Below, piece by piece: positions 1-64,000 of a DNA stretch of 64,000 nucleotides. The stretch covers positions 386-64,385 of the forward strand of contig JAKCDU010000010.1 of the NCBI GenBank assembly GCA_021838445.1, written 5' to 3'. The notes under the pieces are model-generated. The model ran no database searches. It saw only the letters and a list, made by a program, of their open reading frames with translations, and was not told the DNA's origin. The number at the start of each line of letters is the position of its first letter. The first letter of the stretch is position 1. Origin of the DNA: Actinomycetes bacterium. Its GTDB lineage: Bacteria; Actinomycetota; Acidimicrobiia; Acidimicrobiales; Palsa-688. The translations under genes were made by a program, and so were the position numbers.

Positions 1-3000
1 CCGACCAGGGACGCCGCCAACCACGCTCTGCTCTACACCTGGTCGGTGAGCGATCCCGCCGGGCTCAACCTGCTGCAGGGGAGCTACTTCGGCGCTGGCG
101 GCGACTACCACGTGATCGTCTGGCCGGCCGGCCTGGCCCAGATGACCATGACGGCGGCGGTGACCAACGGGCAGCTCGATGGGCAGGGCCACCAGGAGAT
201 CGTCGCCGATCCGGTGAGTCTGGGAACGGCGCCCCCCGCCCTGTCGATCTCGGTCAGCCCGCCCCCTGGGCCGGTCGCGGCCGGCTCTACCGTGAATCTC
301 ACGGCCAACCTGGCCAACGCCAGCGTCGGAGCGCAGACGACCGCCCTCACTTGGACCCAGACGGCCGGCCCGTCAGTCACCGCAGCGACCTCGTCGGGCA
401 CCGCTTTCTCCTTCACCGCCCCCGCCCCGACCAGCCAAGCCGCCACCGTCACCTTCCAGGTAACGGGCCTGCGCGGCACCGGTCCGGGCGCCACCGCGGC
501 GCTGGCCACCGTGACCGTGGCCCTGGTCGCCGCGACACCCCTCTCCCTCACCGTCAACGGCGCCACGCTGCAGGTGGGCGGCGGCGGGACGGTCAGCTTC
601 ACGGTGACAGCCGCGGGCGGGCGCTCCTCCAGCTACACCTACAGCGGATCGGTCAGCGGGGGTGGGGGCAGCCTGACCAACTCGGGCAACAGCTTCACCT
701 ACACGGCGGGCTCCGCCTCGGGCCTGACGGAGCTGTCGGTCTCGGTGAGCGACGCAGCCGGGGAGTCGACCAGCGCCACCGTCCCCGTGACGGTCGGGAC
801 GCCCCCGTCCTCCAGCGGCTCGGGCTGTGCCGCCACGGGCCTTTTGACCCAGGCCATCGCCGCCCTCAGCGGCGGAAAGGACCCGACCGTCTCGGTCGCC
901 GGCTTCACCTTCGATCTCGGCCTGGCCGAGACCAGCCCGGCGGCGGGAAGCTGCGGGACCGGCGTCACCAGTCTCACCTTCGACGCCGGCAAGGCCGCCC
1001 TCGGGCCCTTCACCCTGGCCAACGCCAAGGTGACGGTCACCACGACCGATCTCACCGTCGCCAGCGGCAGCCTGACCGCGCCCGCCGCCTGGGGACTCGG
1101 CACGGCCACGGTCAGCACCCCTATCGATATCAACCTGGCCGCCGCCACCGTCACCGGGGGGTTCACCTGGACCTCCGGCTTCCCGTGGCTCGGCTCGGGA
1201 GGGTTCATCTCCAACCCATCCGCCACCCTCAGTCTGAGCGGCGCCGAGGTCCTCAACCTGGCCGCCAAGGCGACCGTCGCCGGCGGGGCGGCCACCCTCA
1301 AGGCCACCGTTCCCATGGCGGGTACCGGGTTCACCGTCACCGTCACCGTCACCGGCGCCCAGGCCCTGGGACTGAATGGCAGCGGCACCGGAACCCTCAC
1401 GGTCGGCTCGGCCGGGGTCACCGGCCAAGTGGCGCTCTCGCTCAGCACCACCCAGCCCGTCGTACTCGCCGGTGACGTCTACCTGACCTCCGCCGGAGCC
1501 ACGCTCACCTGGTCGCCATCGGGGCTCACCGTCGCGGCGTCGGCGTGGATCGGCGGGACCGACGGTTCCCACGGCGGCATCGCCCAGGTGAACCTGGCGG
1601 GCGCCTACACCGACTCCAGCGACTGGTCACTCACCGTCACCCTGGCCCACCTCAGCCTGCCCTCGTGGTTGCCCAACGTCTCGGTCTCGGGGGCCAGCAC
1701 GGCGGCCGGGTCGGTCACCGACGCCGGGGGTACGATCACCTTCGACATCAGGGCCAACCTGGTCGGGTCCTGGGGTATCGGGCCCACGGTCAGTGGCTCC
1801 ACCCAGCTCATCGACGTCACCAACCTGACCGCCGAGCTGTCCAACGGCCCGCCGCCGGCCCAGTGCAGCAGCCTGAGCGGGGTGTGGCTGGCCGTCGGCG
1901 GTAGCGCGACGGTACAGATCCCGGTATCGGGGGCACCGCCCGCCACCTTCACCACCGAGGCCTGCGCCGCCCCCGGCTCCGACACCTTCAGCCTGGTCTC
2001 CACGGCCAACTTCGCCCACTGGGCCCCCATACCCAACGTCCCCGTCACCCTCGACGGCGCCTCGCTCAACCTCCAGTACGCCAACGGCAACGTGTCGTTC
2101 ACGGTGGGCGCTACCGCGTCGGTCAAGGGGGTGCAGGGCAACGCCGTCCTCTCGTTACTCCCGGGGGGCGGCGTCCTGATCGGCGTGTCGATACCGAACC
2201 TGTCCGGCCTGGGGGTACCCCTTCCGGCCGGCGCGGTCATCTTCTCCACAGCCACCGTCGCCGACCTGTCGACGGTGGCCGGCCTGCCCGCCGCCCTCGG
2301 GGTGAGCGCGGCCGCCCTGAGCGGGCTCGAGGTGGCCCAGGACGGCCTCCTGGCCATGGCCGACTTCCAGATCCCCACCTCGTTGACCAGCGTGCTCCAA
2401 AGCGCCAACCTGCCGGCCCCGTCTGACCTCACCCTGTCGGTCGACCTCGACGCCAGCGGGATTCCCGTCATCACGGGCAAGCTGGCCTTCGGGGCCAACG
2501 GCTACACCATCTTCCAGTCCTGCGCCCCCGGCGCGGCGGGGTGCAACCCGACCAGACTGGCCCTGGCGTCGGTCAACCTCCAGCTCTCGCTGGCCGGGGC
2601 GTTCGGCCTCGGTGCCACCGCGGCCATAACGCTTCCGACCCCGGGGTCCGACCCCACGGCGTCGAGCACCATCGACCTCACGGCCGAAGTCACCATCGAC
2701 CTGGTGGCCCAGTCGATCACAGCTTCCTTCTACACCACCGGGAACCTGGTCAACGCCTTCGGGATAACCGGGCTGACGCTCGGCAACCTGGCTATCCAGG
2801 GTGGGATCGTCTTCAACCCTCCACCCGCTCCGCCGACGCCGAGCATAGGCTTCGCCGCCACCATCCAGACCATCCCATGCTCGTGGGCGGCGACGATCGG
2901 TGACCACGAGGACGGCTGCACCGGCTCGGGCGGGACTCCCATCTTCGATGCCAACGCCGAGCCGATGGCCATCGCCGTCAACATCTCCGAGAAGGCGCCC

Positions 3001-5025
3001 GTCTTCGCCCTGCAGATCGGAGTCCCCAACAACAACCCGGTCCTGCAGTTCGGCTCGGCCCTCACCGTCGACGACGCCAGCCTGGTCATCGCCCCGCTCG
3101 GCGGCCAGATCGGCAACTACATCTACCCGATCGGCTTCAGCCTCCGCTTCGACGGCCAGGTCATGGGCACCAAGGTCGCCGTGCAGGCCGCCGTGGACCC
3201 CCTGGCCGCCAGCGTCACGGCCAAGGTCCAGGTCGGCACGGCCAACCTCGGGATCGTCACCCTCGACTCCACCGAGTTCGATTTCAAGGCTGACCCGACC
3301 GACGGGATCGACCTGAGTTTCACGGGTGGGCTCAACCTGGGCGGCGATGGCACCCTCACCGCCACCGCATCGGCCAGCGTCTCGCCGAGCGGTATCGCCT
3401 CGGGCCAGCTCCCATCCTTCAGCCTGACCGCTTCGGCCGCCAACCTGAACTTCGGCTCCGCTCTGACCATCAATCAGTTCAACCTCACGGCGTCGGGGCA
3501 GCTCGGGTCGGCCAGCACGCCGGTCCCCCAGCTGCAGCTCGAGGCATCCGGCCAGGCGACGGTGCTCCAGCACACCCTCGCCCTGTCCGGCGGCATCGAC
3601 TTGACGCCTGGCCTCGGCGTGACCGGGGCATCGCTCTACGCCAACCCGGGCCCAATCACCTTCGGGCCCGGAGGAGCGACCATCTCCGGACCGGGTTGCA
3701 CCAGCATCGCCCTGCTCGACTTCCCCGGTCCCTGCGTGGGAGCCGCCTTCGACCCGCTGTCGTCCAACCCGCTCACCGTCACCCTCGACGGCACGGCCAG
3801 CGCCAACGGAATCGTGGCCACCTTCGACGGCACCGTCGACAACACCGGCCTGACCCTGACCAACGCCTCGGTCACCCTCGGCTCTCCCTCCGATGACATC
3901 GACGCCACCGTTGCGGTGTCCGGGCATCTCTATTTCGGTACGGGCCTGGGCGGCGTCAAGGTCGTCGACCCGAGTGGCCAGTCGGTCCAGGTCCAGCAGG
4001 GCGATTTCGACCTCACCGGCTCGTCCCAGCTGTCGGTGGCCGGCATCGCCGTGTTCGTGAACGTCAACGTCGGCCACCTGGGCAGCGAGATCTTCGCCTC
4101 GGGTCAGGGCGACGTCACAGCCGCGGGTGCCTACGCCTCTATCGGCGGCAACTTCTCCGATGACAGCGGGAGCTTGCAGTACTCGCTGAGCGCCAACGGC
4201 GACATCGTAGGGATCGGCGGCTACGACGTGGTGAGCGCCTCACTTACCTTGTCCAACGCCACGCAGGGACAGCTCGACATCGCCGGCAGCTTCAACCTGG
4301 GACCGATCGCGTCGGCCAACTTCAAGGGATGGTTCTACACCGACGCAAGCGGCCAGGACGTCTTCGACGTGGCGGGTTCGGGCAGCGCGTCAATCGCCGG
4401 GGTCAACGTCGGCGGGCAGGTGGAGATCTCCGACGTCAATCCCTCCGGTGGTGTCTCGGCCACCGTGAGCCTCAACGGCAACTGGGACAGCGACATCTCG
4501 TTCGTGGCCGCGGCCAGCTTCGACACCTACGGCGACTTCTGCGCCAGCGGGACTGCCTCGGTCGGATCCGTTAGTGGCACTGCCAGCTACTGCTCACCCG
4601 ACCCGCAGTCGGGCGATCCGGGCAGCATCGGGCTGTCCTTCACCTATGCCGGGGTAACGGCCACCGGCAGCGCCGCCGGGGAGGGCTGGGACGTCTCGAT
4701 CGGCTCGCAGAACCCGGGCAGCTTCGACCTGCCCGGCGCGGCCGGCCCCTTCAGCGCCGAGGTCAGCGCCAACTGGTCGTGGAGCCTCGACGTCAACGAG
4801 AACTCGGGGGTGACCCTGTCAGCCCAGGGCAAAGGCACGGCCCAGGGCTGCGTCAGCTACCTCCTCGGAAGCACCTGCGCCAGCGTCGGTGCGACAATCA
4901 GCGGCACGGTCGCGTCGGACGGGAGCAGCCAGGCGTGCGCCAGCGGCACCGTCGTGAACACCACCGTGGAAGTCTGCGCCGACGACACCGGTATCTATTT
5001 CACCCAACCTTCCTCACTGACATGA
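1..5025 (+). CDS. Very large T/G/A/S/V-rich secreted or surface repeat protein; 5' end cut by the window edge
   Basis: Frame +1 is open from nt 1 (PTRDAANHALLYTWSV precedes the listed GTG at 46), so the start lies upstream of the window. More than 1659 aa of beta-type low-complexity repeats. Third-position GC is high. The TGA stop at 5023-5025 overlaps the ATG at 5022 of the next gene (ATGA). Confidence 0.75.
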   Translation, partial: PTRDAANHALLYTWSVSDPAGLNLLQGSYFGAGGDYHVIVWPAGLAQMTMTAAVTNGQLDGQGHQEIVADPVSLGTAPPALSISVSPPPGPVAAGSTVNLTANLANASVGAQTTALTWTQTAGPSVTAATSSGTAFSFTAPAPTSQAATVTFQVTGLRGTGPGATAALATVTVALVAATPLSLTVNGATLQVGGGGTVSFTVTAAGGRSSSYTYSGSVSGGGGSLTNSGNSFTYTAGSASGLTELSVSVSDAAGESTSATVPVTVGTPPSSSGSGCAATGLLTQAIAALSGGKDPTVSVAGFTFDLGLAETSPAAGSCGTGVTSLTFDAGKAALGPFTLANAKVTVTTTDLTVASGSLTAPAAWGLGTATVSTPIDINLAAATVTGGFTWTSGFPWLGSGGFISNPSATLSLSGAEVLNLAAKATVAGGAATLKATVPMAGTGFTVTVTVTGAQALGLNGSGTGTLTVGSAGVTGQVALSLSTTQPVVLAGDVYLTSAGATLTWSPSGLTVAASAWIGGTDGSHGGIAQVNLAGAYTDSSDWSLTVTLAHLSLPSWLPNVSVSGASTAAGSVTDAGGTITFDIRANLVGSWGIGPTVSGSTQLIDVTNLTAELSNGPPPAQCSSLSGVWLAVGGSATVQIPVSGAPPATFTTEACAAPGSDTFSLVSTANFAHWAPIPNVPVTLDGASLNLQYANGNVSFTVGATASVKGVQGNAVLSLLPGGGVLIGVSIPNLSGLGVPLPAGAVIFSTATVADLSTVAGLPAALGVSAAALSGLEVAQDGLLAMADFQIPTSLTSVLQSANLPAPSDLTLSVDLDASGIPVITGKLAFGANGYTIFQSCAPGAAGCNPTRLALASVNLQLSLAGAFGLGATAAITLPTPGSDPTASSTIDLTAEVTIDLVAQSITASFYTTGNLVNAFGITGLTLGNLAIQGGIVFNPPPAPPTPSIGFAATIQTIPCSWAATIGDHEDGCTGSGGTPIFDANAEPMAIAVNISEKAPVFALQIGVPNNNPVLQFGSALTVDDASLVIAPLGGQIGNYIYPIGFSLRFDGQVMGTKVAVQAAVDPLAASVTAKVQVGTANLGIVTLDSTEFDFKADPTDGIDLSFTGGLNLGGDGTLTATASASVSPSGIASGQLPSFSLTASAANLNFGSALTINQFNLTASGQLGSASTPVPQLQLEASGQATVLQHTLALSGGIDLTPGLGVTGASLYANPGPITFGPGGATISGPGCTSIALLDFPGPCVGAAFDPLSSNPLTVTLDGTASANGIVATFDGTVDNTGLTLTNASVTLGSPSDDIDATVAVSGHLYFGTGLGGVKVVDPSGQSVQVQQGDFDLTGSSQLSVAGIAVFVNVNVGHLGSEIFASGQGDVTAAGAYASIGGNFSDDSGSLQYSLSANGDIVGIGGYDVVSASLTLSNATQGQLDIAGSFNLGPIASANFKGWFYTDASGQDVFDVAGSGSASIAGVNVGGQVEISDVNPSGGVSATVSLNGNWDSDISFVAAASFDTYGDFCASGTASVGSVSGTASYCSPDPQSGDPGSIGLSFTYAGVTATGSAAGEGWDVSIGSQNPGSFDLPGAAGPFSAEVSANWSWSLDVNENSGVTLSAQGKGTAQGCVSYLLGSTCASVGATISGTVASDGSSQACASGTVVNTTVEVCADDTGIYFTQPSSLT

Positions 5026-8000
5026 CTGCTCACACCCTCTTCCGCTTCCTGCACCGGCCTCTGACCCGCTGGGTGGTTGCCCCGGCGGCCGTCGTCGCCC
5101 TTACCGCGTCGGTCCTCGGTGCCACGGGCACCATGCCCCGGGTGCTGCGCGACCTGTCGCTGGCGTCCAACCCCACCCCACCGGCCAATGACGCCTTCAC
5201 CTCGGCCAGCCCGATCGGCGCGACCGCCTCCTTCAGCGGCGACACCACCGGCGCCACCACCGAGGTGGGTGAGCCGAACGTGGCCACCGGCGACCAGACC
5301 GTCTGGTACTCCTGGACCCCTGGCGCTCCCGGCACCGCCTACTTCGTCCCCGGGGGATCGGCCCCCCTGCCCAAGGTGCGGGTCTACACGGGCAGCGGCC
5401 TCGCCTCGCTGACCGAGGTGGACACCCAGGGCACCAGCACCGGAACAGCATCGATCGACGCCCTGTCCGGTACGACCTACCGGATCCAGGTCGACGCACC
5501 GGCCGGCGAGGCCGGGGCCTTCTCCTTCGACCTGCTCCAGCCCGACAGCGGGGCGCCGCTCAACGACGACTTCTCCAACCCGACCTCGCTCGAGCAGGCC
5601 GTCAACGCCCGCATCGCCGGCACCGGCACCAATCCGGTCGGCTCGGGGAGCACCGAAGGGGCCACGGGCCAGGCCGGGGAGCCGGGTAACCCGACCCACT
5701 CGGTCTGGTACGACTGGACGGCCCAGGTCGGTGGGGGTTCGGTCACCTTCACGGTGGCCCCGACGACCGCCGGGGCCCATCTCCAGATCGCCGCCTTCAC
5801 CGGCTCGGCGGTCAACACACTGGCGCCGGTCGGCACGCCGGCCACAGCGACGACCACCGTGACGGTCGCGCCGCAATCGGGCGTCACCTATCTGCTGCAA
5901 GTGTCAGGGGACCAGTCCTACTTCGACATCTCGGCCGACGAGTCGGGCCTCACCGGGCCCGACACCGTGGCCCCCACGGTGACCTGCACGCCCGCGACGG
6001 GCTGGCACTCGGCCAATGTGTCGGTGCCCTGCACGGCGTCCGACAGCGGGTCGGGGCTGGCCGACCCCTCGCAAGCGGCATTCGACCTGATCACCTCGCT
6101 GCCTGTCGGCGCCGCCTCGGCGACCGCCTCCACCAATTCCGTGACCGTCTGCGACAAGGCCGGCAACTGCGCCCTGGCCGGCCCCTACACCGTGGAGATC
6201 GACCGGGCCGCCCCGACCGTGACTTGCTCGTCGGTGCCGACCACCTGGTCAGCCGGCCCGGTCAACGTCGAGTGTGATGCCACCGACGGGCCGAACGGCT
6301 CGGGCCTGGCCGCTCCGGCCGACGCCACCTTCACGCTCACGGCGTCCATTGCGCCAGGCACCGAGAGCTCCTCGGTCGCTTTCGATACCCACGGCCCCGT
6401 CTGCGACAATGCCGGCAACTGCACCGCGGTTCCGACGCCCCCAGCAGCCCGGATCGACATGGCCGCCCCGGTCGTCCACTGCGATCCGCCTCCCCCGGGC
6501 TGGCACTCGGGGGTGGTGCTGACCTGCACGGCCAGCGACGCCGGGTCCGGACTCGAGAAGTCGGCCGACGCCTCCTTCACCCTCAGCGACGACGTCCCCC
6601 AAGGGGTGCAGACCGCCAACGCCACCAGTGGCACCCATCAGGTGTGTGACCTGGCGGGCAACTGCACCACCGTCGGACCCATCGGGCCGATCGAGGTCGA
6701 TCGCGAGCCCCCGCACATCACCTGCACCGCCCCGACGGGCTGGATCAAGGGCAACACCGCCACCGTGCCGTGCACGGCCAGCGACGCCGGGTCCGGCCTG
6801 GCCCCGGGCACCCCGGCCAGTTTCGACCTGACGGCCAACATCACCCCCGGGACGGAGGGCTCCACCTCCACCGGCACGCGGCAGATCTGCGACGCCGTCG
6901 GCAACTGCGCCACGGCCGGCCCCTACCCCGTCCAGCTCGACGACCACGGACCTCAGGTCTCCTGCCAGCCGACACCCACCGCCTGGCAGGAAGCCACGGC
7001 GTCCGTCACCTGCACCGCCACCGACGGCGGGTCGGGTCTCGCCAATCCCGCCGACGCCGCCTTCACCCTCACGGCCACCGTCGCGGCCGGCTCCGCCTCG
7101 TCGTCGGTGCCGATGCCCCAACGTCAGGTCTGCGACACCGTCGGCAACTGCACCGAGACACCAGCGCTGGCCCCCGCTCAGATCGATGACCAGACTCCGC
7201 TGGTAACCTGCGTCAACCCGTCGCCGGGGGTACACCACGGTGAGGTGGTCGTCACCTGCACGGCCACCGACCAGGGCGGTTCCGGCCTGGAATTCCCGGC
7301 AGACGCCTCCTTCACGCTGGAGACCTCGGTGGGCGCCGGCAAGGCAGACAGCGCGGCGGTGACCGATTCCCACCCGGTGTGTGATGCCGTCGGTAACTGC
7401 GTGACGGTCGGGCCTCTCGGCCCCTACGACGTCGATCGCACCCAGGGCGGTGAGCCGCCCACCCTGACGGCCCCGCACCAAATCCACGTCCACGCCGAGG
7501 TCCCCTCGAGTCGTGGTGAGGCCGCCAGCCTGGGGAGCGGGGGTGTCCCGGTCCCCTACGCGCTGCCCGACGGCTCCAGTCCGAGCGGGCTGCCCACAAC
7601 GATCGGCTGCAACCCTTCGCCCGACGCTTCCTTCCCCTACGGGACCACCCCGGTGGTCTGCACCGTCGAGGACACCGACGCGCAGTCTTCGACGTCGGTG
7701 GTCGACGTGGTCGTCACCCCGGAGAGCGGGCTGGCGCCGCAAGGTACCCCCATCCCGGGCAACCCGTTCAACTTCGCCGGCGACGGGTTCGCGCCGGGCT
7801 CCAACGTCGACTTGGTGCTCGACGGAGTCATCCTCGGCACTACGACGGCCACCGGGTCGGGCACCTTCAACACGTCCTTCGTCCTGCCGGCCGGCACCGC
7901 TCCGGGCCCCCACACCCTCAACGCCGCCGGGCTCGGGACCGACGGCCAACCAAACCTGGTGGTGGCCCCCCTCGCCGTGGCGCTCGAAGCCGCACCGGTG

Positions 8001-8405
8001 ACCACGACCACTGCCCCCCCGACCAATGCGCCCCCGACCACTGCACCCCCGACCACTGCGCCTCCGACGGCTACCCAGCCGACGACGACCACCCCTCCGA
8101 CGCCGACCTCGGGCCCGGCGGGCTCCTCGCCGACCATCCCGGCGGCCGGCTCGGGAGCCCTGGGCCCGGTCACTGCGTTCACCTCCGCACCTTCAAGCCT
8201 TTCCCCGCCGACCACCTCCCCCAAGCCGACCTCGCCGGGAGGAGTCACCCACTTCGGCGGCGGGGCCCCCCAGCACAGTGCCTCCGGACCCCTCCATCCG
8301 ATCCCCCATGGCGGATCATCGCAGTGGTGGCTCGCCATCGTCGCGGCGGGGCTTGTCGCCGGGGCCGTCGTCCTGCTCCTCATTCGCCGCCGGCGCATCC
8401 TCTGA
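5022..8405 (+). CDS. Cell-surface multidomain protein: signal/anchor helix, two GEP-motif modules, six tandem four-Cys Ig-like repeats, an HYR-like module, a Pro/Thr linker and a C-terminal TM anchor
   Basis: I chose ATG 5022 (MTAHTLFRFLHRPLTRWVVAPAAVVALTASVLG). The ORF-track start at 4779 adds 81 Arg-rich codons inside the previous gene. Two modules carry ND.F..A...GAT.E.GEP...VWY.WT. Six ~80-aa repeats (P.V.C...GW....V.CTA.D.GSGL.....F.L.....VCD.AGNC) span about 5961-7440. A TTAPPTNAPPTTAPPTTAPP linker follows. The C-terminus is WWLAIVAAGLVAGAVVLLLIRRRRIL. Confidence 0.8.
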   Translation: MTAHTLFRFLHRPLTRWVVAPAAVVALTASVLGATGTMPRVLRDLSLASNPTPPANDAFTSASPIGATASFSGDTTGATTEVGEPNVATGDQTVWYSWTPGAPGTAYFVPGGSAPLPKVRVYTGSGLASLTEVDTQGTSTGTASIDALSGTTYRIQVDAPAGEAGAFSFDLLQPDSGAPLNDDFSNPTSLEQAVNARIAGTGTNPVGSGSTEGATGQAGEPGNPTHSVWYDWTAQVGGGSVTFTVAPTTAGAHLQIAAFTGSAVNTLAPVGTPATATTTVTVAPQSGVTYLLQVSGDQSYFDISADESGLTGPDTVAPTVTCTPATGWHSANVSVPCTASDSGSGLADPSQAAFDLITSLPVGAASATASTNSVTVCDKAGNCALAGPYTVEIDRAAPTVTCSSVPTTWSAGPVNVECDATDGPNGSGLAAPADATFTLTASIAPGTESSSVAFDTHGPVCDNAGNCTAVPTPPAARIDMAAPVVHCDPPPPGWHSGVVLTCTASDAGSGLEKSADASFTLSDDVPQGVQTANATSGTHQVCDLAGNCTTVGPIGPIEVDREPPHITCTAPTGWIKGNTATVPCTASDAGSGLAPGTPASFDLTANITPGTEGSTSTGTRQICDAVGNCATAGPYPVQLDDHGPQVSCQPTPTAWQEATASVTCTATDGGSGLANPADAAFTLTATVAAGSASSSVPMPQRQVCDTVGNCTETPALAPAQIDDQTPLVTCVNPSPGVHHGEVVVTCTATDQGGSGLEFPADASFTLETSVGAGKADSAAVTDSHPVCDAVGNCVTVGPLGPYDVDRTQGGEPPTLTAPHQIHVHAEVPSSRGEAASLGSGGVPVPYALPDGSSPSGLPTTIGCNPSPDASFPYGTTPVVCTVEDTDAQSSTSVVDVVVTPESGLAPQGTPIPGNPFNFAGDGFAPGSNVDLVLDGVILGTTTATGSGTFNTSFVLPAGTAPGPHTLNAAGLGTDGQPNLVVAPLAVALEAAPVTTTTAPPTNAPPTTAPPTTAPPTATQPTTTTPPTPTSGPAGSSPTIPAAGSGALGPVTAFTSAPSSLSPPTTSPKPTSPGGVTHFGGGAPQHSASGPLHPIPHGGSSQWWLAIVAAGLVAGAVVLLLIRRRRIL

Positions 8406-8544
8406 ACCGGCGGCCTCCGCATGGAGGACCAGAGGGCCTGGGAGATTCTGCGAGCTCGGCCCGTCACCAAAGCCAGGGCGGTTAGAGGCGACGCCAGCAC
8501 GACCTGGAGCTCGGACCCTGAGAGGTGATTCGCGTCCCGACGCC

Positions 8545-9876
8545 CTACCGACCCGCCGGGTCCTGACCGAACAGGAGCGCAGACCCTACGCTCCCAGCGT
8601 TCACCGGACCGCCGAGCAGCAAGGTGGTGGAATCCCTCTCGGTGTCGTACCAGGCCAGAACCGGCCCCCCGGCACACGGGTAGGAGCCGGTCAGGGCGAG
8701 ACGGTCACCATAGGAGCCGATCACGTAGATCGAGTCGGATCGGTCCAGACCGGGGACGGCGACCGGTGTGGTCGTAGTCTCACCCGGGGCCAGCTTGGCG
8801 ACACCCAGCACACCGCACCCGAGCTCGTCCTGCACATAGGTACCCGTGGGCAGGTTCCAGGCGTCGAGGTCGCCATCGTCCCCGTTGGAGATCCCGGCGG
8901 CCGAGGTGGTAAGCGCCGTGGGCGTACCGCCGTCGGTCGGGACCAGCCACAGCCGGGGTAGGCCGTCGCCCGAGCAGGAGGCCAGGGCGACGGTTGCGGT
9001 CCACCACCGGGTCGGATGACACGACCCGGCAGCCGGCGGGACCGGGATGGCCCGGGTCGGCGTGCCGTCATTGGCGACCAGCTCGAAGCCGCCCGAGGTG
9101 GTGAGGAGCACGGCGCTGCCGTCAGGGGAGTCCAGGTAGCCACCGGTCGTCGATCCGGCGCCGGGGTAGCTGACCGGGTAGCTGAGTTGCATGGCGCCGG
9201 ACAGGTCGAAGCGACTGACCGCGACGGGCGAGGATGGGGGCGTGCCGGGCGTGGCTGGCGATCCGTCGAGGATGGCCAGACCGGAGGGTCGGGTGAAGTC
9301 GACCTCACCGTCGCCGGCGGGCAGGGCCAGGGGGCTGATCGACCCCTTCTCCAGGTCCAGCAGCTCGTAGTCGTTGGTCCCTGGAACGGTGATCTTCGGC
9401 ACCTGCAGCAGCGCCCGTCGGCCATCACCTGACCAGGCGGCGAGGTATCCCGAGCCGAGGTCGCCTCCGCTCATCACCCGGTAACGGCCGCCGGCCGGGT
9501 CGATGAGGAACAACGTGGGAGCCAGGCCGACATCGGTGGAAGCAGCCGGCGTGGTGGTGGTCGTGACAGAGGTCGCCGGCCCGCTGGTGGACCAGAGGGC
9601 CAGGATCCATCCTGGCCCGACTTCCAACCAGGGGATGGCGCCCGGTCCGGCCTCCTGGCCGGCCCCGAGCAGAGGAAGGGTAGTGGTGGTCGTCGCCCGC
9701 AGTGAAGTTGTCGTGGTCGTCGCCCCACCGATCGCACTCGCACCACCGGGGCTCGTAGGGCTGGAGCTACCATCAGCCGACTTGGCAGGCTTCGACGCCG
9801 AGCAGCCCGAGGCGACCAGAAGCGCCAGTCCGGCCACCCAGCCCAAGCGGCGCCCCCTCGGGTCACGCCTTCCCAC
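8545..9876 (-). CDS. Lipoprotein with a Thr-rich linker and a beta-propeller-like (TolB/PD40-like) body
   Basis: GTG start at 9876. The signal peptide has a lipobox: GLALLVASGC. A TTTTSLRATTTTT linker follows. The rest has an alternating beta-strand pattern. It is the last gene on the same strand as the T7SS-like cluster, after a 70-nt gap. Confidence 0.7.
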   Translation of the reverse strand: MGRRDPRGRRLGWVAGLALLVASGCSASKPAKSADGSSSPTSPGGASAIGGATTTTTSLRATTTTTLPLLGAGQEAGPGAIPWLEVGPGWILALWSTSGPATSVTTTTTPAASTDVGLAPTLFLIDPAGGRYRVMSGGDLGSGYLAAWSGDGRRALLQVPKITVPGTNDYELLDLEKGSISPLALPAGDGEVDFTRPSGLAILDGSPATPGTPPSSPVAVSRFDLSGAMQLSYPVSYPGAGSTTGGYLDSPDGSAVLLTTSGGFELVANDGTPTRAIPVPPAAGSCHPTRWWTATVALASCSGDGLPRLWLVPTDGGTPTALTTSAAGISNGDDGDLDAWNLPTGTYVQDELGCGVLGVAKLAPGETTTTPVAVPGLDRSDSIYVIGSYGDRLALTGSYPCAGGPVLAWYDTERDSTTLLLGGPVNAGSVGSALLFGQDPAGR

Positions 9877-9946
9877 CTCTCGAAACTACCCGCTAAGGGC
9901 TCCCGTCGAGCGAGGGGTTGGCCGAAAGGTCATACCCCAGCGTGCG

Positions 9947-10384
9947 TCACGAGCCGAATCGCAAACTCTCACAAATTCCCACGGCCATGGAGGCCCGGTC
10001 CTCGGAGTCGTCAGCGGGCCAGATGATGTGGACGAGGACCACCTCACCGGCTCTTGCCATGACAACCACCACCGCGTCCACCAATTCGCCGGTCACCGTC
10101 TGGAACTTGACGCGAGCAGCTCTCGCCTCGTTAGCTCCGACGATGGGAACCGCTCCCATGATCGCTACGTCGGCACCGCGCTCGACGCTGAGAGTGCCGA
10201 GGTTGGTCGCCATGACCAGATCGGCCGCCTCTGCGCATCCCTCTGCCTCCTCGGGAGGCAACACTGCCTGGGCCATGACGTACGTACCGTCGGGTGCCAT
10301 CCACCGCCGTCTGCCGCCGTCGTCGTCGCCCAGCGATGCGAACTCAGCCGGCAATTCCAAGATGATCTCGTCGACTCCGCTCAC
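9947..10384 (-). CDS. Hypothetical acidic 145-aa protein, translationally coupled to the WXG-fusion gene (candidate chaperone or immunity partner)
   Basis: Its GTG start at 10384 overlaps the TGA stop (10381-10383) of the upstream gene, giving GTGA. There is no signal peptide or TM segment, and I recognise no motif. Confidence 0.6.
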   Translation of the reverse strand: MSGVDEIILELPAEFASLGDDDGGRRRWMAPDGTYVMAQAVLPPEEAEGCAEAADLVMATNLGTLSVERGADVAIMGAVPIVGANEARAARVKFQTVTGELVDAVVVVMARAGEVVLVHIIWPADDSEDRASMAVGICESLRFGS

Positions 10385-11982
10385 TGCGGTTGCACCGCCA
10401 CGTAATCACCGTTGGGTGGCTTGACGTAGATGCTGTTGTAGCTGACGTTGGTATCCGAGACGCTGACCGAACCGACCCCGAAACCGACACCGGCTTGGTG
10501 GCCGCTCGACGTCCCCTTCTCGACGACCACGGTCGACGCGTCGTAAAGCTGGTGATACGCCTGAGTAGCCCCAGCGGAGTTGCCCGTCTGCAGGTCCTCG
10601 ACAAGCCTCGCCGCCGCAGCCGCATTCTGCGGGTTGCTCAGGTCGACGGTCATCTTGAAGCTTCCGGCAGCACCCTGCAGGTCGGGGGGAGGAGCCAGCT
10701 GGCTGACCACGCCAGGAAGGTCAGTTACGGTCCCCTCGGCGGTGAATTTGCCCGACAGGGTAAAGTTGGACATCTGGTTGTCGGGTCCCCAGGTGACTGC
10801 CGCCGACACATCGCCAGACGCTGCTCCAGCAAAAGGCCCCATTCCGGCATAGCCACTGCCCGACGCCGACACAGTCGCGGTAGTGGTGTCCTGCACCGTG
10901 TCATGGGAGATCGAGGCTCCGGCCTGAATGCTCGCCGTGGCCCCGTCCATAGCCCCGTACCCGGGGCCAACCGACACACTGGCCTTATCGCTCAGCGTGC
11001 CGCTGACCACATTCGACGTCAGATCGCCCTTGTAGCCACCGAGATATTGAGCCACCTGTGTCGACAGCACAGCGGCGGGACCAGTCCCAAAGACGGGAAG
11101 ATAGCCGATATCCTGCCAGCCCAGCTGAGGCGTAGCCGCGTGGAGCAGGCCCCTCTCGAAGGCCTTGGCCTGAGCCATATTGGCAAACGTGTACGTTGCC
11201 GCGTCACCGACTCCCGCGGTGGCGGAAGCCGAGGCTCCGGCAGCCGTTCCATCCCACTGCACTCCCACACCTCCATACACCTTGCCACCAACTTGTACCG
11301 AGACTGATCCGTCGGCGTTGGTCGTCTGGACGAACTTCAAGTTGCCTCCCCCGACTACGACTTCACCGGCCTGGGCCGAAACCGACATCGTGGAGCGCTT
11401 GACCGGGATACTACTGTCCATCTCACGGGCCATCGCCGCACTGACCTGCTTGCGGGCCGATGAAGGCAGCCCTCGAAGCGCAAGCAAAGACGCCGGTGCC
11501 AGCGCCTCGAGCTGGCTCTGCTCTGTGGGAGACAAGGAACTCCACCAAGCGGCTTGCTCTGCCGGGCTTTTACCCATTTGGCTCTGTACGAGCTTCTGAT
11601 CGGCGGCCAGGATAGGGCTCGCCAGGCTGAGCAAGCCCAGCATCATTCCCGCAGTCGGCCCAAATCCCGAGCCGACCATGCCCTGGCCAATCGATACAAG
11701 ACCGGTCAGTGAGGCCGCCGAGCTGGCCTTGACCTGCTGAGCAGCTTTGGCCCTGAGGTAGGAGGAACACGCGTCGAGGGAGCTGGCCGCCCTGGCTATT
11801 GACGGAGCCCACTGGTTGCTCCAGTCGGAGCGAAAGCGGTCGGCCTCCGGACCGTGCCACTGGGCTGCGAGGAGGGTACGAGTGATACCGACCCGGACGT
11901 TTTGCAGGCTCTGGCTCGACACGACGAACCGTTGGGCCAGAGCATCGAGCTCGGTGGGATCAGCACCGATGAAGGAGGACAA
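10381..11982 (-). CDS. WXG100-domain fusion protein (N-terminal WXG100 fold, a hydrophobic segment and a G/S/T/V-rich beta-rich C-terminal domain); putative T7SS substrate or effector
   Basis: TTG start at 11982 with GAGGTAA 6 nt upstream. Residues 1-95 align along their full length with the adjacent 93-aa WXG100 protein (MSSFIGADPTELDALAQRF.., AQWHGPEADRF, SYLRAKAAQQ). The hydrophobic stretch is GLVSIGQGMVGSGFGPTAGMMLGLLSLASPILAA. The C-terminal ~330 aa carry no catalytic motif I recognise. Confidence 0.8.
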   Translation of the reverse strand: MSSFIGADPTELDALAQRFVVSSQSLQNVRVGITRTLLAAQWHGPEADRFRSDWSNQWAPSIARAASSLDACSSYLRAKAAQQVKASSAASLTGLVSIGQGMVGSGFGPTAGMMLGLLSLASPILAADQKLVQSQMGKSPAEQAAWWSSLSPTEQSQLEALAPASLLALRGLPSSARKQVSAAMAREMDSSIPVKRSTMSVSAQAGEVVVGGGNLKFVQTTNADGSVSVQVGGKVYGGVGVQWDGTAAGASASATAGVGDAATYTFANMAQAKAFERGLLHAATPQLGWQDIGYLPVFGTGPAAVLSTQVAQYLGGYKGDLTSNVVSGTLSDKASVSVGPGYGAMDGATASIQAGASISHDTVQDTTTATVSASGSGYAGMGPFAGAASGDVSAAVTWGPDNQMSNFTLSGKFTAEGTVTDLPGVVSQLAPPPDLQGAAGSFKMTVDLSNPQNAAAAARLVEDLQTGNSAGATQAYHQLYDASTVVVEKGTSSGHQAGVGFGVGSVSVSDTNVSYNSIYVKPPNGDYVAVQPQ

Positions 11983-12103
11983 GTTGCTTACCTCAGCTTT
12001 CGTTCACAGGTAGAGATCCGCCAGCGGCACCCGCTGTCGAACGCAGGTGCCGCCGGCTCGACCAGTCGGCTCTGCCGCTCCGCCGGAGGTCCCATCCGGT
12101 GCC

Positions 12104-12385
12104 TCAGACTGACGAACCTCCAGCCGACGAAGCTTGCTCCTGCTGCTGTACCTTCTGCATCAGGTACTGCTGCTCCTGTTCGAGGACCTGAGCGACTCCC
12201 CGCAGCGACGCCACGTGGGTTCCATTCCACTCACCGGAGAACTGCTGCTGGTCAGGGCCGACCCACTGGGTGGTGCTCAGGGCCGACGTGATGGTCTGGA
12301 TGATGCTGTTGATTTGGCTGGCAGCCGAGTTGAACTGGTGAGCGAGGCTGGTTACCTCGCCGGGATCCATTCCCAGGAATGACAT
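12104..12385 (-). CDS. WXG100 family protein (EsxA-like small T7SS substrate)
   Basis: 93 aa with a helix-turn-helix pattern and a central W-x-G (TQWVGPDQQQF). ATG at 12385 has AGGAG 9 nt upstream. The gene lies 61 nt downstream of the FtsK/EssC-type ATPase gene. Confidence 0.85.
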   Translation of the reverse strand: MSFLGMDPGEVTSLAHQFNSAASQINSIIQTITSALSTTQWVGPDQQQFSGEWNGTHVASLRGVAQVLEQEQQYLMQKVQQQEQASSAGGSSV

Positions 12386-12446
12386 TCTCTTGTTCTCCTA
12401 ACCCTGGTTCCAATTTTCTCATGTACGTGGACTGTTTTGCGGCTGA

Positions 12447-15400
12447 TCAGAATGTAGGGTCGATTCCCCCTTTCGACAACGGGGAGAAGTCCCCACCCGA
12501 GGATCCGTCCGCCAATGCGACCTGCACAACCTCGCAGCGACCACTGCGGCTAACCAAGAGCCCTCTGCCCGCCGAGAAATCGGAACGCCGCGACCTGGGG
12601 AACTGGGCTCGCAAGATGGCCCCGTCGAGCTGTTCGGGCTGCAATATCAGCCCTGACCTCCCGCTTCGAACGGCCATTATCAGCGGGAAAGTCGAGCTCA
12701 TGGTACTTGTCTCACCCTCAGCGATTACCAGGTGTCCTCCGGAGACAAGCTTCTTCACCATTTCCTGGAGGGCGAAGTCAGCAGTTCCACCCAGCAGTTC
12801 GGGAACCGCCTCTATGAACACGGCAGCAACACTCCTCGGGCTGCTTCCGGACCCGGACCGACCCAGGAGGTCAGGCAGCCGGTTGGCCAAAGCCATGATT
12901 TGATCATCGGTCTGGGCTTTCTCCTCCCATCCCTGCCAGTCGGGGAGATCCGAAGCTGTCTGTCCCATGTAAAACATGCGAACACCGCTGTGCCACCTGC
13001 GCAGCGAGACCGCCAACGTCAGTAGCGTCTCCGAGCGCCCGCTGAGAGGCGGCCCGGCGACGACGAAGGTGCCTGCCGCCTCGAACGGCACCGCAGCCAG
13101 AGTCGCTCCTGACAGTCCGACCACCGGCATTCCCCCTACCTCGGTCGGCAGATCTGCGAGCTTCACCTGCTCAGCCAAACGCTCGATGCGACGGGCGGGT
13201 CCTATTCCTGCTTCGCGCATCGACTCCGCGAAACGCTCGACAGCCTTCGCCTGATTCACGACATCGGCCTTACCTCCGAGAACTGCCACCTGGATTTCGG
13301 ATTCACTGAGCAATCCGCGCCCGGGGGGACTCTTGGCATCGAGTACGTCGGGTGGGAGGCCGGCCAGTACGTAGTCAGAGGGATCAGCCAGACGCAGCAC
13401 CACCCGCCGCTGCACCTGAGTGGCCAGGGTAGTGGGCATGGCCCCCATCCGGTCGGCGGTCAAAATCACATGCACTCCGACCGGCCGCCCGTCGGCGGCG
13501 ATACCGATGAACGCCTCTAGGAGCCGGTTGTGCTCTGTTGCCTCGAAGGCCGATCGCATCGCTCCCATGCCGTCGACCAGTACGAGGATGCGGGCCTCGT
13601 CATGGACACCTGTCAGGCGACGGTAATCGGTGATCGTGCCAGCATTCGCCTGGGAGTAGAGAGCCGCCCGTTGGTCGATGGTCGTCCGCAGCATCTGCAG
13701 CAGGCGGGTGATCCTCTCCGTGTCGGATCCCGAGATGATGCTGCCGACGTGAGGGAGGCCGTCCAGCATCTGTAGCCCGCGAGCACCGAAGTCGATACCG
13801 TAAACAGCACACGGGCCACCCCGCACGGTGAAGCCGGCAGCTATGGCCAGCGTGCGGAGAAACGTGCTCTTTCCCGCCCCCCCGGTTCCGAGGACGGCCA
13901 TGTTCCCGTCCTGATCGGGGTAGAAGGCCACCGTCGGCTGAGCTTGGTTCTCCGGGTCGTCACGCACCCCGAACACGAGCACATCATCTCGACGAGGTGA
14001 TGGCAGCCTGGCCAGGTCGTACACAGCTGCCAGTTCGTTGAGCCATGGGATTCGGGGATCATCTATCTCTGCGGCCCGGTGTGCTTCGCAAATGTTGGCC
14101 ACGATGCGCTGGATGTCCGTAGGGCCGAGGTCATCGGAGACGTCATTGGCGACCGACGGAGGTGGCTCGATGGTCCGAGCTGGAGAGAATCCGAAGGTGG
14201 ACACCTCCAAGCGCGGCAGGGGCTCACGGTCGCTGGTCCAACCTCCGACGTAGGCCGACTGGAAGGGGATCAGCTTGGAGGGCCCGGTGCGGGACACGGC
14301 CCGGCCTGGCACCCCCGGATCGAACGCCGCCGCTTCTGCGCTACCGAGAACATCGGTGCTGTCGCCCTCATCGGCCATTCTGAGGGCCAACCTCAGGTTG
14401 GTGTTCGCCCGCAGATTGTCCTTGATGACTCCAGCGGGGCGCTGCGTGGCCAGGATCAGGTGGAGCCCAAGAGACCGACCCCGCTGCGCCACGTCGACCA
14501 CACCGTCGACGAACTCGGGAACTTCGCCAACGAGGGCTGCGAACTCGTCTACGACGATGATGAGACTAGGAGGCGCCTCGGGGTCGCTCAGACGCTCTAG
14601 CTCCAAGAGGTCCTTGGCCCGCTTGCGATGGAGTATCTGCTCTCGGTGACGGAGCTCAGCTTTTAGCGATGTGAGTGCCCGGCGCACCAGATGGGGACTG
14701 AGGTCGGTTACCAGTCCAACGGTGTGCGGAAGATGAACGCAATCGCTGAAGGCCGAGCCTCCCTTGTAGTCGACAAGAAGGAACGTAACTCGCTGCGGAC
14801 TGTTGGCCACTGCCATTCCGAGGATCCAGGACTGGAGAAGCTCGCTCTTACCCGATCCGGTGGTGCCTCCCACCAGGGCGTGTGGCCCATTGGCACGAAG
14901 GTCCAGTACGTGGGGTCCGGCGACGGAGGCGCCTACCACCGCTCTCAGGGTCCCAGGTCGACGGATTACCGAACCGGCTGCGTAAGGTCCCGTGAGGATG
15001 GAGTTGCTCTGCTTCCACTTATCGAGCACAGCTTCGGGGAGGGTGGCCAGGTCCGACCCGGACAGCGTCAGCAGGGAGACCGACCGCGGCAGATCCCCCT
15101 GGGCGTCGTCAGATGCCGACGCGTCAGTCACCGGAGAGAGAGAGCAGGCCACGCTGAAGGCCGTCTCTTCGGTCAAGGTCTCCACTTGAAGCGGTTCAAT
15201 GGTCGAACCACCTCGAACGAAGCCCGCCCGGCTCGCCTCTGCATCGATCTGGATCTCTACAAAGGTCCGGCACGCAGCCGGCAACTCGCTAACAGCCGAC
15301 GACAACCACAAGACGTGAACCCCTACCGCCGCTCCTCGGTCGGCAACGCTGACGGCGCGGCTGCGGTCCACAGGGGCGTCGTCTTCGATGACTAGGAGCA

Positions 15401-16886
15401 CCGCCGGCACAGCATTCGCAGTGTGATCACTCCGCGCCGCCATCCTCTCCTCGATCAGCCGATCCAGATCGGCGAGTAGGACGGCGCAACCCTCCTGGCT
15501 CGACGACAGCGGAAACGCTCCGGTTGGGGCCTGGGCAGCCAGGCAGTGAGGCAGCCACTTGAGCCATTCCCAGCTGACCGCCGAACGTCCCGAGGCGCAG
15601 CTGGCAATGCTGAGGTCGGCCGGAGAGTGCAAGCAGACAGCCTGGACCACCAGGGCGCGAGCGATTCCCAATGCCTGCGGTCGGGGTCCGGCGACTCCAA
15701 TAGCGGATTCTCGCAGCGAAGCCACTACGGGAACCCCATCCACCTCGGCGAAGGAGCGCAGGACGTCCTCCATCTCCCGCCACAGCAGCCGGTTGTTGTG
15801 AGCACCCCCGATCTTGGTGTCGATGGTGACACGCGAGGGTTGGCATCCCAGGCCGAGTCGCAGTTCGAACATGCGCGGCAAGTCTGACCAGCGGCTCCAG
15901 AGCAAGGGAAGTCGTTGGTGGGCGGCCATCACGCACTCGTCGGTCGCTGGATGGTCCCGCCGGCGGCTGGATACCTCGTCTGCTTGGGCATTGCGTATGT
16001 CCTCCGAGAGGGCCTGCAGGTCCTCCCGGAACTGACTGAGTGCAGCTTCGTAGCTGCGCTTGCCTACCGACCGGTTCTCGATTGAGTTGGCCACCATCAT
16101 CAAGGGGCTGAGTGCGATGAAGGTGAGCGAGGCTACGTTGTGTGTTGAGAGGTAGAGCACAATGCCCATGATCAGGGGCATGAAGAGCGGGACGATCGGG
16201 AACCGCTGACCCTTCTGGGGCTCAGGTGGCTGGGGCGCGGTGAAGGCTCTGTCAGAGTCGGAGAGCTCGACTCGGGGTGATCGGTTGAAGGCCATTACCG
16301 TCGGCTCAGAGAAGCCTTTGACTGATATCAGCTGAGCGACGGTGAGTACAGTGTCGCCCAGGCGAACCCGATCAGTTCCGCTCACCACTACCTTGTCGCT
16401 GGCTTCGTCGCCGATCAGTAGCCCGTTGGCCGATCCCAGATCGATCATTTCTATGGAGCTGCCGACGTGGATGCGAGCGTGGTAGCGCGAGACCATCGGG
16501 TCAGTGAGCCGTACCTGGCAATTTCGGTCTCGACCGATCGAGCTGGTCCCCGCAGCCAGAGGGAACTCCTTTCCCACATCTGGACCTTCGACCACCTTGA
16601 CGACGGCGACTGCCTCTGCTGCTGAAGGGGCGTTCGAACGAGGATGGGCTGCTGTCAGCCGAATGGCTGATCCTGAGCAAATCCCACTGTCGACGAGCAA
16701 CGTCTCAGGGCCGATTTCGCGTCCGGGCTGCACCGTGACTGTTGCCTGACCTTCGAGCCGATGCGCGCCGTCGTCGCCGACGAACGATATTCGATGGGCC
16801 AGCGCGCCGACTGTCGTCGACGCGTCGGCGTCCACGAGCAGGTCCAGGTTGCCGACCAGCCGTTCGAGGCGGAGCTTCAGTCTCAT
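12447..16886 (-). CDS. FtsK/SpoIIIE-family type VII secretion ATPase (EssC/EccC-like) with an N-terminal beta-grasp-like domain plus an FHA domain
   Basis: I moved the start to ATG 16886 (MRLKLRLERLVGNLDLLVD). It overlaps the upstream TGA as ATGA at 16883-16886. FHA region: SIGRDRNCQVRLTDPMVSRYHARIHV..GSANGLLI. Two TM helices: FPIVPLFMPLIMGIVLYL and SLTFIALSPLMMVANSI. Three P-loops: GGTTGSGKSE, GTGGAGKST and a degenerate GPPLSGRSE. Walker B: LIIVVDEFA. Confidence 0.9.
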   Translation of the reverse strand: MRLKLRLERLVGNLDLLVDADASTTVGALAHRISFVGDDGAHRLEGQATVTVQPGREIGPETLLVDSGICSGSAIRLTAAHPRSNAPSAAEAVAVVKVVEGPDVGKEFPLAAGTSSIGRDRNCQVRLTDPMVSRYHARIHVGSSIEMIDLGSANGLLIGDEASDKVVVSGTDRVRLGDTVLTVAQLISVKGFSEPTVMAFNRSPRVELSDSDRAFTAPQPPEPQKGQRFPIVPLFMPLIMGIVLYLSTHNVASLTFIALSPLMMVANSIENRSVGKRSYEAALSQFREDLQALSEDIRNAQADEVSSRRRDHPATDECVMAAHQRLPLLWSRWSDLPRMFELRLGLGCQPSRVTIDTKIGGAHNNRLLWREMEDVLRSFAEVDGVPVVASLRESAIGVAGPRPQALGIARALVVQAVCLHSPADLSIASCASGRSAVSWEWLKWLPHCLAAQAPTGAFPLSSSQEGCAVLLADLDRLIEERMAARSDHTANAVPAVLLVIEDDAPVDRSRAVSVADRGAAVGVHVLWLSSAVSELPAACRTFVEIQIDAEASRAGFVRGGSTIEPLQVETLTEETAFSVACSLSPVTDASASDDAQGDLPRSVSLLTLSGSDLATLPEAVLDKWKQSNSILTGPYAAGSVIRRPGTLRAVVGASVAGPHVLDLRANGPHALVGGTTGSGKSELLQSWILGMAVANSPQRVTFLLVDYKGGSAFSDCVHLPHTVGLVTDLSPHLVRRALTSLKAELRHREQILHRKRAKDLLELERLSDPEAPPSLIIVVDEFAALVGEVPEFVDGVVDVAQRGRSLGLHLILATQRPAGVIKDNLRANTNLRLALRMADEGDSTDVLGSAEAAAFDPGVPGRAVSRTGPSKLIPFQSAYVGGWTSDREPLPRLEVSTFGFSPARTIEPPPSVANDVSDDLGPTDIQRIVANICEAHRAAEIDDPRIPWLNELAAVYDLARLPSPRRDDVLVFGVRDDPENQAQPTVAFYPDQDGNMAVLGTGGAGKSTFLRTLAIAAGFTVRGGPCAVYGIDFGARGLQMLDGLPHVGSIISGSDTERITRLLQMLRTTIDQRAALYSQANAGTITDYRRLTGVHDEARILVLVDGMGAMRSAFEATEHNRLLEAFIGIAADGRPVGVHVILTADRMGAMPTTLATQVQRRVVLRLADPSDYVLAGLPPDVLDAKSPPGRGLLSESEIQVAVLGGKADVVNQAKAVERFAESMREAGIGPARRIERLAEQVKLADLPTEVGGMPVVGLSGATLAAVPFEAAGTFVVAGPPLSGRSETLLTLAVSLRRWHSGVRMFYMGQTASDLPDWQGWEEKAQTDDQIMALANRLPDLLGRSGSGSSPRSVAAVFIEAVPELLGGTADFALQEMVKKLVSGGHLVIAEGETSTMSSTFPLIMAVRSGRSGLILQPEQLDGAILRAQFPRSRRSDFSAGRGLLVSRSGRCEVVQVALADGSSGGDFSPLSKGGIDPTF

Positions 16887-19183
16887 GCCACTCCCATCCC
16901 TGCGACGAATGAACGAAGGCTTACCCTCGCCTGCCAACGCCTCCTGAGGCTCGAGCCGGATCCCACCTGGCGGGCCGCCTGTTCGATGGACGACCAATAG
17001 TCGGCTACCTCGGATTCGGAAGGATCACCCGGGCCGAATATCGAGGCATCACCCCGACGGGCCAGATCCAACAGGTCGACGACTTCCACGCTGGACGCCT
17101 GCTCGGCCCGGGTCCGGTCGCCGGGCACGGCCACTCCGAGGTCCCGACAGCGGTCCATCAGCTCGCTCCAGGCTCCCGCCACCCGTCCGGCCGGGGTCGG
17201 GGCTCGACGGCGGCGGCGACGTCGCCGGGCCTTCATACCGACCATCAAAGCGGTGAAGGCCACGACGGCGGCGAGCACCGCTCCCACTACGGTGGCCGTG
17301 GTCACCACCCACGCCGGAATGTGGCTGCGGTGCACCACCGGCGGGGCGAAGTGCGAGGACGATCCGCTGGCCGCTCCCGGTAGCCCCCCTTGCAGCGGGG
17401 AATGGAGGGCGGACGCAACGGGCGGCTGGACAGGGGCGGCGCTGGGCTGGTTGGGAGCCGGCTTGGGGGGCGTCTGGTGGGCCTTGCGGGACGGGTTCAT
17501 GAACGACGAGACGTAGATGGGCTGCCACCCGAGGCCCGACAAGTCGACCTCGACCCAGGGCTGGACATCGGCACCCCTCACCACCCCGCCGGCCCCTACC
17601 GTGGCCCCGAGCACGACCCTGGCGGGGACGCCAACGGAGTTGGCCATGAGGGCAAGGGTGGCGGCGTACTGCTCCCCGTCCCCGACTATCTCGGAGCCCA
17701 CCAGGCCGCCGCCCTGCAGGAACCGCGCTAGTCGCCCGTTGCTGTGGCCGGCAACCGACAGCGGAGGGTTCTCGAGACCGTCGCTGAAGTAGCCGGTGGT
17801 GCGCAGATGGGTGGCGATGGCCATCACCCGGGCGTAGGGGCCCTTGGCGTCGGCCGCCCAGGTGCTGGCGTCAGCCTGAACCACAGAAGGGGCGTTCTCC
17901 ACCGGAATCTGTGCTGTCCCGGGCGCGGCGCCGTCGAGGACCTGGGTCGAGCTGACCGGACTGGGAACGGACGCGGTCAAGCTGTAGGTGTCGCCGGCCG
18001 ACAGCCCAAGGGGGACGGCTGCCGTCTCGGTGTCGGTGTCATAGCGGAACGAGGCGGCCAGGCGGGCCGAGGCGGGTCCGGAGAAGGAGATGTGGGACAG
18101 CTCGCCGACCTCGGGAAGCCACGTGCCGTCGAGGCGGCCGACCACCACCTTGGCGTGCACAGGCCGGCCGGCGGCGGCTGTCTGTATGGTGGTGCCGTAG
18201 CGGCGGAACACGTCGCCGGAGGTCCTGGCCGAACCGGTGTCGGCCCCGAAGCCCCACGCCAGCCCGTTGTAGGCGTCCATGGTGGCGATACGGACCTCGC
18301 TACCCGGCGCCAGTCCGCTCACGGTGAAGAGGGTCTGGTCGTAGAGCGGGCTCTGCCGCACGTACTGGCGGAACCCCGCGAGGGGGCTCGGCTCCTGGTT
18401 GGCCAGGAAAGGCGGCGATACGTACGTGGAGAGCACCACCCGTGGATGGCTACCCGCCCCCGGCAGGTGCGGCCCGACTATCCCGGCCAGCAGACCGACG
18501 ACGGCGAGAACCCCGCCGGACAGAACGAAGCGGTCCCGGTTGAACCGGCGCCCCGCCAGCATCACCCGAGTGCGCTGGTAGCGCAACACCGTCCACACCA
18601 GGGCCAGAACACCGAACAGAGAGCCCTGCAGAAGCAGGGATTCGGGTTGGCGAGCCCCGAAGAGGATACCGAGGGCCAGGACCATGCCTGGGCCGAGCAG
18701 CGGCGCCGCCACCGCTCTGGTACGCCGGGCCAGACTCTGGCCGGCGACCCCCCCTACCAGCCCGGCGATGTAGGGGATGGCCAGTAGGTCAGAGGCGCTG
18801 CCCACCGGCGGGGCGGTGGTGAGCAACTCCTTCCAGCCGTAGACACCGACATGACCGAGAGTGGTGATGCTGTGAGCGGAGGGGATCAGGGCCCCCACGG
18901 TGTTGGTGGCCCCGCCGAGAAGCAGGAAGGCCAAGACGGTGACCGCGGCCTCGGTCAGGACCGGTTGGCGCAACCTCCCGGCCAACTCGGTGATGGCCAC
19001 GCCCAGCAGCACCCCCGCCCCGCCCGCGACCAGGTAGGCATCACCGCCGTAGACCGGAGCGAAGCCGATCAAGCCGAGACCGCTCAGCACCATCACAAAG
19101 GCGGCATCGACCGCCGCCGGTTGCGGTCGGCTCCAGATCGTGGTCCGCCGGCCCGCCGCGCGAGCGGCAGCGACGGCCGTCAT
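16883..19183 (-). CDS. Transglutaminase-like multi-pass membrane protein (TgpA/DUF3488-like) whose catalytic triad appears substituted
   Basis: The ATG at 19183 (MTAVAAARAAGRRTTIW) overlaps the upstream TGA (ATGA, 19180-19183). The 154 Arg-rich codons of the longer ORF lie inside the DUF58 gene. About six N-terminal TM helices. The TGase-core-like segment is GDGEQYAATLALMANSVGVPARVVLG ... QPWVEV ... GWQPIYV. A late TM helix is followed by an RRRRRRRR stop-transfer and a cytoplasmic tail. Confidence 0.8.
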   Translation of the reverse strand: MTAVAAARAAGRRTTIWSRPQPAAVDAAFVMVLSGLGLIGFAPVYGGDAYLVAGGAGVLLGVAITELAGRLRQPVLTEAAVTVLAFLLLGGATNTVGALIPSAHSITTLGHVGVYGWKELLTTAPPVGSASDLLAIPYIAGLVGGVAGQSLARRTRAVAAPLLGPGMVLALGILFGARQPESLLLQGSLFGVLALVWTVLRYQRTRVMLAGRRFNRDRFVLSGGVLAVVGLLAGIVGPHLPGAGSHPRVVLSTYVSPPFLANQEPSPLAGFRQYVRQSPLYDQTLFTVSGLAPGSEVRIATMDAYNGLAWGFGADTGSARTSGDVFRRYGTTIQTAAAGRPVHAKVVVGRLDGTWLPEVGELSHISFSGPASARLAASFRYDTDTETAAVPLGLSAGDTYSLTASVPSPVSSTQVLDGAAPGTAQIPVENAPSVVQADASTWAADAKGPYARVMAIATHLRTTGYFSDGLENPPLSVAGHSNGRLARFLQGGGLVGSEIVGDGEQYAATLALMANSVGVPARVVLGATVGAGGVVRGADVQPWVEVDLSGLGWQPIYVSSFMNPSRKAHQTPPKPAPNQPSAAPVQPPVASALHSPLQGGLPGAASGSSSHFAPPVVHRSHIPAWVVTTATVVGAVLAAVVAFTALMVGMKARRRRRRRRAPTPAGRVAGAWSELMDRCRDLGVAVPGDRTRAEQASSVEVVDLLDLARRGDASIFGPGDPSESEVADYWSSIEQAARQVGSGSSLRRRWQARVSLRSFVAGMGVA

Positions 19184-20448
19184 ACCGGCATCTCCATGCG
19201 CAGCAGAGGGGGAAGATCGGTCAGGTCTCCGAGGTGCAGCACCGCGGCCCTTCCCCTGCCGACGATGCCAGCCCGCTGGCCGGGTTGCACCCGGATGGCG
19301 ATCACCCTGACGTCGATCGGGAACCGGGCGGCGGCGCGCTGCAGTTCGGGGTCGGTGCTGGCCGAGCCCGAAACCAGGAGGGCGTAACTGATATCCGCTC
19401 CTTGAGCGGTGGCCCGTCCGACCACTGTCGGCAGGTCGGCCGCCCTGCGGTTCAAAGAGGCCCGGGACAGCGCATCGAGCAGGGTGTGCGGCAGAACACC
19501 GACCGCCGCCTGCTCGCCGGCCGCGACCACCGACGACAATCCGTCGCGGCAGGCCCGCAACGCGATCGAACCGGCCACCTCGAGCGCCAACTCGAACTCG
19601 GCGTCGTCGCCGTAGGCGGTCGGGCGGCAATCGACCACGGCGCACAGGGTGGAACGCCGGGTGTCGAGGAATTGACGGACGAGGAGTCGACCGACCCGGG
19701 CGCTGCTCCGCCAGTGGACGTGACGGCGGTCGTCGCCGGGGCTGTACTCGCGCAGGGCGTGAAAAGCCAGATCGCTCGGCGAGATATCAGCGGTGGTGCG
19801 GCCCTCCAGGTCCCGCAACAGTCCGCTGCCGAAGGGACTCAACGCAATGGTGCGGGGGTGCACGATCAGCTCGGTAGGTGGGCTGCTAGCGGCTTTGCGG
19901 TGATACAGGCCGAGCGGGTCCCCCCGGAGGGACGTCGCCGGGCCGACCGGTATGACCCCGCGGCGCTCGGTCGGCACGATGAACAGCTCCTCGGTCTCCT
20001 CGCCCGGCCCCAGCGTGACCACGTCGAAGAGGGCCGTGGCCCGCCCGACGGGCAGTTCGACCTGGCAGGGCAGGCTGCGCCGCCCGGTCGAGTTGCGCAC
20101 GGTCACCTGCCCCGCCGACGAGTCGCCGGCCACCACCCGGGGCGGCTCCAGCCGGACGTCTATGGACACCGACGACCTGCCCACAACGAACAGTCCGGCG
20201 AAGATCAACAGCAGCAGACACGCCCCGGCCAGGACCATGAGCTCGTTCCAACCGAGCCTCCAGCCGCCGACCCAGGCCAGAATTCCGATCGCCACCACCG
20301 TGCGGCCGAGCGGGCTCACCGTCGAGGCGATCCGGGCGACCCGCGACACCACCAGCTGGGCCATGCGGGCCGTGCCGGACGCGCTCTCCCTCCAGCCCTC
20401 GACCCGGGGGCTGAGAGATCGGATCCGATCGGTGACGGCAGCCGTCAT
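19180..20448 (-). CDS. DUF58-family (vWA-like) protein
   Basis: DUF58 signature HALREYSPGDDRRHVHWRSSARVGRLLVRQF. Two N-terminal TM helices. The ATG at 20448 is 5 nt after the MoxR stop. Confidence 0.85.
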   Translation of the reverse strand: MTAAVTDRIRSLSPRVEGWRESASGTARMAQLVVSRVARIASTVSPLGRTVVAIGILAWVGGWRLGWNELMVLAGACLLLLIFAGLFVVGRSSVSIDVRLEPPRVVAGDSSAGQVTVRNSTGRRSLPCQVELPVGRATALFDVVTLGPGEETEELFIVPTERRGVIPVGPATSLRGDPLGLYHRKAASSPPTELIVHPRTIALSPFGSGLLRDLEGRTTADISPSDLAFHALREYSPGDDRRHVHWRSSARVGRLLVRQFLDTRRSTLCAVVDCRPTAYGDDAEFELALEVAGSIALRACRDGLSSVVAAGEQAAVGVLPHTLLDALSRASLNRRAADLPTVVGRATAQGADISYALLVSGSASTDPELQRAAARFPIDVRVIAIRVQPGQRAGIVGRGRAAVLHLGDLTDLPPLLRMEMPV

Positions 20449-20453
20449 CTCGG

Positions 20454-21425
20454 TCAGGCTGCCCGCTCAGTAGGTGGCTTCACGTCGGAGAGGATCCCCG
20501 AGATGACGTCGTTGACGTCTACCCCGTTGAACTCCGCTTCGGCGTCCAGAAGCAGCCGGTGGCACAACACCGGCCCGGCCAGCTCCTTGATGTCATCCGG
20601 GATAACATAGTGGCGCCCGTCGGCGGCCGCCCACGTCTTGGCCGTCCGGATGAAAGCCAGGCAGCCCCGAACCGACACCCCGAGGCGGACGTGGCGGGCC
20701 CGCCTCGACTCCTCGGCCAGACGGCTGACGTATCGCAGCACCGAGTCATCGACGTGGACCTGGTCGGCCAGGCGGGCCATATCGGCGGCCGCCTTGGCTG
20801 TGATGAGCGGGGTGACCGCGTCGGAGCGGTTGCGGGTGCCGGCATCGGCGAGCAGCTTCACCGTCGACTCGTGGTCGGGGTAGCCGAGGCTGGTCTTCAT
20901 CAAGAAGCGGTCGAGCTGGGCCTCGGGTAGGCGATAGGTGCCGGCCTGCTCGATGGGGTTCTGGGTGGCCACCACCATGAACGGCTGCCCGACCGGGTGC
21001 GATACCCCGTCGACGGTCACCCTCCCCTCCTCCATCACTTCGAGAAGAGCCGACTGGGTCTTGGGCGAGGCCCGGTTGATCTCGTCAGCGAGCACTACCG
21101 TCGCGAATATCGGTCCGGGGTGGAATTCGAACTTCCCGACCCGCTGGTCGTAGATGGTCACTCCGGTCACGTCACTCGGCAGCAGGTCCGGGGTGAACTG
21201 CACCCGGGTGCTGGTTCCCTGCACCGTGTTGGCAATCGACTTGGCCAGCGACGTCTTCCCCGTACCGGGATAGTCCTCGAGCAGGAGATGCCCCTCGGAG
21301 AGCATGCAGGTGAACGCCAGACGGATCACATGGGTCTTGCCCACCACCGCCTGCTCGACGTTGGCGACCAAACGAGCGAAGGTGTCGGCGAACCAGCCGG
21401 CCTGCTCTGGGGTCATTGATGACAT
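20454..21425 (-). CDS. MoxR-family AAA+ ATPase
   Basis: Walker A: YPGTGKTSLAKS. Walker B/sensor: VVLADEINRASPKTQSALLEVMEE. ATG 21425 is preceded by AGGAG within TGAAGGAGCCGACATG, where TGA is the stop of the upstream giant gene. Confidence 0.9.
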   Translation of the reverse strand: MSSMTPEQAGWFADTFARLVANVEQAVVGKTHVIRLAFTCMLSEGHLLLEDYPGTGKTSLAKSIANTVQGTSTRVQFTPDLLPSDVTGVTIYDQRVGKFEFHPGPIFATVVLADEINRASPKTQSALLEVMEEGRVTVDGVSHPVGQPFMVVATQNPIEQAGTYRLPEAQLDRFLMKTSLGYPDHESTVKLLADAGTRNRSDAVTPLITAKAAADMARLADQVHVDDSVLRYVSRLAEESRRARHVRLGVSVRGCLAFIRTAKTWAAADGRHYVIPDDIKELAGPVLCHRLLLDAEAEFNGVDVNDVISGILSDVKPPTERAA

Positions 21426-21435
21426 GTCGGCTCCT

Positions 21436-24400
21436 TCAGCACAGCGGGACGTTGGGATCGACCAGAACACCGTTGGCGAGCGAGCCCGAGGTCTGGCCGT
21501 TGTTGTAGTAGTCGTCGGCGGGCGAGTAATAAGCGTTGCTCCAAGGGGAGCTGGCGACCCGGTAGTACCAGGGGTCGTTGTTGAGGCTCGCCACGACGAG
21601 ACCCGTCAATACGCACGACACCTGAACCGTTCCGTTGACCCTCGTTCCAGGCCCAGACTCGTTGGCTGCATTGGCGAAGGTGGGCGCGCCAGTCGACCCG
21701 GTGGTCTCCGCCCAAGTAGTCGGCTGGGGACAGGCGGCGGTGGAGGCGCTGGCGCTGGCCGTGGGGCTCTGCTGGCCGGCGGAGTCGACCACGTAGGCGG
21801 TGATGGTGTGGCTGGTGGCGCAGGTATAGCCAATGGTGTTGGATCCACCCGTTCCGTAGTTGGAGCAGCTGCTGTCGAAGCAGACATGGTAAGTGGCGAC
21901 CGGTCGACCGTTGTTACCGCCGCCGCTCCAGTCGTAGACGATGCTGTTGCCGCTCTGCGACGCCGATACCGACGGTGCGTAGGGAGGTCCGTAGGGGATG
22001 GCGGCCGACGCGTTCGACGGCCCGGCGCATCCCCCCGACGTTCCGCCGGCGGACTGGCTGCAGGCCGCCACCTGGATCGAGTAGTTGGTGCCGTTGGCGA
22101 GCCCGCTGATGGGCTCGGTGACCGTCTGCCCGGGCTGGCTGCTGGTGGACCACGAGCCGCTCGGTGACCCCGAGCCGTTGATGAAATAGTCCACCATGGA
22201 GATCGAAGCTCCATGAGAGGCGGGCAGGGTGAAGGTGGCCGTGACGCTGGTGTTGCCCGGGCTGACCGAGAGGTCGGTGATCTGGTTCGGGTATCCGACG
22301 GCATAGACCACCGGCGACGAGGCGGGGCTGGTCGCCGACAGGTCGCCCTCTTGGTTGGTGGCCGACACATGGTAGGTGTAGCCGGCGCCGTTGTCGTTGA
22401 TCGGGCCGAACGTGGCCGTGCACGCCGACCCGCTGCACTGGCCCGCCGCAACGGTCTCGGTCCCGGCCACGGCGCCGGCTTCGATCTCGGTGACGGTATA
22501 GCTGGCACAGCTCTGGGCGTCGTCGCAGTTGGTGATGACCGGCCAAGTGACAGTCACTGTGGTGGTGGTCTGGTCGGGCGACACCTTCCCCGACGCGGTC
22601 GGAGCTCCTGGTGTGGGGGGGGCGCCGTGGGCGTAGGTGCTGTTCGACGGCGACGACGACGGCCCGGCCCCGTCCGCGTTGTGGGCGACGACGGTGAAGC
22701 TGTAGGGCCCGACGGTGTCACTGAGCCCGGTCCAATCGAACGAGGTCGCCGATCCTGGAACGTACTGCGTGGTCGTTCCCGTCGAAGGGCTCACGCTGAC
22801 GATGTACTTGTCTATTGGTTTGCCGCCGTCGAACGGTGCAGTCCAGTTGACAGTGGCCTGGCCGTTCCCCGCTTTGGCGACCACCGCGGTCGGCGCGTCG
22901 GGAATGGAGTTGGGCTCGAACGAGCCCGACACCGACTGGCTACCGGGACCGACCCGGTTGACTGCGGTCACGGTGAACTGGTAGGTCTGACCGTTCTGCA
23001 GCCCCGACGTCCACGAGTAGGAGGTTCCGGGCGTCTGCACGGTGACGCCGTTCATGGCCACGGTGTAGTACTCGATCGGCGACCCGTTATCCGCCGCCGG
23101 GGTCCACGACAGATCGACCGTCTTGTCTCCGGGCACGCCGGTGAGCCCGCTCGGGGGACCGGGATTGTCGAGCACCTGGAGCGTGATCTGCCCGTTGACG
23201 AAGCGGTCCTGGCGTTGCGGTCCCTGGTCGCTCACCACCACAGGGAAGGTGACGACACCGTGCACCCCCTTGTCGGGGGTGATCTGGATCTGCGAGCCGC
23301 TGTGGGTGACCTGGGCACTTCCCTGGCTGGGCGCCCCGACCCCGATCACCATGATGTCCGGGCTCGACAGCGGCGTGGTCACGTACTGGGCCACATCGAT
23401 GGTAGCCGTGGAGCCGGTCTGCACCCCTGGCACGTCGATCGCCGACATCGAAGCCGGGCCGGCTTCGACGGCTTGCACCTCGAGGGTCGAGAACCCGGTC
23501 GGCGACGAGCCCTGCACCCCGACGGTGATCGTGCCGACCGACCCGCCAACGGCACTGGACGCGGCGGTGACCCTCACCACCTTCCCGGTCTGGCCGGGGG
23601 CCCATCCGAGGCTCACGCCGCTCACCGCTTTGGCCCAGCTCTCACTGTAGGTCAAAGTGTTGGGGCTGGCCCCCGTCGGCGTCCAGACTTCGCAGATGCC
23701 GGCGATGTTGGCGTCGACGGGAAGGCCGCTCTCGACCACCACCAGCGGGTCGCTCGGGCAGCGGACGATCGGGCTCGGGTTGCCAACCTGAACGGGTATG
23801 GAGAATGCTGCGGTGTGGGCGCCGGGTGCCGACAGGCTCTGGGCGTCGATCACCTGGACAGTGAGCGAACCCGGCCCGGAGTAACCGGGCGCGGCCTTCA
23901 ATGTCAGGTCGGTGTTGCTGTCCACCTGCAACGACAGCCCACCGCTCGGTGACGCCAGCTGGGCGTCGACGGTGGTCAACCGGATGGGGTGGAGAGGATC
24001 GGTGATGTAGTCGGGTACGTGGACCACGGTGGTCCCCCCCGAGGGCACTCTTATCAGCTGGCCGGGCTTCAGCCGCGGGCCGGAGGCTGCGCCGGGGAGA
24101 TGGACCACGCCGACGGCGGTGGCCTTGGTGCTGGTGCTCTCGATCTCGTAGGGGACCGACCGTGGGTTGCTGCTCACCGGGATGACCAGGCTGGAGGGGG
24201 AGGTCGGATCGATCGTCGCGTCGGGTGAGCCGACCAGGACGACGTGACCACCGGAGGGGTCGCTGTCCTTGGCCAATACGTCCACCTTGACCGTCTGGGC
24301 CCCCGCTGCGGGAGGGGTCGGGTAGTAGTCGCTGGCGATCGGGGTGAGAGCGAAGCCCGGCTCGTCTCCTACGACCACGTGGGCGACCGACGGCGCGGCG

Positions 24401-27400
24401 GTGCCGTCGGTGATGCCGTAGGCGATGCTGAGCGGTGTGGCACCGGATGGAGCCACGATCTGGAGGGTGGAGTGGTCGGCACCGACCAGCTGTGTTGTGG
24501 ACGGGACAGACGAGTTGGTGGCACTCAGCGGCTCGACGATGAGCTGGTCGCCTGGTGCGACGATGTCGCCGGCCAGCAGGTCCACGTCGACGGTTTCGCC
24601 GGGGGCAGCGGTGACGTCATGGTCGACGGCCACCGGGGCCTGCACCTGGGTGGGAGGGGTGACGCTGATGCGCACCACGCCCTGGGCGCTCAGACCCGAG
24701 GGGCCGACCATGTCGTAGGTGAGGCTGTCGGTGCCGCCGGCGAAAGCGGTCGAGCCGGCCACGGTCGGGTAGGCCTGGTAGGTGATGCTGTTGGCGGTGA
24801 ACGACATGACCCGGCCCAGGTGGGGCGGTGTCTCGATCCCGGTGACGGTCCCACTGTCACCATCGGGGGACACCCCAGTCGTCGGTATGTCGATGGTCAG
24901 GGTCCCGCCTGATTCGGTGCGGGCGTCGACCTCGGCGGGGGCGGGGGGCGTGTCGAGGCTCGCCGTCGTAGGGTTGATCGTCATGTAGGCCTGCCCGGTC
25001 ACCCGGGCCCCCCTGTCGGACTCGACCACGTAGGCCAGGGTCACCTGCTCGGGCCCGCTCAGCGCTTTGGGGGCGACACCATCGGCCGGGGCGGCGTAGC
25101 GGACGTAGGCGCCGCTGATCGACGCCGAACCGAGACCGGTCGGGTAGGCCCCGCCGGTGTTGGTCTGGCTGAGGGTCACCGCTGCGGGAGTGCCGCCGCC
25201 GACGAGGTGCACCGATTCGCCGTCGGGGTCGCTGGCCGAGGCCAGGACCGGGATGTCGATCTCGTCTCCAGCCCGGACCGTGGCGTAGACGGCCGGTACG
25301 ACAGGGGGTGGTGCGGGCAGGATGGGGGGCGCCCAGTAGACGGTCACCTGGCCGGTGACCGCCCCCGAGACGCCGTTGCTCACCTGATAGGCGACGATGC
25401 CCGTGGCTGGCGGGCTCGGTGTGGTCGCCACCACCCGGAGGTACTGGCCGTCGACGACGGTGGCCTGCAGGTAGCTCGGGGCATCGACGCCGACGACCGA
25501 CAGGAGGCCGCCGGAAGGGTCGTAGTCGCCGCTCAGCACGTCGACTGTCGCCGGGTACTGGCCGTGGATGAGCATCGAGACCGGAGTGGTGACCGGCGGG
25601 AGGGTCTGCGTCGGCGGGGCCACCGCCTCGACCAGGATCTGGGTGGCCGGCGAGACCCCCGATCCGTAGGAGGCCTGGTAGTCGAGCGAATAGGTGCCGG
25701 CATCGGAGGCGGTGAGGGTGAGCATCCCGGTGCTGGTGTTGGTCGCCACGGACAGGCCGGCGGCTCCCGCGACCGGACCGGCCAGAGCGAGGGTCGCACC
25801 CGGGTGGATGGGGTCGGCGCCGAAGATGTCGTTGGCGAGCGGGGCGAAGCTGGATGGCCGGCCGACGCTGACCTTTACGGCGTCGGGGACGGCCGTCGGG
25901 GGGTAAGGGGTGAGGTCGCCCCGACCGAGGACGACCAGTGGCTGCTGGGCGCTCACCGCCGGGCTGCGGCCGTCGGTGACCTCGTACGTGATGTCCACCG
26001 GGCGGTCGGCCGCGTTATCCCCCGGTGCGCTGTAGGTGAGCAGGCCGTCGCTGGTCCACGAGACGGTCCCGTCGCCAGAGGGGACGCTGGCCGAGCTGAC
26101 GGTTAGGGCGTCGTTCTCGGGGTCGCGCCAGTCCCCCAGGAGCTGCAGGCTCACGGTGTCCCCGGCCACCACATGGCGGACCGGGGCCGGCGCCGCCGGG
26201 GGCACTGGGGCGTGCTCGTCGCGGGTTGGTTGCACCGTGACGGGACCGGATTTGGTCAGGCCGAAACCGTCGATCACCTCGTAGGTGAACGTTACGGGCG
26301 CGCTGGCAGCCGGCGCCAAGGTCAGGATGACACTCTGATTGTCAGGGGATACTGCCGCGCTGAAGCCGGGGCCCGAGGCAGTCACGTTCAGTACCGACAG
26401 GATGCTCCCTCCCGGGTCCACGTCCTGGTCGAGGACGTGGAGCTTGGACTGCACCCCCGAGCGGGCATACAGGAGAGGGTTGTGCAGCTCGGGGGGATCC
26501 CGGTGGGGGGTCTGGCTGGCCGCCGCATGATTGGCCGAGTTGTTCGACGCCTGGGCGGTGAGGCCCTGCAGCACCCGTTGCCAGTCCTTGCTCTGCAGGA
26601 CCTGGGCTGCCGATCCCTTCACCGTCCACGCAGCTCCGCTCGCAGCGTCGTTGAGCAGGATCTGCCCGTTGTTGACCCGGTACACCGGGTTGGTCACCAC
26701 GGTGTCTTGATTGTGGGCGGCATGGAGCGGGTCGAGGATCGTTGGTCCGCCGGGGCAGGTGCTCGACTGGTAACCGGGGGCGCCGCTCCACGCCCCGTAA
26801 CCGCACCCGGCCAGCTCGACCGGCTGGGCCGGAGCCCGGCCGGTCCCCGGGACCGTGACCAGGGCCAGCGGGGCGCCCCCGCCGAGGGGGACGGCGAGGA
26901 GCTCATTGGGTGAGGCAACCAGCACTGAAGCCGATGCTGGACCCGACTGCTGAAGGGCGAAGGGCGAGCGGCTCCCCGACGCGCTGAGCGGGTCGAGGGC
27001 GGTCGTCCGCCCGGCGAGGGGCACTATCACCACTGGCTTGGACGCCGTGGTGTCCATGACCACCGGGACGGTTCCGACCGTCGTGAGGGCGATTGCTCCG
27101 CCGGTCAGCGGACCATCGGGGTAGGCGACCACTTTCGGGGTTCCGAACCGGCCGCTCAGGTCGGGTATCTCGACCAGCGCGCTCGCAGAGGCCGCGAAGA
27201 CGTCTCCGACGGTGTCGACCGCCACAGCTTCTGCCCCCGCCAGGGTCCCTATGGGTTTGGTCGTTACCGGGTTGAGCCCGGTGATGTCGGCCACTTGGGC
27301 GCCGCCCACCGGTTCCGCCCAGATTCCCGCCGGCTTGCCCGCCTGCGGTTGGAGCAGGGCCGCGACCCCTCCGCCCAGGGCGACCTGACCGCCTGGCCCG

Positions 27401-27768
27401 TAGGCCACTCCGCGGGCCGGGTCGGCGGCGCCGGTGGCCACGTCGATGGGGAAGACCTTGCGGCTCAGCGAGTCGATAGCGAGGACCGTGGTCCCTTCCT
27501 GGCGCACGTCGAGCTGGTAGGCCGTCTGGGTGGTGGCGTTGGCGGCCACCAGCGCGGTGAGCTGTTCGATGGGGACGTTGAACTGCCCGAATTGGCCGGG
27601 CACCTGGTCATTGACCACCCACACGCTTCCGTCGTTGGCCGACACGTGATCGACGGGCACACCCGTCGCCGTCACCGCCATGACCACCACCGCCGCGGTG
27701 ACCGCGGCCAGCATGGTGGCCGAGGTGCTCCGGCTGCGGAGCAGGCCGGTCAGGCGGCCGAGTCGCAA
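21436..27768 (-). CDS. Giant (2110 aa) secreted protein: N-terminal propeller-like region, multiple cadherin-like/Ig-like domains, about five fibronectin type III domains and a W/Y-rich C-terminal domain
   Basis: TTG start at 27768, followed by a signal/anchor segment (ATMLAAVTAAVVVMAVTATG). Recurrent D.DP.G..L.V motifs: DVDPGGSILSV, DPENDALTVSS, DYDPSGGLLSVVG, DPDGESVHLVG, DSDPSGGHVVLVG. FN3 signatures include PGPPSGLTGVPGDKTVDLSWTPAADNGSPIEYYTV and ATVNWTAPFDGGKPIDKYIV. Confidence 0.85.
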   Translation of the reverse strand: MRLGRLTGLLRSRSTSATMLAAVTAAVVVMAVTATGVPVDHVSANDGSVWVVNDQVPGQFGQFNVPIEQLTALVAANATTQTAYQLDVRQEGTTVLAIDSLSRKVFPIDVATGAADPARGVAYGPGGQVALGGGVAALLQPQAGKPAGIWAEPVGGAQVADITGLNPVTTKPIGTLAGAEAVAVDTVGDVFAASASALVEIPDLSGRFGTPKVVAYPDGPLTGGAIALTTVGTVPVVMDTTASKPVVIVPLAGRTTALDPLSASGSRSPFALQQSGPASASVLVASPNELLAVPLGGGAPLALVTVPGTGRAPAQPVELAGCGYGAWSGAPGYQSSTCPGGPTILDPLHAAHNQDTVVTNPVYRVNNGQILLNDAASGAAWTVKGSAAQVLQSKDWQRVLQGLTAQASNNSANHAAASQTPHRDPPELHNPLLYARSGVQSKLHVLDQDVDPGGSILSVLNVTASGPGFSAAVSPDNQSVILTLAPAASAPVTFTYEVIDGFGLTKSGPVTVQPTRDEHAPVPPAAPAPVRHVVAGDTVSLQLLGDWRDPENDALTVSSASVPSGDGTVSWTSDGLLTYSAPGDNAADRPVDITYEVTDGRSPAVSAQQPLVVLGRGDLTPYPPTAVPDAVKVSVGRPSSFAPLANDIFGADPIHPGATLALAGPVAGAAGLSVATNTSTGMLTLTASDAGTYSLDYQASYGSGVSPATQILVEAVAPPTQTLPPVTTPVSMLIHGQYPATVDVLSGDYDPSGGLLSVVGVDAPSYLQATVVDGQYLRVVATTPSPPATGIVAYQVSNGVSGAVTGQVTVYWAPPILPAPPPVVPAVYATVRAGDEIDIPVLASASDPDGESVHLVGGGTPAAVTLSQTNTGGAYPTGLGSASISGAYVRYAAPADGVAPKALSGPEQVTLAYVVESDRGARVTGQAYMTINPTTASLDTPPAPAEVDARTESGGTLTIDIPTTGVSPDGDSGTVTGIETPPHLGRVMSFTANSITYQAYPTVAGSTAFAGGTDSLTYDMVGPSGLSAQGVVRISVTPPTQVQAPVAVDHDVTAAPGETVDVDLLAGDIVAPGDQLIVEPLSATNSSVPSTTQLVGADHSTLQIVAPSGATPLSIAYGITDGTAAPSVAHVVVGDEPGFALTPIASDYYPTPPAAGAQTVKVDVLAKDSDPSGGHVVLVGSPDATIDPTSPSSLVIPVSSNPRSVPYEIESTSTKATAVGVVHLPGAASGPRLKPGQLIRVPSGGTTVVHVPDYITDPLHPIRLTTVDAQLASPSGGLSLQVDSNTDLTLKAAPGYSGPGSLTVQVIDAQSLSAPGAHTAAFSIPVQVGNPSPIVRCPSDPLVVVESGLPVDANIAGICEVWTPTGASPNTLTYSESWAKAVSGVSLGWAPGQTGKVVRVTAASSAVGGSVGTITVGVQGSSPTGFSTLEVQAVEAGPASMSAIDVPGVQTGSTATIDVAQYVTTPLSSPDIMVIGVGAPSQGSAQVTHSGSQIQITPDKGVHGVVTFPVVVSDQGPQRQDRFVNGQITLQVLDNPGPPSGLTGVPGDKTVDLSWTPAADNGSPIEYYTVAMNGVTVQTPGTSYSWTSGLQNGQTYQFTVTAVNRVGPGSQSVSGSFEPNSIPDAPTAVVAKAGNGQATVNWTAPFDGGKPIDKYIVSVSPSTGTTTQYVPGSATSFDWTGLSDTVGPYSFTVVAHNADGAGPSSSPSNSTYAHGAPPTPGAPTASGKVSPDQTTTTVTVTWPVITNCDDAQSCASYTVTEIEAGAVAGTETVAAGQCSGSACTATFGPINDNGAGYTYHVSATNQEGDLSATSPASSPVVYAVGYPNQITDLSVSPGNTSVTATFTLPASHGASISMVDYFINGSGSPSGSWSTSSQPGQTVTEPISGLANGTNYSIQVAACSQSAGGTSGGCAGPSNASAAIPYGPPYAPSVSASQSGNSIVYDWSGGGNNGRPVATYHVCFDSSCSNYGTGGSNTIGYTCATSHTITAYVVDSAGQQSPTASASASTAACPQPTTWAETTGSTGAPTFANAANESGPGTRVNGTVQVSCVLTGLVVASLNNDPWYYRVASSPWSNAYYSPADDYYNNGQTSGSLANGVLVDPNVPLC

Positions 27769-27909
27769 GTCTGCCCCTTCCGTCCTCGTTCCCGCGACCC
27801 GCTGTCGCCATGACTGCCACTACCCGCCGCTCGCAGCCCGGGCATGGTCCCCGTCGGCGGGGTCGACGGCAAGGTGGAGATCCCCCCTCTGCCCCGGGTC
27901 ACGATCTCC

Positions 27910-28665
27910 TCAGCCGGCACTGTTTCCACCACCCGCCGACATCGACGGCGCTGCTGCGGCAGGGACCGGCTCGGTCGGCTGCGGGTCGAGCAAGGCGAGG
28001 TCCTCGGCTGAAACCAGCCGGGCCGACAGGGCGTACTCCACCAGCCGGGCCCTACGGTCGGTGGCCAGGCGGTCGGGCCCTCCGTGCAGGCCGCGCACCC
28101 CGAGACGGGCCATCTTCTGGCATACATTGTCAAGCTTCCGGTTGAACTTGGTGATCGGCCAGCCCAGCCGGGCGGCCGCTTCGGCCGACGACGGGGTGCT
28201 GACCGCGCCGGACCCCCGGCGGCGCAGCAGGGGCTCGGCCAGCACCACCAGCAGGAGGCGTTGGTCGGGGGTCAGGGTGGTGCGCCCGTAGGTGGTGCCG
28301 CCGGCTACTTCGAGGGAAGGCTCGGGCGCCACGACCGCGAACGGGGCTTCATCGACCTCGATCTCGAACTGGTAGGTGGTGGGACCGGCGGTGAACCAAA
28401 CCGAGCACCGGTCGAACACCAGTGGCAGGCGAGCACCCGGCGCCAACCAGGCCTGCACCACGCCGTCGTGGTCGCTGAGCGTGGCGGCCAGCTGGCGCCC
28501 CACGTTGGCGATCCACCACATCGCGCTTTCGCGGAATAGCCGGAGGAACCGCCGGTGTAGGTAAGGGTTGTCATCGATAACCAGGTCGCCTTCGCGCCCG
28601 ATGGTCATCTCCTCGTCGGGCTCGAGGCGGTGCACTTCGCCGCAGAAGTCGATGGTCAGTCCCAT
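27910..28665 (-). CDS. Hypothetical regulator: degenerate FHA-like N-terminal domain plus a C-terminal winged-helix-like domain
   Basis: The ATG at 28665 is 10 nt after the kinase stop. N-terminus: EEMTIGREGDLVIDDNPYLHRRFLRL (an FHA-like pattern lacking the canonical Ser). C-terminus: LGWPITKFNRKLDNVCQKMARLGVRGL, which is HTH-like. Confidence 0.65.
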   Translation of the reverse strand: MGLTIDFCGEVHRLEPDEEMTIGREGDLVIDDNPYLHRRFLRLFRESAMWWIANVGRQLAATLSDHDGVVQAWLAPGARLPLVFDRCSVWFTAGPTTYQFEIEVDEAPFAVVAPEPSLEVAGGTTYGRTTLTPDQRLLLVVLAEPLLRRRGSGAVSTPSSAEAAARLGWPITKFNRKLDNVCQKMARLGVRGLHGGPDRLATDRRARLVEYALSARLVSAEDLALLDPQPTEPVPAAAAPSMSAGGGNSAG

Positions 28666-28675
28666 TTCGGTCGCC

Positions 28676-30250
28676 TCAGCAGTTGCTTCCGGGGGGGCCC
28701 GATGCTCCGGACCGGACGATCTCCACCGACACGCACTCCTGGCTCCCGGCTGGGACGGCGAGGACCAGGCTCTTGCTGGTGCCTTGGTCCTGGTAGGGGC
28801 CGTTGGACACCGACACGACGAACGTGTCGCCCGGCTCCGCCCCCGGGTCGGTCCAGGAGTAGTCGAGGTGGCCGGTGTCGACCCGCTTGGCGGTCACCAC
28901 CGGCGTGTTGGCGATCGGGGCCGCGGCGGTGGGTGCCGGCCCTGAAATCGTGGAGCTGGTGGTAGACGATCCTCGCGTGGAGCCGTTGGCCAGGACCAAA
29001 CCGACGCCGACCACAGCCGCGACCGCGACCACCGCAGCCCCGAAGAGCACCCAGCTCCTTCTCCCCGCCGGGGCCCGGGCCGGGGGCGCATCCACGGAAT
29101 GGGCGGGGACCGGCACCGCCCGGCGGACCGTACCGACCGCCTCGCTCTCGGCCGGCAGTCCCTGGCCGGTTCGTGGTGGCTTGGACGCGCCCGGCTGCTG
29201 CACCCTCTGGCGGGTCCGCTCCGACCCTTCCCCGGCCTGGGGCGCCACCTGCTGCACTCCCCTGGCCCCGGTGGCCGGGTCGTCGGCCGGGACCTGGGGG
29301 GAGACCCGCTGAGGACGTCTGCGTTGCGTCGCCGGGTTCTGGTCCCCATCGACCTCCGGCTCGGGGAGCGCTTGGTCGTCGTCGAGTAGGACCAGCGGCG
29401 TCGGAGCCAGCAGCAGTTCCCGCTCGACAGCCTGCAGTGAGCGGGCCAGTTCCAAGGCGCTCGCCGGTCGTTCAGCCGGGTCCTTGGCCATGGCGTTGGC
29501 CAGGACCCGCTCGAGGGAGGGGGGGACGTCGCCGCGTCCGGTGCGGGGAGGTGCCTGCTCCTTGATCCGCCGCAGCAGGGCCACCGTGGTGTTGTCACCG
29601 TCGGGCTGCTCGAACGGCGACCGCCCGGCCAGGAGGTGCCATAGGGTGGCCCCGAGCGAGTAGACGTCGGCGAGATGATCCCCCTGACTGCGACCGAAGA
29701 GGATTTCCGGCGGCGACCACGGGATCGACATGCCGTCGGCTTCTTCGGGACCCTCCTGGCCGACAGTGGTGGCGATCCCGAAGTCCGTCAGTCCCGGCTC
29801 TCCGTACTGACTGGTCAAGATGTTGGCCGGTTTGATGTCGCGGTGGAGGATTCCCGCTCGGTGGGCCGTCTCGACGGCCGAGGCGATACGCACCCCTATC
29901 TGCAGCACGTCCGGCACCGGGATGCGCTCGGCCCGGGCCCGTACCGCCAGGTTGCGTTGCGGGTAGTACTTCATGACCATGTACGGGCGTCCCCCGTCGG
30001 TCACGTCGCTGCGGAACACCTGGACGATGAAGGGGTGGTCGGCCAGTTCGGCCATGGCGTTGGCCTCGGCCGCGAAGCGCTCCCTCACGGCATCGCTCAA
30101 CCCGTCGCTGCGCAGGGCCTTGACCGCCACCCGCATCCGGGGCCGGGCCTGCTCGTAAAGGTAGACGTCGGCGAACCCGCCGCGGCCCAGCCCTTTGACG
30201 AAGGTCAGTCCGGGTAGGTCAGGTGCCGTTTCAGCGGTCACGTCAGCCAT
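28676..30250 (-). CDS. Hanks-type Ser/Thr protein kinase with one TM helix and a small extracytoplasmic domain
   Basis: Kinase motifs GRGGFADVY, VAVKAL, HRDIKPANIL and DFG. TM helix WVLFGAAVVAVAAVVGVGLVL. The C-terminal ~100 aa form a beta-rich domain with two Cys. Confidence 0.9.
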   Translation of the reverse strand: MADVTAETAPDLPGLTFVKGLGRGGFADVYLYEQARPRMRVAVKALRSDGLSDAVRERFAAEANAMAELADHPFIVQVFRSDVTDGGRPYMVMKYYPQRNLAVRARAERIPVPDVLQIGVRIASAVETAHRAGILHRDIKPANILTSQYGEPGLTDFGIATTVGQEGPEEADGMSIPWSPPEILFGRSQGDHLADVYSLGATLWHLLAGRSPFEQPDGDNTTVALLRRIKEQAPPRTGRGDVPPSLERVLANAMAKDPAERPASALELARSLQAVERELLLAPTPLVLLDDDQALPEPEVDGDQNPATQRRRPQRVSPQVPADDPATGARGVQQVAPQAGEGSERTRQRVQQPGASKPPRTGQGLPAESEAVGTVRRAVPVPAHSVDAPPARAPAGRRSWVLFGAAVVAVAAVVGVGLVLANGSTRGSSTTSSTISGPAPTAAAPIANTPVVTAKRVDTGHLDYSWTDPGAEPGDTFVVSVSNGPYQDQGTSKSLVLAVPAGSQECVSVEIVRSGASGPPGSNC

Positions 30251-30260
30251 GTCGCACCGC

Positions 30261-32033
30261 TCATGTCGCCACGAAGGTGAAAGTGATCTCGTCAGCGATA
30301 CTGACGACGGTTCCCGGCTCGATGGTGACGGCGTCGTTGGGTCGCAGGCGCTCCGGCGGCTGACCCGGTCTGGTGACGACCGTGCCGTTGGTGGAGTTGA
30401 GGTCAGCCACCAGCACGTGCCAGCCGTCGACGCGCACTTCGGCGTGGTTGCGGGATATGTCGTTGGCCACGCTGGGCAGCTTCACTATGTGGGGCCGCTG
30501 GCCGTCTATGAGATGGCCGACCGAGGGGCTGCGTCCGAGAAGCACGGAGCGATCCAGCACTATCTCGTCGCCGCTCGACATCTTCAGCACCCCGAGGACG
30601 GGGCGCGGCACGGTTACCGGTGACTGCTCGGGGACGGCTGCCCCGCACACCCGGCAACTGGTCTGGTGGGCCGGGTTTAGGTGGCCCGACATGCACTGCA
30701 CGGCGTGGACCGCCGGTCCCGACAGAGAGTCGGCGCTGGGGGCGGCCGAGTGCTGGACGAGGGAGCTGGCGGCGTTGCGCTGGACCGTGAAATCGTGATC
30801 CGGGGCGCCGATCTCGTCGACAGCCACCCCCGCCGACGGAGCCGATTGAGCCCATGGCACCGAATCGATCATCCCGGCTCTCGGGGCGGTGATCGGCGCG
30901 GCCGGCTGCGAGGGTGCGGGCGGGGTGGGAAGCAGGATCAGCGGGGGCGGAACCATCGGCGCTCCCGCGCTCGGCGACGGCGACGGCGACGAGCCGCTCG
31001 GTGGCAGCGACTCGATCAGCGAATCGAGCGGCAGTTCGGCGGTCCGGATGGCCGCCTCTTCCACGGTCCTGTTGACAGTGAGCCCGAAGAGGTGGTCGTA
31101 ACCGCCGCTGTCGTCGCTGTCGTCAGGCGCTGACGGGGCCACGGCCGCAGCGGCCGCCTGGACGCCGCGGTCCTCGCTCGGTTCCCCGGTCGGCCGGCCG
31201 GGAGCCGGTAGCGGACCGGGAGCCGGTAGCGGACCGGGCGCAGATGCGACGCGGTGCCCCCCGCCGGCCTCGACCGTGGACCCTCCACGCGTGTCGTCGG
31301 TGGCCACCAGGGTCTCCTCGGCCGAGGTGACCCTCGCCAACAAGGCAACGGTCCGGGGAGGCAGGCCGACCGGGTCCGACGGCACGACGGCACGACCCTC
31401 GGAGACCGCTGTGGGCGGCTGCGGCGCGGCGCCGGTCAAGGCCATCTCGCCCTGGGCGGTATCTTGCCCGGTTGTGTCGGTAGGCCCCTCCGAGGGATCG
31501 GCGGGAGGGGACACCTCGGGGGCTGGATCGGTGGCCTGGGACACCTCGGAGGCTGGGGACACCTGGGAGGAAGGAGGTGCTCCTAGCGCCCCGTTGGTCA
31601 CGACCAGAGCGCCGGCCGACACCACACCACCGGCCAGGGGGAGCGGTGAGACCGCCGCCAAGTCCCCCCGGTCGACCCGCAAGGAGGCCCGATCGGGGGC
31701 CACCGCCAGCCGGTAGACGGCCTGCCCCACCCCCTCGGGGCAGGTCAGCTCCGAGGTCGGCCCGGCTGTGTCGAGCCCGACGCGGGCCTGGCCGGCCAGG
31801 ATCACCACCGTCTCGTGGGCGGTCTCCACCACGGCGGCGAAGTCACCCGGACCGCTGTGGCGTATGAGGTCCTCGACTCCCGCCGGATCGGGTTGGTCTC
31901 GGAGCAGCTCCCACAGTAGGGAGACCGTCGACGACGAAGAGGGGAGGGTGCCGAGAAAGCAGGCCGTCCGGCCGGCGATACCGACGTGGGCACCGGGGTA
32001 GTAGGCCGCCGAACGGGCGGCGGGGTCAGGCAC
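30261..32033 (-). CDS. FHA-domain protein with a zinc-ribbon-like motif and a long Pro-rich linker
   Basis: C-terminal FHA: LLGRSPS..ISRNHAEVRVDGWHVLVADLNSTNGTVV. Zinc-ribbon-like motif: CMSGHLNPAHQTSCRVCG. The start is uncertain. I prefer GTG 32033, which overlaps the PP2C stop by 8 nt. The ORF-track start at 32117 would overlap PP2C by 92 nt. Confidence 0.8.
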   Translation of the reverse strand: MPDPAARSAAYYPGAHVGIAGRTACFLGTLPSSSSTVSLLWELLRDQPDPAGVEDLIRHSGPGDFAAVVETAHETVVILAGQARVGLDTAGPTSELTCPEGVGQAVYRLAVAPDRASLRVDRGDLAAVSPLPLAGGVVSAGALVVTNGALGAPPSSQVSPASEVSQATDPAPEVSPPADPSEGPTDTTGQDTAQGEMALTGAAPQPPTAVSEGRAVVPSDPVGLPPRTVALLARVTSAEETLVATDDTRGGSTVEAGGGHRVASAPGPLPAPGPLPAPGRPTGEPSEDRGVQAAAAAVAPSAPDDSDDSGGYDHLFGLTVNRTVEEAAIRTAELPLDSLIESLPPSGSSPSPSPSAGAPMVPPPLILLPTPPAPSQPAAPITAPRAGMIDSVPWAQSAPSAGVAVDEIGAPDHDFTVQRNAASSLVQHSAAPSADSLSGPAVHAVQCMSGHLNPAHQTSCRVCGAAVPEQSPVTVPRPVLGVLKMSSGDEIVLDRSVLLGRSPSVGHLIDGQRPHIVKLPSVANDISRNHAEVRVDGWHVLVADLNSTNGTVVTRPGQPPERLRPNDAVTIEPGTVVSIADEITFTFVAT

Positions 32034-32802
32034 GCAGGACCTCCCGGGGCACGGTGTCCTCGTCGGCCTCGCCACCGTTCGGTGTGGGTAGGCCGTCCAC
32101 GACCACGGTGGTGACATTGTCCCGGCCGCCGGCTTCGACGGCCGAGGCGACGAGGCGGTCGGCGGCGGCCTGAGGCTCGGACTCGGCTACGAGCGCAGCT
32201 TCGATTTCGTGGTCCTCGAGCTCGGTGGTCAACCCGTCGGAGCAGACGAGGAACCTTTCGGGAGGGCTCGGAGGAAACACCCAGGAGTCGACCTGAGGCG
32301 GTGGGAGGGTACCGAGGGAACGGGTCACCACGTTGCGGCGCGGGTAGCTCCTCGCCTCCAGGCGGGAGATCCGGCCAGCGAGCACCATCTCCTCGGCCTC
32401 GGAGTGGTCGACGGTCAGCTGGGCCAGTCGGCCCTCGGCCAGGCGGTACACGCGGCAGTCCCCTACGTTGAACACCTGCCAGTGTTCGGCGCCCCCGGCG
32501 CTGATCACCACCAATCCGGCGATGGTGGTGCCCATCCCGGCCATGTCCGGGTGGCCCTCTACCATCCGCAGAATGGCCTCGTTGGCTTCCACCAGCGCGT
32601 CGGAGGAGTCGTTGACATTCAGCGTCAACGAGCCGGTCAGGTGCTCGAAGCGCTCGACGGCGAGCCGGCTGGCGACATCGCCGGCGGCATGGCCGCCCAT
32701 CCCGTCGGCTACCACGAACACCGGTGGTACAGCAAAGAAACTGTCCTCGTTGACCGCCCGGACCAGGCCCCGGTTGCTGGCCGCCCCCCACTTGGAGATC
32801 AT
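32026..32802 (-). CDS. PP2C-family Ser/Thr phosphatase
   Basis: Motifs NEDSFF, ADGMGGHAAGDVAS, VCSDGL and GGRDNVTTVVVD. ATG 32802 (MISKWGAASNRG) has GGAG 6 nt upstream. The longer ORF-track N-terminus is Arg-rich and unlikely to be translated. Confidence 0.85.
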   Translation of the reverse strand: MISKWGAASNRGLVRAVNEDSFFAVPPVFVVADGMGGHAAGDVASRLAVERFEHLTGSLTLNVNDSSDALVEANEAILRMVEGHPDMAGMGTTIAGLVVISAGGAEHWQVFNVGDCRVYRLAEGRLAQLTVDHSEAEEMVLAGRISRLEARSYPRRNVVTRSLGTLPPPQVDSWVFPPSPPERFLVCSDGLTTELEDHEIEAALVAESEPQAAADRLVASAVEAGGRDNVTTVVVDGLPTPNGGEADEDTVPREVLRA

Positions 32803-32905
32803 CGTCGGCTCCGCCCGTCGGGCCCGGGGATGAGCCCTCGACGGACCCTCGACGGCTCGAGCCTCGAGGGCTCGGGCCGACCGGTGCCAGCGACGCGCTG
32901 GGAGG

Positions 32906-35146
32906 TCATCCGCTGCACGGCAGACGGGGGTCACAGCCACCCGGTGGGCTGGTGACGGGAGGAGGCGGAGGCGCGGTGACCGGCGCCGCCGTGACGGGTG
33001 GCACGTAGACGCTGGGCGGCACGTAGACGGTGGGCGGCACGTAGACGGTGGCCGGGGCGGGAGAGGGCGCCGTGGTGGGCGGAACTGTCGTGGGCGGAAC
33101 CGTCGTGGCCGGGACTGTCGTCGGCGGAACCGTCGTCGGCCGAACCGTCGTCGGCGGAACCGTCGTGAGCGCGACGGTGGTCGCGGGTGAAGTGGCGGCG
33201 GGTGCCGGCAGGGTCTGGGAGGTGTGGACGGTGGCGGAATGCCCCGAAGAGGTGACCGCCAGGACGGCGGCCGCGATCACGGCCAGTACACCGACCGAGC
33301 CGGCAATGGCCAGCAAGCGACGTCGCGATCCATGGTCGGTGGCAGGGACCTCCTGGGTCGGGGCGTAGCTGTCTGCGGCCGCGCCGGCGTCACCTAAAAG
33401 AGTCACCCCGTCCTGGTTGGGGTCGAGTACCAGGGCCCCCGCCTTGGCTGGCGGCTTCGCCGTCGGCACGTCCCGGCGGCGCAGGGTCTCTCCCATATCG
33501 CGGTCCGCACCGGCGGCCGGGTCCGCTTCATACAGGTCCCGCTGCTCGGGTCGGGCGAGGAAGGGACCGGCCGGAGCATCTGGTGCTGCCACGTCCGACC
33601 GTGCCACTCCGAACATCGAGGAAGGCTGCGACGTCGATGGCTGGGGCGCCGGAGTCGGTGACTGGGGCGCCGGTGGGTGCAGGGTCGGTTGCTCCCCGGC
33701 CGCTTCGGGCGCACCGCGCAGACGGTTCCGACGGAGGGTGCCCTCCTCGACATCGGATTCTGGCTCGACCGACGGCGACGTCCTCACCGTCGGCTCCTCT
33801 GCCAGGGGCATAGCCATGCGCCGCAAGGTCGCGCCGGGCTCAACCAGTTCGCCGGTGATCGCCGCCACCGGCCCCGTCACCGGGCCCGAACGGTCTTCTT
33901 CCTCGGAGTTCCCGGTGGTCCCGTTCCTCGCCGCCTCGGCTTCGGCGGAGGCAAGCCCGGTCGCTTCGGCGGTCTCGGTTTCAGCGGATGCAGGCTCGAC
34001 GGTCAGAGGTGGCCCAGGCAGCCCGTCCGCCCGGTGGAGCCCAGCCGCATAGGCGTCGCCCGGACGCGCCCGGAAGAGCGGGACGTCGGCGATCAGTTGC
34101 TCGGCGCCGATGGGCAGCTGTCCGCGCCGAACCGTCACCGACTCGTCGATCGGCGGGCCGCTTGCCTCCTCGCCCCTCGACGCCCCGCCCCCCTTCTGCT
34201 CGACGTCCGGTGTTGCCGGCGGAGCGCTCGATGCCACCGGGGTTCCGGGAACGTCGATCAGGGTCCTGGCCGTCATGTTGGTGACGGGACGTCCGACGTG
34301 GCGCTGCACCTCCTGCAGGCGGGCTCCGAGCTGCTCGGCCGACTGGGGCCGGTGCTCGGGTTCCTTGGCCATCCCGTCGGTCAGCACCCGGCACAGCTCC
34401 TCCGGTGCTGCGAACGGAAGCAGGTCCCTTGGCTCGGTGGTGAGGATGCGGTTGAGGAGGGGCAGAAGGGTCTCGTCGCCGTCGCGATGGAACGGCGACT
34501 TGCCGGCGATGAGGGTCGAGATGGTCGACGCCAGCGCCCACACGTCGGTCACCGCCGTCGCCGGGGCGCCCGAAACGGCCTCGGGAGCGGCGTGGGCCAG
34601 GCTGCCGGTAATGCTGCCCGACGCGGTGGCCGTCGCCGTTCCACCCCCCACGCGGGCCACACCGAAGTCGGCGAGCTGTGGTTCGCCGTAGCGGGAGATC
34701 AGCACGTTCTCCGGTTTGACGTCGCGGTGGAGGATTTCGATCGAGTGCGCTTCGGCCAGGGCCCCGCACAGCTTGATCCCGATGTCGATCGCCTCCTGCC
34801 AACCGATTCGGCCGTCTCTGGCGATCCGGTCGGCGAGGGTGCCTCCCGGGAGATAGTCCATGATCAGGTAGGGGCGACCGTCAGGAGTGATTCCGGCACT
34901 GTGCAACGTCACGATGTTGGGGTGTGCCGAAAGGGATCCGAGAGCCTGGCATTCCCGGTCGAAGCGGCGGCGGGCATCCTCGTCGAGCAGGGGCTCGTTG
35001 AGCACCTTCACCGCGACATCGCGCCGGTAGGCCGACTGCACCGCCCGGTAGACGACCCCGAACGACCCGCGCCCCACCGCCACTGCGCCACTTATGCCCT
35101 CGATGGGCAACTCGACTCTGGGAGAGGTGTCGGCCTGATTGCTCAT
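32906..35146 (-). CDS. Hanks-type Ser/Thr protein kinase with a long disordered linker, a TM helix and a Pro/Thr/Val repeat ectodomain
   Basis: Motifs GRGSFGVVY, VAVKVL, HRDVKPENVL and DFG. TM helix LLAIAGSVGVLAVIAAAVLAV. The C-terminus carries TTVPP and VYVPP tandem repeats. Confidence 0.9.
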   Translation of the reverse strand: MSNQADTSPRVELPIEGISGAVAVGRGSFGVVYRAVQSAYRRDVAVKVLNEPLLDEDARRRFDRECQALGSLSAHPNIVTLHSAGITPDGRPYLIMDYLPGGTLADRIARDGRIGWQEAIDIGIKLCGALAEAHSIEILHRDVKPENVLISRYGEPQLADFGVARVGGGTATATASGSITGSLAHAAPEAVSGAPATAVTDVWALASTISTLIAGKSPFHRDGDETLLPLLNRILTTEPRDLLPFAAPEELCRVLTDGMAKEPEHRPQSAEQLGARLQEVQRHVGRPVTNMTARTLIDVPGTPVASSAPPATPDVEQKGGGASRGEEASGPPIDESVTVRRGQLPIGAEQLIADVPLFRARPGDAYAAGLHRADGLPGPPLTVEPASAETETAEATGLASAEAEAARNGTTGNSEEEDRSGPVTGPVAAITGELVEPGATLRRMAMPLAEEPTVRTSPSVEPESDVEEGTLRRNRLRGAPEAAGEQPTLHPPAPQSPTPAPQPSTSQPSSMFGVARSDVAAPDAPAGPFLARPEQRDLYEADPAAGADRDMGETLRRRDVPTAKPPAKAGALVLDPNQDGVTLLGDAGAAADSYAPTQEVPATDHGSRRRLLAIAGSVGVLAVIAAAVLAVTSSGHSATVHTSQTLPAPAATSPATTVALTTVPPTTVRPTTVPPTTVPATTVPPTTVPPTTAPSPAPATVYVPPTVYVPPSVYVPPVTAAPVTAPPPPPVTSPPGGCDPRLPCSG
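33001..33167 (-). repeat. In-frame coding tandem repeats: 18 bp x3 (VYVPP[TSV]) and 15 bp x6 (TTVPP-like)
   Basis: gcacgtagacg recurs at 33001, 33019 and 33037. ggcggaaccgtcgtg-type 15-mers run head-to-tail from 33078 to 33167. Confidence 0.8.
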
Positions 35147-35242
35147 GTCACTCGACTGTCTGGATCCGATAGGCGCAGGTCGGGGGAATCCAATGGGTGC
35201 CGCCCGGCCCGGACGAGAGGACAGGCCGGGCGGCGCACCGGC

Positions 35243-38200
35243 TCAGTCGCCGGCCATGTTCTCCAGGGGCGCGTTCGGCGAGACGCTGACGCTGCCCCGG
35301 TAGGTGGCGTCACCGTACGCCTGCACCGTGCCGTCCCTGGCCAGGAGCCAGTAGCCCCCGCCGTCGAGGGTCGAGGTGATGGCCTCCCAGCTCTTGGTCC
35401 CGCCGGGCTCGAAGGCGCTGCCGTAGAACTTGGCGTCGCCGAAGGCGAACACGCCTCCATTCTGGGCGATGACCCAGTATCCGTTGCCCGATAGGTCTAT
35501 GGAGATACCGAGCACCGGCGACGTGGCGGCACAGACTCCGCAGTAGACGGGGAGGGAGCCGTGGAACTGGGCGTCGCCGAAGGTGAACACGCCACCGTCG
35601 GACCCGACCATGTAGTAGCCGCCACCGTCGCGGGTGGCATCGATGCCGACGATCGGGCCGACCAGCTTGATTCCGGCGAGTGACCCGTAGAACCTGGCGT
35701 CGCCGAAGGCGAACACGCCGCCGTCGCTGCTCACCAGCCAGTAGCCCCGACCACTCGGCGAGGCGGCTATGCCGACGATCTTGCTGTCGAGCGGGTAGCC
35801 GAAGGCGGATCCGTAGAATCCGGCATCTCCGTAGGAGAAGACGCCGCCATCGGCGGTGACCAGCCAGTAGCCCCGGCCCGTTGGGGTCGGTGCGATGGCC
35901 AGGACGGGAGATGCCAGAGGTGTGCCGGCGGCCGAGCCGTGGAAGGTGGCTGCTCCTTCGGTGAACACACCACCGTCAGTCCCTACCAGCCAGTAGCCGT
36001 CAGTGAGATTGTCGCTGATCACGGTATCGGCGGTGGCAGGCGCCCCGAGGGTGCCGTGGTCTACTCCCGTGAGGGCGAGCTGGAAGTACCGCAGCGTGCT
36101 GTGGGTGCTGCGGGTCAAGAAGTCGACGGTGATCGGTGCCGAAGTCGGATCGATACCGTTCGAGGGCTGGATGGTCACCTGTGATGTCTCGCTGGAGCAG
36201 CTGCTCCCACCGATGGTGCCGACCGTGAGAGAGAAGTCCACGTTGGGCTCTGCGCAGCTGGTGAACCCCGGTTGGCCTCCTGCGGTGTAAGTGACTGTCA
36301 GCGGAACGGCGACTTGCACCGGTCCGGAGTTACCGGGGGCCGGGCTCAGCTCCACCACGTAACCGTGGCTCCCCGCCTCGGCCGGGACGACTATCGCATT
36401 GTCTCCACTGCCCGACGGCTCGACCAGCGTGACGACCGGCGGAGCGACAGTCGTCGTTATGCTGCCGCTGACCTGGCCCGTCCCGGCTACCGATATCTGC
36501 GTGCCGTACGGACCGACCGGGCTGGTGAGCTGCACCGTGACCGGCAAAGCCGGGAAGTAGGCGTTGCGGATGACCGACGAGACGGCCACCGGGATGCTCG
36601 CCACCGATTGCCCGGCCGGTATGGTCACCGATCCGTTCGGGCTGCAGGTGATCACGGGGGACGGGAGGGGACAGCTCACCGTGTAGTTCACCTGGATGGG
36701 AGCCCCGGCGACCACCGGGTTGCTCGAGGCGTCGGTCAGAGTGAGAGGGAAGTTCATGGTGCCGCCGGCTGGGAGCACGACCGAGTTCGGGCTGCCCACT
36801 GTGATGTCGAGGCCCGGCGGCGGGCTGACCTCGCTCACGATGTCAGCGGTTGCGGCGGCCGCTGCGGGTAGGGCCACGTCGCCGGTGGTCGGTGAGCCGA
36901 GGCTGAGCGACACGAGCGGCCCTGGGTCGAAGTATCCGTCGGTGTTCTGAACCACCTTGACCGCCAGGGCGAACGGGGACGTACCCGACAGGGTGGTGGT
37001 CTGCAGGGTACAGGTCAGATACGACGGGCACGACAGGCTGTAGGCGCCAATGCCATAGGTGGTGGGCGACTGGGTGACGGGGTCGCTCGGAATGGTGAGC
37101 GGACTGCCCGACGCCGTGGCTGCGACGCTGAAATCGACGATGCTGCCCCCTCTGGCGATCTGCACCGGCGTCGCCGGTGGGCTGAGCAGCGCGCTCGGCG
37201 TGGTCAGCGTGATGGGGGCGGTCGAGGTCGAGATCGCCGGGGTGGCGGTGTCGGTGGCGGTGATCGTCGAGCCGGTCTGGTAGAGGGTGAACCCGCCGGG
37301 GGCGGTGCCAGGTGTGAAGACGTGGCTCCCGCCGTCAGCCGCGGTGAAGGCGAAGTCAGCCGGTAGTTGGGTGGGGGTCGAAGTGGAGGTGAAATGGACG
37401 GTTCCGGTGTAGTTCGGAGTCACGTTCCCGTAGGCGTCCACGGCGGCGAGGGTGAGGGAGAAGGCGTTCCCGGCCACCTCGGCGGGGACGGGACTCGGCG
37501 CGAAGCTGAAGCCCGCCGTGGCCGCCGCAGCGACCGTGATGGGACCTGTGTTGCCGGTGAGGCTCAGGGTGGAGTCGGTAGCCGTGACGTGCTGGAGCCC
37601 GGCGGTCTCGAGAGCGAAACCGCTGAGGTGGGCGTCGCCCTTGTCGGTGCTGGTGAAGGTGTAGGCCGCTGACGGGAACACCGCCTTGGCGTCAGACGAG
37701 CCGAAGGTGACCGTTCCGGCGTAGTTGACGTCCACTGTGCCGTCGGCGTACTCAGCCTTCAGTTCCAATGGAAAGGTCGTCCCGGCGGTGGCGGTCGCAG
37801 GCGGCGCGACGAACACCAGCTGTGTCGGGTCCGCGGTGGATACGTTCACCGTGGCGCTGCCAGCGATCGAGCTGGTTACGGTGTCGGTCGCCGTGACGGT
37901 CTGGTTGCCGGTGGTCTGCAGCTTCACGCCGGTGAATGCGTGGCTCCCATTGTCGCCAGCCACGAACTGGTAGTCAGGGGGTAGGACCACCGAAGCGGCC
38001 GTGTCCGAGGAGGTGAAGTGGATCCTACCGGCGTAGGCGGGAGTGAGGTTGGCGTAAGCGTCCATGGCCGTCACCGTCACCCCGAACGCGGTGTTCGGCG
38101 CCGTCGAGCTGGGCGCTGTGACGGCCAGTTTGGTGGTGGGTCCCGGCGACACGGTGATCGGCGTCGTCGTTCCAGTGATCGACGCAGTGGCCGTGTCGGT

Positions 38201-38557
38201 GACCGTGACGGTCTGTGGCGAAGCTGCCGTGGCGAGGGTCACGTTGAAGGTATGAACCCCGGCGTTACCAGCAGTGAAGGTGTAGTTGGTGGGCAGTGAT
38301 ACGGCTGCGTTGGTGTCAGTGGAGGAGAATTTGACGGTTCCGGCGTATCCCGTGTCGGTGGTCCCGGTGCCGTCTTCGGCGGTGACCGTGACGGTGAAGC
38401 TCTGCCCGGCCGTGACCGATGGGGGGTAACCGCTGAGGACCAGTTGGGTCGCGGCGGCCGCCGATGCCCTACTGGGCGCGGTTATCAACCCGAAGCTGAC
38501 CACCAAGAAGCCCACGATGGCGGCTACCAGCCGATAATGAGGCCGTCGTCGACGCAT
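35243..38557 (-). CDS. Secreted protein: about four Ig-like (invasin/Big-like) repeats, Calx-beta-like segments and a C-terminal six-blade GYW..DGGVF.FGDA.F.GS propeller
   Basis: Signal peptide: MRRRRPHYRLVAAIVGFLVVSFGLITAPSRASA. ~100-aa repeats (Y.G.V.F.S.D....LP..Y.F...D.G.H.F) are present. Six ~42-aa repeats (GYWLV..DGGVF.FGDA.FYGS) are encoded at about 35243-36005. Confidence 0.85.
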   Translation of the reverse strand: MRRRRPHYRLVAAIVGFLVVSFGLITAPSRASAAAATQLVLSGYPPSVTAGQSFTVTVTAEDGTGTTDTGYAGTVKFSSTDTNAAVSLPTNYTFTAGNAGVHTFNVTLATAASPQTVTVTDTATASITGTTTPITVSPGPTTKLAVTAPSSTAPNTAFGVTVTAMDAYANLTPAYAGRIHFTSSDTAASVVLPPDYQFVAGDNGSHAFTGVKLQTTGNQTVTATDTVTSSIAGSATVNVSTADPTQLVFVAPPATATAGTTFPLELKAEYADGTVDVNYAGTVTFGSSDAKAVFPSAAYTFTSTDKGDAHLSGFALETAGLQHVTATDSTLSLTGNTGPITVAAAATAGFSFAPSPVPAEVAGNAFSLTLAAVDAYGNVTPNYTGTVHFTSTSTPTQLPADFAFTAADGGSHVFTPGTAPGGFTLYQTGSTITATDTATPAISTSTAPITLTTPSALLSPPATPVQIARGGSIVDFSVAATASGSPLTIPSDPVTQSPTTYGIGAYSLSCPSYLTCTLQTTTLSGTSPFALAVKVVQNTDGYFDPGPLVSLSLGSPTTGDVALPAAAAATADIVSEVSPPPGLDITVGSPNSVVLPAGGTMNFPLTLTDASSNPVVAGAPIQVNYTVSCPLPSPVITCSPNGSVTIPAGQSVASIPVAVSSVIRNAYFPALPVTVQLTSPVGPYGTQISVAGTGQVSGSITTTVAPPVVTLVEPSGSGDNAIVVPAEAGSHGYVVELSPAPGNSGPVQVAVPLTVTYTAGGQPGFTSCAEPNVDFSLTVGTIGGSSCSSETSQVTIQPSNGIDPTSAPITVDFLTRSTHSTLRYFQLALTGVDHGTLGAPATADTVISDNLTDGYWLVGTDGGVFTEGAATFHGSAAGTPLASPVLAIAPTPTGRGYWLVTADGGVFSYGDAGFYGSAFGYPLDSKIVGIAASPSGRGYWLVSSDGGVFAFGDARFYGSLAGIKLVGPIVGIDATRDGGGYYMVGSDGGVFTFGDAQFHGSLPVYCGVCAATSPVLGISIDLSGNGYWVIAQNGGVFAFGDAKFYGSAFEPGGTKSWEAITSTLDGGGYWLLARDGTVQAYGDATYRGSVSVSPNAPLENMAGD

Positions 38558-39026
38558 CTCTCTCCCCTTCTTCGATATCCCAGCCCGAGCAGTCCCGCTG
38601 CTCCGGGCCGGAGTATAGAGGCGCTTTTGAAGGCCCTCTAGAGATCATTCAGTCGCCGAACGAACCCGATTACCGGATACATAACGACGATAACCTCGGA
38701 CAACGTTGAGCGAGTTCTATCTTGTTTACGCCCGGTTCCCCTCGCCAGACGTGCTGCGGATTGCCGTCGATTCACCGACGCGTTGCGCAGTACACCGTCC
38801 GGATATCTGCAGTACATCCTCATATCCGGACAGCCTCTACCGAGATCCAAGCGTACGAACCTGTCCGAAGTTGCGAGAATCACGTGCGGCTTCTTCAAGT
38901 AGAAGCCGGATTAGCCACTCGGTGCTATTCCCCGAATGCTCGGCGGCTACTGATGTCCGGAGGACCTCCAACTCTACCGGCCAGGCTAGGGCTCCAGGGG
39001 CTCGTTCCATCCCTTAGGACTAGCGC

Positions 39027-39064
39027 GGGTGAGGTGCTCGATTGATCCATCGAGCACCTCACCC
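39027..39064 (-). terminator. Perfect 16-bp stem hairpin 18 nt downstream of the STAND-WD40 gene stop (intrinsic-terminator-like, no U tract)
   Basis: gggtgaggtgctcgat (39027-39042), a 6-nt loop, then atcgagcacctcaccc (39049-39064). The gene stop is at 39082-39084. Confidence 0.45.
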
Positions 39065-39081
39065 GACTTCGGGCTGATGAG

Positions 39082-42000
39082 TCAGCCGCAAGGCGGCCGG
39101 TACGGAACGCCCGGGACGTAATTGGCCCACTCGGCCCTGGTGATGGGCTGGCCAGACTCCGTGCACAGTCTGGTTATCGCCGCGGAAGGCTGATAGTCCC
39201 ACAGGTGGAGGAGGTCGTCGCCCCCACTGGAGGCGAGCACCTGGTCACCGGGTGCGAAGCTCACCACCAACGCAGTGTTCTGGGGGGCGGTCAGGGTGTC
39301 GAGGTGCACAGGGTGACGGATGTCGGCGATGTCCCACACCCACACCGAGTGGTCCGTGGACGCTGCCGCCAGGGTCCGACCGTCGGGGCTCACCGCAACG
39401 GAGAACACGTAGCCGGACGGCCCCGACAGCGGTGGCCCCAGCGGTTCGGGGCGGCTCGGATCGCTGACGTTCCAGAGTCGCACCGTGCCATCGGCGCTGC
39501 CGGCGATCAGGGTGCGGCCATCGGGAGTGAACGCCGTGGTGTAGGCATAGTTGCTGAACCCGCCCACAGTGGACAGCAGTACGGGCTTGGCCGGATCGGC
39601 GATGTCGTAGATACGGACCTTGTCGTCGGTTGCGGCATCGGCCAGCAGCTTGCCGTCGGGACTGACCGAGAAGCCGAGCACCTCTCCCTTGGTGTCTGTC
39701 CGCTCCGACAGAAGGCGGGGCGTAGCCGGGTGGCTCACGTCCCACATGAGTAGGGCCCCGCTGTCGTCGACCGCGACCAGCACTTTGCTGTTGGGGGTGA
39801 ACCCCAGCTGCTCGATGGTCGGCCTGGCGCCGTGGAGCGGGGACCCGATGGGAACCGCAGCCTCCGGCCTCGACACGTCGAAGAGCTGGACCAGGGCCCC
39901 CTTGCTGGCGGCGGCCAGCAGCTTGCCGTCGGGGCTGACGGCGCCGGCGCCCGCCACCGGGCCCAGACCGGCGGGGAGTCCGATGGAGGCCAACCGCTTG
40001 GGCTGCAGCGCGTCGGTGGTGTCCCACACGGTGACATCACTGTGGGTGCTGTCACTCACCGCGAAGAGGTATCGACCGGTGTGGGCGTAGCCGAGATAGT
40101 AGACATTGCCCGGTTCGGTGAGCGTCGACTCGAGCGGGAGCGACCACAGCCGGGTGCTGCCAGCCGAGTCGGCCGAGACGAGGGTCTTGCCGTCGGGGGT
40201 GAAGGCGACCGCGGTGACCGGGTTGCTCTGCTCGAGAGTGCCGGCCGGTTCCCATGTGCTGGTATCGAACATCTTGATCTGACCGTCGGCGGTGCCCGTC
40301 GCCAGGATAGTGCCGCTGGCGTCGAACGCGGTGCTGTCGACCTCAGCGGTGCCCTCACCCAACGGAGCGTGGGCCGGCTGGAGGCTCTGGGCTCCGGTCA
40401 GGTACCAGACGTGGGTCGTGTCGTCGGTGGCTCCGGCGGCGAGATATCTCCCGTCGGCGCTCACTGACACCGTCTGGTAGCCGGTCGTGCCCGTTCCCTC
40501 CAGGGCGACCGGTGCGGGCTGGGCGGTGTTCCACATGATCACCGTCCCGCCCGAACCAGCGGCTGCCACCGCACCGGAGGGGGTGAAGGCGACCGCCTTG
40601 AGCGCCGCTCCGCCAGGGGACCGCCAGCTCTCAGCCAGGACAGGGTGGTGGTTGGCTCCCATGGACCAGATCTGCAAGGTTCCGTCCGAAGCGCCCTCGG
40701 CGAGGCTCCGCCCGTCGGCCGAGAACGCCAACGAGTACACCGTCGATCCGGCCCGGCCGACCGTCGCCACCTTCACCGGGCGAGCGGGATCGGCGGTGTC
40801 CCACAGGGTCACCTGCCCGGCGGTACCCCCCACGGCCAGCACGGTCCCGTCCGGGGAGAGGGCCACGGCAAAGTCCTGCTCGGCGCTCGGCCCGACCGGG
40901 AAGTCCGCCAGCCGGGTCGCGCCGGGCGCCTTCAGGTCGTAGAGGGCCACCGTGTCGCCCCCTGACTGGGCGACGGCGAGGAGCCGGCCCGACGACGACA
41001 GCGAGGCGAAGAGGGGCCCGGCCGGGCCGAGGATCCGGTAGGGGACGTCACCGGCAGTGGCGTCGACGAGAGCGCTGCGGGCCTGGACGGTGGGCGCGAT
41101 CCGGTAGGCGGCCACGGCCAGCTGGGCGGCGACTGATGGGGCGCGCGTTTGGAGTTGGCGGGACTCGATGGCGACCTGACGCGACAGGGCCTCGTCCCTG
41201 GCCCGGACGGCATCCCCTCGGGACGCGACGGCCACCCCGGCGAGGACGAAGGCGGAGGCGGCCAGCACGGCGACGAGCACCAGGAGCTGCTGCATGCGCC
41301 GGCTACGACGACGCTCGAGGCGACGCTCCTGGTCGGACCAGGCCACCGACTCGGCCACGAAACCGCTTTCGAGGCGGTTCGGCTCCCGGCCCTCGCCGAT
41401 GGCTCTTTCGGCCGCCTCGAGACGTACCCCCCGCCACAGCAGGGAGACGTCCCGCCCACCGTGATCCCAGGCCTGGGCGGCCTCGTGTAGTTGCTGGTGG
41501 AGGCTGAGCCACTCGCGGTCGGACTCGATCCAGTCGGCCAGGCGCGGCCAGGCGCCGAGCAGGGCCTCGTGGCTCACCTGCACCGTCTTGGTGTCGCTGG
41601 CCAGCAGGCGGGCGGCGATGAACCGCTCCAGGACCCTCGCGGTGACGGCGTCGAGCTCGGGGTCACCGGTGTCGACCAGATCGCCCCGAGAGGCCCTTCG
41701 GCTCGTCGGCGGGCTCTCGGCATCGACGCGGACCAGGCGACCGAACACCCGCCGGGCGATGTCCTGCTCGCGCGGATCGAGCTGCTGGTAGAGCTCCTCG
41801 GCGGCCCGCAGCACGGCACCACGCAGACCTCCCACCTCCAAGTAGTCGCCGACTGTGAGCTGGTTGCGGTCGGCCCGCTGCCAGGTCGCCATGAGGGCGT
41901 AGGACATGAGCGGCAGGGCTCCGGGGCCGTGCGCGGCACCCGGCCGCTGCTGCGGGGCGAGGTCGGCGAGCACCAGCTCGACGAGGCCGTCCTCTATCAC

Positions 42001-42855
42001 CGCCCCGACCCGCCGGGCCGGGCCGACGATGGCTTCCCTGACCTCGTCGGGAGTCATAGGACCGAGGAGCACCTGGTGTTGGCGCAGAGCCGACAGGAGC
42101 AACGGCTCGCCCGCCGCCGCTTCATAGAAGTCCGACCGCAGGACCACCAAGACCGTGGTCTGTTCGATCCGGGCGCCGAGGCGATTCAAAGCCCGCAATC
42201 GATAGTCGTGGTCGGCCGAGAGCACTTCCTCGAATTGATCGACGACCAGGAGCGTGGCTGCGCCGGAATCGGACGGGATCGGCTCGCCCAGCCGGTCGTG
42301 GCCGATGACCACGGCCCTCCAGGACCTCGCTGCCGTGTCGAGGGAACCGGCGGCCACGGCGGGGAGCAGACCTGCCGAAACCAGCGATGATTTGCCCGAG
42401 CCCGACGGCCCTATGAGCACGGCCAGGCCGCCCGGTGAGACGCCGGTAGTCAGGCTCGACACGCACTGCAGCAGCTCTTCGAGAGATCGCGTCCGGCCGA
42501 AGAACCGGTCGGCGTCGACCTCCCGGTAGGGCTCGAGCCCCCGGTAGGGAGAGATCTGCTTGGGGACCCGGCCATCGGAGGACGTGCGGACCCGGACCAG
42601 CGCCTCCATCCACGACTCCACCTCGATGGCGTCGCTGACGCCGCACGCTTCGAGTACGGACCGGAACAGCGGCAGCTGACGGGGGCCGGGCAGGTGGCGC
42701 CCGGCAAAGTAGTCACCGATGGTCGCAGTCGGGGAACCGACCTGGCGCGCCACGTCTCGCACGGTGAGCTCGCTCTGCGAACGCAGCATCGTCAGCTCCC
42801 GCGCCAGATCGTCTCGGCTGTAGACCCGCGCCGGGTCAGCATGACTTCCTGCCAT
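39082..42855 (-). CDS. HTH (XRE-like) - STAND P-loop NTPase - single TM - 14x WD40 repeat protein
   Basis: HTH: LTVRDVARQVGSPTATIGDYFAGRH. Walker A: LIGPSGSGKSSLVSAGLLP. Walker B: LLVVDQFEE. TM helix: LLVLVAVLAASAFVLAGVAV. There are 14 WD-like repeat ends (GTVRLWN, HSVWVWD, DKVRIYD, GQVTLWD, GTLQIWS and others). Confidence 0.9.
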   Translation of the reverse strand: MAGSHADPARVYSRDDLARELTMLRSQSELTVRDVARQVGSPTATIGDYFAGRHLPGPRQLPLFRSVLEACGVSDAIEVESWMEALVRVRTSSDGRVPKQISPYRGLEPYREVDADRFFGRTRSLEELLQCVSSLTTGVSPGGLAVLIGPSGSGKSSLVSAGLLPAVAAGSLDTAARSWRAVVIGHDRLGEPIPSDSGAATLLVVDQFEEVLSADHDYRLRALNRLGARIEQTTVLVVLRSDFYEAAAGEPLLLSALRQHQVLLGPMTPDEVREAIVGPARRVGAVIEDGLVELVLADLAPQQRPGAAHGPGALPLMSYALMATWQRADRNQLTVGDYLEVGGLRGAVLRAAEELYQQLDPREQDIARRVFGRLVRVDAESPPTSRRASRGDLVDTGDPELDAVTARVLERFIAARLLASDTKTVQVSHEALLGAWPRLADWIESDREWLSLHQQLHEAAQAWDHGGRDVSLLWRGVRLEAAERAIGEGREPNRLESGFVAESVAWSDQERRLERRRSRRMQQLLVLVAVLAASAFVLAGVAVASRGDAVRARDEALSRQVAIESRQLQTRAPSVAAQLAVAAYRIAPTVQARSALVDATAGDVPYRILGPAGPLFASLSSSGRLLAVAQSGGDTVALYDLKAPGATRLADFPVGPSAEQDFAVALSPDGTVLAVGGTAGQVTLWDTADPARPVKVATVGRAGSTVYSLAFSADGRSLAEGASDGTLQIWSMGANHHPVLAESWRSPGGAALKAVAFTPSGAVAAAGSGGTVIMWNTAQPAPVALEGTGTTGYQTVSVSADGRYLAAGATDDTTHVWYLTGAQSLQPAHAPLGEGTAEVDSTAFDASGTILATGTADGQIKMFDTSTWEPAGTLEQSNPVTAVAFTPDGKTLVSADSAGSTRLWSLPLESTLTEPGNVYYLGYAHTGRYLFAVSDSTHSDVTVWDTTDALQPKRLASIGLPAGLGPVAGAGAVSPDGKLLAAASKGALVQLFDVSRPEAAVPIGSPLHGARPTIEQLGFTPNSKVLVAVDDSGALLMWDVSHPATPRLLSERTDTKGEVLGFSVSPDGKLLADAATDDKVRIYDIADPAKPVLLSTVGGFSNYAYTTAFTPDGRTLIAGSADGTVRLWNVSDPSRPEPLGPPLSGPSGYVFSVAVSPDGRTLAAASTDHSVWVWDIADIRHPVHLDTLTAPQNTALVVSFAPGDQVLASSGGDDLLHLWDYQPSAAITRLCTESGQPITRAEWANYVPGVPYRPPCG

Positions 42856-43297
42856 CTAGCCCCTTGTCGCAGCCCCACCGTCAAGGACCAGCGGACTGTA
42901 ACCAAAGCCGCCCTGTCCGGGATAGCCCGACACAGCCGGCTCTGCGTACGGATTTGTACGGGAATCAGCTCCGGTCCGACCACCCCGACCCTCGACAGCC
43001 ACCGAAAGCGGACCAAACAGCTCACGCCGGAAGGCGGCCGCCGCCTGACGCGGTGACCTGCCTTGGCCACCGCACCGGAGTTGCCCCATTTCCGTCCCCT
43101 GTCGAACTGCCCGACCGCTGCTGCCAGCCATACCCCTCACCCGCCCCTGCAAGCCATGCCTCCTCGACGCTACCCGCATGATCCTTGCACATACAAGTTA
43201 TTCGACTTCTTGATCGATTTATCATCTACTCCCGGCTTGACGCGCTGTTGCTGCTTAGTGCGTCCATCGAGATGGTCACCGCTAAGCTCTGAGAGGA

Positions 43298-43792
43298 GTG
43301 GCCCGTCGACGGCAAGGTGAACTGGTAGAGAACGAGCAGCGAATCGCAGTCTCGGCTCTCGGCATCCACAACGAGTGGATCGCTGAGGTCGGGTCGGCCG
43401 ACCCGCGCTTTTGGGCCAAGGACATCCAGTCGGGACTGGCCCGCATCGAACCGGGTTCATCGATGAACGACTCCACCGTCAACCGAGCCCTCCGGCGGTT
43501 GGTCACGATGGGATGGCTGGCGGCCTCGTGGGAGACCCGCGATCCGGCCAACCCCCTCTCGAGCAAACCCCGGCTCTACTTCCGCTTCACCGATTCGGGG
43601 CTGCGCTCGGCCCGGGAGCTGGTCCGGCTGCGCCGGCGGGCAACCCCGTTGTGGGTGCTGTTCCCTCTCGAAGCGGTAGGCGAACCCGCCGACGACGACC
43701 GGCTGCCCATGGCCGCGCGGATCCCCCCGGCATCGGGAGGCGGGCCGCTTCCCCTGCCCGGGTCGAGATATGCTCACGGCCTAGAGACTTAG
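43298..43792 (+). CDS. PadR-like winged-helix transcriptional regulator
   Basis: The pattern STVNRALRRLVTMGWLAASWE....KPRLYFRFTDSGLRSAREL is typical of PadR-type wHTH proteins. The GTG at 43298 directly abuts GAGAGGAG, so the start or SD spacing is uncertain. Confidence 0.6.
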   Translation: MARRRQGELVENEQRIAVSALGIHNEWIAEVGSADPRFWAKDIQSGLARIEPGSSMNDSTVNRALRRLVTMGWLAASWETRDPANPLSSKPRLYFRFTDSGLRSARELVRLRRRATPLWVLFPLEAVGEPADDDRLPMAARIPPASGGGPLPLPGSRYAHGLET

Positions 43793-43811
43793 GCGAGCCT
43801 GGGGTGAAGCC

Positions 43812-44642
43812 TTGCGGGTCGGGGTGCCATTGGGAACTCGGGGGGTCGAACTGGCGGTCCGGGCGCTCGCGTGGATCGAGACGCTCCTCTGCCCACGCGG
43901 CCAGTACGAACAGATGGTGGACTTCGCTCTGCGCGAGCTCGACTGCGCCACCCGACCCGACCCGCTTCGCCGTTACGCCCGGGATGCGTGCCGTCACCTC
44001 CGTCGCCACGGTCTCCTACCGCTCATCGGAGCCACACTGGTCGGACTCGGCACCGCTCTGTACGGATTGGTCAACGCGTCGCTGCCCCAGGACATCGCCT
44101 GGCCGCTGGTTGGCTTCGGCCTCATCGCCGGGCTGCCCGCCATCCTGCCCGGGGTGGAGGTGTATCGCGGCGGTTGCCCGTATCTGGTCAGCTCTGATCC
44201 GGTTGCCGCCACGCCCAGGCGGGTACGTCCCCGCTTGACGGCTGTCATCGGTCTGATGGTCTGTCTCCTCAGCGCGGCCATGCCGGTCCGCCATCCCCTC
44301 TTCGACGGGTCCGCTCTGCTAGGCGTGCTGGTATCGGGTTCGGGGATCGTGCTTCTGGCCGAGGCCGAGCGCCGCAGGAGCGCCCGGGTCATGGTGCACG
44401 CTCTCTACGTCACCGCAGCAGGTGCCCTGCTGGTGGGCTTCGGCGACGGCGGGTGGGGAATCGTCGGTGCCAGCCGCCCTTCCGACGCCGTGGCCTCGGT
44501 CGTCACCGGCGTCGGAGGAGTGCTCTACGCCTTGACCATCGGCGACCTGGTGCGATGCTTCCAAGGACCCCCTAACGCTCAGGGGCAACGCCTGGACGCG
44601 AGAGGCGACCTCCGCCTGCTCGGCGACGAGCGAGCCGCCTGA
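43812..44642 (+). CDS. Integral membrane protein (about 6 TM) downstream of the PadR-like gene
   Basis: TTG start at 43812. Several hydrophobic helices: LLPLIGATLVGLGTALYGLV, WPLVGFGLIAGLPAILPG, VIGLMVCLLSAAMP, ALLGVLVSGSGIVLLA, YVTAAGALLVGFG. The PadR-plus-membrane-protein pairing is common. Confidence 0.6.
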   Translation: MRVGVPLGTRGVELAVRALAWIETLLCPRGQYEQMVDFALRELDCATRPDPLRRYARDACRHLRRHGLLPLIGATLVGLGTALYGLVNASLPQDIAWPLVGFGLIAGLPAILPGVEVYRGGCPYLVSSDPVAATPRRVRPRLTAVIGLMVCLLSAAMPVRHPLFDGSALLGVLVSGSGIVLLAEAERRRSARVMVHALYVTAAGALLVGFGDGGWGIVGASRPSDAVASVVTGVGGVLYALTIGDLVRCFQGPPNAQGQRLDARGDLRLLGDERAA

Positions 44643-44677
44643 CGACACTGCCGCTCGACCGCTGCGGCCGCCCCGGG

Positions 44678-45463
44678 CTACCCCGGCTTCTGCCACACCG
44701 AGACGTGGGAGCGGCTGTCGCCGGTGAAGGGCGCTCCGGTGAAGTCGGCCCAACGGTGCAGCAAGGTCAGGCCGGCCAGCCGGGCCATGAGGTCGAGCTC
44801 GGAGGGCCAGACGTAGCGGTAGGGGGTGGTGGTGCGGCGCAGCGATCCGCCGTCGGGCTCGATGTGGTGGGAAACGGCGTTCTGGGACACCAGATCTACA
44901 TAGTGGTCATAGCCGACATGGTCGGCCCCGTGGGCGAAGACCAACGTGTCCTGCCCGGGAGGCAGGCGGCGCAGGTCGGGCACCCCGACCTCCACCACGA
45001 ACGCCCCGCCGGCCTCGAGGTGCTCGGCGGCGTTGGCGAAGCAGGCGACCTGCTCGTCCTGGGTGGTGAGGTTCCCGATGGTGTTGTAGACGAGGTAGAC
45101 CAGCCGGAACGACCCGGCGACCCGGGTGGAGGCCATGTCGCCGATGGTCACGTCCATGAGGTCCCCGCCGGGCTTGGCCCGCAGCCGCGCGACCATGGCC
45201 GCCGACAGCTCCACGCCCGACACCGGCACCCCTCGGGCGGCTAGCGGCAGCGCCACCCGACCGGTGCCGACGGCCAACTCCAGGGCCGCCCCGTCGCCGG
45301 CCAGGGAGACCAGCAGGTCCACGGTCGGCCCGAGCACATCATCGGAGAACATGCCCTGCGCCGAGTGGTCGTAGGCCGCGGCTACTTCCTCGCCGAAATG
45401 GTCGGGTGGCACTCCCCTACCCTCGCATCCCGCCGGGCCGGCACCGGGCGCCCGGCGGCTCAC
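44678..45463 (-). CDS. Class I SAM-dependent methyltransferase
   Basis: SAM-binding motif LELAVGTGRVALPLAARG. The GTG at 45463 overlaps the upstream TGA (GTGA, 45460-45463). Confidence 0.8.
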   Translation of the reverse strand: MSRRAPGAGPAGCEGRGVPPDHFGEEVAAAYDHSAQGMFSDDVLGPTVDLLVSLAGDGAALELAVGTGRVALPLAARGVPVSGVELSAAMVARLRAKPGGDLMDVTIGDMASTRVAGSFRLVYLVYNTIGNLTTQDEQVACFANAAEHLEAGGAFVVEVGVPDLRRLPPGQDTLVFAHGADHVGYDHYVDLVSQNAVSHHIEPDGGSLRRTTTPYRYVWPSELDLMARLAGLTLLHRWADFTGAPFTGDSRSHVSVWQKPG

Positions 45464-46080
45464 ATGCGGGTCTCGAGCACTCCCACTCCATCACCGGAGA
45501 GGTCTACCAGGCCGGCTCGACGTCCCGACATCACCAGCACGAGCGACTCGAGAGGCCCTTGCGCGACGGGCCCGTCCCCGGCGGTCCACTTCGCGTCCCC
45601 GGCGACGAGCCGGACCCCCGCCACCCGCCGCTTGGTTTCCAGGGGGAAGCCCACCTTGTGCAGGGCGTCGGCCACCTCCACCAGGGTCTCCTCAGGCAGC
45701 GCTCTTTGCACCCCGAGCGGGCGGCGTATGTCGGCCGAATGGCAGACCGTATCTATGAGCATGTTGACCGGCTTGGCGATAGGCGGAGCCTTGTGCACTC
45801 CGATGGACGCCCGCAGCGCGGCCAGAAGGGACTCCGGGGGCGCCGAACCGGTCACCCGGGCGTCTTCGGCCATGTAGCGGTCGAAGCTGAAGCCGCTCTT
45901 CACCAGACCGACCAGGAAGCGCCCCACCCCGACGCTGCTGCTGTAGGCCAGGTGGGCGACCACGTGGCGGATCTTCCACTCGGCGCAGAGCGACTGGACG
46001 TCCCACTGGGCGGGCTGTAGCCCGCCCAGATCCTCGGCAAGGGCCTTGCGCTCGGCGTCGTACCTGCCCCACGTGTCCAT
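45460..46080 (-). CDS. DinB-like / maleylpyruvate-isomerase-family (mycothiol-dependent type) protein
   Basis: N-terminus: ERKALAEDLGGLQPAQWDVQSLCAEWKIRHVVAHL. ATG 46080 is preceded by GGGAGG, which sits immediately after the PBP stop. Confidence 0.7.
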   Translation of the reverse strand: MDTWGRYDAERKALAEDLGGLQPAQWDVQSLCAEWKIRHVVAHLAYSSSVGVGRFLVGLVKSGFSFDRYMAEDARVTGSAPPESLLAALRASIGVHKAPPIAKPVNMLIDTVCHSADIRRPLGVQRALPEETLVEVADALHKVGFPLETKRRVAGVRLVAGDAKWTAGDGPVAQGPLESLVLVMSGRRAGLVDLSGDGVGVLETRM

Positions 46081-46092
46081 TTCAGCCTCCCT

Positions 46093-48156
46093 TCACGTGA
46101 GTCTGGCACAGCCCTGCCCGTACGGCGCGTATGAGCGCACCCGGCACCGACCCGGAGGCGAGCGAGCCGCCCCCTGAGCCCACCCGCGCCGGCCGGACCG
46201 GCAGGTGCAGGATCGGCCGGGGGCGGTCCACCAGGCCGCAGGCGACAAGACCGGGCCGCCGAACACCCGGGAACGAACCCCGGCGAGAACGACGGCCGCG
46301 TCCGAGGTCGCCAACTGCGGCTCCGGCCGACCCGACACCGCCGCGCGGGCGGCCTGGGTCGGGGTGGGCCCGGAGGCCCCGCTCAGGGGCAGAGCCGACG
46401 GGGAGGCCGACGGCTGCGGCCCCGCAGGCGCCACTTTCAGGTCCTCGAGGGCGTCGCGCGTGATGACCGAGAAGGCCGGGGCGGCGGCCTGGGCGCCGTA
46501 GTCGGGGGTGTCGTCGACGACCACCAGCACCGTCACCGCCGGGTTCTGCGCAGGGGCGTAGCCGGCGAAGCTGGAGACGGTCCGCCCGGCGACGTAGCCG
46601 TTGGGGCCGCGGTACTGGGCGGTGCCGGTCTTGCCGGCCACGGCGTAGGGGGCGACCGCCGCCGCGGTCCCGGTCCCGGCCGAGACGACCTGTTCGAGCA
46701 TGCCGGTCATTTCGGACGCCACCTCGGTGGAGACCACCCGGTGTGGCGCGGGCACCGCGACTGGGTGGCGGTCGCCGCGAGGGCCGATCACCGCCGACAC
46801 CAGGTGAGGTGCCACGTAGACCCCGTGATTGGCGACGGTGTTGTAGGCGGCAACCATCTGAGCGGCGGTCACCGCCATCCCCTCCCCGTAGCCCATGGTG
46901 GCCAAGGTGACCGGCCCGAGCCCCCGTTGGCTGGGGATGAGGCCGGCAGACTCGCCGGGAAAGTCGACCGGGGTGAGCGAACCGATCCCGTATGCGGCGA
47001 GGTAGCGGTAGAGGGCCGGGGCGCCGAGACGCTGGACGATCTGTATGGCGCCGATGTTGGACGACTGGGCCAAGATGCCGGTCACCGACAGGCTCTCGGT
47101 GCCGTGGTTCTCGGCGTCGTGGAGGAGCGTCCCGGCCACGTCGTAGGCGTTCGGAATGCTGAAGGTCTGGCCGGGTTGGATGGCGCCGGTGGACAGCGCC
47201 GCCGATACGGTCACCAACTTCTCCACCGAGCCGGGCTCGTAGACCTGGGTGAACGCCGACGCCGAGGGCGCCTCCACCGGCTGGGCCGTGTTGGCTGCCG
47301 AAGGCGAGGAGACGATCTTCCCCTGGGCTGTGACGCCGACCGGCAGAGCGGGAGGCTGGTGGCTCCCGGCCGTCGGCATGGTCAGGTCGGCGACGGCCAG
47401 CAGGGCTCCGGTGCGGGTGTCCATGACCAAGGCCACGCCGGACTTGGCGCGGCTGGTCACCAGAGCCTGCCCGAGCGCCTGCTCGGTCTGGTACTGCAAC
47501 GGCTCGTCGATGGTGAGCTGCACGTCGTCGCCGAGCTGCGGGGCCTGGTAGGCCAGTGTCCCGCCCGGCACCGGTTGGCCGCGGGGGTCAACCTCCTGCT
47601 CGATACTCCCGGGGCGGCCCGTGAGGCTGTGGTCGTAGGCCAGCTCCAGGCCGGAGACCCCCTTGCCCGCCGCGTTCACCGAGCCGATGAGCGGCGCGCC
47701 CAGCTGACCGGCCGGATAGCTCCGCCTCGGGTTCATCTCGATGGTGATGCCGGGTAGGGACAGCTTCCGGACCGAGGTGGCGGCGGCCGAACTGGTCTGC
47801 TCGGCCAGCACGACGTAGCCGCTACGGAGGCGCAGTTGCATCCCCAGCTGTGATACCGGCAGATGGAGCAGCGGCGCCAGCACGGACGCTTCGTGACTGG
47901 GATCGGATATCAGGAGGGGGTCGGCGATGACGCTCGGCTGCTCGTCGCTGATGGCGAGCGGCCGACCGTTGCGGTCGAGCAGCGAGCCTCGAAGGCCGGG
48001 GAACGGGGTGATCCGGGTGTCCTGGCGGCGGCTGTAGGTGTTGTACCGGGAGGCGGCGAACACCTGGACATCAGCCAGGCGCAACCCGATGACCGAGAAG
48101 GCCACGGCCACCGCCACGAGGATGACGAACATCCGGCGACGACCCAGGTCGCTCAC
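46093..48156 (-). CDS. Class B penicillin-binding protein (FtsI/PBP2-like transpeptidase) with an unusual Pro/Arg/Cys/Trp-rich C-terminal tail
   Basis: N-terminal TM anchor FVILVAVAVAFSVIGL. SxxK (SVEK), SxN (SSN) and KTG (AGKTGTA) motifs are present in the correct order. Confidence 0.85.
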   Translation of the reverse strand: MSDLGRRRMFVILVAVAVAFSVIGLRLADVQVFAASRYNTYSRRQDTRITPFPGLRGSLLDRNGRPLAISDEQPSVIADPLLISDPSHEASVLAPLLHLPVSQLGMQLRLRSGYVVLAEQTSSAAATSVRKLSLPGITIEMNPRRSYPAGQLGAPLIGSVNAAGKGVSGLELAYDHSLTGRPGSIEQEVDPRGQPVPGGTLAYQAPQLGDDVQLTIDEPLQYQTEQALGQALVTSRAKSGVALVMDTRTGALLAVADLTMPTAGSHQPPALPVGVTAQGKIVSSPSAANTAQPVEAPSASAFTQVYEPGSVEKLVTVSAALSTGAIQPGQTFSIPNAYDVAGTLLHDAENHGTESLSVTGILAQSSNIGAIQIVQRLGAPALYRYLAAYGIGSLTPVDFPGESAGLIPSQRGLGPVTLATMGYGEGMAVTAAQMVAAYNTVANHGVYVAPHLVSAVIGPRGDRHPVAVPAPHRVVSTEVASEMTGMLEQVVSAGTGTAAAVAPYAVAGKTGTAQYRGPNGYVAGRTVSSFAGYAPAQNPAVTVLVVVDDTPDYGAQAAAPAFSVITRDALEDLKVAPAGPQPSASPSALPLSGASGPTPTQAARAAVSGRPEPQLATSDAAVVLAGVRSRVFGGPVLSPAAWWTAPGRSCTCRSGRRGWAQGAARSPPGRCRVRSYAPYGQGCARLT

Positions 48157-48322
48157 CCTCCGGCCCCGGGAAGGATCACTCCGCCGACCCGTCGCTGCGC
48201 CCGCCGTCGATCACCCACAAAGGGACAATAGGGCCGAGGGGAGTGGCATCTGCGATCACCCCGCCCCCGGCACCGGGGGCCGCGCCCAGGGATTTGGCCG
48301 GTTGATGCCAGACTCGACGGTC

Positions 48323-49291
48323 ATGCCCGTACTGGTCACCGGCGGCGCCGGCTACATCGGCTCGCACACCGTCCGACAGCTGCGCCAGCGCGGCGAGCAC
48401 GTCGTGGTGCTCGACACCTTGGAGCTCGGCCACCGTGACGCCATCGCTGACACCCCCCTGGTGATAGGTGACGTCGCCGATGCCGATCTGGTCGCCGACA
48501 CCATCTCCCAGCACCACATCGACGCCGTGGTCCATTTCGCCGCCTACAAAGCCGCCGGGGAATCGTTCGAGAATCCCGGCCGCTATTTCTCCAACAATGT
48601 GGCCGGCAGCGCCCGCCTGATCGAGGCGGCCCACCGCTCGGGCGTGCGCCGCTTGGTCTTCTCCTCCACCTGCGCGGTGTACGGCACGCCCGCCACCACC
48701 CCCGTCAGCGAGGACGCCCCGGTCCGTCCCGAGAGCCCCTACGGCGAGAGCAAGGCCCTGGTGGAACGCATGCTCCACTGGTACGACACCTGCCACCGGC
48801 TGCGCTCAGTGAGCCTGCGCTACTTCAACGCCGCGGGGGCGGCCATGGACGGCTCCTTGGGCGAGGATTGGTCGCAGACCACCAATCTGGTGCCGGTGGC
48901 CATGAAAGCGCTGCTCGGGGCGGCCCCGCCGCTGCGGGTGTTCGGCACCGACTACCCGACTCCAGACGGCACCGCCATCCGCGACTACATCCACGTCGAC
49001 GACCTCGCCGACGCCCACCTCAAAGCGCTGGATCACCTGGCCGGGGGCGGCGCGACCACGGCGGTCAACCTCGGCACGGGGATCGGCTCGTCGGTCCGTG
49101 AGGTCCTCACCGCGGCCGAGAAGGCCGCGGGGCGCCCCGTTCCCTCCCAGGATGCCCCCCGGCGACCCGGGGATCCCGTCGCGCTGTGGGCCGACGGCAC
49201 CCGGGCCCGGGAGCTTCTCGGCTGGCAGGCCCGCTACGGCCTGGACGACATCGTCGCCTCGGCGTGGAACTGGCACTCCGTGATGGCCTGA
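48323..49291 (+). CDS. galE: UDP-glucose 4-epimerase
   Basis: MPVLVTGGAGYIGSH Rossmann motif at the chosen start (ATG 48323; the alternative is ATG 48305). YGESK catalytic YxxxK motif. The length (~322 aa) is typical. The ORF-track start at 48038 overlaps the divergent PBP gene. Confidence 0.9.
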   Translation: MPVLVTGGAGYIGSHTVRQLRQRGEHVVVLDTLELGHRDAIADTPLVIGDVADADLVADTISQHHIDAVVHFAAYKAAGESFENPGRYFSNNVAGSARLIEAAHRSGVRRLVFSSTCAVYGTPATTPVSEDAPVRPESPYGESKALVERMLHWYDTCHRLRSVSLRYFNAAGAAMDGSLGEDWSQTTNLVPVAMKALLGAAPPLRVFGTDYPTPDGTAIRDYIHVDDLADAHLKALDHLAGGGATTAVNLGTGIGSSVREVLTAAEKAAGRPVPSQDAPRRPGDPVALWADGTRARELLGWQARYGLDDIVASAWNWHSVMA

Positions 49292-49319
49292 GCCCCGCCG
49301 GGAGGCCGGCAAGGCGCGC

Positions 49320-49769
49320 TCAGCTCCGCTCGGGCACGAGCAGCCACACGACGGCGAGCAGACCGGCCGCCACGGCCACTTCGGCGGGCAGCCTGCTGGG
49401 CTTCTCGTTCTGGATCTGCCTGTGCAACCGCTGCCACCACGACGGCCAGGGGTTCCAACCGAAGAAGTACTCCATCGGCTTGTCGCTGTCCACGACGGCC
49501 CCTCCGACCATCCCGGCCACCACCGCCCGGCGGGACCTCCGGGGCGAGATGCCAGCGGCGAGGGCCATGGCCCCAAGACCGGCGCAACCGTCGCAGCGGG
49601 CCACCCGCAGGAAGTCCGGCGAGTCCGCCGACTGGCCTGGCACCCCGTAGTGGGGGCAGGCGTCCATGGCGAAGTGCGACACCACGCCCGCCGCGAATGC
49701 CCCGACCGGATGGCGGGCCAGGACCCGTCCGATCAACGCCCCGACGAGCACATGGCTGGTGACGAACAC
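49320..49769 (-). CDS. Small membrane protein, possibly a membrane-bound metal-dependent hydrolase (YdjM/DUF457-like)
   Basis: 149 aa with four hydrophobic helices. His/Asp-containing motifs SHVLVGALIG and SHFAMDACPHYG. Confidence 0.55.
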   Translation of the reverse strand: MFVTSHVLVGALIGRVLARHPVGAFAAGVVSHFAMDACPHYGVPGQSADSPDFLRVARCDGCAGLGAMALAAGISPRRSRRAVVAGMVGGAVVDSDKPMEYFFGWNPWPSWWQRLHRQIQNEKPSRLPAEVAVAAGLLAVVWLLVPERS

Positions 49770-49895
49770 CCGCTCAGACTGTCACGTCACCCGTCCGAGC
49801 AGACCTCGCCCCACCCCACCGACGCGCCATCCCTCACGCCACCGGCCGTACCTCACGGGCTGGCCGCCCACCAGCCGGATCCGAGGAGAAGCGGC

Positions 49896-51524
49896 TCAGG
49901 GTACCGACGGGCTGATGGATTCGATCACCTCGCCTGGCCGGGCGGTCACGGCTGCCGCGCCGAAGAAGCGAACGTGATCGGCGACATCGACGATCTGGTC
50001 CAGGAAGCCATCGTGGGCGCCCCGGCGCGGGTCCTCGACGGTTCCCTCCACGAACAGCACCGCGAAGCGAGCCCGACGGCCGTCGGGCTTCTTGCGCAGT
50101 ACCCGCCCCATCCTCTGCACCATCTGGCGCCGGGACCGGCTCGCCCCGACTATGACCGCCAGGTCAGCCTCCGGTACGTCGATGCCCTCGTCCAGAATGC
50201 GGGGCGCAGCCAGCATCCGGGTCCGACCCGCGGCGAAGGCGTCGAGGGCCCGGCGTCGCTCGGGCGCCCCGAGCCCCGAGTGGATGACTCCGGCCGGCAG
50301 GCCCCCCCGACTGCACACGGCGGCGGCCCGCTCGGCGGCGGCGATGCTCTGGGTGAACACGATGGTCCGCTCCGCGATCACCATCGCCGGGAACAGGCCG
50401 GCCAGCCCGGCCTGCTTGGCCGGGGTGTCGGCCAGCAGCTGACGCCGTTCCCTCATGGCGTGCAGGTAGGCCCGGGCGACGCTGCTGCCCTCGCCGTCGG
50501 TGTCGGCCAGAACGGTCACCGCTTTGAGGAACGCCTCGAGCGGCTCTCCGGGCAGCCCGAACCCGCCGACCAGGCGGCCCTGCAGCCGGCCCAGCACATC
50601 GCTCAGCTCGTCGTAGCGAGCCTGCTCGTCGGCCTCGAAGACCACCCCGACCAGGGTCACGGCGAAGTGCGCCGTCACCCCTTCGTCGATGGCCCGGCGG
50701 TAGCCCATCTCGAAGCACGTTCCCCCGAAGTAGGGATCCAGCCAGGACAGGTTCCCGTCGTCGTCGCGGGCGTAGGTGGCGCTCAGCCCCAGTCGGCGGG
50801 TGAAGCGGTGGTCGAGGGCCAGCCGGTTGACGGCGGAGCCGTAGCGGTGGCACTCGTCGGCGACGAGCAGGCCCGAGGGGCGAATGGGGCGCACGTCGAT
50901 ACTGCGGGCGCTGTTGACGACCGCCACCAACACGTCGCTTCCGGCCAGGGTGTCGGTCCGGCCCGCGCCGAGCCGGCCGATGCGGCGCCCGGCCGGTACG
51001 ACGCGGCTCAGGGCGGCGGTCCACTGGTGCGCCAACTCGACGGTGGGCACCAGGACCAGGGCCTGACCCCTCCGCTGCAGCTGCTCGGCGGTGGCGGCCA
51101 CGCCGAGCATCGTCTTGCCCGTACCGGTCACTGCCTCCACCACCCCGCGCCGGCCCCGTCTGCGCCAGGCCTCCAGCGCGTCGCGCTGCCAGCGGTACAA
51201 GCCGGCTGGCGCAGCGGCGATCGGCCCCGACGCGAGGGGGGCCGATCCGGCTGGCTCCGGGCCCATCGGGGACCGACCGGAAGGTCCCGTGCCGGCTCCA
51301 GCTCGGACCGATCGAGTTCCTACGGCCGGCCGGGTGCCGGGGGTCGCGGTCGCGGGTACGACCAGGCTCCAGCGGGCCGGCGTGGCCCGGTCGCGCCGGA
51401 ACCGTCCGTGAGTGGACAGCAGCGTGTAGGAGACCCGGCGCTCGGACTCACCCAACAGCTCGGCCACTTCGGCGGCCGTCGCATCGCCTCCGGCCAGGAC
51501 GCCGGCGATGTCGTCGGCCAGCAC
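49896..51524 (-). CDS. SF2 helicase (ResIII/XPB-like DEAD/DEAH family) with an N-terminal winged-helix-like domain; gene 5 of the five-gene operon
   Basis: Motifs: I AVTGTGKT, II DECH, III SAT, VI QMVQRMGRVLR. The N-terminal ~120 aa include AEVAELLGESERRVSYTLL. The GTG at 51524 is 3 nt after the upstream stop. Confidence 0.9.
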   Translation of the reverse strand: MLADDIAGVLAGGDATAAEVAELLGESERRVSYTLLSTHGRFRRDRATPARWSLVVPATATPGTRPAVGTRSVRAGAGTGPSGRSPMGPEPAGSAPLASGPIAAAPAGLYRWQRDALEAWRRRGRRGVVEAVTGTGKTMLGVAATAEQLQRRGQALVLVPTVELAHQWTAALSRVVPAGRRIGRLGAGRTDTLAGSDVLVAVVNSARSIDVRPIRPSGLLVADECHRYGSAVNRLALDHRFTRRLGLSATYARDDDGNLSWLDPYFGGTCFEMGYRRAIDEGVTAHFAVTLVGVVFEADEQARYDELSDVLGRLQGRLVGGFGLPGEPLEAFLKAVTVLADTDGEGSSVARAYLHAMRERRQLLADTPAKQAGLAGLFPAMVIAERTIVFTQSIAAAERAAAVCSRGGLPAGVIHSGLGAPERRRALDAFAAGRTRMLAAPRILDEGIDVPEADLAVIVGASRSRRQMVQRMGRVLRKKPDGRRARFAVLFVEGTVEDPRRGAHDGFLDQIVDVADHVRFFGAAAVTARPGEVIESISPSVP

Positions 51525-51527
51525 CGG

Positions 51528-52775
51528 TCAGAGCTCCTCGCTCGGCCCTTCGAGCTCGACCTCGGTGCTCAGATCGAGGTCCACTCCCGCCACCAGGATC
51601 TGCGGCTGGTAGTCGGGGTCCAAGCGGCGCAGGTCCCACTCGTTGATCCACGCCCGCACGTACTGACGCATCCGGTTCGAGGGGAGCCGCTCGATGCCGG
51701 CCACCTCAGGTGGCTGCCAACCGTAGGCCTGGCCGTGGATCTCCTTCAGCTGGCGGTAGGTACGGTCCAGCTCGTCCTGCCCGGGGGGCTGCAGCCGCAG
51801 CTGCTCCCGCTCGATGATGCGCATCCCGATCTCGGCCTGCCCGGCCAGCAGCTCGTCCTCTACGCCGCCTTTGGCCCTGAGTCGCTTCGGTATCAGCTCC
51901 ACATCGTTCTTTCCGACCAGCACCTGGGTCTCGAAGTCGTCGACGGTGGTCCCGACGGCGACGATCGGCACCCCCGGATCGTCGCGATCTCCTCTAACCC
52001 ACCGGGCGAGCTCGGCATAGGACCTGGCCCTCTGCAGAGCGCTGTAGCGGCCGATCAGCTCCACCTCGTCGAGCAGCACGACCCAGCCGGCGTGACCGGC
52101 CGCTTGGATGAGGCGGCCCACGAACCGGAACCTCTGACGTGACAGGTCCCGCTCCTTCACGGAGCCCAAGCGGTACCCGGCCGCCGCGCCGGCCTCCTTG
52201 AGCCGCCGACGCAGATCGGCCACCGGGAGCGGATCCCCAGCCCAGAATCGGGATATCCGCTCGGCGAACTCCTCGTCTCCACGGGCGTGCTCGAAGAGGA
52301 ACAGGCTGGCCGCGAAGCGGCTGTCGACCGGCGTTCGTTCCTGGTGCACCCAGCGGTACAGCTCGGCGTATTCGGGCGAGTCGAGCTGCAGCCCGGCGGT
52401 GATCTCGTCGATGGCCGAGCCGGGACGACCGGGCACCCTGGCCGCCTCGATGGCCGCCCGGTAGACCTTGACCGGGTCGTGGAGGGGCGTCTCCTTGGAG
52501 ATCACCACCTTCGAGACCACGAAGCCCCGGGACAAGGCGACATGCGTCAGGTGCTCGAGGACGTGGCTCTTGCCCGTCCCGAACCCGCCTCCTATCAGCA
52601 TGCCGCCGGGCGCCGATCCGTCGGGCAGGGCCTGCACCGCGTCGAGCAGCTCGCTGAAGCGGTCCTCCACTCCCTGCTGCATGGATCCGAGCACGCTCAC
52701 GGCGTCCCGGTTGGGGACACCCGCCCGCAGCGCCTCGATGGCCCGGCGGCGGTCGACGGTGATCGGGTCGCTCAC
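51528..52775 (-). CDS. P-loop ATPase of the DUF2791 / BrxC-BrxD type; gene 4 of the operon
   Basis: I chose GTG 52775 (VSDPITVDRRRAIEALRAGVPN), which overlaps the upstream TGA (GTGA, 52772-52775). The longer ORF-track N-terminus is Arg/Pro-rich and lies inside the upstream gene. Walker A: GGGFGTGKSHVL. Walker B: WVVLLDEVE. Confidence 0.8.
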   Translation of the reverse strand: MSDPITVDRRRAIEALRAGVPNRDAVSVLGSMQQGVEDRFSELLDAVQALPDGSAPGGMLIGGGFGTGKSHVLEHLTHVALSRGFVVSKVVISKETPLHDPVKVYRAAIEAARVPGRPGSAIDEITAGLQLDSPEYAELYRWVHQERTPVDSRFAASLFLFEHARGDEEFAERISRFWAGDPLPVADLRRRLKEAGAAAGYRLGSVKERDLSRQRFRFVGRLIQAAGHAGWVVLLDEVELIGRYSALQRARSYAELARWVRGDRDDPGVPIVAVGTTVDDFETQVLVGKNDVELIPKRLRAKGGVEDELLAGQAEIGMRIIEREQLRLQPPGQDELDRTYRQLKEIHGQAYGWQPPEVAGIERLPSNRMRQYVRAWINEWDLRRLDPDYQPQILVAGVDLDLSTEVELEGPSEEL

Positions 52776-53725
52776 GCTGCCCCCAGCCGGACCAGCGAGG
52801 ACAGAGGGTTCTCCCGTCGGACGTCGCGCACCTCGTCGAAGATGCGCAGCTTGAGCGCCTGATAGGCGTCGACGCCGCGGGACGGGTCGGACAGGAACGC
52901 CGGCGAGGCCACCACGACCACGATGCAGTTGGCCATCTCGTCGGTGTTGTCGATCAGCTGCCGCAACACCTCGTAGGCGTCTAGTAGGGCAGCTTTGGTG
53001 TAGTAGTGACCGTGCCGCTCCTCGGGGGCCGGACGCCGGGAGAAACCGAGCCGGCGGATGTCGAGGACGAATGCCATCCCGGTGCGGTCGTTGACGGTCA
53101 GCCAGTGGGCCAGGGAGAACAGCAGGTGCCGGGCGTTGTGGCGCCCGATGCGCCGAAAGATGAGAGCCGACTTGAGAGCGGACATCTGGCGCAGGTCCCC
53201 CCTCAGCCACTCCATGACGGCGTCGTATTCGGCATCGGCGACCTGGCCGCTGCGCAGCTGCGCCTGGCACAGGCGCAGCATGGCCGTTCGGAACTCCTGG
53301 ACCATGGCGTAGTCCTGTTGCACCTGGTGCTGGAGCTGACGGTCCAGGTCACGTTTCAGCTCACGGGGGTCGACCTGGTGGTGCGACGCCAGCCGCTCGA
53401 GGGTGACCGTACCGTCGGGCGGGGGCGGGTAGCCGGCGGCCGTCACGGCCTTGCTCACGGCGATCGCAGCCAGCTCCTCCCAGTCGATCTGTCGAGCGAC
53501 CTGGAAGAACACCTGGTCGAGCAGCTGCACACGGGTGGATGCTGCGTCGACGTGGACGGTCGTGTAGCCAGCCGAGTCGGCGGTCGCCTGGAAGCGGTCC
53601 AGGAACGAGGTGGCGCTCGTCTCGTCGGTTGGCACCACGAACTTGACCGCCGCCCCACCGCCGTCGACGAAACCGCGCAGGTACTCGTGGTCGAGGAGCT
53701 CCACGAAGCGGTCGGCGGCAATCAC
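52772..53725 (-). CDS. Hypothetical 317-aa protein, ATPase-like but without an intact P-loop; gene 3 of the operon
   Basis: The GTG at 53725 overlaps the upstream TGA (GTGA). Third-position GC is high. GGGAAVKF sits where a Walker A would be expected. CIVVVVASP is a strand-like segment. I recognise no other motif. Confidence 0.7.
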   Translation of the reverse strand: MIAADRFVELLDHEYLRGFVDGGGAAVKFVVPTDETSATSFLDRFQATADSAGYTTVHVDAASTRVQLLDQVFFQVARQIDWEELAAIAVSKAVTAAGYPPPPDGTVTLERLASHHQVDPRELKRDLDRQLQHQVQQDYAMVQEFRTAMLRLCQAQLRSGQVADAEYDAVMEWLRGDLRQMSALKSALIFRRIGRHNARHLLFSLAHWLTVNDRTGMAFVLDIRRLGFSRRPAPEERHGHYYTKAALLDAYEVLRQLIDNTDEMANCIVVVVASPAFLSDPSRGVDAYQALKLRIFDEVRDVRRENPLSSLVRLGAA

Positions 53726-54510
53726 TTCTCGGCACCGGTGAAGGCCACGCCGGCGTAGACCTTGGTCTGACCGGCCCGGGTCACGGTGGTCAGCACCCCG
53801 GTACCGCGGGTCATCGCACTGGCCGGCAGGCTCATGGTCCGGGCGTCGCGGGTGGTGACCACACCGGTCTGGTCGAGCAGGTACATGTCGCGGGCGAGCT
53901 CCTGGCGGGTGTAGTCACGCCCCGCCCCGGGCAGCAGCGTCAGGACCCGGTGGACATCGACGAGCTTGGCCGGGCTCCCCGGCCTCAGCCCTTTGGCTGC
54001 GACCACCAGGTCGTAGGCCGACGCCAGGCTCTCGATGAACGGCTCCGGCTTGAACTTGGGCGGGCGCTGCTGGAGCGCGGCCAGTTGGTTGACCACCACC
54101 GACGGACGGATCCGGCGGTCCTTGACCTTGTCGATGCTGATCGTCGCGTCCGAACCGGACAGGGAGACGATGGCCGGGTAGCAGAGGACCCGCTCGTCGG
54201 ACTCGAACGCCTGCACCCCCGCCTCGGCGGCGGTGGCCAACAGTTCCTTGGTGTAGCCCCCCGAGCCGAACCAGGCCCCGACGTCGAAACCCCAGTCGCC
54301 TCTGAGCTGCTCGGCCCTCTCCGACGCCTGGGCGGCCAGTGTCGCCCCGGCCTCCAGAGCCGCCTCGAGGTCGCGGACCTGGCCCGAGGCGGCCGCCGAC
54401 TTGGCCTTCTTGGCCGCCTTGAGCACCGCCGTGAGAGCCTTGATCAGCCCATCGGCGTCGCTCTCGACGTCCTGCAGGGCCCGCTCGAGGCTGCTGGCCG
54501 GGTTGTTCAT
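53722..54510 (-). CDS. Hypothetical 262-aa protein with an N-terminal coiled coil; gene 2 of the operon
   Basis: The ATG at 54510 overlaps the upstream TGA (ATGA, 54507-54510). The N-terminus (LERALQDVESDADGLIKALTAVLKAAKKAKSAAASGQVRDLEAALEAG) is helical. The remainder is unrecognised. Confidence 0.7.
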   Translation of the reverse strand: MNNPASSLERALQDVESDADGLIKALTAVLKAAKKAKSAAASGQVRDLEAALEAGATLAAQASERAEQLRGDWGFDVGAWFGSGGYTKELLATAAEAGVQAFESDERVLCYPAIVSLSGSDATISIDKVKDRRIRPSVVVNQLAALQQRPPKFKPEPFIESLASAYDLVVAAKGLRPGSPAKLVDVHRVLTLLPGAGRDYTRQELARDMYLLDQTGVVTTRDARTMSLPASAMTRGTGVLTTVTRAGQTKVYAGVAFTGAEK

Positions 54511-55961
54511 GACATACCTCCGCTTACCAGTTCAGGTGGAAAGGGCACCGTCCCGGCCGACTCCCTGTCGGCCCGGCCGCTCTGGGACCCGGCTGCTTGC
54601 ACCTTCACAGCCAGATCCCCGTCGGTCGAAAAGCCCAGCAACAGCGTGTCGCCGAGACGCGCTCCGGCGGCCAGGGCGACGGCGCGAACCGAACCTCTGG
54701 TCACCGCTTGTGATTCGTAGGCCAACGACACCGGTCCCCACCGGCTCGAGAAGGTCCGCCTCTGCGGTGGTCGCATCCCGAGCCCCTCGGCCAGCGCCGC
54801 CGTCACCTCGGATGCAGCGCCGCGCAGCGCGTCCCGGTCGATCTCCACGGCCAGCCACTGCCGGTCGGCGGCAAGGGCCCGGTTCGGAGGAGTTCGGGCC
54901 GGCTCCGGGCGGGCCGGTGACCGTCGGCTCACGCTCGCGCTGGGTCCCGGCGCCGCCGGGGGCTGGCTCGGGCCCCATTCGGCCAGCCCGAACAGCCCGT
55001 CGCCGTCGGCCCTGAAGCGCCGGTGGCGCAGGGCCGCGGCAACTGAGATCGCCCCCTCCGGACGTCCGCCGCGGTTCAGATCGCCGGCTAGCAGAGCGGG
55101 TGAGCAGGGCTCGGCGTGGGCGTCGAGCAGTCGCTCCAGAGCATCTCGTAGCGCCCCTCGGGCGACCGACACGGCCAAGTCGTGCACCACGACGGCCCCG
55201 CTGGCGGCAAGCCACTCCTCGAGCTGGCCGGATCCGATCCCGGTGTCGGACAGCTCGGCCCGCACCTCGTCGAGGGGCCGTACCCCGCCATCGGTGTCCA
55301 AGCAGACCGCGGTGGCGCGCCTCGCCGCGGCGGGCTCTACGGCCAGCCAACCAGGACGCTCGGGCACCGCCCGGTACGGTCCGGCCAGCCACAGGAGCAA
55401 TCCGACCGCCATCTCATCGGACGCTCCCAGGGCCGCCAGGAGGCGCGCCGCTCGGTCCTCGGCGGTGACCGCCCCGAGACGGCCCCGAACGGCACCGGCC
55501 GCCCAGCGCAGCCCTCCGGGGCGGGCCGCCACCCGGTCTCGCACCCTCCGCCCGGCCGCCTGGGCCATCTGGCCAATCCTTTGGGGTGACACTCCTTCGG
55601 CCTTGGCCATTTGGGTCTGCGACGCCCGGGCCGGGCACAGCGACCACGCCGCGAACACCCGCTGGTGACGCTCGTCACCGGCGGCCTCGACGGCCTCTCG
55701 GGCCGCCCCCAGCAGGTCCAGGGCCCACGGGGCCCCCTGACCGAGCAGCCGGTCGGCGGCCGCGGCCACCTTCGGATCGGCAGCCAGCCGGCGCTCGAGG
55801 AGGGCCTCGGTCACGACCTGGTCGATGCCGCCCCGCTCGTGAGCCAGCACCACCTCCAGATCTCTGGAAGCTCGCGTCCGAGTGGCGGCCGGGCCGCCCA
55901 GCCCTCCTCTGGCCATGGCCCGACGATAGCCACTGGCCGGCGCCACATAGGTGGACGACAC
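54507..55961 (-). CDS. Hypothetical 484-aa protein with a sigma-70 region-4-like HTH; gene 1 of the operon
   Basis: The HTH TQMAKAEGVSPQRIGQMAQAAGRRVRDRV is preceded by RHQRVFAAW. The GTG at 55961 has no clear SD, and an alternative ATG lies at 55916. The 28-bp repeat array begins 12 nt upstream. Confidence 0.65.
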   Translation of the reverse strand: MSSTYVAPASGYRRAMARGGLGGPAATRTRASRDLEVVLAHERGGIDQVVTEALLERRLAADPKVAAAADRLLGQGAPWALDLLGAAREAVEAAGDERHQRVFAAWSLCPARASQTQMAKAEGVSPQRIGQMAQAAGRRVRDRVAARPGGLRWAAGAVRGRLGAVTAEDRAARLLAALGASDEMAVGLLLWLAGPYRAVPERPGWLAVEPAAARRATAVCLDTDGGVRPLDEVRAELSDTGIGSGQLEEWLAASGAVVVHDLAVSVARGALRDALERLLDAHAEPCSPALLAGDLNRGGRPEGAISVAAALRHRRFRADGDGLFGLAEWGPSQPPAAPGPSASVSRRSPARPEPARTPPNRALAADRQWLAVEIDRDALRGAASEVTAALAEGLGMRPPQRRTFSSRWGPVSLAYESQAVTRGSVRAVALAAGARLGDTLLLGFSTDGDLAVKVQAAGSQSGRADRESAGTVPFPPELVSGGMS

Positions 55962-55973
55962 CGTGGAGCGAAT

Positions 55974-56120
55974 GTGGCCGTCGCGTTGCCGGGGCCGCTG
56001 GGCCGGACGTGACCGTCACCTTGCCTGGGGCCGGACGTGACCGTCACCTTGCCTGGGGCCGGAGGTGACCGTCACCTTTCCTGGGGCCGGAGATGACCGT
56101 CTCGTTTCCGGTGTCCGACA
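55974..56120. repeat. Tandem 28-bp direct repeats (3 near-perfect and 2 degenerate copies), each containing the palindrome GTGACCGTCAC; likely an operator or promoter array
   Basis: GTGACCGTCACCTTGCCTGGGGCCGGAC occurs at 56009-56036, 56037-56064 and 56065-92. Degenerate copies lie at 55974-56008 and 56093-56120. There are no spacers. The array lies in the divergent intergenic region between 55961 (-) and 56208 (+). Confidence 0.85.
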
Positions 56121-56207
56121 CGCCAACCGACAGTGTGACAGGCTCGAAGAGCGAGGCCCGAAGGGGCCGCGAACCTTTCACCGCCCACATTTACGAGGAG
56201 CCCGCGC

Positions 56208-56684
56208 ATGCCCGACACCAACTTCCTCACCGATCGCATCGAGGTGACCCGGCCCATCCCAGCGCCCGCTCCGGCCATCTTCGAGCTGCTGCGCAGCCCG
56301 GCCGGGCACGTGGCCATCGACGCCTCGGGGATGCTGCAGGACTTCACCGGAGAGCCGGCCGACCAGGTGGGCGACACCTTCGTCATCCACATGGACCGCG
56401 AGTCACTCAACGACGTCCCCCTGGGCCGCTACGACGTCACCGTGCACATCATCACCTTCGAGCCCGACCGGGAGATCGCCTGGAACCTCGGACCCGACAT
56501 CCCCTACCCCCACTTCTACGGCTACCGGCTCGAACCCGGAGACGACGGCGTCACCAACGTGACCTCTTACTACGACTGGTCCAAGGTGACCGGCGACATC
56601 AAGGAACGCTTCCCGATCGTTCCCGAGTCGGCCCTGCGGGCCACCCTCGGGATACTGGAGCGCACCGTCCGCCGGGGCTTGTAG
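56208..56684 (+). CDS. SRPBCC-superfamily (START/polyketide-cyclase-like) protein
   Basis: 158 aa. The N-terminus (IEVTRPIPAPAPAIFELLRSPAGH) is typical of SRPBCC proteins. ATG 56208 has GAGGAG 7 nt upstream. Confidence 0.7.
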   Translation: MPDTNFLTDRIEVTRPIPAPAPAIFELLRSPAGHVAIDASGMLQDFTGEPADQVGDTFVIHMDRESLNDVPLGRYDVTVHIITFEPDREIAWNLGPDIPYPHFYGYRLEPGDDGVTNVTSYYDWSKVTGDIKERFPIVPESALRATLGILERTVRRGL

Positions 56685-56763
56685 ACCCTCGGGGCCGCCG
56701 TCGAGGAGGCGGGGCGGCCGAGCGCGAGGAGGCGGGGAGGGTCGGCCGGCCGCTCAGAGCCCG

Positions 56764-57369
56764 TCAGCCGGCCGGGGCCGGCGGCTCCTTGGCCGCGCTC
56801 CTGACCAACAGGCCGGCCAGGAAGACGTCGCTGATCCGCTCGGCGATGGTCGATGCCGATATGGCCCCCTCGACGTGCCACCAGCGGGTCAGCCAGTTGA
56901 GGGCGCCGATCAGGGCCATGGCCGATACGAGCACGTCGGTGTCGGGTGCGAACAGGCCTTCGGCCACTCCCGAGGCGATGACTTCCTCGATGAGCGAGAC
57001 GTAGGCGTGGTCCTTGGCCGCCCATTCCTCGCCCAGGCCCCGGCCGGCCACCTCGTGCAGGTACACGGCGGCGAAGTCGTAGGTCCGTTCGAGCACCGAC
57101 ACGTGGATCCTGGTCACCCGGCGGACCTTCTCGCTGGCTGGCAGGTCCATGGCCGCCAACCCCCGGAGGGTGCTCAGGAGCTCCTCGGCGGGGGGGCCGA
57201 CCACCGCTTCGAGGAGCTCCTCCTTGGACGAGACGTAGTTGTAGAGGCTCCCCTTGGACATCCCGAGGTTGCCGGCGATCTCGTCGAGGGAGGCGGCGGC
57301 GAACCCCCTTGCCCGGAACACCTTGGCCGCGGCAGCCACGACATCGTCCCACCGACTTGGACGTGGCAC
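56764..57369 (-). CDS. TetR-family transcriptional regulator
   Basis: HTH: VVAAAAKVFRARGFAAASLDEIAGNLGMSKGSLYNYVSSKEELL. I prefer GTG 57369, which has GGGAGGA 7 nt upstream. The ORF-track GTG at 57444 would add 25 residues. Confidence 0.8.
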   Translation of the reverse strand: MPRPSRWDDVVAAAAKVFRARGFAAASLDEIAGNLGMSKGSLYNYVSSKEELLEAVVGPPAEELLSTLRGLAAMDLPASEKVRRVTRIHVSVLERTYDFAAVYLHEVAGRGLGEEWAAKDHAYVSLIEEVIASGVAEGLFAPDTDVLVSAMALIGALNWLTRWWHVEGAISASTIAERISDVFLAGLLVRSAAKEPPAPAG

Positions 57370-57414
57370 CTTCGCATCCTCCCAGCGGTCGCCGCCGTAG
57401 GCGACCTTCCGTTG

Positions 57415-57476
57415 ACTATAGGGCCCGATTCGGCGGCCAGCCACGCCGAACGGCCACGGGGTAGCCGACCTATAGT
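57415..57476. promoter_or_regulatory. Inverted repeat ACTATAGG ... CCTATAGT in the TetR/thiolase divergent region (candidate operator pair)
   Basis: actatagg at 57415-57422 and cctatagt at 57469-57476. ccgaac/gttcgg arms lie nearby. If the TetR start is 57369, the whole element is intergenic. Confidence 0.3.
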
Positions 57477-57482
57477 TCGGTT

Positions 57483-59033
57483 ATGGCTCAGCCCGCCGAC
57501 CCCCGACCGGTCGTAGAGGGTGGCCTGGTAGCCGGTCTGCGCTGCCGGGTCTGCCGGTATCCGGCCCTGTCGGGACCCCCTCGCTGCGCCCGCTGCGGCG
57601 GTCCCACCGACGCCGAGCGGTTCGGCCCGCAGGGACGGGTGTGGTCCTCCACCGTGGTCCGGATCGGGGTCGCCGACCGGGTGGCCCCCTACGGCCTGGC
57701 CGTAGTCGACCTGCTCGACGGGCCCCGGATGCTGGCTCACCTGGTCGAGCCCGAACCTGTCCCTCCCCTGTCGTGGGTGGAGGTGGTCGGCACCACAGAG
57801 CGAGGCGACGTGCTGGTGGCCCCGGTCGACCGGGCCCGCGACTGGCCGGGTGGTCGGGCCGGGGGACGAGGCGGGGGACGAGCACTGGCGCCGCCCACGG
57901 CCGAGATCGGCGCCGGGGTCTTCGTGCAGGGGGTGGGCACCTCCATGTTCGGGCGCTTCCCGGGTCAGCCCCTCGAGGAACTGGCCTGGCAGGCCGTCAC
58001 CGAGGCCCTCGAAGCGGCCTCGCTGGCCCCGGCGGAGATCGAGGCGGTGTGGGTCGGCTCGGTGTTCGCACCCGGCGCGGTGACCCCCCGCATCCTGCGC
58101 GGCCTCGGTATCGGGGCGGTACCGGTCATCCGGGTGGAGAACGCCTGCGCCAGCGGCACCACCGCCTACCACGAGGCGGTCCACGCCGTCGGCTCCCGCC
58201 GCTACCGCCGGGTCCTGGCCCTCGGGGTGGAGCAGCTCTCCACCGCCTTCGACGGTCCCATCGTGCCCGACCTCACCGACCCCGAGGGGGCCGCCGGGCT
58301 GGCCCTGCCGGCGCTGTACGCCCTGCAGGCCAACCGCTACCTGTGGGCCCATCCGTCTGTGAGCATGGCCGAGGTGGCCCAGGTCGCGGTCAAGAACAAG
58401 GCCCACGGGGCTCGCAACCCCCGGGCCCAGCTGCACCAGGCACCGAGCCTCGAGGAGGTCCTGGGGTCGCGCCCCATCGCCGACCCGCTCACCTTCCTGC
58501 AGTGCTGCCCGCTCGGCGACGGGGCGGCGGCGGCGGTGATCTCGGTCGAAGGGGACGTGGCCGTGCGCTCATCGGCGCTCACCTCGGGCGTGGCGTGGGA
58601 CCACGACAGCGACGAGCTGTGGGGCGAGAGCTGCGTGGCGCGGGCGGCGGCGGCGGCCTTCGACGCGGCCGGGCTGGCCCCCTCCGACATCGACGTCCTG
58701 GAGGTCCACGACGCCTTCACCATCGGCGAGGTGTCCACCCTGGAGGCTCTCGGGGTGGCCGCCCCCGGCCAGGGGGCCCAGCTGGCCGCCTCTGGGCGGT
58801 CATCGATCGAAGGCGCCCAACCGGTCAACACCAGCGGGGGCCTGCTGTCGAGAGGGCACCCGCTGGGCGCCACCGGCCTGGCCCAGATCGCCGAGATCGT
58901 GTGGCAGCTGCAGGGTCGCAGCGGACCCCGCCAGGTCCGGGGGGCCCGGCGCGGCCTGGTGGAGACCATGGGCGGCGGGGCCGCCGGGGTGGACGGCAAC
59001 GCCTCAGTGGTCACCGTCCTCGAACGGGCCTGA
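57483..59033 (+). CDS. Fusion of a DUF35-type Zn-ribbon/OB-fold domain with a thiolase-like (SCP-x / lipid-transfer type) domain
   Basis: N-terminus: CRVCRYPALSGPPRCARCGG, then an OB-like segment (VVRIGVADRVAPYGLAVVDL). Thiolase part: VGTSMFGRFPGQPLEELAW and VENACASGTTAYHEAV (active-site Cys). C-terminus: GGLLSRGHPLGATG. Confidence 0.85.
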   Translation: MAQPADPRPVVEGGLVAGLRCRVCRYPALSGPPRCARCGGPTDAERFGPQGRVWSSTVVRIGVADRVAPYGLAVVDLLDGPRMLAHLVEPEPVPPLSWVEVVGTTERGDVLVAPVDRARDWPGGRAGGRGGGRALAPPTAEIGAGVFVQGVGTSMFGRFPGQPLEELAWQAVTEALEAASLAPAEIEAVWVGSVFAPGAVTPRILRGLGIGAVPVIRVENACASGTTAYHEAVHAVGSRRYRRVLALGVEQLSTAFDGPIVPDLTDPEGAAGLALPALYALQANRYLWAHPSVSMAEVAQVAVKNKAHGARNPRAQLHQAPSLEEVLGSRPIADPLTFLQCCPLGDGAAAAVISVEGDVAVRSSALTSGVAWDHDSDELWGESCVARAAAAAFDAAGLAPSDIDVLEVHDAFTIGEVSTLEALGVAAPGQGAQLAASGRSSIEGAQPVNTSGGLLSRGHPLGATGLAQIAEIVWQLQGRSGPRQVRGARRGLVETMGGGAAGVDGNASVVTVLERA

Positions 59034-59034
59034 A

Positions 59035-59125
59035 CCCCGCCGGCGACCGGCCGACCGTCAGCTGCCGGCGGGGGCGGCGACCACCAGCTGCCGGCGGGGG
59101 CGGCGACCGTCAGCTGCCGGCGACC
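59035..59125. terminator. GC-rich hairpin plus a 26-bp direct repeat (2.6 copies) at a convergent gene junction
   Basis: ccccgccggc (59035-59044) pairs with gccggcgggg (59064-59073). cagctgccggcgggggcggcgacc occurs at 59059-59082 and 59085-59108, with a partial copy at 59111-59125 that forms the 3' end of the acyl-CoA synthetase gene. Confidence 0.4.
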
Positions 59126-60648
59126 CGGCGGTCGCTACCCTCCCAGTAGGGCTCGCGCAGGACCTTGCGCTGCAGTTTGCCGACCGGGCTCTTGGGCAGC
59201 GGCTCGGTGCGGAACTCCACCCGACCTGGCTTCTTGTAGGAGCCGAGCCGGGTCCGGCACTGCTCGACGACGGCCTCGGCGCTCACCTCGGCGCCCGCTT
59301 CGAGCACGCACACCGCCAGGGGGGTCTCGCCCCAGCGGCTGTCTGGCACCCCGAACACGGCCACCTCGATCACCCCCGCCAGGTCGAGGATCACGTTCTC
59401 CAGCTCCGCCGGCCAGATGTTGAAACCCCCGGAGATGATCATGTCGTCCTTGCGGTCGAGGACGTACACGAAGCCGTTGCCGTCGACCTTCCCGATGTCG
59501 CCGGTCAGCACCCACCCGTCTAGCAGCCGGGACGCGGTCAGGGCCGGGTCGTCCCAGAAGCCGGCCATCTGCCCCTCGCAGCGGACGGCGATCTCGCCCT
59601 CCTCCCCGACTCCGACGGCCCGGTTCTCAGCGTCGCGTATCTCCAGGTCGGCGAAGGGGAGGGGCCGCCCGGCCGACGCCAGGGGGTCCGAGCCGGGGAC
59701 TGTGGAGAACCATTCGGATGGCCCCATCATGCAGATGGGCAGGGCCTCGGTCTGGCCGTAGCCCTGGTAGAGGACGTCACCGAAGAGGTCGCGGGCCAGC
59801 AGCACCGTGTCGCGGGCGACCGGCGCCCCGCCCAGCTGGATCACCTTGAGGCTCGACCAGTCCCGCCCGGCCGCCCCCGGCCGGCGGACCAGGAGGTTGA
59901 GCATGGTGGGGACCATGAACACGTAGGCCGCCCGCTGCTGCTCCATCACCTCGAGGGCCCGGTCGGGGTCGAACTCCTCGAGCAGCACGTTGCGCCCGCC
60001 CGACAGCCACATCGGGGTATAGAGGTAGCCCGAGCCGTGGGAGATGGGCCCGAGGTGGACGCAGGCGTCGCCGGGTACGACCGGCGGGAAGTTGTAGAAC
60101 CAGTCCCGACCGGCAGCCAGCCAGGCCCGATGGGTGTAGGCAACCCCCTTGGGGCGGCCGGTGGTGCCCCCCGAGTGGCGGATGATGAAGTAGTCGTCGG
60201 CATCCACCGCCGGATCGGGGTCGTCGTCGGGGAACGAGGCCAACCACTTCTCGTAGCTCGCGTCCCTGACGATCACCCGCTCCAGGGCGGGCACTTCCTT
60301 CTCGATGCCCCGCACGGCGGCAAAGTGGGCCTCGCTCACCACCAGCGCCCGGCACCCGGTGTGCTCGAGCATGTGGCGGTGGGCTTCGGGCGAGTTACGG
60401 GCGTAGAGAGGCACCCGGACCAGGCCGGCCGCGGCGGCGCCGGCGAACACGTCCTGGGCGCCGATGCAGTTGTCCTCCAGAACCCCGACCCGCTCACCGG
60501 GAGACAGACCCAACTCCAATAGGGCGTTGGCCATGCGCAGACCCCGGCTCCACGCCTCGACGTAGGTCAGGCTGCGCCCCTCGGAATAGACCGCTTCGGC
60601 GTTGCGGTAGAAGCCGGCGGCCCGGCGCATCAGGGTTCTCACGTCCAT
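59110..60648 (-). CDS. AMP-dependent acyl-CoA synthetase/ligase (class I adenylate-forming enzyme)
   Basis: AMP-binding motif IIRHSGGTTGRPKGV, followed by YGQTE, TGDIG and a C-terminal PKSPVGKLQRK. Confidence 0.9.
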   Translation of the reverse strand: MDVRTLMRRAAGFYRNAEAVYSEGRSLTYVEAWSRGLRMANALLELGLSPGERVGVLEDNCIGAQDVFAGAAAAGLVRVPLYARNSPEAHRHMLEHTGCRALVVSEAHFAAVRGIEKEVPALERVIVRDASYEKWLASFPDDDPDPAVDADDYFIIRHSGGTTGRPKGVAYTHRAWLAAGRDWFYNFPPVVPGDACVHLGPISHGSGYLYTPMWLSGGRNVLLEEFDPDRALEVMEQQRAAYVFMVPTMLNLLVRRPGAAGRDWSSLKVIQLGGAPVARDTVLLARDLFGDVLYQGYGQTEALPICMMGPSEWFSTVPGSDPLASAGRPLPFADLEIRDAENRAVGVGEEGEIAVRCEGQMAGFWDDPALTASRLLDGWVLTGDIGKVDGNGFVYVLDRKDDMIISGGFNIWPAELENVILDLAGVIEVAVFGVPDSRWGETPLAVCVLEAGAEVSAEAVVEQCRTRLGSYKKPGRVEFRTEPLPKSPVGKLQRKVLREPYWEGSDRRVAGS

Positions 60649-62105
60649 CGGGTGGCGCCTCCCGCGACTGGCCCGAGGGCCCGATCGCGATCGGGGCCGG
60701 CTGACCCGAGGATGACCGGCAACTCGAGCAGGCTCCGGCTGATGAGGGCCGGCCGCCAGGGCAGGCTGTCATAGGGCTGGGCCAGGGAAATCTCGGGGTA
60801 GCGGCGGAGCAGGCCCCGGAGGGCGATGCGGGTCTCCACCCGGGCGAGGGTGGCTCCCAGACAGAAGTGGGCACCGAAACCGAACCCCAGGTGAGGGTTG
60901 GGGTCCCGCCGCAGGTCGAGGACGTCGGGGGACTCGAACTGTTCGGGGTCGCGGTTGGCGGCGATCACCGCCAGGAAGACCCGCTGGCCTGCTTCGATGC
61001 GCCGGCCCCGCCACTCCAGGGGCGCCGCGGCGTGACGGACCTCCACTTTGGCCGGGCCCTCGAAGCGCAGCATCTCCTCCACCGCACCGGCGGCGGCGGG
61101 GCCGGTCATCACCTCGGCCAGATCCCACGAGGCGGCCAGGGCGGCGGCCAGACCGTTGGCGATCAGCGTCCGGGTGGTCTCGTGGCCACCGAAGAGCAGC
61201 AGCGTGCAGGTGGAGATCAGCTCCTCGGTGCTCAGTCGGTCGCCCTCGTCGTGGGCCTGGACCAAAGAGCCGAGGACGTTATCGGCGGGCTGGCGGCGGG
61301 CCGCCTCGATCAGGTCCCGGCAGTAGTCGGCGAGGGCCCGCAGGGCCTTCTGGCCCCGCTCCCGGCGGTCGACCACCTCGGTGGCCCCGAACACCAGGTC
61401 GGTGAGCTCGTCGGACCAGTGCCGGAACTGCTCCTGGTCGCCTTCGGGGACCCCGAGCATGTGGGCGATGACGATGGCCGGCAACGGCCCGGCGAAACTG
61501 GAGGTGAGATCCACCGCCTGGCCGGACCGGGCGTGGGCGCCGAGGTCGTCGAGGAGCCCTTCGACGGTGGCCTCGATGACCGGTTCGAGCCGAGCGATGG
61601 CCCGGGGGCGGAACGCGGTGGACACCAGCCGACGCAGCCGGGGATGGTCGGGCGGGTCCTTGAAGACCATCCACTTGGCCAGCACTTCGGCTACGGGGTC
61701 GACCGGGCCGTCGTCGTCGAGGTGGGCCCTGGCCGGTGTGACCCGCTCGGCTGACATCCGGGGATCCTTGAATCCGGCCAGGACGTCGTCGTAGCGGGTG
61801 ATCAGCCACGCCCGGTGCCGTTCACTCCAGTGGACCGGGTCCTCGCGGCGCAGACGGGCCAGCAGCGGGTGGGGGTCGGCGACGACCTCGGGAGCGAACA
61901 GGTCCACCGCCGCGGGGTTGGACCTCCCCGGGCGCGCCGCGGCCTCGACGCCAGCGGGGGCCTCGACGCCAGCGGGGGCCTCGACGCCAGCGGGGGCCTC
62001 GACGACGGCGGGGGCCTCGACGACGGCGGGGGCCTCGACGACGGCGGGGGCGGCGGGGGCGGCAGGGGACGGCCGACCGGAGGGAAAAAGTACGACGTCA
62101 GGCAT
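60639..62105 (-). CDS. Cytochrome P450 with a repeat-containing N-terminal extension
   Basis: Heme-binding loop FGFGAHFCLGATLAR. ExxR motif EEMLRF. I-helix-like LLLFGGHETT. The first ~65 residues include (APAVVE)x3(APAGVE)x3. The true start could be downstream. Confidence 0.85.
   Translation of the reverse strand: MPDVVLFPSGRPSPAAPAAPAVVEAPAVVEAPAVVEAPAGVEAPAGVEAPAGVEAAARPGRSNPAAVDLFAPEVVADPHPLLARLRREDPVHWSERHRAWLITRYDDVLAGFKDPRMSAERVTPARAHLDDDGPVDPVAEVLAKWMVFKDPPDHPRLRRLVSTAFRPRAIARLEPVIEATVEGLLDDLGAHARSGQAVDLTSSFAGPLPAIVIAHMLGVPEGDQEQFRHWSDELTDLVFGATEVVDRRERGQKALRALADYCRDLIEAARRQPADNVLGSLVQAHDEGDRLSTEELISTCTLLLFGGHETTRTLIANGLAAALAASWDLAEVMTGPAAAGAVEEMLRFEGPAKVEVRHAAAPLEWRGRRIEAGQRVFLAVIAANRDPEQFESPDVLDLRRDPNPHLGFGFGAHFCLGATLARVETRIALRGLLRRYPEISLAQPYDSLPWRPALISRSLLELPVILGSAGPDRDRALGPVAGGATRWT
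61942..62049 (-). repeat. 18-bp tandem repeat x6 (two subtypes x3) inside the P450 5' region
   Basis: gcctcgacgccagcgggg x3 (61942-61995), then gcctcgacgacggcgggg x3 (61996-62049). Confidence 0.85.
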
Positions 62106-62192
62106 GGGTTACCCCGATCGGGTCGATGAGCGATACTCGGATGGGCGGGTGGCTCTGCCGACCACGGCCGCTCAGCACCGGCCGGCGGGCTG

Positions 62193-62999
62193 TCAAGGCA
62201 GCGGGCTCGGGTCCTTGGCGGGTGGGTCTCCCTCGGCCTGGCGGGCCAGCCAGCGGCGCATGGTGTCGGCCGTGGTCGGCAGAGCCACTGCGGCGAGGAA
62301 GTTGCGGCCCTCGACCCGGAAGCCCTCGGAGGTGGTGCGCCGGGCGGCGAGGAGGGCCTGTTTGGCCGCGGCCAGAACCGCCGGGCCGCGCCCGGCGAGC
62401 CGCTCGGCGAGGTCCAGCGCGCTCTGCTGCGGGGCGTCGGAGAGCAGCTGGGCCAGGCCTATGCGGTGGGCTTCGGCGCCGGAGATGGTCTCCCCCGAGA
62501 AGCACAGGAGGCTGGCCCAGCCATGTCCGACCAGGGCGGGCAGCCGCTGGGTCCCACCGGCGCCCGGTATGAGACCCATCTGCGCCTCCATGACCCCGAG
62601 TCGGGCCTGGGGGGCCACGATCCGGATGTCGGCGGCCAGGGTCAGCTCGAGCCCGCCGCACGACGCCTGGTCGTCGACGGCGACGATGGTCGCCGAGGGG
62701 TAGCACTCCAGGCCGCTGATGGCGGCCAGCCAGGGGGCCCAGTCGGCGATGGGACGCCCGGCGGCCATCTCGAGCACCTCGCTCAGCTCGGCGTGCAAGA
62801 TCGACACGTCGAGGACCAGCACCGGTGGCTCCGCACGAGTCGACCGCTCGTCGATCAGCGACGCGAGCTGGGCCGCGCCCGAGATACCCATGGTCCGCCG
62901 CTGTCCTCCCTCGAAGCGGATCACCGTTACCGCGTCGTCGCGGGTCACGACCCACGGGTGGTCGACCGGGCCGGCCTCCACCTCGGAGGTGGCGGACAT
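62193..62999 (-). CDS. Enoyl-CoA hydratase/isomerase (crotonase) family protein
   Basis: Crotonase core: CGGLELTLAADIRIVAPQARLGVMEAQMGLIPGAGGTQRL. Confidence 0.85.
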   Translation of the reverse strand: MSATSEVEAGPVDHPWVVTRDDAVTVIRFEGGQRRTMGISGAAQLASLIDERSTRAEPPVLVLDVSILHAELSEVLEMAAGRPIADWAPWLAAISGLECYPSATIVAVDDQASCGGLELTLAADIRIVAPQARLGVMEAQMGLIPGAGGTQRLPALVGHGWASLLCFSGETISGAEAHRIGLAQLLSDAPQQSALDLAERLAGRGPAVLAAAKQALLAARRTTSEGFRVEGRNFLAAVALPTTADTMRRWLARQAEGDPPAKDPSPLP

Positions 63000-63018
63000 G
63001 CGCCGCTCCTCGGGCCGG

Positions 63019-63561
63019 CTAGCCGACCCGCGACTTGAACAGGTCGGCGGCGAGCGAACCCGAGAAGTCGTACTTGAAGGAGTCCCCGCTGACGGTGCCG
63101 TCGGCGTGGACGATGTGGGTCAGGGGGCCGGCGATGTCGATGAAGTCCTGGACGGTCAGCTGCGAGATGACGTCGCTGGCCGGGTCGGGCCCCTCGTGGT
63201 TCTCGAGCAGGACGTTGCTGTCGCTCTCGAAGATGCCCCTCGACTGGAACCCGGAGACGCTGTAGGGGGTGTGGAAGCTTCCCGTCGCCTCGTAGGAGAA
63301 CATGCCCTGCTGCACCATGTTCTCGCCCTCCCGGTAGCCGAACTCGCCCTCCACGGTGAACGACATGGCCCGGCAGATGTGGAAGTGCGATGGGAAGTCC
63401 GGCGCGCCCTTGTCCATCTTGAAGGCGTAGGCCACGGTGTTGGTCGGAACGTGGATGGTGAGGGCCTTGAAGTAGGAGCCGGGCGAAACCTCGACCCATT
63501 CCATTTCCTGCTCCTGGATGTCAGCGGTCACAGACTCCATGTTGGACAGCCCGAGCGGCAT
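63019..63561 (-). CDS. Cupin-domain protein (dioxygenase-like)
   Basis: 180 aa. His-containing cupin motifs PSHFHICRAMSFTVEGEF and GSFHTPY. An alternative start is ATG 63540 (MESVTAD). Confidence 0.65.
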   Translation of the reverse strand: MPLGLSNMESVTADIQEQEMEWVEVSPGSYFKALTIHVPTNTVAYAFKMDKGAPDFPSHFHICRAMSFTVEGEFGYREGENMVQQGMFSYEATGSFHTPYSVSGFQSRGIFESDSNVLLENHEGPDPASDVISQLTVQDFIDIAGPLTHIVHADGTVSGDSFKYDFSGSLAADLFKSRVG

Positions 63562-63836
63562 GCGATCTTCCCCCTGTTGACCCTCAGCAGTGTTCCCACT
63601 GCCTCGCCGACATCAGCGCCGACGATGAAAGCACCGTAACAGTAGATACGGTCGGGCTCAAGGGGCCCATTCGCGACGGTCGCCCGGTTCTGGACCTCGA
63701 CGTTTCCGAACGAGCAGTTTCCTACCTCCGCCTGATCGGGACCCACCACGCGCCAGCGGAGGGGTCGCGCCGTTGCGCGACCTCCGGGCCAGGGTAAGCG
63801 TGCCGGGGTCGCCCGTCGGGGCGGCCGCCCCCGGGG

Positions 63837-64000
63837 TCAGCGCTCGACCAGGAGGCCGGTCAGGTCCCAGTCGTCAGGACCCCGCCGGGGGGCCACGGCC
63901 CTGATGATGATCCGCGGCGAAGCGCGACCGACACCGTTGGCTGCGGTGACGGTGTAGGTGACGGTGACGGTGCCGGCCGCTCCCGGAAGCCCACGGACGT
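63837..64000 (-). CDS. 3' end of an unidentified minus-strand gene that continues beyond the window
   Basis: The reading frame ends ..TVTVTYTVTAANGVGRASPRIIIRAVAPRRGPDDWDLTGLLVER-TGA (stop at 63837-63839), with G/C at nearly all third positions. A GC hairpin lies downstream at about 63758-63785. Confidence 0.35.
   Translation of the reverse strand, partial: VRGLPGAAGTVTVTYTVTAANGVGRASPRIIIRAVAPRRGPDDWDLTGLLVER

What the first reader, a model, noticed from the sequence alone, without database searches (positions are those of the whole stretch)
8545..21470. T7SS-like EssC + WXG100 genes translationally fused into a MoxR-DUF58-transglutaminase-like operon, with no recognisable canonical T7SS membrane components
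Seen in sequence, on the minus strand in transcription order:
- MoxR (20454-21425).
- A 5-nt gap, then DUF58 (19180-20448).
- An ATGA overlap, then the TGase-like multi-pass membrane protein (16883-19183).
- An ATGA overlap, then a 1479-aa triple-P-loop FtsK/SpoIIIE ATPase (12447-16886).
- A 61-nt gap, then a 93-aa WXG100 protein.
- A 121-nt gap, then a 533-aa WXG100 fusion protein.
- A GTGA overlap, then a 145-aa ORF.
- A 70-nt gap, then a lipoprotein.

Established knowledge: an FtsK/SpoIIIE ATPase adjacent to WXG100 genes is the defining signature of type VII secretion. Actinobacterial ESX loci normally add EccB, EccD, EccE and mycosin. Firmicute T7SSb loci add EsaA, EssA, EssB and YukD. MoxR-DUF58/vWA-TGase triads are a separate module of obscure function.

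I can recognise none of the canonical T7SS partners in the 64 kb.

Inference: this may be a non-canonical secretion apparatus in which the MoxR AAA+ chaperone, the DUF58 protein and the TGase-like membrane protein assemble or replace the missing membrane parts. Alternatively the EssC/WXG genes were captured by a cell-surface remodelling operon. The upstream 2110-aa cadherin/FN3 protein and the kinase/FHA/PP2C block lie on the same strand with 10-141-nt gaps.
Basis: partly seen in the sequence, partly recalled or inferred. Interest (0 to 1): 0.8.

Follow-up and report, generated by a model that had tools for sequence, protein, structure and literature searches.

The report
Threat-sensor operon wired to T7SS ATPase
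This actinobacterial gene cluster joins a cell-surface sensing and phospho-signalling module (the "Esr"/PFNA type) to its own type VII secretion motor and substrates, an arrangement described in a September 2026 preprint, so it is a real and interesting system but not a new kind.

Summary

The interpretation needs changing. MoxR-DUF58-TGase, the 2110-aa Ig/FN3 protein and the two kinases, PP2C and FHA protein upstream together match the Esr pathway (Wang et al., bioRxiv 2026). Bifidobacteria carry the same module as the PFNA operon. The preprint reports that 40% of 3502 Esr loci abut esx genes, and that the FHA output protein is often fused to EccC.

The ATPase here is such a fusion: a YukD-like ubiquitin-like domain, one FHA domain with all phosphothreonine-binding residues invariant, 2 TM helices, then three FtsK P-loop domains.

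The core order is conserved in at least nine other genomes from several orders of Actinomycetes and from Acidimicrobiia: Ig/FN3 protein, MoxR, DUF58, TGase, a 4-nt overlap in 7 of 10 relatives read, FHA-EccC, then a ~90-aa WXG protein.

Most likely the module senses a surface signal and gates a dedicated T7SS ATPase by Thr phosphorylation. It probably does not replace missing membrane parts.

No EccB/D/E/MycP or EssA/B/EsaA gene lies in the window or in the Pfam-annotated neighbourhoods of relatives. This parallels the T7SSd subtype. One "missing" partner, YukD, is present as a fused domain.

Verdict: new member of a known kind.

The parts
35243..38557 (-). 1104-aa surface protein. It has an N-terminal TM/signal, four ~104-aa Ig-like repeats and six C-terminal 'GYWLV..DGGVF.FGDA.F.GS' propeller-like repeats. 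Candidate EsrA-type sensor filament.
   Evidence: Sequence and TM scan; repeat regex. No Pfam hit. The fold was not confirmed by structure.
32906..35146 (-). Ser/Thr protein kinase, 746 aa, with one TM helix (aa 611-629) and a Pro/Thr-rich extracellular tail. EsrE/TsdD-like.
   Evidence: Pkinase E 2e-43; TM scan.
32026..32940 (-). PP2C phosphatase, EsrF-like. The annotated start probably lies downstream, because the ORF overlaps its neighbours.
   Evidence: PP2C_2 E 2e-13.
30261..32117 (-). [quoted passage not shown] EsrG-like output protein.
   Evidence: FHA E 1.6e-8 at aa 527-599; motifs read in the sequence.
28676..30250 (-). Ser/Thr protein kinase, 524 aa, with one TM helix (aa 401-419) and a small extracellular domain.
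   Evidence: Pkinase E 7e-39; TM scan.
27910..28665 (-). 251-aa conserved accessory protein of unknown fold.
   Evidence: No Pfam or PDB hit. Homologues co-occur with STK/FHA/PP2C in many related loci. A 245-aa gene sits in the same position in L074.
21436..27768 (-). 2110-aa surface protein. It has an N-terminal TM anchor, about 400 aa unassigned, Big_9/cadherin-like Ig domains and FN3 domains. This is the FN3 protein of the PFNA/Esr module.
   Evidence: Big_9 E 4e-41, fn3 E 7e-26, Cadherin_5; TM at aa 19-37. Orthologues of 2040-2120 aa precede MoxR in all relatives.
20454..21425 (-). MoxR-family AAA+ ATPase.
   Evidence: AAA_3 E 3e-61, AAA_lid_2, bpMoxR. AGGAG lies 10 nt upstream of the start.
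19180..20448 (-). DUF58 protein (vWA-like partner of MoxR) with an N-terminal TM segment.
   Evidence: DUF58 E 1.3e-10; TM at aa 71-89; 5-nt gap to MoxR.
16883..19183 (-). TgpA-type transglutaminase-like membrane protein (EsrD-like). It has six N-terminal TM helices, an external TGase core, a seventh TM helix and a ~115-aa cytoplasmic tail.
   Evidence: Transglut_core E 2e-10, TgpA_N; TM scan; ATGA overlaps at both ends.
12447..16886 (-). 1479-aa T7SS-type ATPase with the architecture Ubl-FHA-2TM-DUF/stalk-3x FtsK P-loop.
   Evidence: FtsK_SpoIIIE E 5e-54. EssC 502 bits, EccCa 349, EccCb 291, all below cut-off. PDB best hits are T. curvata EccC and B. subtilis YukB. Walker A/B conservation.
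16647..16886 (-). Residues 1-80 of the ATPase: a YukD-like ubiquitin-like beta-grasp domain.
   Evidence: AF2 pLDDT of 81-95 across these residues with bb-a-bbb topology. YukD PF08817 is the top Pfam family for the N-termini of homologues, 9 of 35, best E 4e-7. The profile hits ubiquitin in the PDB at E 9e-4.
16332..16607 (-). Residues 94-185 of the ATPase: a single FHA domain with an intact phosphothreonine pocket.
   Evidence: FHA E 6e-10. G118, R119, S133, H136, S152, N154 and G155 are invariant in 64 homologues. The fold is closest to GarA/OdhI, E 5e-10.
16080..16202 (-). Two TM helices of the ATPase (aa 229-269).
   Evidence: Hydropathy scan. The following region aligns to the EccC3 N-terminal domain.
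12104..12385 (-). 93-aa WXG100-family protein with the motif QWVGPD. Conserved partner of the ATPase.
   Evidence: WXG100 hits below threshold. Orthologues of 88-95 aa lie directly downstream of the ATPase in 8 relatives, 30-67% identical.
10381..11982 (-). 533-aa candidate effector. It has an N-terminal WXG100 hairpin (aa 1-91, QWHGPE), a variable Gly-rich hydrophobic linker and a conserved ~340-aa C-terminal body of unknown fold.
   Evidence: WXG100 hits. The N-terminus is a paralogue of the 93-aa protein, 33% identical. Only two homologues were found; alignment. The AF2 hairpin has pLDDT 70-81 and the rest is unreliable.
9947..10384 (-). 145-aa partner of the effector, either a chaperone or an immunity candidate. 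Translationally coupled through a GTGA overlap.
   Evidence: The overlap is read in the sequence. Homologues follow the effector homologues in L075 and L076. No family hit.
8545..9876 (-). Lipoprotein of 443 or 433 aa. Membership of the system is doubtful.
   Evidence: Lipobox LVASGC. Its GC3 of 0.82 matches the flanks rather than the esx block. No homologue in related loci.

Best explanation
The region from about 9.9 to 38.6 kb on the minus strand is one sensory-secretory unit of the Esr-Esx type.

Signal-detection part (domains shown, roles inferred):
- Giant Ig/FN3 and propeller-bearing surface proteins.
- The TgpA-type transglutaminase, which in Schaalia retains the sensor protein at the surface.
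- The MoxR/DUF58 pair.

Phospho-relay part (domains shown, relay inferred):
- Two membrane Ser/Thr kinases.
- A PP2C phosphatase.
- A stand-alone FHA protein.

Output part: a dedicated T7SS-type FtsK/EccC ATPase translated in step with the transglutaminase. Its N-terminus carries a YukD-like ubiquitin-like domain and one FHA domain with an intact phosphothreonine pocket.

Proposed mechanism (inferred): a surface signal activates the kinases. A phosphothreonine on a partner or on the relay is then read by the FHA domain of the ATPase. This switches assembly or substrate gating of the ATPase.

The ATPase then exports the conserved ~90-aa WXG100 protein and, with it, the 533-aa protein that has a WXG100 N-terminus. 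The 145-aa partner of that protein would act as a chaperone or immunity factor.

The MoxR triad is therefore a regulator and sensor anchor, not a replacement secretion channel. What forms the membrane channel is not known. The ATPase itself may do so with unidentified partners, as proposed for T7SSd.
For: 1. All domains are present and co-oriented with coupling junctions.
2. The domain set matches the experimentally studied Esr pathway. The preprint reports 40% of 3502 Esr loci next to esx genes and 'numerous' EsrG(FHA)-EccC fusions. It also reports that esrA2 is needed for AesA/AesB export but not for EsxA/B export, and that esrD1 is needed to retain EsrA1 on the cell (PMC13622651).
3. The FHA pThr-binding residues are invariant in 64 homologues, and the fold is closest to the pThr readers GarA/OdhI.
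4. The Ig/FN3-MoxR-DUF58-TGase-ATPase-WXG order is conserved in L007, L009, L011, L012 (as far as that contig runs), L070 Longispora, L071 Kutzneria, L072 Acidiferrimicrobium, L073 and L074. L076 shows TGase-ATPase-WXG at a contig edge. The 4-nt TGase/ATPase overlap is present in 7 of these 10.
5. Of 51 non-redundant metagenome loci of this ATPase clade with at least 3 kb of upstream sequence, 33 have a TGase homologue within 10 kb upstream. Of the 33 loci without a directly adjacent TGase, 20 have kinase, FHA or PP2C homologues (examples).
6. The modules are separable. PFNA lacks EccC. L008 has the ATPase with an RHS toxin but no Esr genes.
7. The D1 Walker A and B motifs are invariant, so the motor is probably active.
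Against: - Homology to the Schaalia Esr proteins could not be tested directly, because no sequences were available. The match rests on domain architecture and on the preprint's text, and the preprint is not yet peer reviewed.
- No phosphorylation target is identified.
- The WXG100 assignments are below the curated thresholds.
- No channel-forming partner is identified, so secretion competence is itself inferred.
- The strict 4-nt TGase/ATPase overlap, seen in 7 of 10 relatives from several orders, would equally fit a physical TGase-ATPase complex.
- The sensed signal is unknown for this organism. The epibiont role is shown only in Schaalia.
Confidence: 0.65

Rival explanations
1. MoxR, the DUF58 protein and the polytopic TGase-like protein are structural or assembly components that replace EccB/D/E/MycP (or EssA/B/EsaA). 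Together with the ATPase they would form a non-canonical, self-contained secretion apparatus.
For: - No canonical membrane component is in the 64 kb, nor within about 10 kb in the relatives whose neighbourhoods carry Pfam annotation.
- The TGase/ATPase stop-start overlap is present in 7 of 10 relatives read.
- The TGase has 7 TM helices and a cytoplasmic tail.
Against: - The triad works without any EccC in PFNA and Esr1 loci.
- Only 18 of 51 clade members have an adjacent TGase, and about a dozen show no Esr gene nearby.
- In Schaalia, esrA2 deletion left EsxA/B export nearly intact, and the TGase phenotype was release of the sensor protein.
- T7SSd already shows that FHA-type ATPases occur without the canonical parts and without a MoxR triad.
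Confidence: 0.12
2. The FHA-EccC is an alternative, signal-gated ATPase. It docks onto a canonical T7SSa membrane core (EccB/D/E, MycP) encoded elsewhere in the genome. The locus would then hold only the regulatory and specificity parts.
For: - Residues 235-508 align with the EccC3 membrane-proximal domain, and the best PDB match is an actinobacterial EccC.
- The esx block is compositionally distinct (GC3 0.72-0.77 against 0.81-0.87) and more diverged than the flanking Esr genes. It therefore behaves as an exchangeable cassette. S. aureus essC variants, each tied to its own substrate set, behave similarly (PMC5994694, abstract listed).
Against: - The ATPase carries its own YukD-like Ubl domain. 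In T7SSa that role is supplied by EccD, so a fused Ubl argues against dependence on EccD.
- For T7SSd genomes, Garrett et al. reported only that no ubiquitin-like orthologue could be found elsewhere in the genome.
Confidence: 0.18
3. The FtsK-like protein is not a protein exporter. It would be a cytoplasmic or membrane signalling ATPase or a DNA translocase, and the small WXG-like proteins would be intracellular adaptors.
For: - The WXG100 hits are below the curated cut-offs.
- The ATPase is below the equivalog cut-offs for EssC and EccC.
- Inactive FtsK domains do occur as effectors in MoxR-vWA ternary systems (PMC7159879).
Against: - The full EccC/EssC architecture is present, with two TM helices, a stalk/DUF and three P-loop domains, and the D1 Walker A/B motifs are invariant.
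- A T7SS-specific YukD-like domain is present.
- Clade members are associated with RHS toxins and with a T7SS_signal-domain protein.
- eccC deletion in Schaalia abolishes secretion of EsxA/B and AesA/B.
Confidence: 0.05

Closest known systems
Esr2-Esx cluster of Schaalia odontolytica F0309 and the EsrG-EccC fusions (Wang et al., bioRxiv Sept 2026, PMC13622651)
   Same: - The same component list: a surface Ig-repeat sensor protein, MoxR, a vWA-type protein, a transglutaminase, Ser/Thr kinase(s), PP2C and an FHA output.
- The module is integrated into esx operons.
- The FHA output is fused to EccC, as described for 'numerous' loci.
- WXG100 genes and helical-N-terminus substrates lie alongside.
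   Different: - Direct sequence homology was not tested.
- This locus has both a stand-alone FHA protein and the FHA-EccC fusion.
- The ATPase also has an N-terminal YukD-like Ubl domain, which the preprint text does not mention.
- The organism is an uncultured Actinomycetota MAG. Its nearest named ATPase relative is in Acidimicrobiia, outside the class to which the preprint says Esr is 'effectively confined'.
- The effector is unrelated to AesB by the features described.
PFNA operon of Bifidobacterium (pkb2-fn3-aaa-atp-duf58-tgm-prpC-hyp-fha; PMC8430577)
   Same: The same core genes, and the same internal order FN3 protein, MoxR-type AAA, DUF58, TGase. It also has a kinase, a PP2C, a hypothetical gene and an FHA gene.
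   Different: - PFNA has no EccC/WXG genes.
- Its authors interpret it as a host-cytokine sensor.
- Its proteins are much smaller and species-specific.
T7SSd of Actinomycetota (Olsenella, Bifidobacterium; Garrett, Higginson and Palmer 2024, PMC11217815)
   Same: - An FHA-bearing EssC-like ATPase with conserved phosphothreonine-binding residues.
- A WXG100 protein.
- A membrane Ser/Thr kinase.
- A large Sec-exported Ig-like protein.
- No EccB/D/E/MycP and no EssA/B/EsaA.
   Different: - T7SSd is described without MoxR, DUF58 or TGase and without any ubiquitin-like component. Here the Ubl is fused to the ATPase.
- No TsdH-like single-TM protein was identified here.
- The big Ig proteins here have N-terminal rather than C-terminal anchors.
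- The phylogenetic position relative to TsdC was not tested.
T7SSb core YukB(EssC)-YukD-YukC of Bacillus subtilis (PMC12637312; PDB 9qks)
   Same: An FtsK-type ATPase with N-terminal FHA, stalk, DUF and three ATPase domains. A YukD ubiquitin-like module contacts the FHA and DUF domains and is needed for assembly.
   Different: - YukD is a separate protein there and is fused in cis here.
- YukB has two FHA domains that lack the pThr pocket and bind a pseudokinase. Here there is one FHA with an intact pocket, plus active-looking kinases.
- There are no EssA, EssB or EsaA homologues here.
Threonine-phosphorylation control of type VI secretion (membrane kinase plus FHA protein; cited in PMC11217815 for Agrobacterium)
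   Same: The same logic: an envelope signal acts on a membrane Ser/Thr kinase, a phosphothreonine is read by an FHA domain, the secretion machine is activated, and a PP2C resets the system.
   Different: A different secretion machine. There the FHA is on a separate scaffold protein rather than on the motor ATPase.

Membership tests
Esr pathway (Wang et al. 2026) | MoxR-family AAA+ ATPase | tested here: met
   AAA_3 E 3e-61, AAA_lid_2, bpMoxR.
Esr pathway (Wang et al. 2026) | vWA-type partner of MoxR | tested here: met
   DUF58 E 1.3e-10. That DUF58 belongs to the vWA-like clan is established knowledge and was not tested here.
Esr pathway (Wang et al. 2026) | Membrane transglutaminase (EsrD) | tested here: met
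   Transglut_core E 2e-10 plus TgpA_N; 7 TM helices.
Esr pathway (Wang et al. 2026) | Sec-exported filament of Ig-like repeats with a terminal beta-propeller (EsrA) | tested here: inconclusive
   The 2110-aa protein has an N-terminal TM and Big_9, cadherin and FN3 domains, but its first ~400 aa are unassigned. The 1104-aa protein has a TM, 4 Ig-like repeats and 6 propeller-like repeats by sequence only. No structure model could be made. The homologue search for an alignment failed.
Esr pathway (Wang et al. 2026) | Ser/Thr kinase(s) and PP2C phosphatase in the cluster | tested here: met
   Two Pkinase proteins (E 7e-39 and 2e-43) and PP2C_2 (E 2e-13), all on the same strand.
Esr pathway (Wang et al. 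2026) | FHA-domain output protein (EsrG), optionally fused to EccC | tested here: met
   The 618-aa protein has a C-terminal FHA. The ATPase has an FHA at aa 94-185 with an invariant pThr pocket.
Esr pathway (Wang et al. 2026) | Sequence orthology to S. odontolytica F0309 Esr proteins; response to epibionts | not testable with these tools
   The F0309 sequences and the preprint's supplementary tables are not held. The function needs experiments.
T7SS ATPase EccC/EssC | Two N-terminal TM helices, a stalk/DUF and three FtsK/SpoIIIE P-loop domains | tested here: met
   TM at aa 229-269. Residues 235-508 align to the EccC3 N-terminal domain, and residues 383-1249 align to T. curvata EccC. Walker A motifs GGTTGSGKS, GTGGAGKS and GPPLSGRS.
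T7SS ATPase EccC/EssC | Score above the NCBIfam equivalog cut-offs (TIGR03928 EssC, TIGR03924 EccCa, TIGR03925 EccCb) | tested here: not met
   502 against 778.4, 349 against 509.15 and 291 against 346.55 bits. This is a distinct clade, not an equivalog of either.
WXG100 | A ~100-aa helical hairpin with a central W-x-G, encoded next to the ATPase | tested here: met
   Motifs QWVGP and QWHGP. W41 and G43 are conserved across the family. A hairpin is modelled for aa 9-91 of the 533-aa protein. The genes are adjacent to the ATPase.
WXG100 | Score above the Pfam PF06013 and TIGR03930 cut-offs | tested here: not met
   17.6-18.5 bits against 27.3, and 23-26 bits against 44.85.
T7SSa (ESX) | EccB, EccD, EccE and mycosin genes in the locus | tested here: not met
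   No such Pfam family in any large ORF of the 64 kb, nor in the Pfam-annotated neighbourhoods of relatives.
T7SSb | EssA, EssB (pseudokinase) and EsaA; an ATPase with two FHA domains lacking the pThr pocket | tested here: not met
   No homologues found. There is a single FHA with an intact pocket.
T7SSb | YukD/EsaB ubiquitin-like component | tested here: met
   Present as residues 1-80 of the ATPase rather than as a separate protein. AF2 beta-grasp; YukD is the top Pfam family among homologues, 9 of 35, E 4e-7; ubiquitin hit in the PDB. The window sequence itself gave no Pfam hit.
T7SSd (Garrett et al. 2024) | FHA-ATPase with a conserved pThr pocket, a WXG100 protein and a membrane Ser/Thr kinase | tested here: met
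T7SSd (Garrett et al. 2024) | TsdH (small single-TM protein) and TsdI (large Sec/Ig-like protein with a C-terminal TM) | tested here: inconclusive
   No TsdH candidate was identified. The large Ig-like proteins of the cluster are anchored N-terminally. A convergent 1208-aa Ig-repeat protein with a C-terminal TM lies at 4779-8405 but is not conserved in relatives.
T7SSd (Garrett et al. 2024) | The ATPase clusters phylogenetically with TsdC | not testable with these tools

The most novel reading that the evidence does not exclude
The Ubl-FHA-EccC clade defines a self-contained actinobacterial T7SS subtype that uses none of the T7SSa or T7SSb membrane components anywhere in the genome. In this reading the ATPase supplies the YukD function in cis. 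It reads a phosphothreonine signal directly through its FHA domain. It uses the co-translated polytopic transglutaminase and/or DUF58 protein as its membrane scaffold. Sensor, switch and channel would then be one physically coupled machine.
Probability: 0.15. Interest if true: 0.8.

Novelty: new member of a known kind. Interest (0 to 1): 0.45.

Why it matters
How T7SS activity is switched on outside mycobacteria and Firmicutes is largely unknown. What forms the channel in actinobacterial systems that lack EccB/D/E is also unknown.

This locus is a clean, compact example of a T7SS motor wired to a surface sensor through a kinase, a phosphatase and an FHA domain. It recurs in cultivable organisms (Longispora fulva, Kutzneria buriramensis, Actinocrinis puniceicyclus, Acidiferrimicrobium sp. 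IK). It also recurs in Acidimicrobiia, beyond the taxa stressed in the preprint.

The fused YukD-like domain gives a possible answer to the puzzle that T7SSd is the only T7SS subtype without a ubiquitin-like component. It also offers a simple construct for structural work on Ubl-FHA-ATPase coupling.

The finding does not open a new category. The Esr-Esx link and the FHA-EccC fusions are already described.

Tried and rejected
1. A homologue search with the first 480 aa of the 2110-aa protein, meant to build an alignment and test for an N-terminal beta-propeller, returned nothing, not even the protein itself. The EsrA propeller test could not be done.
2. The AF2 model of the 533-aa effector, from a 3-sequence alignment, was unreliable at pLDDT 52. 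I did not run a fold search on it. PDB sequence searches of the effector and of the 251-aa protein gave nothing significant. Relaxed Pfam scans gave nothing.
3. The fold search of the Ubl+FHA model returned only FHA hits. The Ubl assignment rests instead on topology, Pfam hits in homologues and a profile hit to ubiquitin.
4. L047 (Microbacterium) looked like a distant relative with an upstream PP2C. It is an unrelated 968-aa FtsK-like gene next to ATP synthase genes. Rejected as uninformative.
5. The promoter and terminator scan of 8300-12500 found no sites, so it says nothing on transcript boundaries.
6. PADLOC gave no defence-system assignment for the MoxR, DUF58 or TGase genes.
Only a related contig carries a label, 'Acidobacteriota', which is probably a mis-binned or mis-labelled MAG.
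8. I considered whether the 533-aa protein resembles AesB, which has a Gly-rich IDR and a GYNVP motif. Its C-terminal body is conserved among homologues and ends in VKPPNG.YV, which is not the reported motif. No claim is made.
9. I could not search the rest of any genome for ecc or ess genes.

Full report
OBSERVATION

The window has about 70% G+C. It carries a long run of co-oriented minus-strand genes. Within the reported interval, Pfam and NCBIfam confirm the following:
- a MoxR AAA+ ATPase (20454-21425);
- a DUF58 protein (19180-20448);
- a TgpA-type transglutaminase-like protein (16883-19183);
- a 1479-aa FtsK/SpoIIIE protein (12447-16886) whose best NCBIfam matches are EssC, EccCa and EccCb, all below the equivalog cut-offs;
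- a 93-aa and a 533-aa protein with weak WXG100 matches.

I read every junction in the sequence:
- AGGAG lies within the 10 nt before moxR.
- A 5-nt gap separates MoxR and DUF58.
- ATGA overlaps join DUF58 to TGase and TGase to the ATPase.
- A GTGA overlap joins the 533-aa and 145-aa ORFs.
- The other gaps are 61, 121 and 70 nt.

'Translationally fused' in the title should read 'translationally coupled'.

Pfam scans of every other large ORF in the 64 kb found no EccB, EccD, EccE, mycosin, EsaA, EssA, EssB or free YukD. The window is part of MAG contigs (GCA_027391225.1, GCA_027391145.1 and several ENA assemblies) that have identical gene calls.

The ATPase has a single FHA domain at residues 94-185. 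In an alignment of 64 homologues, the residues that bind phosphothreonine are all invariant: G118-R119, S133, H136, S152, N154-G155. The AF2 model of residues 1-210 has pLDDT 88, and its FHA part is closest to the mycobacterial pThr readers GarA and OdhI.

Residues 1-80 fold as a bb-a-bbb beta-grasp with pLDDT of 81-95 across these residues. I scanned the N-termini of 35 family members against Pfam. YukD (PF08817) is the family that most members hit, at 9 of 35 with best E 4e-7. Other ubiquitin-like families follow. A profile of these N-termini hits ubiquitin in the PDB at E 9e-4. The window sequence itself gives no Pfam hit, so this assignment rests on fold topology and on family-level evidence.

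After the FHA come two TM helices (aa 229-269). Next is a region that aligns with the EccC3 membrane-proximal domain. Then come three P-loop domains. D1 has invariant Walker A and B motifs, D2 has a conserved GxxGxGKS, and D3 has GPPxSGR.

The architecture is therefore Ubl-FHA-2TM-DUF-3xATPase. I did not find this combination described in the papers I could search. Iyer et al. 2006 state that the actinobacterial YukD domain is always fused to the 12-TM EccD. Garrett et al. 2024 report no ubiquitin-like component for the actinobacterial T7SSd. The Esr preprint does not mention ubiquitin or YukD.

THE SURROUNDINGS

Upstream on the same strand lie the following genes:
- a 2110-aa protein with an N-terminal anchor and Big_9, cadherin and FN3 domains;
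- a 251-aa protein with no family hit;
- a membrane Ser/Thr kinase;
- a PP2C phosphatase;
- a second membrane kinase;
- an 1104-aa protein with a signal/TM, four ~104-aa Ig-like repeats and six C-terminal propeller-like repeats.

WHAT IT IS

Two bodies of literature describe this gene set.

The first is the Bifidobacterium PFNA operon: pkb2-fn3-aaa-atp-duf58-tgm-prpC-hypothetical-fha (PMC8430577).

The second is a September 2026 preprint from the Mougous laboratory (PMC13622651). It names the same component set the Esr (epibiont sensing and response) pathway. The set comprises:
- a surface filament protein of Ig-like repeats with a terminal propeller (EsrA);
- MoxR;
- a vWA protein;
- a transglutaminase (EsrD);
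- kinases (EsrE);
- a phosphatase (EsrF);
- an FHA output protein (EsrG).

In Schaalia odontolytica the preprint shows the following:
- EsrA1 is needed for the response to a Saccharibacteria epibiont.
- EsrD1 retains EsrA1 on the cell.
- EsrG1 is phosphorylated on a threonine.
- Esx (T7SS) limits epibiont growth.
- The Esx-linked Esr2 system is needed for export of the late substrates AesA/AesB, but not of EsxA/EsxB.

It also reports that 40% of 3502 Esr loci are immediately adjacent to esx genes. It reports 'numerous instances' in which EsrG is translationally fused to EccC. The window locus fits that description feature by feature. I could not test sequence homology to the Schaalia proteins, and the supplementary tables are not held.

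CONSERVATION

The order Ig/FN3 protein, MoxR, DUF58, TGase, ATPase, ~90-aa WXG protein recurs in these loci:
- an Actinomycetales MAG (L007);
- Actinocrinis (L009, L011);
- a close relative of the window (L012, as far as that contig runs);
- Longispora fulva (L070);
- Kutzneria buriramensis (L071);
- Acidiferrimicrobium sp. IK, class Acidimicrobiia (L072; lineage);
- two long metagenome contigs (L073, L074).

L076, the nearest relative, shows TGase, ATPase, WXG, effector and partner at a contig edge. The ATPase start overlaps the TGase stop by 4 nt in 7 of these 10 relatives: L007, L009, L011, L070, L071, L072 and L074, with the L076 calls showing the same overlap. L073 is called with a longer overlap, and L012 was not resolved at the junction.

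Downstream of the small WXG gene the content varies. It may be one to three more WXG genes, a protein with a WXG N-terminus, or the PP2C-FHA-kinase-245-aa block (L074).

The ATPase family is large. At least 849 90%-identity clusters score E<=1e-50, and the top 120 all carry the FHA domain.

A metagenome scan returned 80 loci, which reduce to 61 non-redundant ones. Among the 51 with at least 3 kb of upstream sequence:
- 18 have the TGase directly adjacent;
- 33 have a TGase homologue within 10 kb upstream;
- of the 33 without an adjacent TGase, 20 have kinase, FHA or PP2C homologues in the flanks.

Pfam on examples shows a different gene order in L097: TGase, RDD/zinc-ribbon/FHA protein, FHA protein, kinase, then the ATPase. 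L141 has a T7SS_signal-domain protein next to the ATPase. A Propionibacteriaceae member (L008) has no Esr gene nearby but is followed by an SseB-like gene and an RHS toxin. None of the Pfam-annotated neighbours in any of these loci is an EccB, EccD, EccE or mycosin.

SUBSTRATES

The 93-aa protein belongs to a conserved family with the pattern FLGMD...W.GPD..F..EW.G.H...NA.QQE.AS. The first 91 residues of the 533-aa protein are a paralogue at 33% identity.

The 533-aa protein has only two detectable homologues, at 41-43% identity. Each is followed by a homologue of the 145-aa protein. Its Gly-rich hydrophobic linker is variable, and its ~340-aa C-terminal body is conserved. The fold could not be predicted.

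This pairing suggests an effector with a chaperone or immunity partner. Neither role is shown.

MECHANISM

The best-supported reading is that the MoxR, DUF58, TGase and Ig/FN3 part senses or anchors an extracellular signal receptor. The kinases and PP2C convert that signal into threonine phosphorylation. The FHA domain on the ATPase, and perhaps the stand-alone FHA protein, reads the phosphorylation. This switches assembly or substrate selection of a dedicated T7SS motor.

What is shown here:
- the domains;
- their conservation;
- the intact pThr pocket;
- the coupling junctions;
- the separability of the modules.

What is taken from the literature is the Schaalia genetics. Also from the literature is the finding that YukD stabilises the FHA domains of YukB and is needed for T7SSb assembly (PMC12637312).

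What is inferred:
- the direction of signal flow;
- the phosphorylation target;
- actual export;
- the nature of the sensed signal in this organism.

RIVALS

Three observations count against it:
- The triad occurs without EccC.
- The ATPase clade occurs without the triad.
- In Schaalia, loss of the linked sensor did not stop basal secretion.

A second rival is that the ATPase docks on a canonical ESX core encoded elsewhere. The fused Ubl argues against dependence on EccD, since EccD supplies that domain in T7SSa.

The absence of canonical membrane parts has a precedent in T7SSd. That subtype has an FHA-type ATPase, a WXG100 protein, a membrane kinase, a small TM protein and a large Ig-like protein (PMC11217815).

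A FURTHER DETAIL

The four esx genes (ATPase, both WXG genes and the 145-aa gene) have GC3 of 0.72-0.77. Every other gene of the cluster and the lipoprotein have 0.81-0.87. Against the nearest relative, the ATPase N-terminus is 74% identical, while the Esr proteins are 83-94% identical. The motor and substrate block therefore looks like an exchangeable cassette inside a more stable sensor operon.

VERDICT

The locus is a member of the recently described Esr-Esx class, with an FHA-EccC fusion. It resembles T7SSd in lacking canonical membrane components.

It is a new member of a known kind. It carries two modest additions:
- the YukD-like domain fused to the ATPase;
- occurrence of the module in Acidimicrobiia and other non-Actinomycetales lineages.

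Interest is moderate.

Noticed in passing
window 9947-16886 (esx block) compared with 16883-38557 and 8545-9876: The ATPase, both WXG genes and the 145-aa gene have GC3 of 0.72-0.77. All Esr genes and the lipoprotein have 0.81-0.87. The boundary falls exactly at the TGase/ATPase ATGA junction. Against the nearest relative L012, the ATPase N-terminus is 74% identical while the Esr proteins are 83-94% identical. This suggests cassette exchange of the motor plus its substrates.
   Followed up: partly
window 39082-42855 (-): A 1257-aa nSTAND1 NTPase with a TM helix and many WD40 repeats lies 525 nt upstream of the cluster on the same strand. Proteins of this type are described in conflict systems.
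   Followed up: no
window 49896-55961 (-): A PbeA-like helicase (PADLOC E 2e-57) is followed by a BrxD-like ATPase and two ORFs with no family hit. This may be a Pbe- or BREX-related defence island.
   Followed up: partly
window 46-8405 (+): Two giant surface proteins converge on the cluster. One is part of a 3454-aa TIG/Big_3_5 protein in the full contig. The other is a 1208-aa (called as 1127-aa) protein with about 95-aa Cys-containing repeats, a Pro/Thr linker and a C-terminal TM plus RRRR. Neither is conserved next to the module in relatives.
   Followed up: no
window 27910-28665 (-): The 251-aa protein has no Pfam or PDB match. Its homologues nonetheless accompany the kinase, FHA and PP2C genes in many related loci, and a 245-aa gene holds the same position in L074. 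It may correspond to the 'seventh gene' of the PFNA operon.
   Followed up: partly
L008:9917-21057: A Propionibacteriaceae MAG has a 43%-identical Ubl-FHA-EccC with no Esr genes within 10 kb. It is followed by an SseB-like protein and a 1452-aa RHS-repeat toxin.
   Followed up: partly
L012 (JAGWSF010000163.1): The closest relative of the window locus sits on a 112-kb contig of a MAG labelled Acidobacteriota. Its gene content and G+C look actinobacterial, so the bin label is probably wrong.
   Followed up: no
L097:429-14455 and L100:4701-14419: More distant clade members keep the Esr genes in a different order. L097 reads TGase, RDD/zinc-ribbon/FHA protein, FHA protein, kinase, then the ATPase. 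The link between ATPase and signalling genes therefore survives rearrangement.
   Followed up: partly

Follow-up and report, generated by a model that had tools for sequence, protein, structure and literature searches.

Organization of the operon

Five consecutive ORFs, here referred to as g1 to g5, lie on the minus strand at 49896-55961 of the window, i.e. the whole 64,000-nucleotide stretch of DNA that was analysed (Table 1). The start and stop codons of adjacent genes overlap, as ATGA at g1/g2 and as GTGA at both g2/g3 and g3/g4, with a 3-nt gap (TGAccgGTG) at g4/g5; thus, g1-g5 form one operon. An earlier sequence-only reading had given the same ORFs and couplings, and its coordinates, junction sequences and quoted motifs were all recovered. 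The g4 start at 52775 sits inside a longer 580-aa ORF, and the shorter form is favoured because of the 415-aa orthologues and alignment A8. The start of g1 is uncertain: GTG at 55961 and ATG at 55916 are candidates, and the public gene calls of 448 aa imply a start at around 55853.

Table 1. Features of the five-gene cassette and of one further gene in the window
Feature	Position	Strand	Description and evidence
g1	54507-55961	-	DNA-binding protein, 448-484 aa by start chosen
g1 HTH	55554-55661	-	Sigma-70 region 4 / KorA-like, TQMAKAEGVSPQRIGQMAQAAGRRVR; sequence, Pfam KorA, Foldseek
g1 C-terminal beta domain	54597-54881	-	Resembles B3 / BfiI-C / EcoRII-N DNA-binding pseudobarrel; Foldseek
g2	53722-54510	-	262-aa signature protein of the family
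g3	52772-53725	-	317-aa BrxC/BrxD-family paralogue, degenerate P-loop
g3 degenerate P-loop	53639-53662	-	GGGAAVKF, aa 22-29; G23, G24, K28 invariant, no GK[ST] (alignment A7)
g4	51528-52775	-	415-aa BrxD-like ORC/Cdc6-type AAA+ ATPase
g4 Walker A	52563-52595	-	GGGFGTGKSHV, aa 61-71; GxFGxGKSH invariant (alignment A8)
g4 Walker B	52059-52082	-	VVLLDEVE, aa 232-239; D236, E237 invariant (alignment A8)
g5	49896-51524	-	542-aa XPB/Rad25-type SF2 helicase
Class I SAM methyltransferase	44678-45463		Small; no DNA-methylase family match

The neighbours of the cassette in the window encode PBP, GalE and TetR, and no obvious defence island was seen, which counts against a defence role. Neither an integrase nor a tRNA gene nor a GC shift was found in the window, the last two as the sequence-only reading had cautioned. 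Its statement that no methyltransferase is encoded anywhere in the window did not hold, given the small enzyme listed in Table 1, though this is no match to a DNA-methylase family. It had also spoken of native repeats upstream of the operon; these 28-nt repeats are local to the window and are not conserved with the cassette.

ATPase pair and helicase

The product of g4 matched PF10923 in Pfam over nearly the whole profile (78 bits, E 8.2e-22, profile positions 5-364), in line with its earlier assignment to the DUF2791/BrxC-BrxD type. It also matched BrxD (1.2e-18) and SngB (4e-8) in PADLOC, as well as BREX_BrxD in NCBIfam (67 bits, cut-off 350). We assign g4 to the intact PF10923 (BrxC/BrxD) AAA+ ATPases of the ORC/Cdc6 type. 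No other gene of the cassette is as well conserved, and the identity of its orthologues, 65-82% across phyla, is unusually high for immune genes and counts against a defence role. The match of g3 to PF10923 covered profile positions 140-331 only (46 bits, E 4.9e-12), and hhalign of g3 against the g4 family gave E 3.3e-4 across 198 columns with a probability of only 38%; in BLASTP, its GGGAAVKF segment aligns with the Walker A of g4. Judged from its sequence, g3 is a g4 paralogue whose P-loop has degenerated. Its earlier description as a P-loop-less partner was right about this segment and missed its own membership in the BrxD family (PF10923).

In g5, the Pfam domains ResIII, Helicase_C and ERCC3_RAD25_C were detected, together with the motifs AVTGTGKT, DECH, SAT followed by a RED-like RDD, and QMVQRMGRVLR, which agrees with the SF2 helicase proposed before and points to the XPB type. 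Among solved structures, those of archaeal XPB come closest to g5 (6p4f, 5tnu and 2fwr; E 1e-26 to 1e-27, query 101-497), and NCBIfam XPB was matched at E 8e-27 with 94 bits, where the equivalog cut-off is 610. PADLOC PbeA (1.8e-57, helicase part only) and TIGR04095 (1e-39) were matched as well. The N-terminus consists of a small conserved domain of ~55 aa, a putative wHTH in the sequence-only reading, whose sequence is kept in one full-length orthologue (L002), and a variable P/A/G-rich linker. The alignment of g5 with XPB begins only at XPB residue 70-86, so the domain and linker take the place of the damage-recognition domain. No nuclease domain was recognised in g5 by HMM searches.

DNA-binding and signature proteins

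None of the four HMM libraries (Pfam, PADLOC, NCBIfam and PHROGs) assigned g1 or g2 to a family. The HTH of g1, previously noticed as sigma-70 region-4-like, is present, with a weak match to Pfam KorA (E 0.027) and Foldseek matches to sigma region 4, KorA and ArdK (probability 0.9-1.0, weak E-values); what had been missed is a barrel at the C-terminus. In the AF2 model (pLDDT 87.6), this C-terminal beta domain, the best-conserved stretch in alignment A3, resembled the plant B3 structures 4i1k, 1yel, 5yzy and 6fas in a Foldseek search of PDB (probability 0.98-1.00, target-normalised TM-score 0.54-0.57, E 0.05-0.27) and, more weakly, BfiI 3zi5 and 2c1l (probability 0.60 and 0.41, TM-score 0.39 and 0.19, E 1.7 and 2.1, respectively). 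The g1 model thus combines an HTH with winged helices in tandem and a DNA-binding barrel resembling B3/BfiI-C. It is encoded by the fastest-evolving gene of the cassette (orthologue identity 27-55%, as opposed to 65-82% in g4), which fits the expectation for a specificity component.

The structural matches of g1 combine high probabilities with weak E-values (0.02-0.07), and this was counted against the defence explanation.

For g2, the AF2 model (pLDDT 95.2) opens at the N-terminus with an antiparallel helical hairpin (aa 8-72), continues with an alpha/beta domain and ends in C-terminal helices and then a beta-sheet; read by eye, the last two may resemble a winged helix. A search of PDB and BFVD with this model gave no significant structural match. 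The g2 family comprises 614 clusters at 50% identity with a uniform length of ~260 aa, and G43, P112, R135 and Y200 are invariant.

Distribution and mobility of the cassette

Of the related loci, 82 are long enough to hold all five genes (L001-L083, with L005 and L001 counted as one place), and all of these show the order g1-g5 except L045, which has no g1 match. A set in fixed order across these loci is not due to chance. The hosts are mainly Acidimicrobiia, other Actinomycetota (Actinomycetes) and Dormibacterota MAGs. The cassette is patchily distributed, with 347 matches among 185,579 species representatives. Its flanks are unrelated between loci: of 213 flank-protein clusters, 196 are singletons, and the neighbours in the window are absent at the other loci. 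The five-gene cassette is thus a horizontally moving unit.

PIN toxins, AAA_21/AriA, resolvase, GajB-like UvrD, AbiLi and DRT are the commonest neighbour families, and transposases and VapBC adjoin the cassette in L001. Judging by raw neighbour tallies, defence genes elsewhere are occasional rather than systematic neighbours. Searches of 72,556 plasmids, 50,697 phage genomes and IMG/VR contigs gave no homologue, and no PHROGs family was found for g1 to g4. Both the tallies and the missing plasmid and viral homologues count against a defence role.

Distant relatives share a three-gene core

All 52 distant loci with a g4 match, i.e. those long enough to reach g4, carry g2-g3-g4. The five-gene module of the sequence-only reading stands for the related loci, but the conserved unit is the triad g2-g3-g4 and not all five genes, since distant relatives retain the triad alone. 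Downstream of the triad, a SNF2 helicase was found in 11 of the 31 distant loci with at least 1 kb of downstream sequence. Among the five copies scanned, four full-length ones (L088, L127, L133 and L145) are fused to Mrr (Pfam Mrr_cat 1e-22 to 1e-24; PADLOC ZorD 1e-71 to 1e-75), and no Mrr domain was detected in that of L095. A separate ~180-aa protein of no recognised family precedes the SNF2 helicase in 10 of the 11 loci, and the L095 helicase carries it as an N-terminal fusion. On one contig, an Mrr-DEAD helicase lies upstream of the triad. A 335-370 aa protein is encoded upstream in 11 distant loci; in five of these, a protein homologous to the L120 HNH nuclease (108 aa) is encoded as well. 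In L093 and L094 the triad stands alone and adjoins FtsK or RecO/HelY-like genes, so its coupling to a helicase may be looser than proposed.

Putative function and alternative explanations

Since the three-gene core recurs in other bacteria beside helicase-nucleases (ZorD-like SNF2-Mrr and Mrr-DEAD helicases) and HNH nucleases, a defence role is the most likely one. With a probability of roughly 0.55, we propose that the cassette is an undescribed anti-phage or anti-plasmid system from an unnamed mobile NTPase-helicase conflict family, and we read it as a variant of the ATPase-plus-helicase defence modules. The candidate surveillance or anti-phage module of the sequence-only reading thus gains support from mobility and from the coupling of the triad to nucleases, while its protection against phages or plasmids is putative. 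The same applies to complex formation, a loader role and the DNA target, which we infer as follows. Target recognition would fall to g1, whose HTH, winged-helix array and B3-like barrel would read the DNA, and g2, with its novel fold and long helical hairpin, would be the adaptor within the core triad. The g2-g3-g4 assembly may act as an ATP-driven switch or loader, comparable to BrxD, which was proposed to load or activate BrxHI (PMC12839542), and may recruit or activate g5, the XPB-type translocase, at the DNA that g1 has recognised. In the sister lineages, a nuclease of the Mrr or HNH kind belongs to the loaded motor, which presumably degrades the DNA; ZorD is an ATP-dependent nuclease effector that, once activated, degrades phage DNA (PMC11946911). 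No nuclease or other effector was recognisable in the cassette of the window lineage, which counts against a defence role and, if that role holds, would imply a non-nucleolytic outcome (e.g. replication or transcription block, or protein stripping) or an unlinked or cryptic nuclease.

It is also conceivable, though unlikely, that the cassette serves genome maintenance as an accessory module, in DNA repair, replication restart or the handling of R-loops or transcription bubbles. The XPB-type helicase would then be guided to lesions or structures by a DNA-binding protein together with an ORC-like pair of ATPases, and the module, gained horizontally, would serve the host chromosome and not immunity. 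The XPB repair helicases as closest solved relatives of g5, its NCBIfam XPB match, the high sequence conservation, the housekeeping-like neighbours in the window, the company of the lone triads, and an operon with no nuclease, methylase or toxin would all suit this role. It is harder to reconcile with the patchy distribution, the non-syntenic flanks, the score of g5 far under the XPB equivalog cut-off, and interchangeable partners, among them ZorD-like effectors and nucleases of the restriction type (Mrr and HNH).

Still less probable is that the cassette serves the replication or maintenance of an integrated mobile element that has gone unrecognised; in such a module, g1 would bind the origin, the ORC/Cdc6-like g3/g4 would be the initiator or loader, and g5 the helicase. 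This combination of proteins, the travelling of the cassette as a unit, and the transposases, resolvases and toxin-antitoxin genes near some loci are in keeping with it. However, integrase, conjugation or capsid genes are not consistent companions of the cassette, the plasmid, phage, IMG/VR and PHROGs searches were negative, and the helicase of the relatives is fused to Mrr nucleases. Neither XPB nor SNF2 helicases are known to act as replicative helicases.

Relation to known systems

The signature proteins of type 2 BREX, Shango and Dnd/Pbe are missing from the cassette or below their cut-offs, and thus, as stated before from sequence, no named system is matched. Type 2 BREX (Pgl) likewise has a stand-alone PF10923 ORC/Cdc6-type ATPase, with a proposed loader/activator role, in a tightly linked pair with an SF2 helicase (BrxD-BrxHI; PMC12839542), and is found in actinobacteria, as the host here probably is. 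A decayed remnant of it, in which this pair outlived PglW, PglX, PglY and PglZ, is very improbable and largely refuted: the BrxD models match g4 far below the equivalog cut-off, g5 is XPB-type whereas BrxHI is of the Ski2/Lhr type and has a HAS barrel and an Lhr C-terminal domain (PMC12839542), g1, g2 and the apparently inactive paralogue g3 have no BREX counterpart, none of PglX, PglZ, PglY/BrxC and PglW is present here, and the intact five-gene set recurs in dozens of genomes with no Pgl gene alongside.

Shango (SngA TerB protein, SngB ATPase and SngC helicase) also joins an accessory protein to an ATPase of the BrxD/SngB class and an SF2 helicase. The SngB match of g4, however, spans only the N-terminal ~110 residues (3e-3 for g3), SngC matched g5 at only 8e-4, no TerB domain is encoded in the cassette, where g2 has a different fold, and Shango has neither the active/inactive ATPase pair nor g1. 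The helicase clade most similar to the g5 core is that of PbeA and TIGR04095 (dnd_restrict_1), but the helicase part alone is matched, g5 having no N-terminal HKD/PLD nuclease (PMC10853773, PMC6459918), and the CxC ABC ATPase on which Dnd-Pbe centres, DndE and the dnd modification genes are absent from the cassette. With archaeal XPB-Bax1, g5 shares motifs I, II and III, the RED-like RDD and motif VI; no Bax1-like partner is encoded, and the g1 and g2 models match no Bax1 chains in PDB. The likeness to type I Zorya holds for the sister lineages, in which the triad is followed by the ZorD-like SNF2-Mrr, and not for the nuclease-less g5; the match to the ZorD profile is confined to its C-terminal part, starting at about position 410-440, and neither ZorA, ZorB nor ZorC is present anywhere. 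Finally, an inactive P-loop paralogue beside an active ORC/Cdc6-like ATPase recalls the pairing of an inactive STAND protein (iSTAND) with BrxC, which was reported to be universal in BREX (PMC12839542), although g3 falls with g4 in PF10923 and not in the BrxB family, and the parallel to BrxB/BrxC would be an analogy of organization only.

Layout and genomic setting of the operon

The five minus-strand ORFs of the operon, g1 to g5, were found again where the sequence-only reading had placed them, and the ATGA, GTGA and GTGA overlaps and the 3-nt spacer that it had described at their junctions read GTCATGAAC, GAAGTGATT, AGCGTGAGC and CTCTGACCGGTGCTG, respectively. In this order they encode a DNA-binding-type protein (g1), a 262-aa family protein (g2), a BrxD-family pair (g3 and g4) and an SF2 helicase (g5). 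The start of g4 is nested within a longer ORF of 580 aa; the shorter form was preferred, since all orthologues have 415 aa and align from residue 1 in the family alignment. The start of g1 is uncertain, with GTG at 55961, ATG at 55916 and the start implied by a public call of 448 aa as candidates. Promoter and terminator scans within the operon were uninformative.

The genes to one side of the operon encode a small membrane protein, GalE and a PBP; those to the other side are a 158-aa gene and one for a TetR regulator. As the same reading had pointed out, no GC shift marks the region and no tRNA gene was found in the window; GC3 is ~0.9 in g2, g3 and g5, the operon ORFs which passed the frame-composition filter, and equals that of the neighbours.

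Features of the operon, of the remaining window and of related loci (window coordinates unless a locus is named)
Feature	Location	Strand	Description
g1	54507-55961	-	ORF
g2	53722-54510	-	ORF
g3	52772-53725	-	ORF
g4	51528-52775	-	ORF
g5	49896-51524	-	ORF
Linker in g5	51212-51362		aa 55-105 of g5
28-nt tandem repeat	56000-56101		divergent intergenic region
158-aa gene	56208-56684
TetR gene	56764-57444
Class I SAM enzyme	44678-45463	-	261 aa
nSTAND1-WD40 protein	39082-42855	-	1257 aa
Signalling/secretion-type gene run	12447-35146	-
Coding-like ORF	46-5025	+	1659 aa
Coding-like ORF	35243-38557	-	1104 aa
Low-GC stretch	10001-16000		GC 0.63-0.64
Triad, ~180-aa protein and ZorD-like SNF2 helicase	L088, L095, L127, L128, L132, L133, L140-L142, L144, L145, L155 (e.g. 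L145 8001-13718)		distant loci
335-370 aa protein upstream of triad	L097, L114, L120, L121, L124 (e.g. L120 2601-7106); also L107-L109, L119, L122		distant loci

The g1 gene and the 158-aa gene, which is followed by the TetR gene, diverge from an intergenic region that contains a tandem repeat with a unit of 28 nt (3.6 copies, 95% matches); the palindrome GTGACCGTCAC occurs in this repeat three times (56009, 56037 and 56065). The sequence GTGACNGTCAC had 5 matches in the window against 0.09 expected. As the repeat was not found upstream of 65 other cassettes, it was rejected as the operator of the cassette, and we regard it as a putative array of local operators, which is probably not a part of the system.

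A BrxD-family protein pair

The g4 protein scored 78.1 bits with the Pfam family PF10923 (BrxC_BrxD, gathering threshold 22.2 bits) across profile positions 5-364, and its N-terminal RRAxEALRxGVPN, Walker A GxFGxGKSH and Walker B LLDEVE were invariant in 19 diverse sequences. On its profile match and motifs, g4 is an intact PF10923 (BrxC/BrxD) AAA+ ATPase. Its PADLOC matches were to BrxD (1e-18), to SngB (4e-8, 31 bits, N-terminal 110 residues only) and to BrxC with an E value of only 0.017. The NCBIfam BrxD model NF033438 gave 67.1 bits, against a cut-off of 350, with the best stretch covering residues 7-125 only.

The g3 protein also exceeded the PF10923 threshold (45.9 bits, E 5e-12), at profile positions 140-331 only. 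Both elements of an active P-loop ATPase, a Walker A of the form GxxxxGK[ST] and a Walker B of the form hhhhDE, are present in g4 and lacking in g3, whose GGGAAVKF aligns with the P-loop of g4. Throughout the g3 family GGxxxK is kept, with no GK[ST] and just a conserved D222. Direct comparison of g3 with g4 by BLASTP was marginal (E 0.056), and a profile-profile comparison gave E 3e-4 across 198 columns with a probability of only 38%. We read g3 as a paralogue of g4 whose nucleotide site is dead or non-canonical.

An XPB-like helicase

The Pfam domains ResIII, Helicase_C and ERCC3 C-terminal domain were detected in g5, an SF2 helicase of the XPB/Rad25 type. Among solved structures, its best relatives in a PDB sequence search were archaeal XPB (E 1e-27 over residues 101-497). 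SF2 motifs I, II, III and VI were recognised, and RDD occupies the position of the XPB RED motif. Although these motifs and structure matches relate it to XPB, g5 scored only 93.9 bits with the XPB equivalog NF045503 (cut-off 610); judged from sequence, it is thus XPB-like and not an XPB orthologue. Its best PADLOC matches were PbeA models (1.8e-57), in the helicase part only, and no nuclease domain was found in g5 by Pfam, PADLOC and NCBIfam scans.

The small N-terminal domain of g5 (~55 aa) is conserved in an orthologue from Dormibacterota. It is joined to the helicase core by a low-complexity linker rich in P, A and G, the length of which varies among orthologues, whose totals range from 482 to 542 aa.

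Predicted structures of g1 and g2

Neither g1 nor g2 had a significant match in Pfam, PADLOC, NCBIfam or PHROGs, and both were therefore approached through structure models. The g1 model, built with 68 homologues, had a pLDDT of 87.6, reaching ~94-96 in the C-terminal beta domain. A sigma-70 region 4 / KorA-like HTH lies within its all-helical N-terminal half, which agrees with the sigma-70 region-4-like HTH perceived by the sequence-only reading; along with a disordered linker, the model has several units that resemble winged helices. In Foldseek, the C-terminal beta domain resembled plant B3 domains with probabilities of 0.98-1.00 and target-normalised TM-scores of 0.54-0.57 at weak E values of 0.02-0.3; resemblance to the BfiI recognition domain was weaker (probability 0.41-0.60, TM-score 0.19-0.39, E ~2). 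From the model, g1 is most likely a multi-module DNA-binding protein.

In the g2 model (82 diverse homologues, pLDDT 95.2), an antiparallel helical hairpin at aa 8-72 precedes an alpha/beta domain, after which come the C-terminal helices and then a beta-sheet. No significant Foldseek match was found in PDB or BFVD; the best was MutH (E 0.88, probability 0.11), and a match to a viral Mrr-domain protein was likewise insignificant (E 2.4). Conservation of the candidate acidic residues D105 and D127 is only ~75%, and no lysine is conserved. As the MutH and Mrr hints are insignificant and the catalytic residues are not conserved, the possibility that g2 is a cryptic PD-(D/E)xK nuclease was rejected. 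The g2 family comprises more than 585 clusters at 90% identity, all labelled 'hypothetical', and 614 clusters at 50% identity, with nearly all full-length members having ~260 aa.

Distribution of the five-gene cassette

Scanning one representative genome for each GTDB species identified 347 loci, of which the best 80 were mostly from MAGs and belonged to Acidimicrobiia, other Actinomycetota (Nakamurella, Cellulomonas, Mycobacteriales) and Dormibacterota. Among the loci of sufficient length, the one exception to the order g1-g2-g3-g4-g5 was L045, which had no g1 match. Identities to the window were 27-55% for g1, 51-76% for g2, 46-77% for g3, 65-82% for g4 and 42-66% for g5.

None of the window's neighbour genes recurs beside other cassettes. 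Different loci have unrelated flanks, with singletons making up 196 of 213 flank-protein clusters, and flank clustering revealed no sixth conserved gene in the window clade. In raw counts, the 150 nearest neighbour proteins included PIN toxins (7), MFS (4), AAA_21/AriA (3), resolvase (3) and DUF2786 (3), and occasionally GajB-like (2), AbiLi (2) and DRT (2) proteins; no PIN-, AriA-, resolvase-, GajB-, AbiLi- or DRT-type genes are among the operon neighbours in the window itself. On one complete-scale contig, transposases and VapBC adjoin the cassette. No g2 homologue was found in PLSDB plasmids, INPHARED phages or IMG/VR contigs, and a plasmid or phage origin was rejected on this ground.

Two diverged cassettes (L070 and L078) were found on two contigs of one MAG, 'uncultured proteobacterium Umea1p3_bin-980', and another (L057) on a contig binned as Bifidobacterium breve. 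These may be multiple copies per genome or binning errors.

The g2-g3-g4 triad and its partners in distant loci

Distant relatives of g2 (~25-40% identical) were traced by contig look-ups, profile search and a metagenome scan. The genes g2-g3-g4 were present in this order in all 52 distant loci with a g4 match, including those from Acidobacteriota such as Bryobacteraceae, and neither g1 nor an XPB-type g5 was found among them. This three-gene core is previously unnamed.

Downstream of the triad, a SNF2 helicase of ~700-780 aa was found in 11 of the 31 distant loci with at least 1 kb of downstream sequence. In four of the full-length copies scanned (L088, L127, L133 and L145) it is fused to an Mrr_cat nuclease (Pfam Mrr_cat 1e-22 to 1e-24; PADLOC ZorD 1e-71 to 1e-75); no Mrr match was obtained by Pfam scan in the SNF2 helicase of L095. 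The helicase is preceded by an uncharacterised protein of ~180 aa, encoded by a separate gene in 10 of the 11 loci and fused to the helicase in L095; this protein was not detected in the short locus L142. ZorD itself is an ATP-dependent, auto-inhibited nuclease effector of Zorya (PMC11946911).

On one contig, an Mrr_cat-DEAD helicase lies upstream of the triad. In 11 distant loci, an unrelated protein of 335-370 aa (PADLOC PDC-M38A, 3e-16) is encoded directly upstream, and in 5 of them the gene between it and the triad encodes a homologue of the 108-aa HNH endonuclease seen in L120. Homology of g1 to this upstream protein (~340 aa) was rejected (hhalign probability 0.2%). Other distant triad loci had no obvious partner.

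Possible function of the cassette

We infer the function of the cassette entirely, and consider it, with a probability of roughly 0.55, to be a defence (anti-invader) system. The strongest argument is the repeated pairing of the family with restriction-type nucleases, which suggests that it serves in conflict with invading DNA. The surveillance or anti-phage module proposed in the sequence-only reading is supported as a candidate, best seen as a novel variation on the ATPase-plus-helicase defence modules that is built on the three-gene core.

The literature places BrxD among the ORC/Cdc6-type AAA+ ATPases and proposes that it loads or activates its partner helicase BrxHI (PMC12839542). By analogy with this proposal, g3 and g4 would form a heteromeric ATP switch with g2 as adaptor; DNA recognition would come from g1, the lineage-specific and fastest-evolving component, and g5 would be a translocase that is recruited or licensed. 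In sister lineages the motor would bring a nuclease, while in the lineage of the window, where no nuclease is visible, the output may be non-nucleolytic or an unlinked nuclease may act. We place much less confidence in these details than in the defence reading.

A fuller version, which we put forward tentatively and consider doubtful, is an immune module in which the active/dead pair of BrxD-family, ORC/Cdc6-like proteins and the novel-fold adaptor would load the XPB-type translocase on foreign DNA chosen by an HTH/winged-helix/B3-like reader. Protection would need no nuclease and could, for instance, come from eviction of the replication or transcription machinery, and the triad would be a universal 'loader cartridge' for ZorD-like or other helicase-nucleases in other phyla.

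The similarity of g5 to XPB, the high sequence conservation and the housekeeping-like neighbours in the window would also be expected of a horizontally acquired repair or genome-maintenance module, a reading that we regard as unlikely beside the nuclease pairings of the distant loci. A module for the replication of a mobile element is quite improbable, and a remnant of BREX type 2 is hardly credible.

Relation to named systems

The sequence-only reading had found no named system that the set matched, and PADLOC, Pfam, NCBIfam and PHROGs searches of the five proteins likewise gave no system-level match. The gene set was not described in the literature found; the coverage of this search was incomplete and an earlier description is possible.

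The cassette can be likened to the BrxD-BrxHI pair of BREX type 2 and to the SngB-SngC pair of Shango. However, PglX, PglZ, PglY/BrxC and PglW of BREX type 2 are absent from the cassette, no match to PglX, PglZ or PglY was seen among the window ORFs shown (Pfam, PADLOC), and g4 falls far under the BrxD cut-off. BrxHI is a Ski2/Lhr-type helicase with a wHTH, a HAS barrel and an Lhr C-terminal domain, whereas g5 is of the XPB type, a different clade; with BrxHI models g5 matched in Helicase_C only (6e-13; query 359-487), and at only 542 aa it cannot hold the extra BrxHI domains. SngA of Shango has a TerB domain, whereas no TerB match was found in any of the five cassette proteins (Pfam, PADLOC), and the g4-SngB and g5-SngC (8e-4) matches indicate a family-level relationship, not orthology.

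In the Dnd-Pbe system, PbeA is an HKD nuclease fused to a SF2 helicase (PMC10853773, PMC6459918). The g5 protein aligns with the PbeA profile only at positions 253-477 and 381-639, with no PLD match in Pfam, and neither the CxC ABC ATPase (PbeC) nor the DndE-like PbeD was found in the five proteins or the scanned window neighbours.

Many candidate defence systems of this kind exist. If protective against phages or plasmids, the cassette would represent a new system family, with 614 clusters of g2 and at least 347 species representatives carrying this clade; its centre lies in Actinomycetota, Dormibacterota and Acidobacteriota of soil, peat and groundwater, groups that are poorly covered by current defence catalogues. 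It would offer a minimal, methylase-free setting for learning the role of the BrxD/SngB-class ATPases of type 2 BREX and Shango, in which their hypothesised loading or licensing of SF2 helicases is directly testable. The natural series of partners (nuclease-free XPB-type, SNF2-Mrr, Mrr-DEAD and HNH) would provide a comparison separating the sensing, loading and effector steps.

Other genes in the window

The claim that no methyltransferase is encoded in the window was too broad, as a class I SAM-dependent methyltransferase (Methyltransf_25/11) with no tie to the operon or to DNA methylation is present. It was the only methyltransferase among the window ORFs scanned with Pfam and PADLOC, which gave no match to the PglX N6-adenine methyltransferase. 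Two further ORFs with coding-like GC3 had no Pfam match at E <= 1e-5. GC in the low-GC stretch compares with ~0.70-0.73 elsewhere, and gene calling by frame composition was poor there. The PADLOC matches listed for the window outside the operon (25 of the 40 matched families) all came from the kinases (PD-T4-6, mad6 and the kinase part of PglW).

At 7 kb from the operon lies the gene for a protein that combines an nSTAND1 NTPase domain (E 1e-97) with WD40 beta-propellers, an architecture typical of conflict or signalling NTPases. The signalling/secretion-type run comprises genes for an EccC-like FHA plus FtsK/SpoIIIE ATPase (1516 aa), a transglutaminase-like protein, DUF58, MoxR AAA_3, a 2110-aa Big_9/fn3 protein, two Ser/Thr kinases and an FHA protein.
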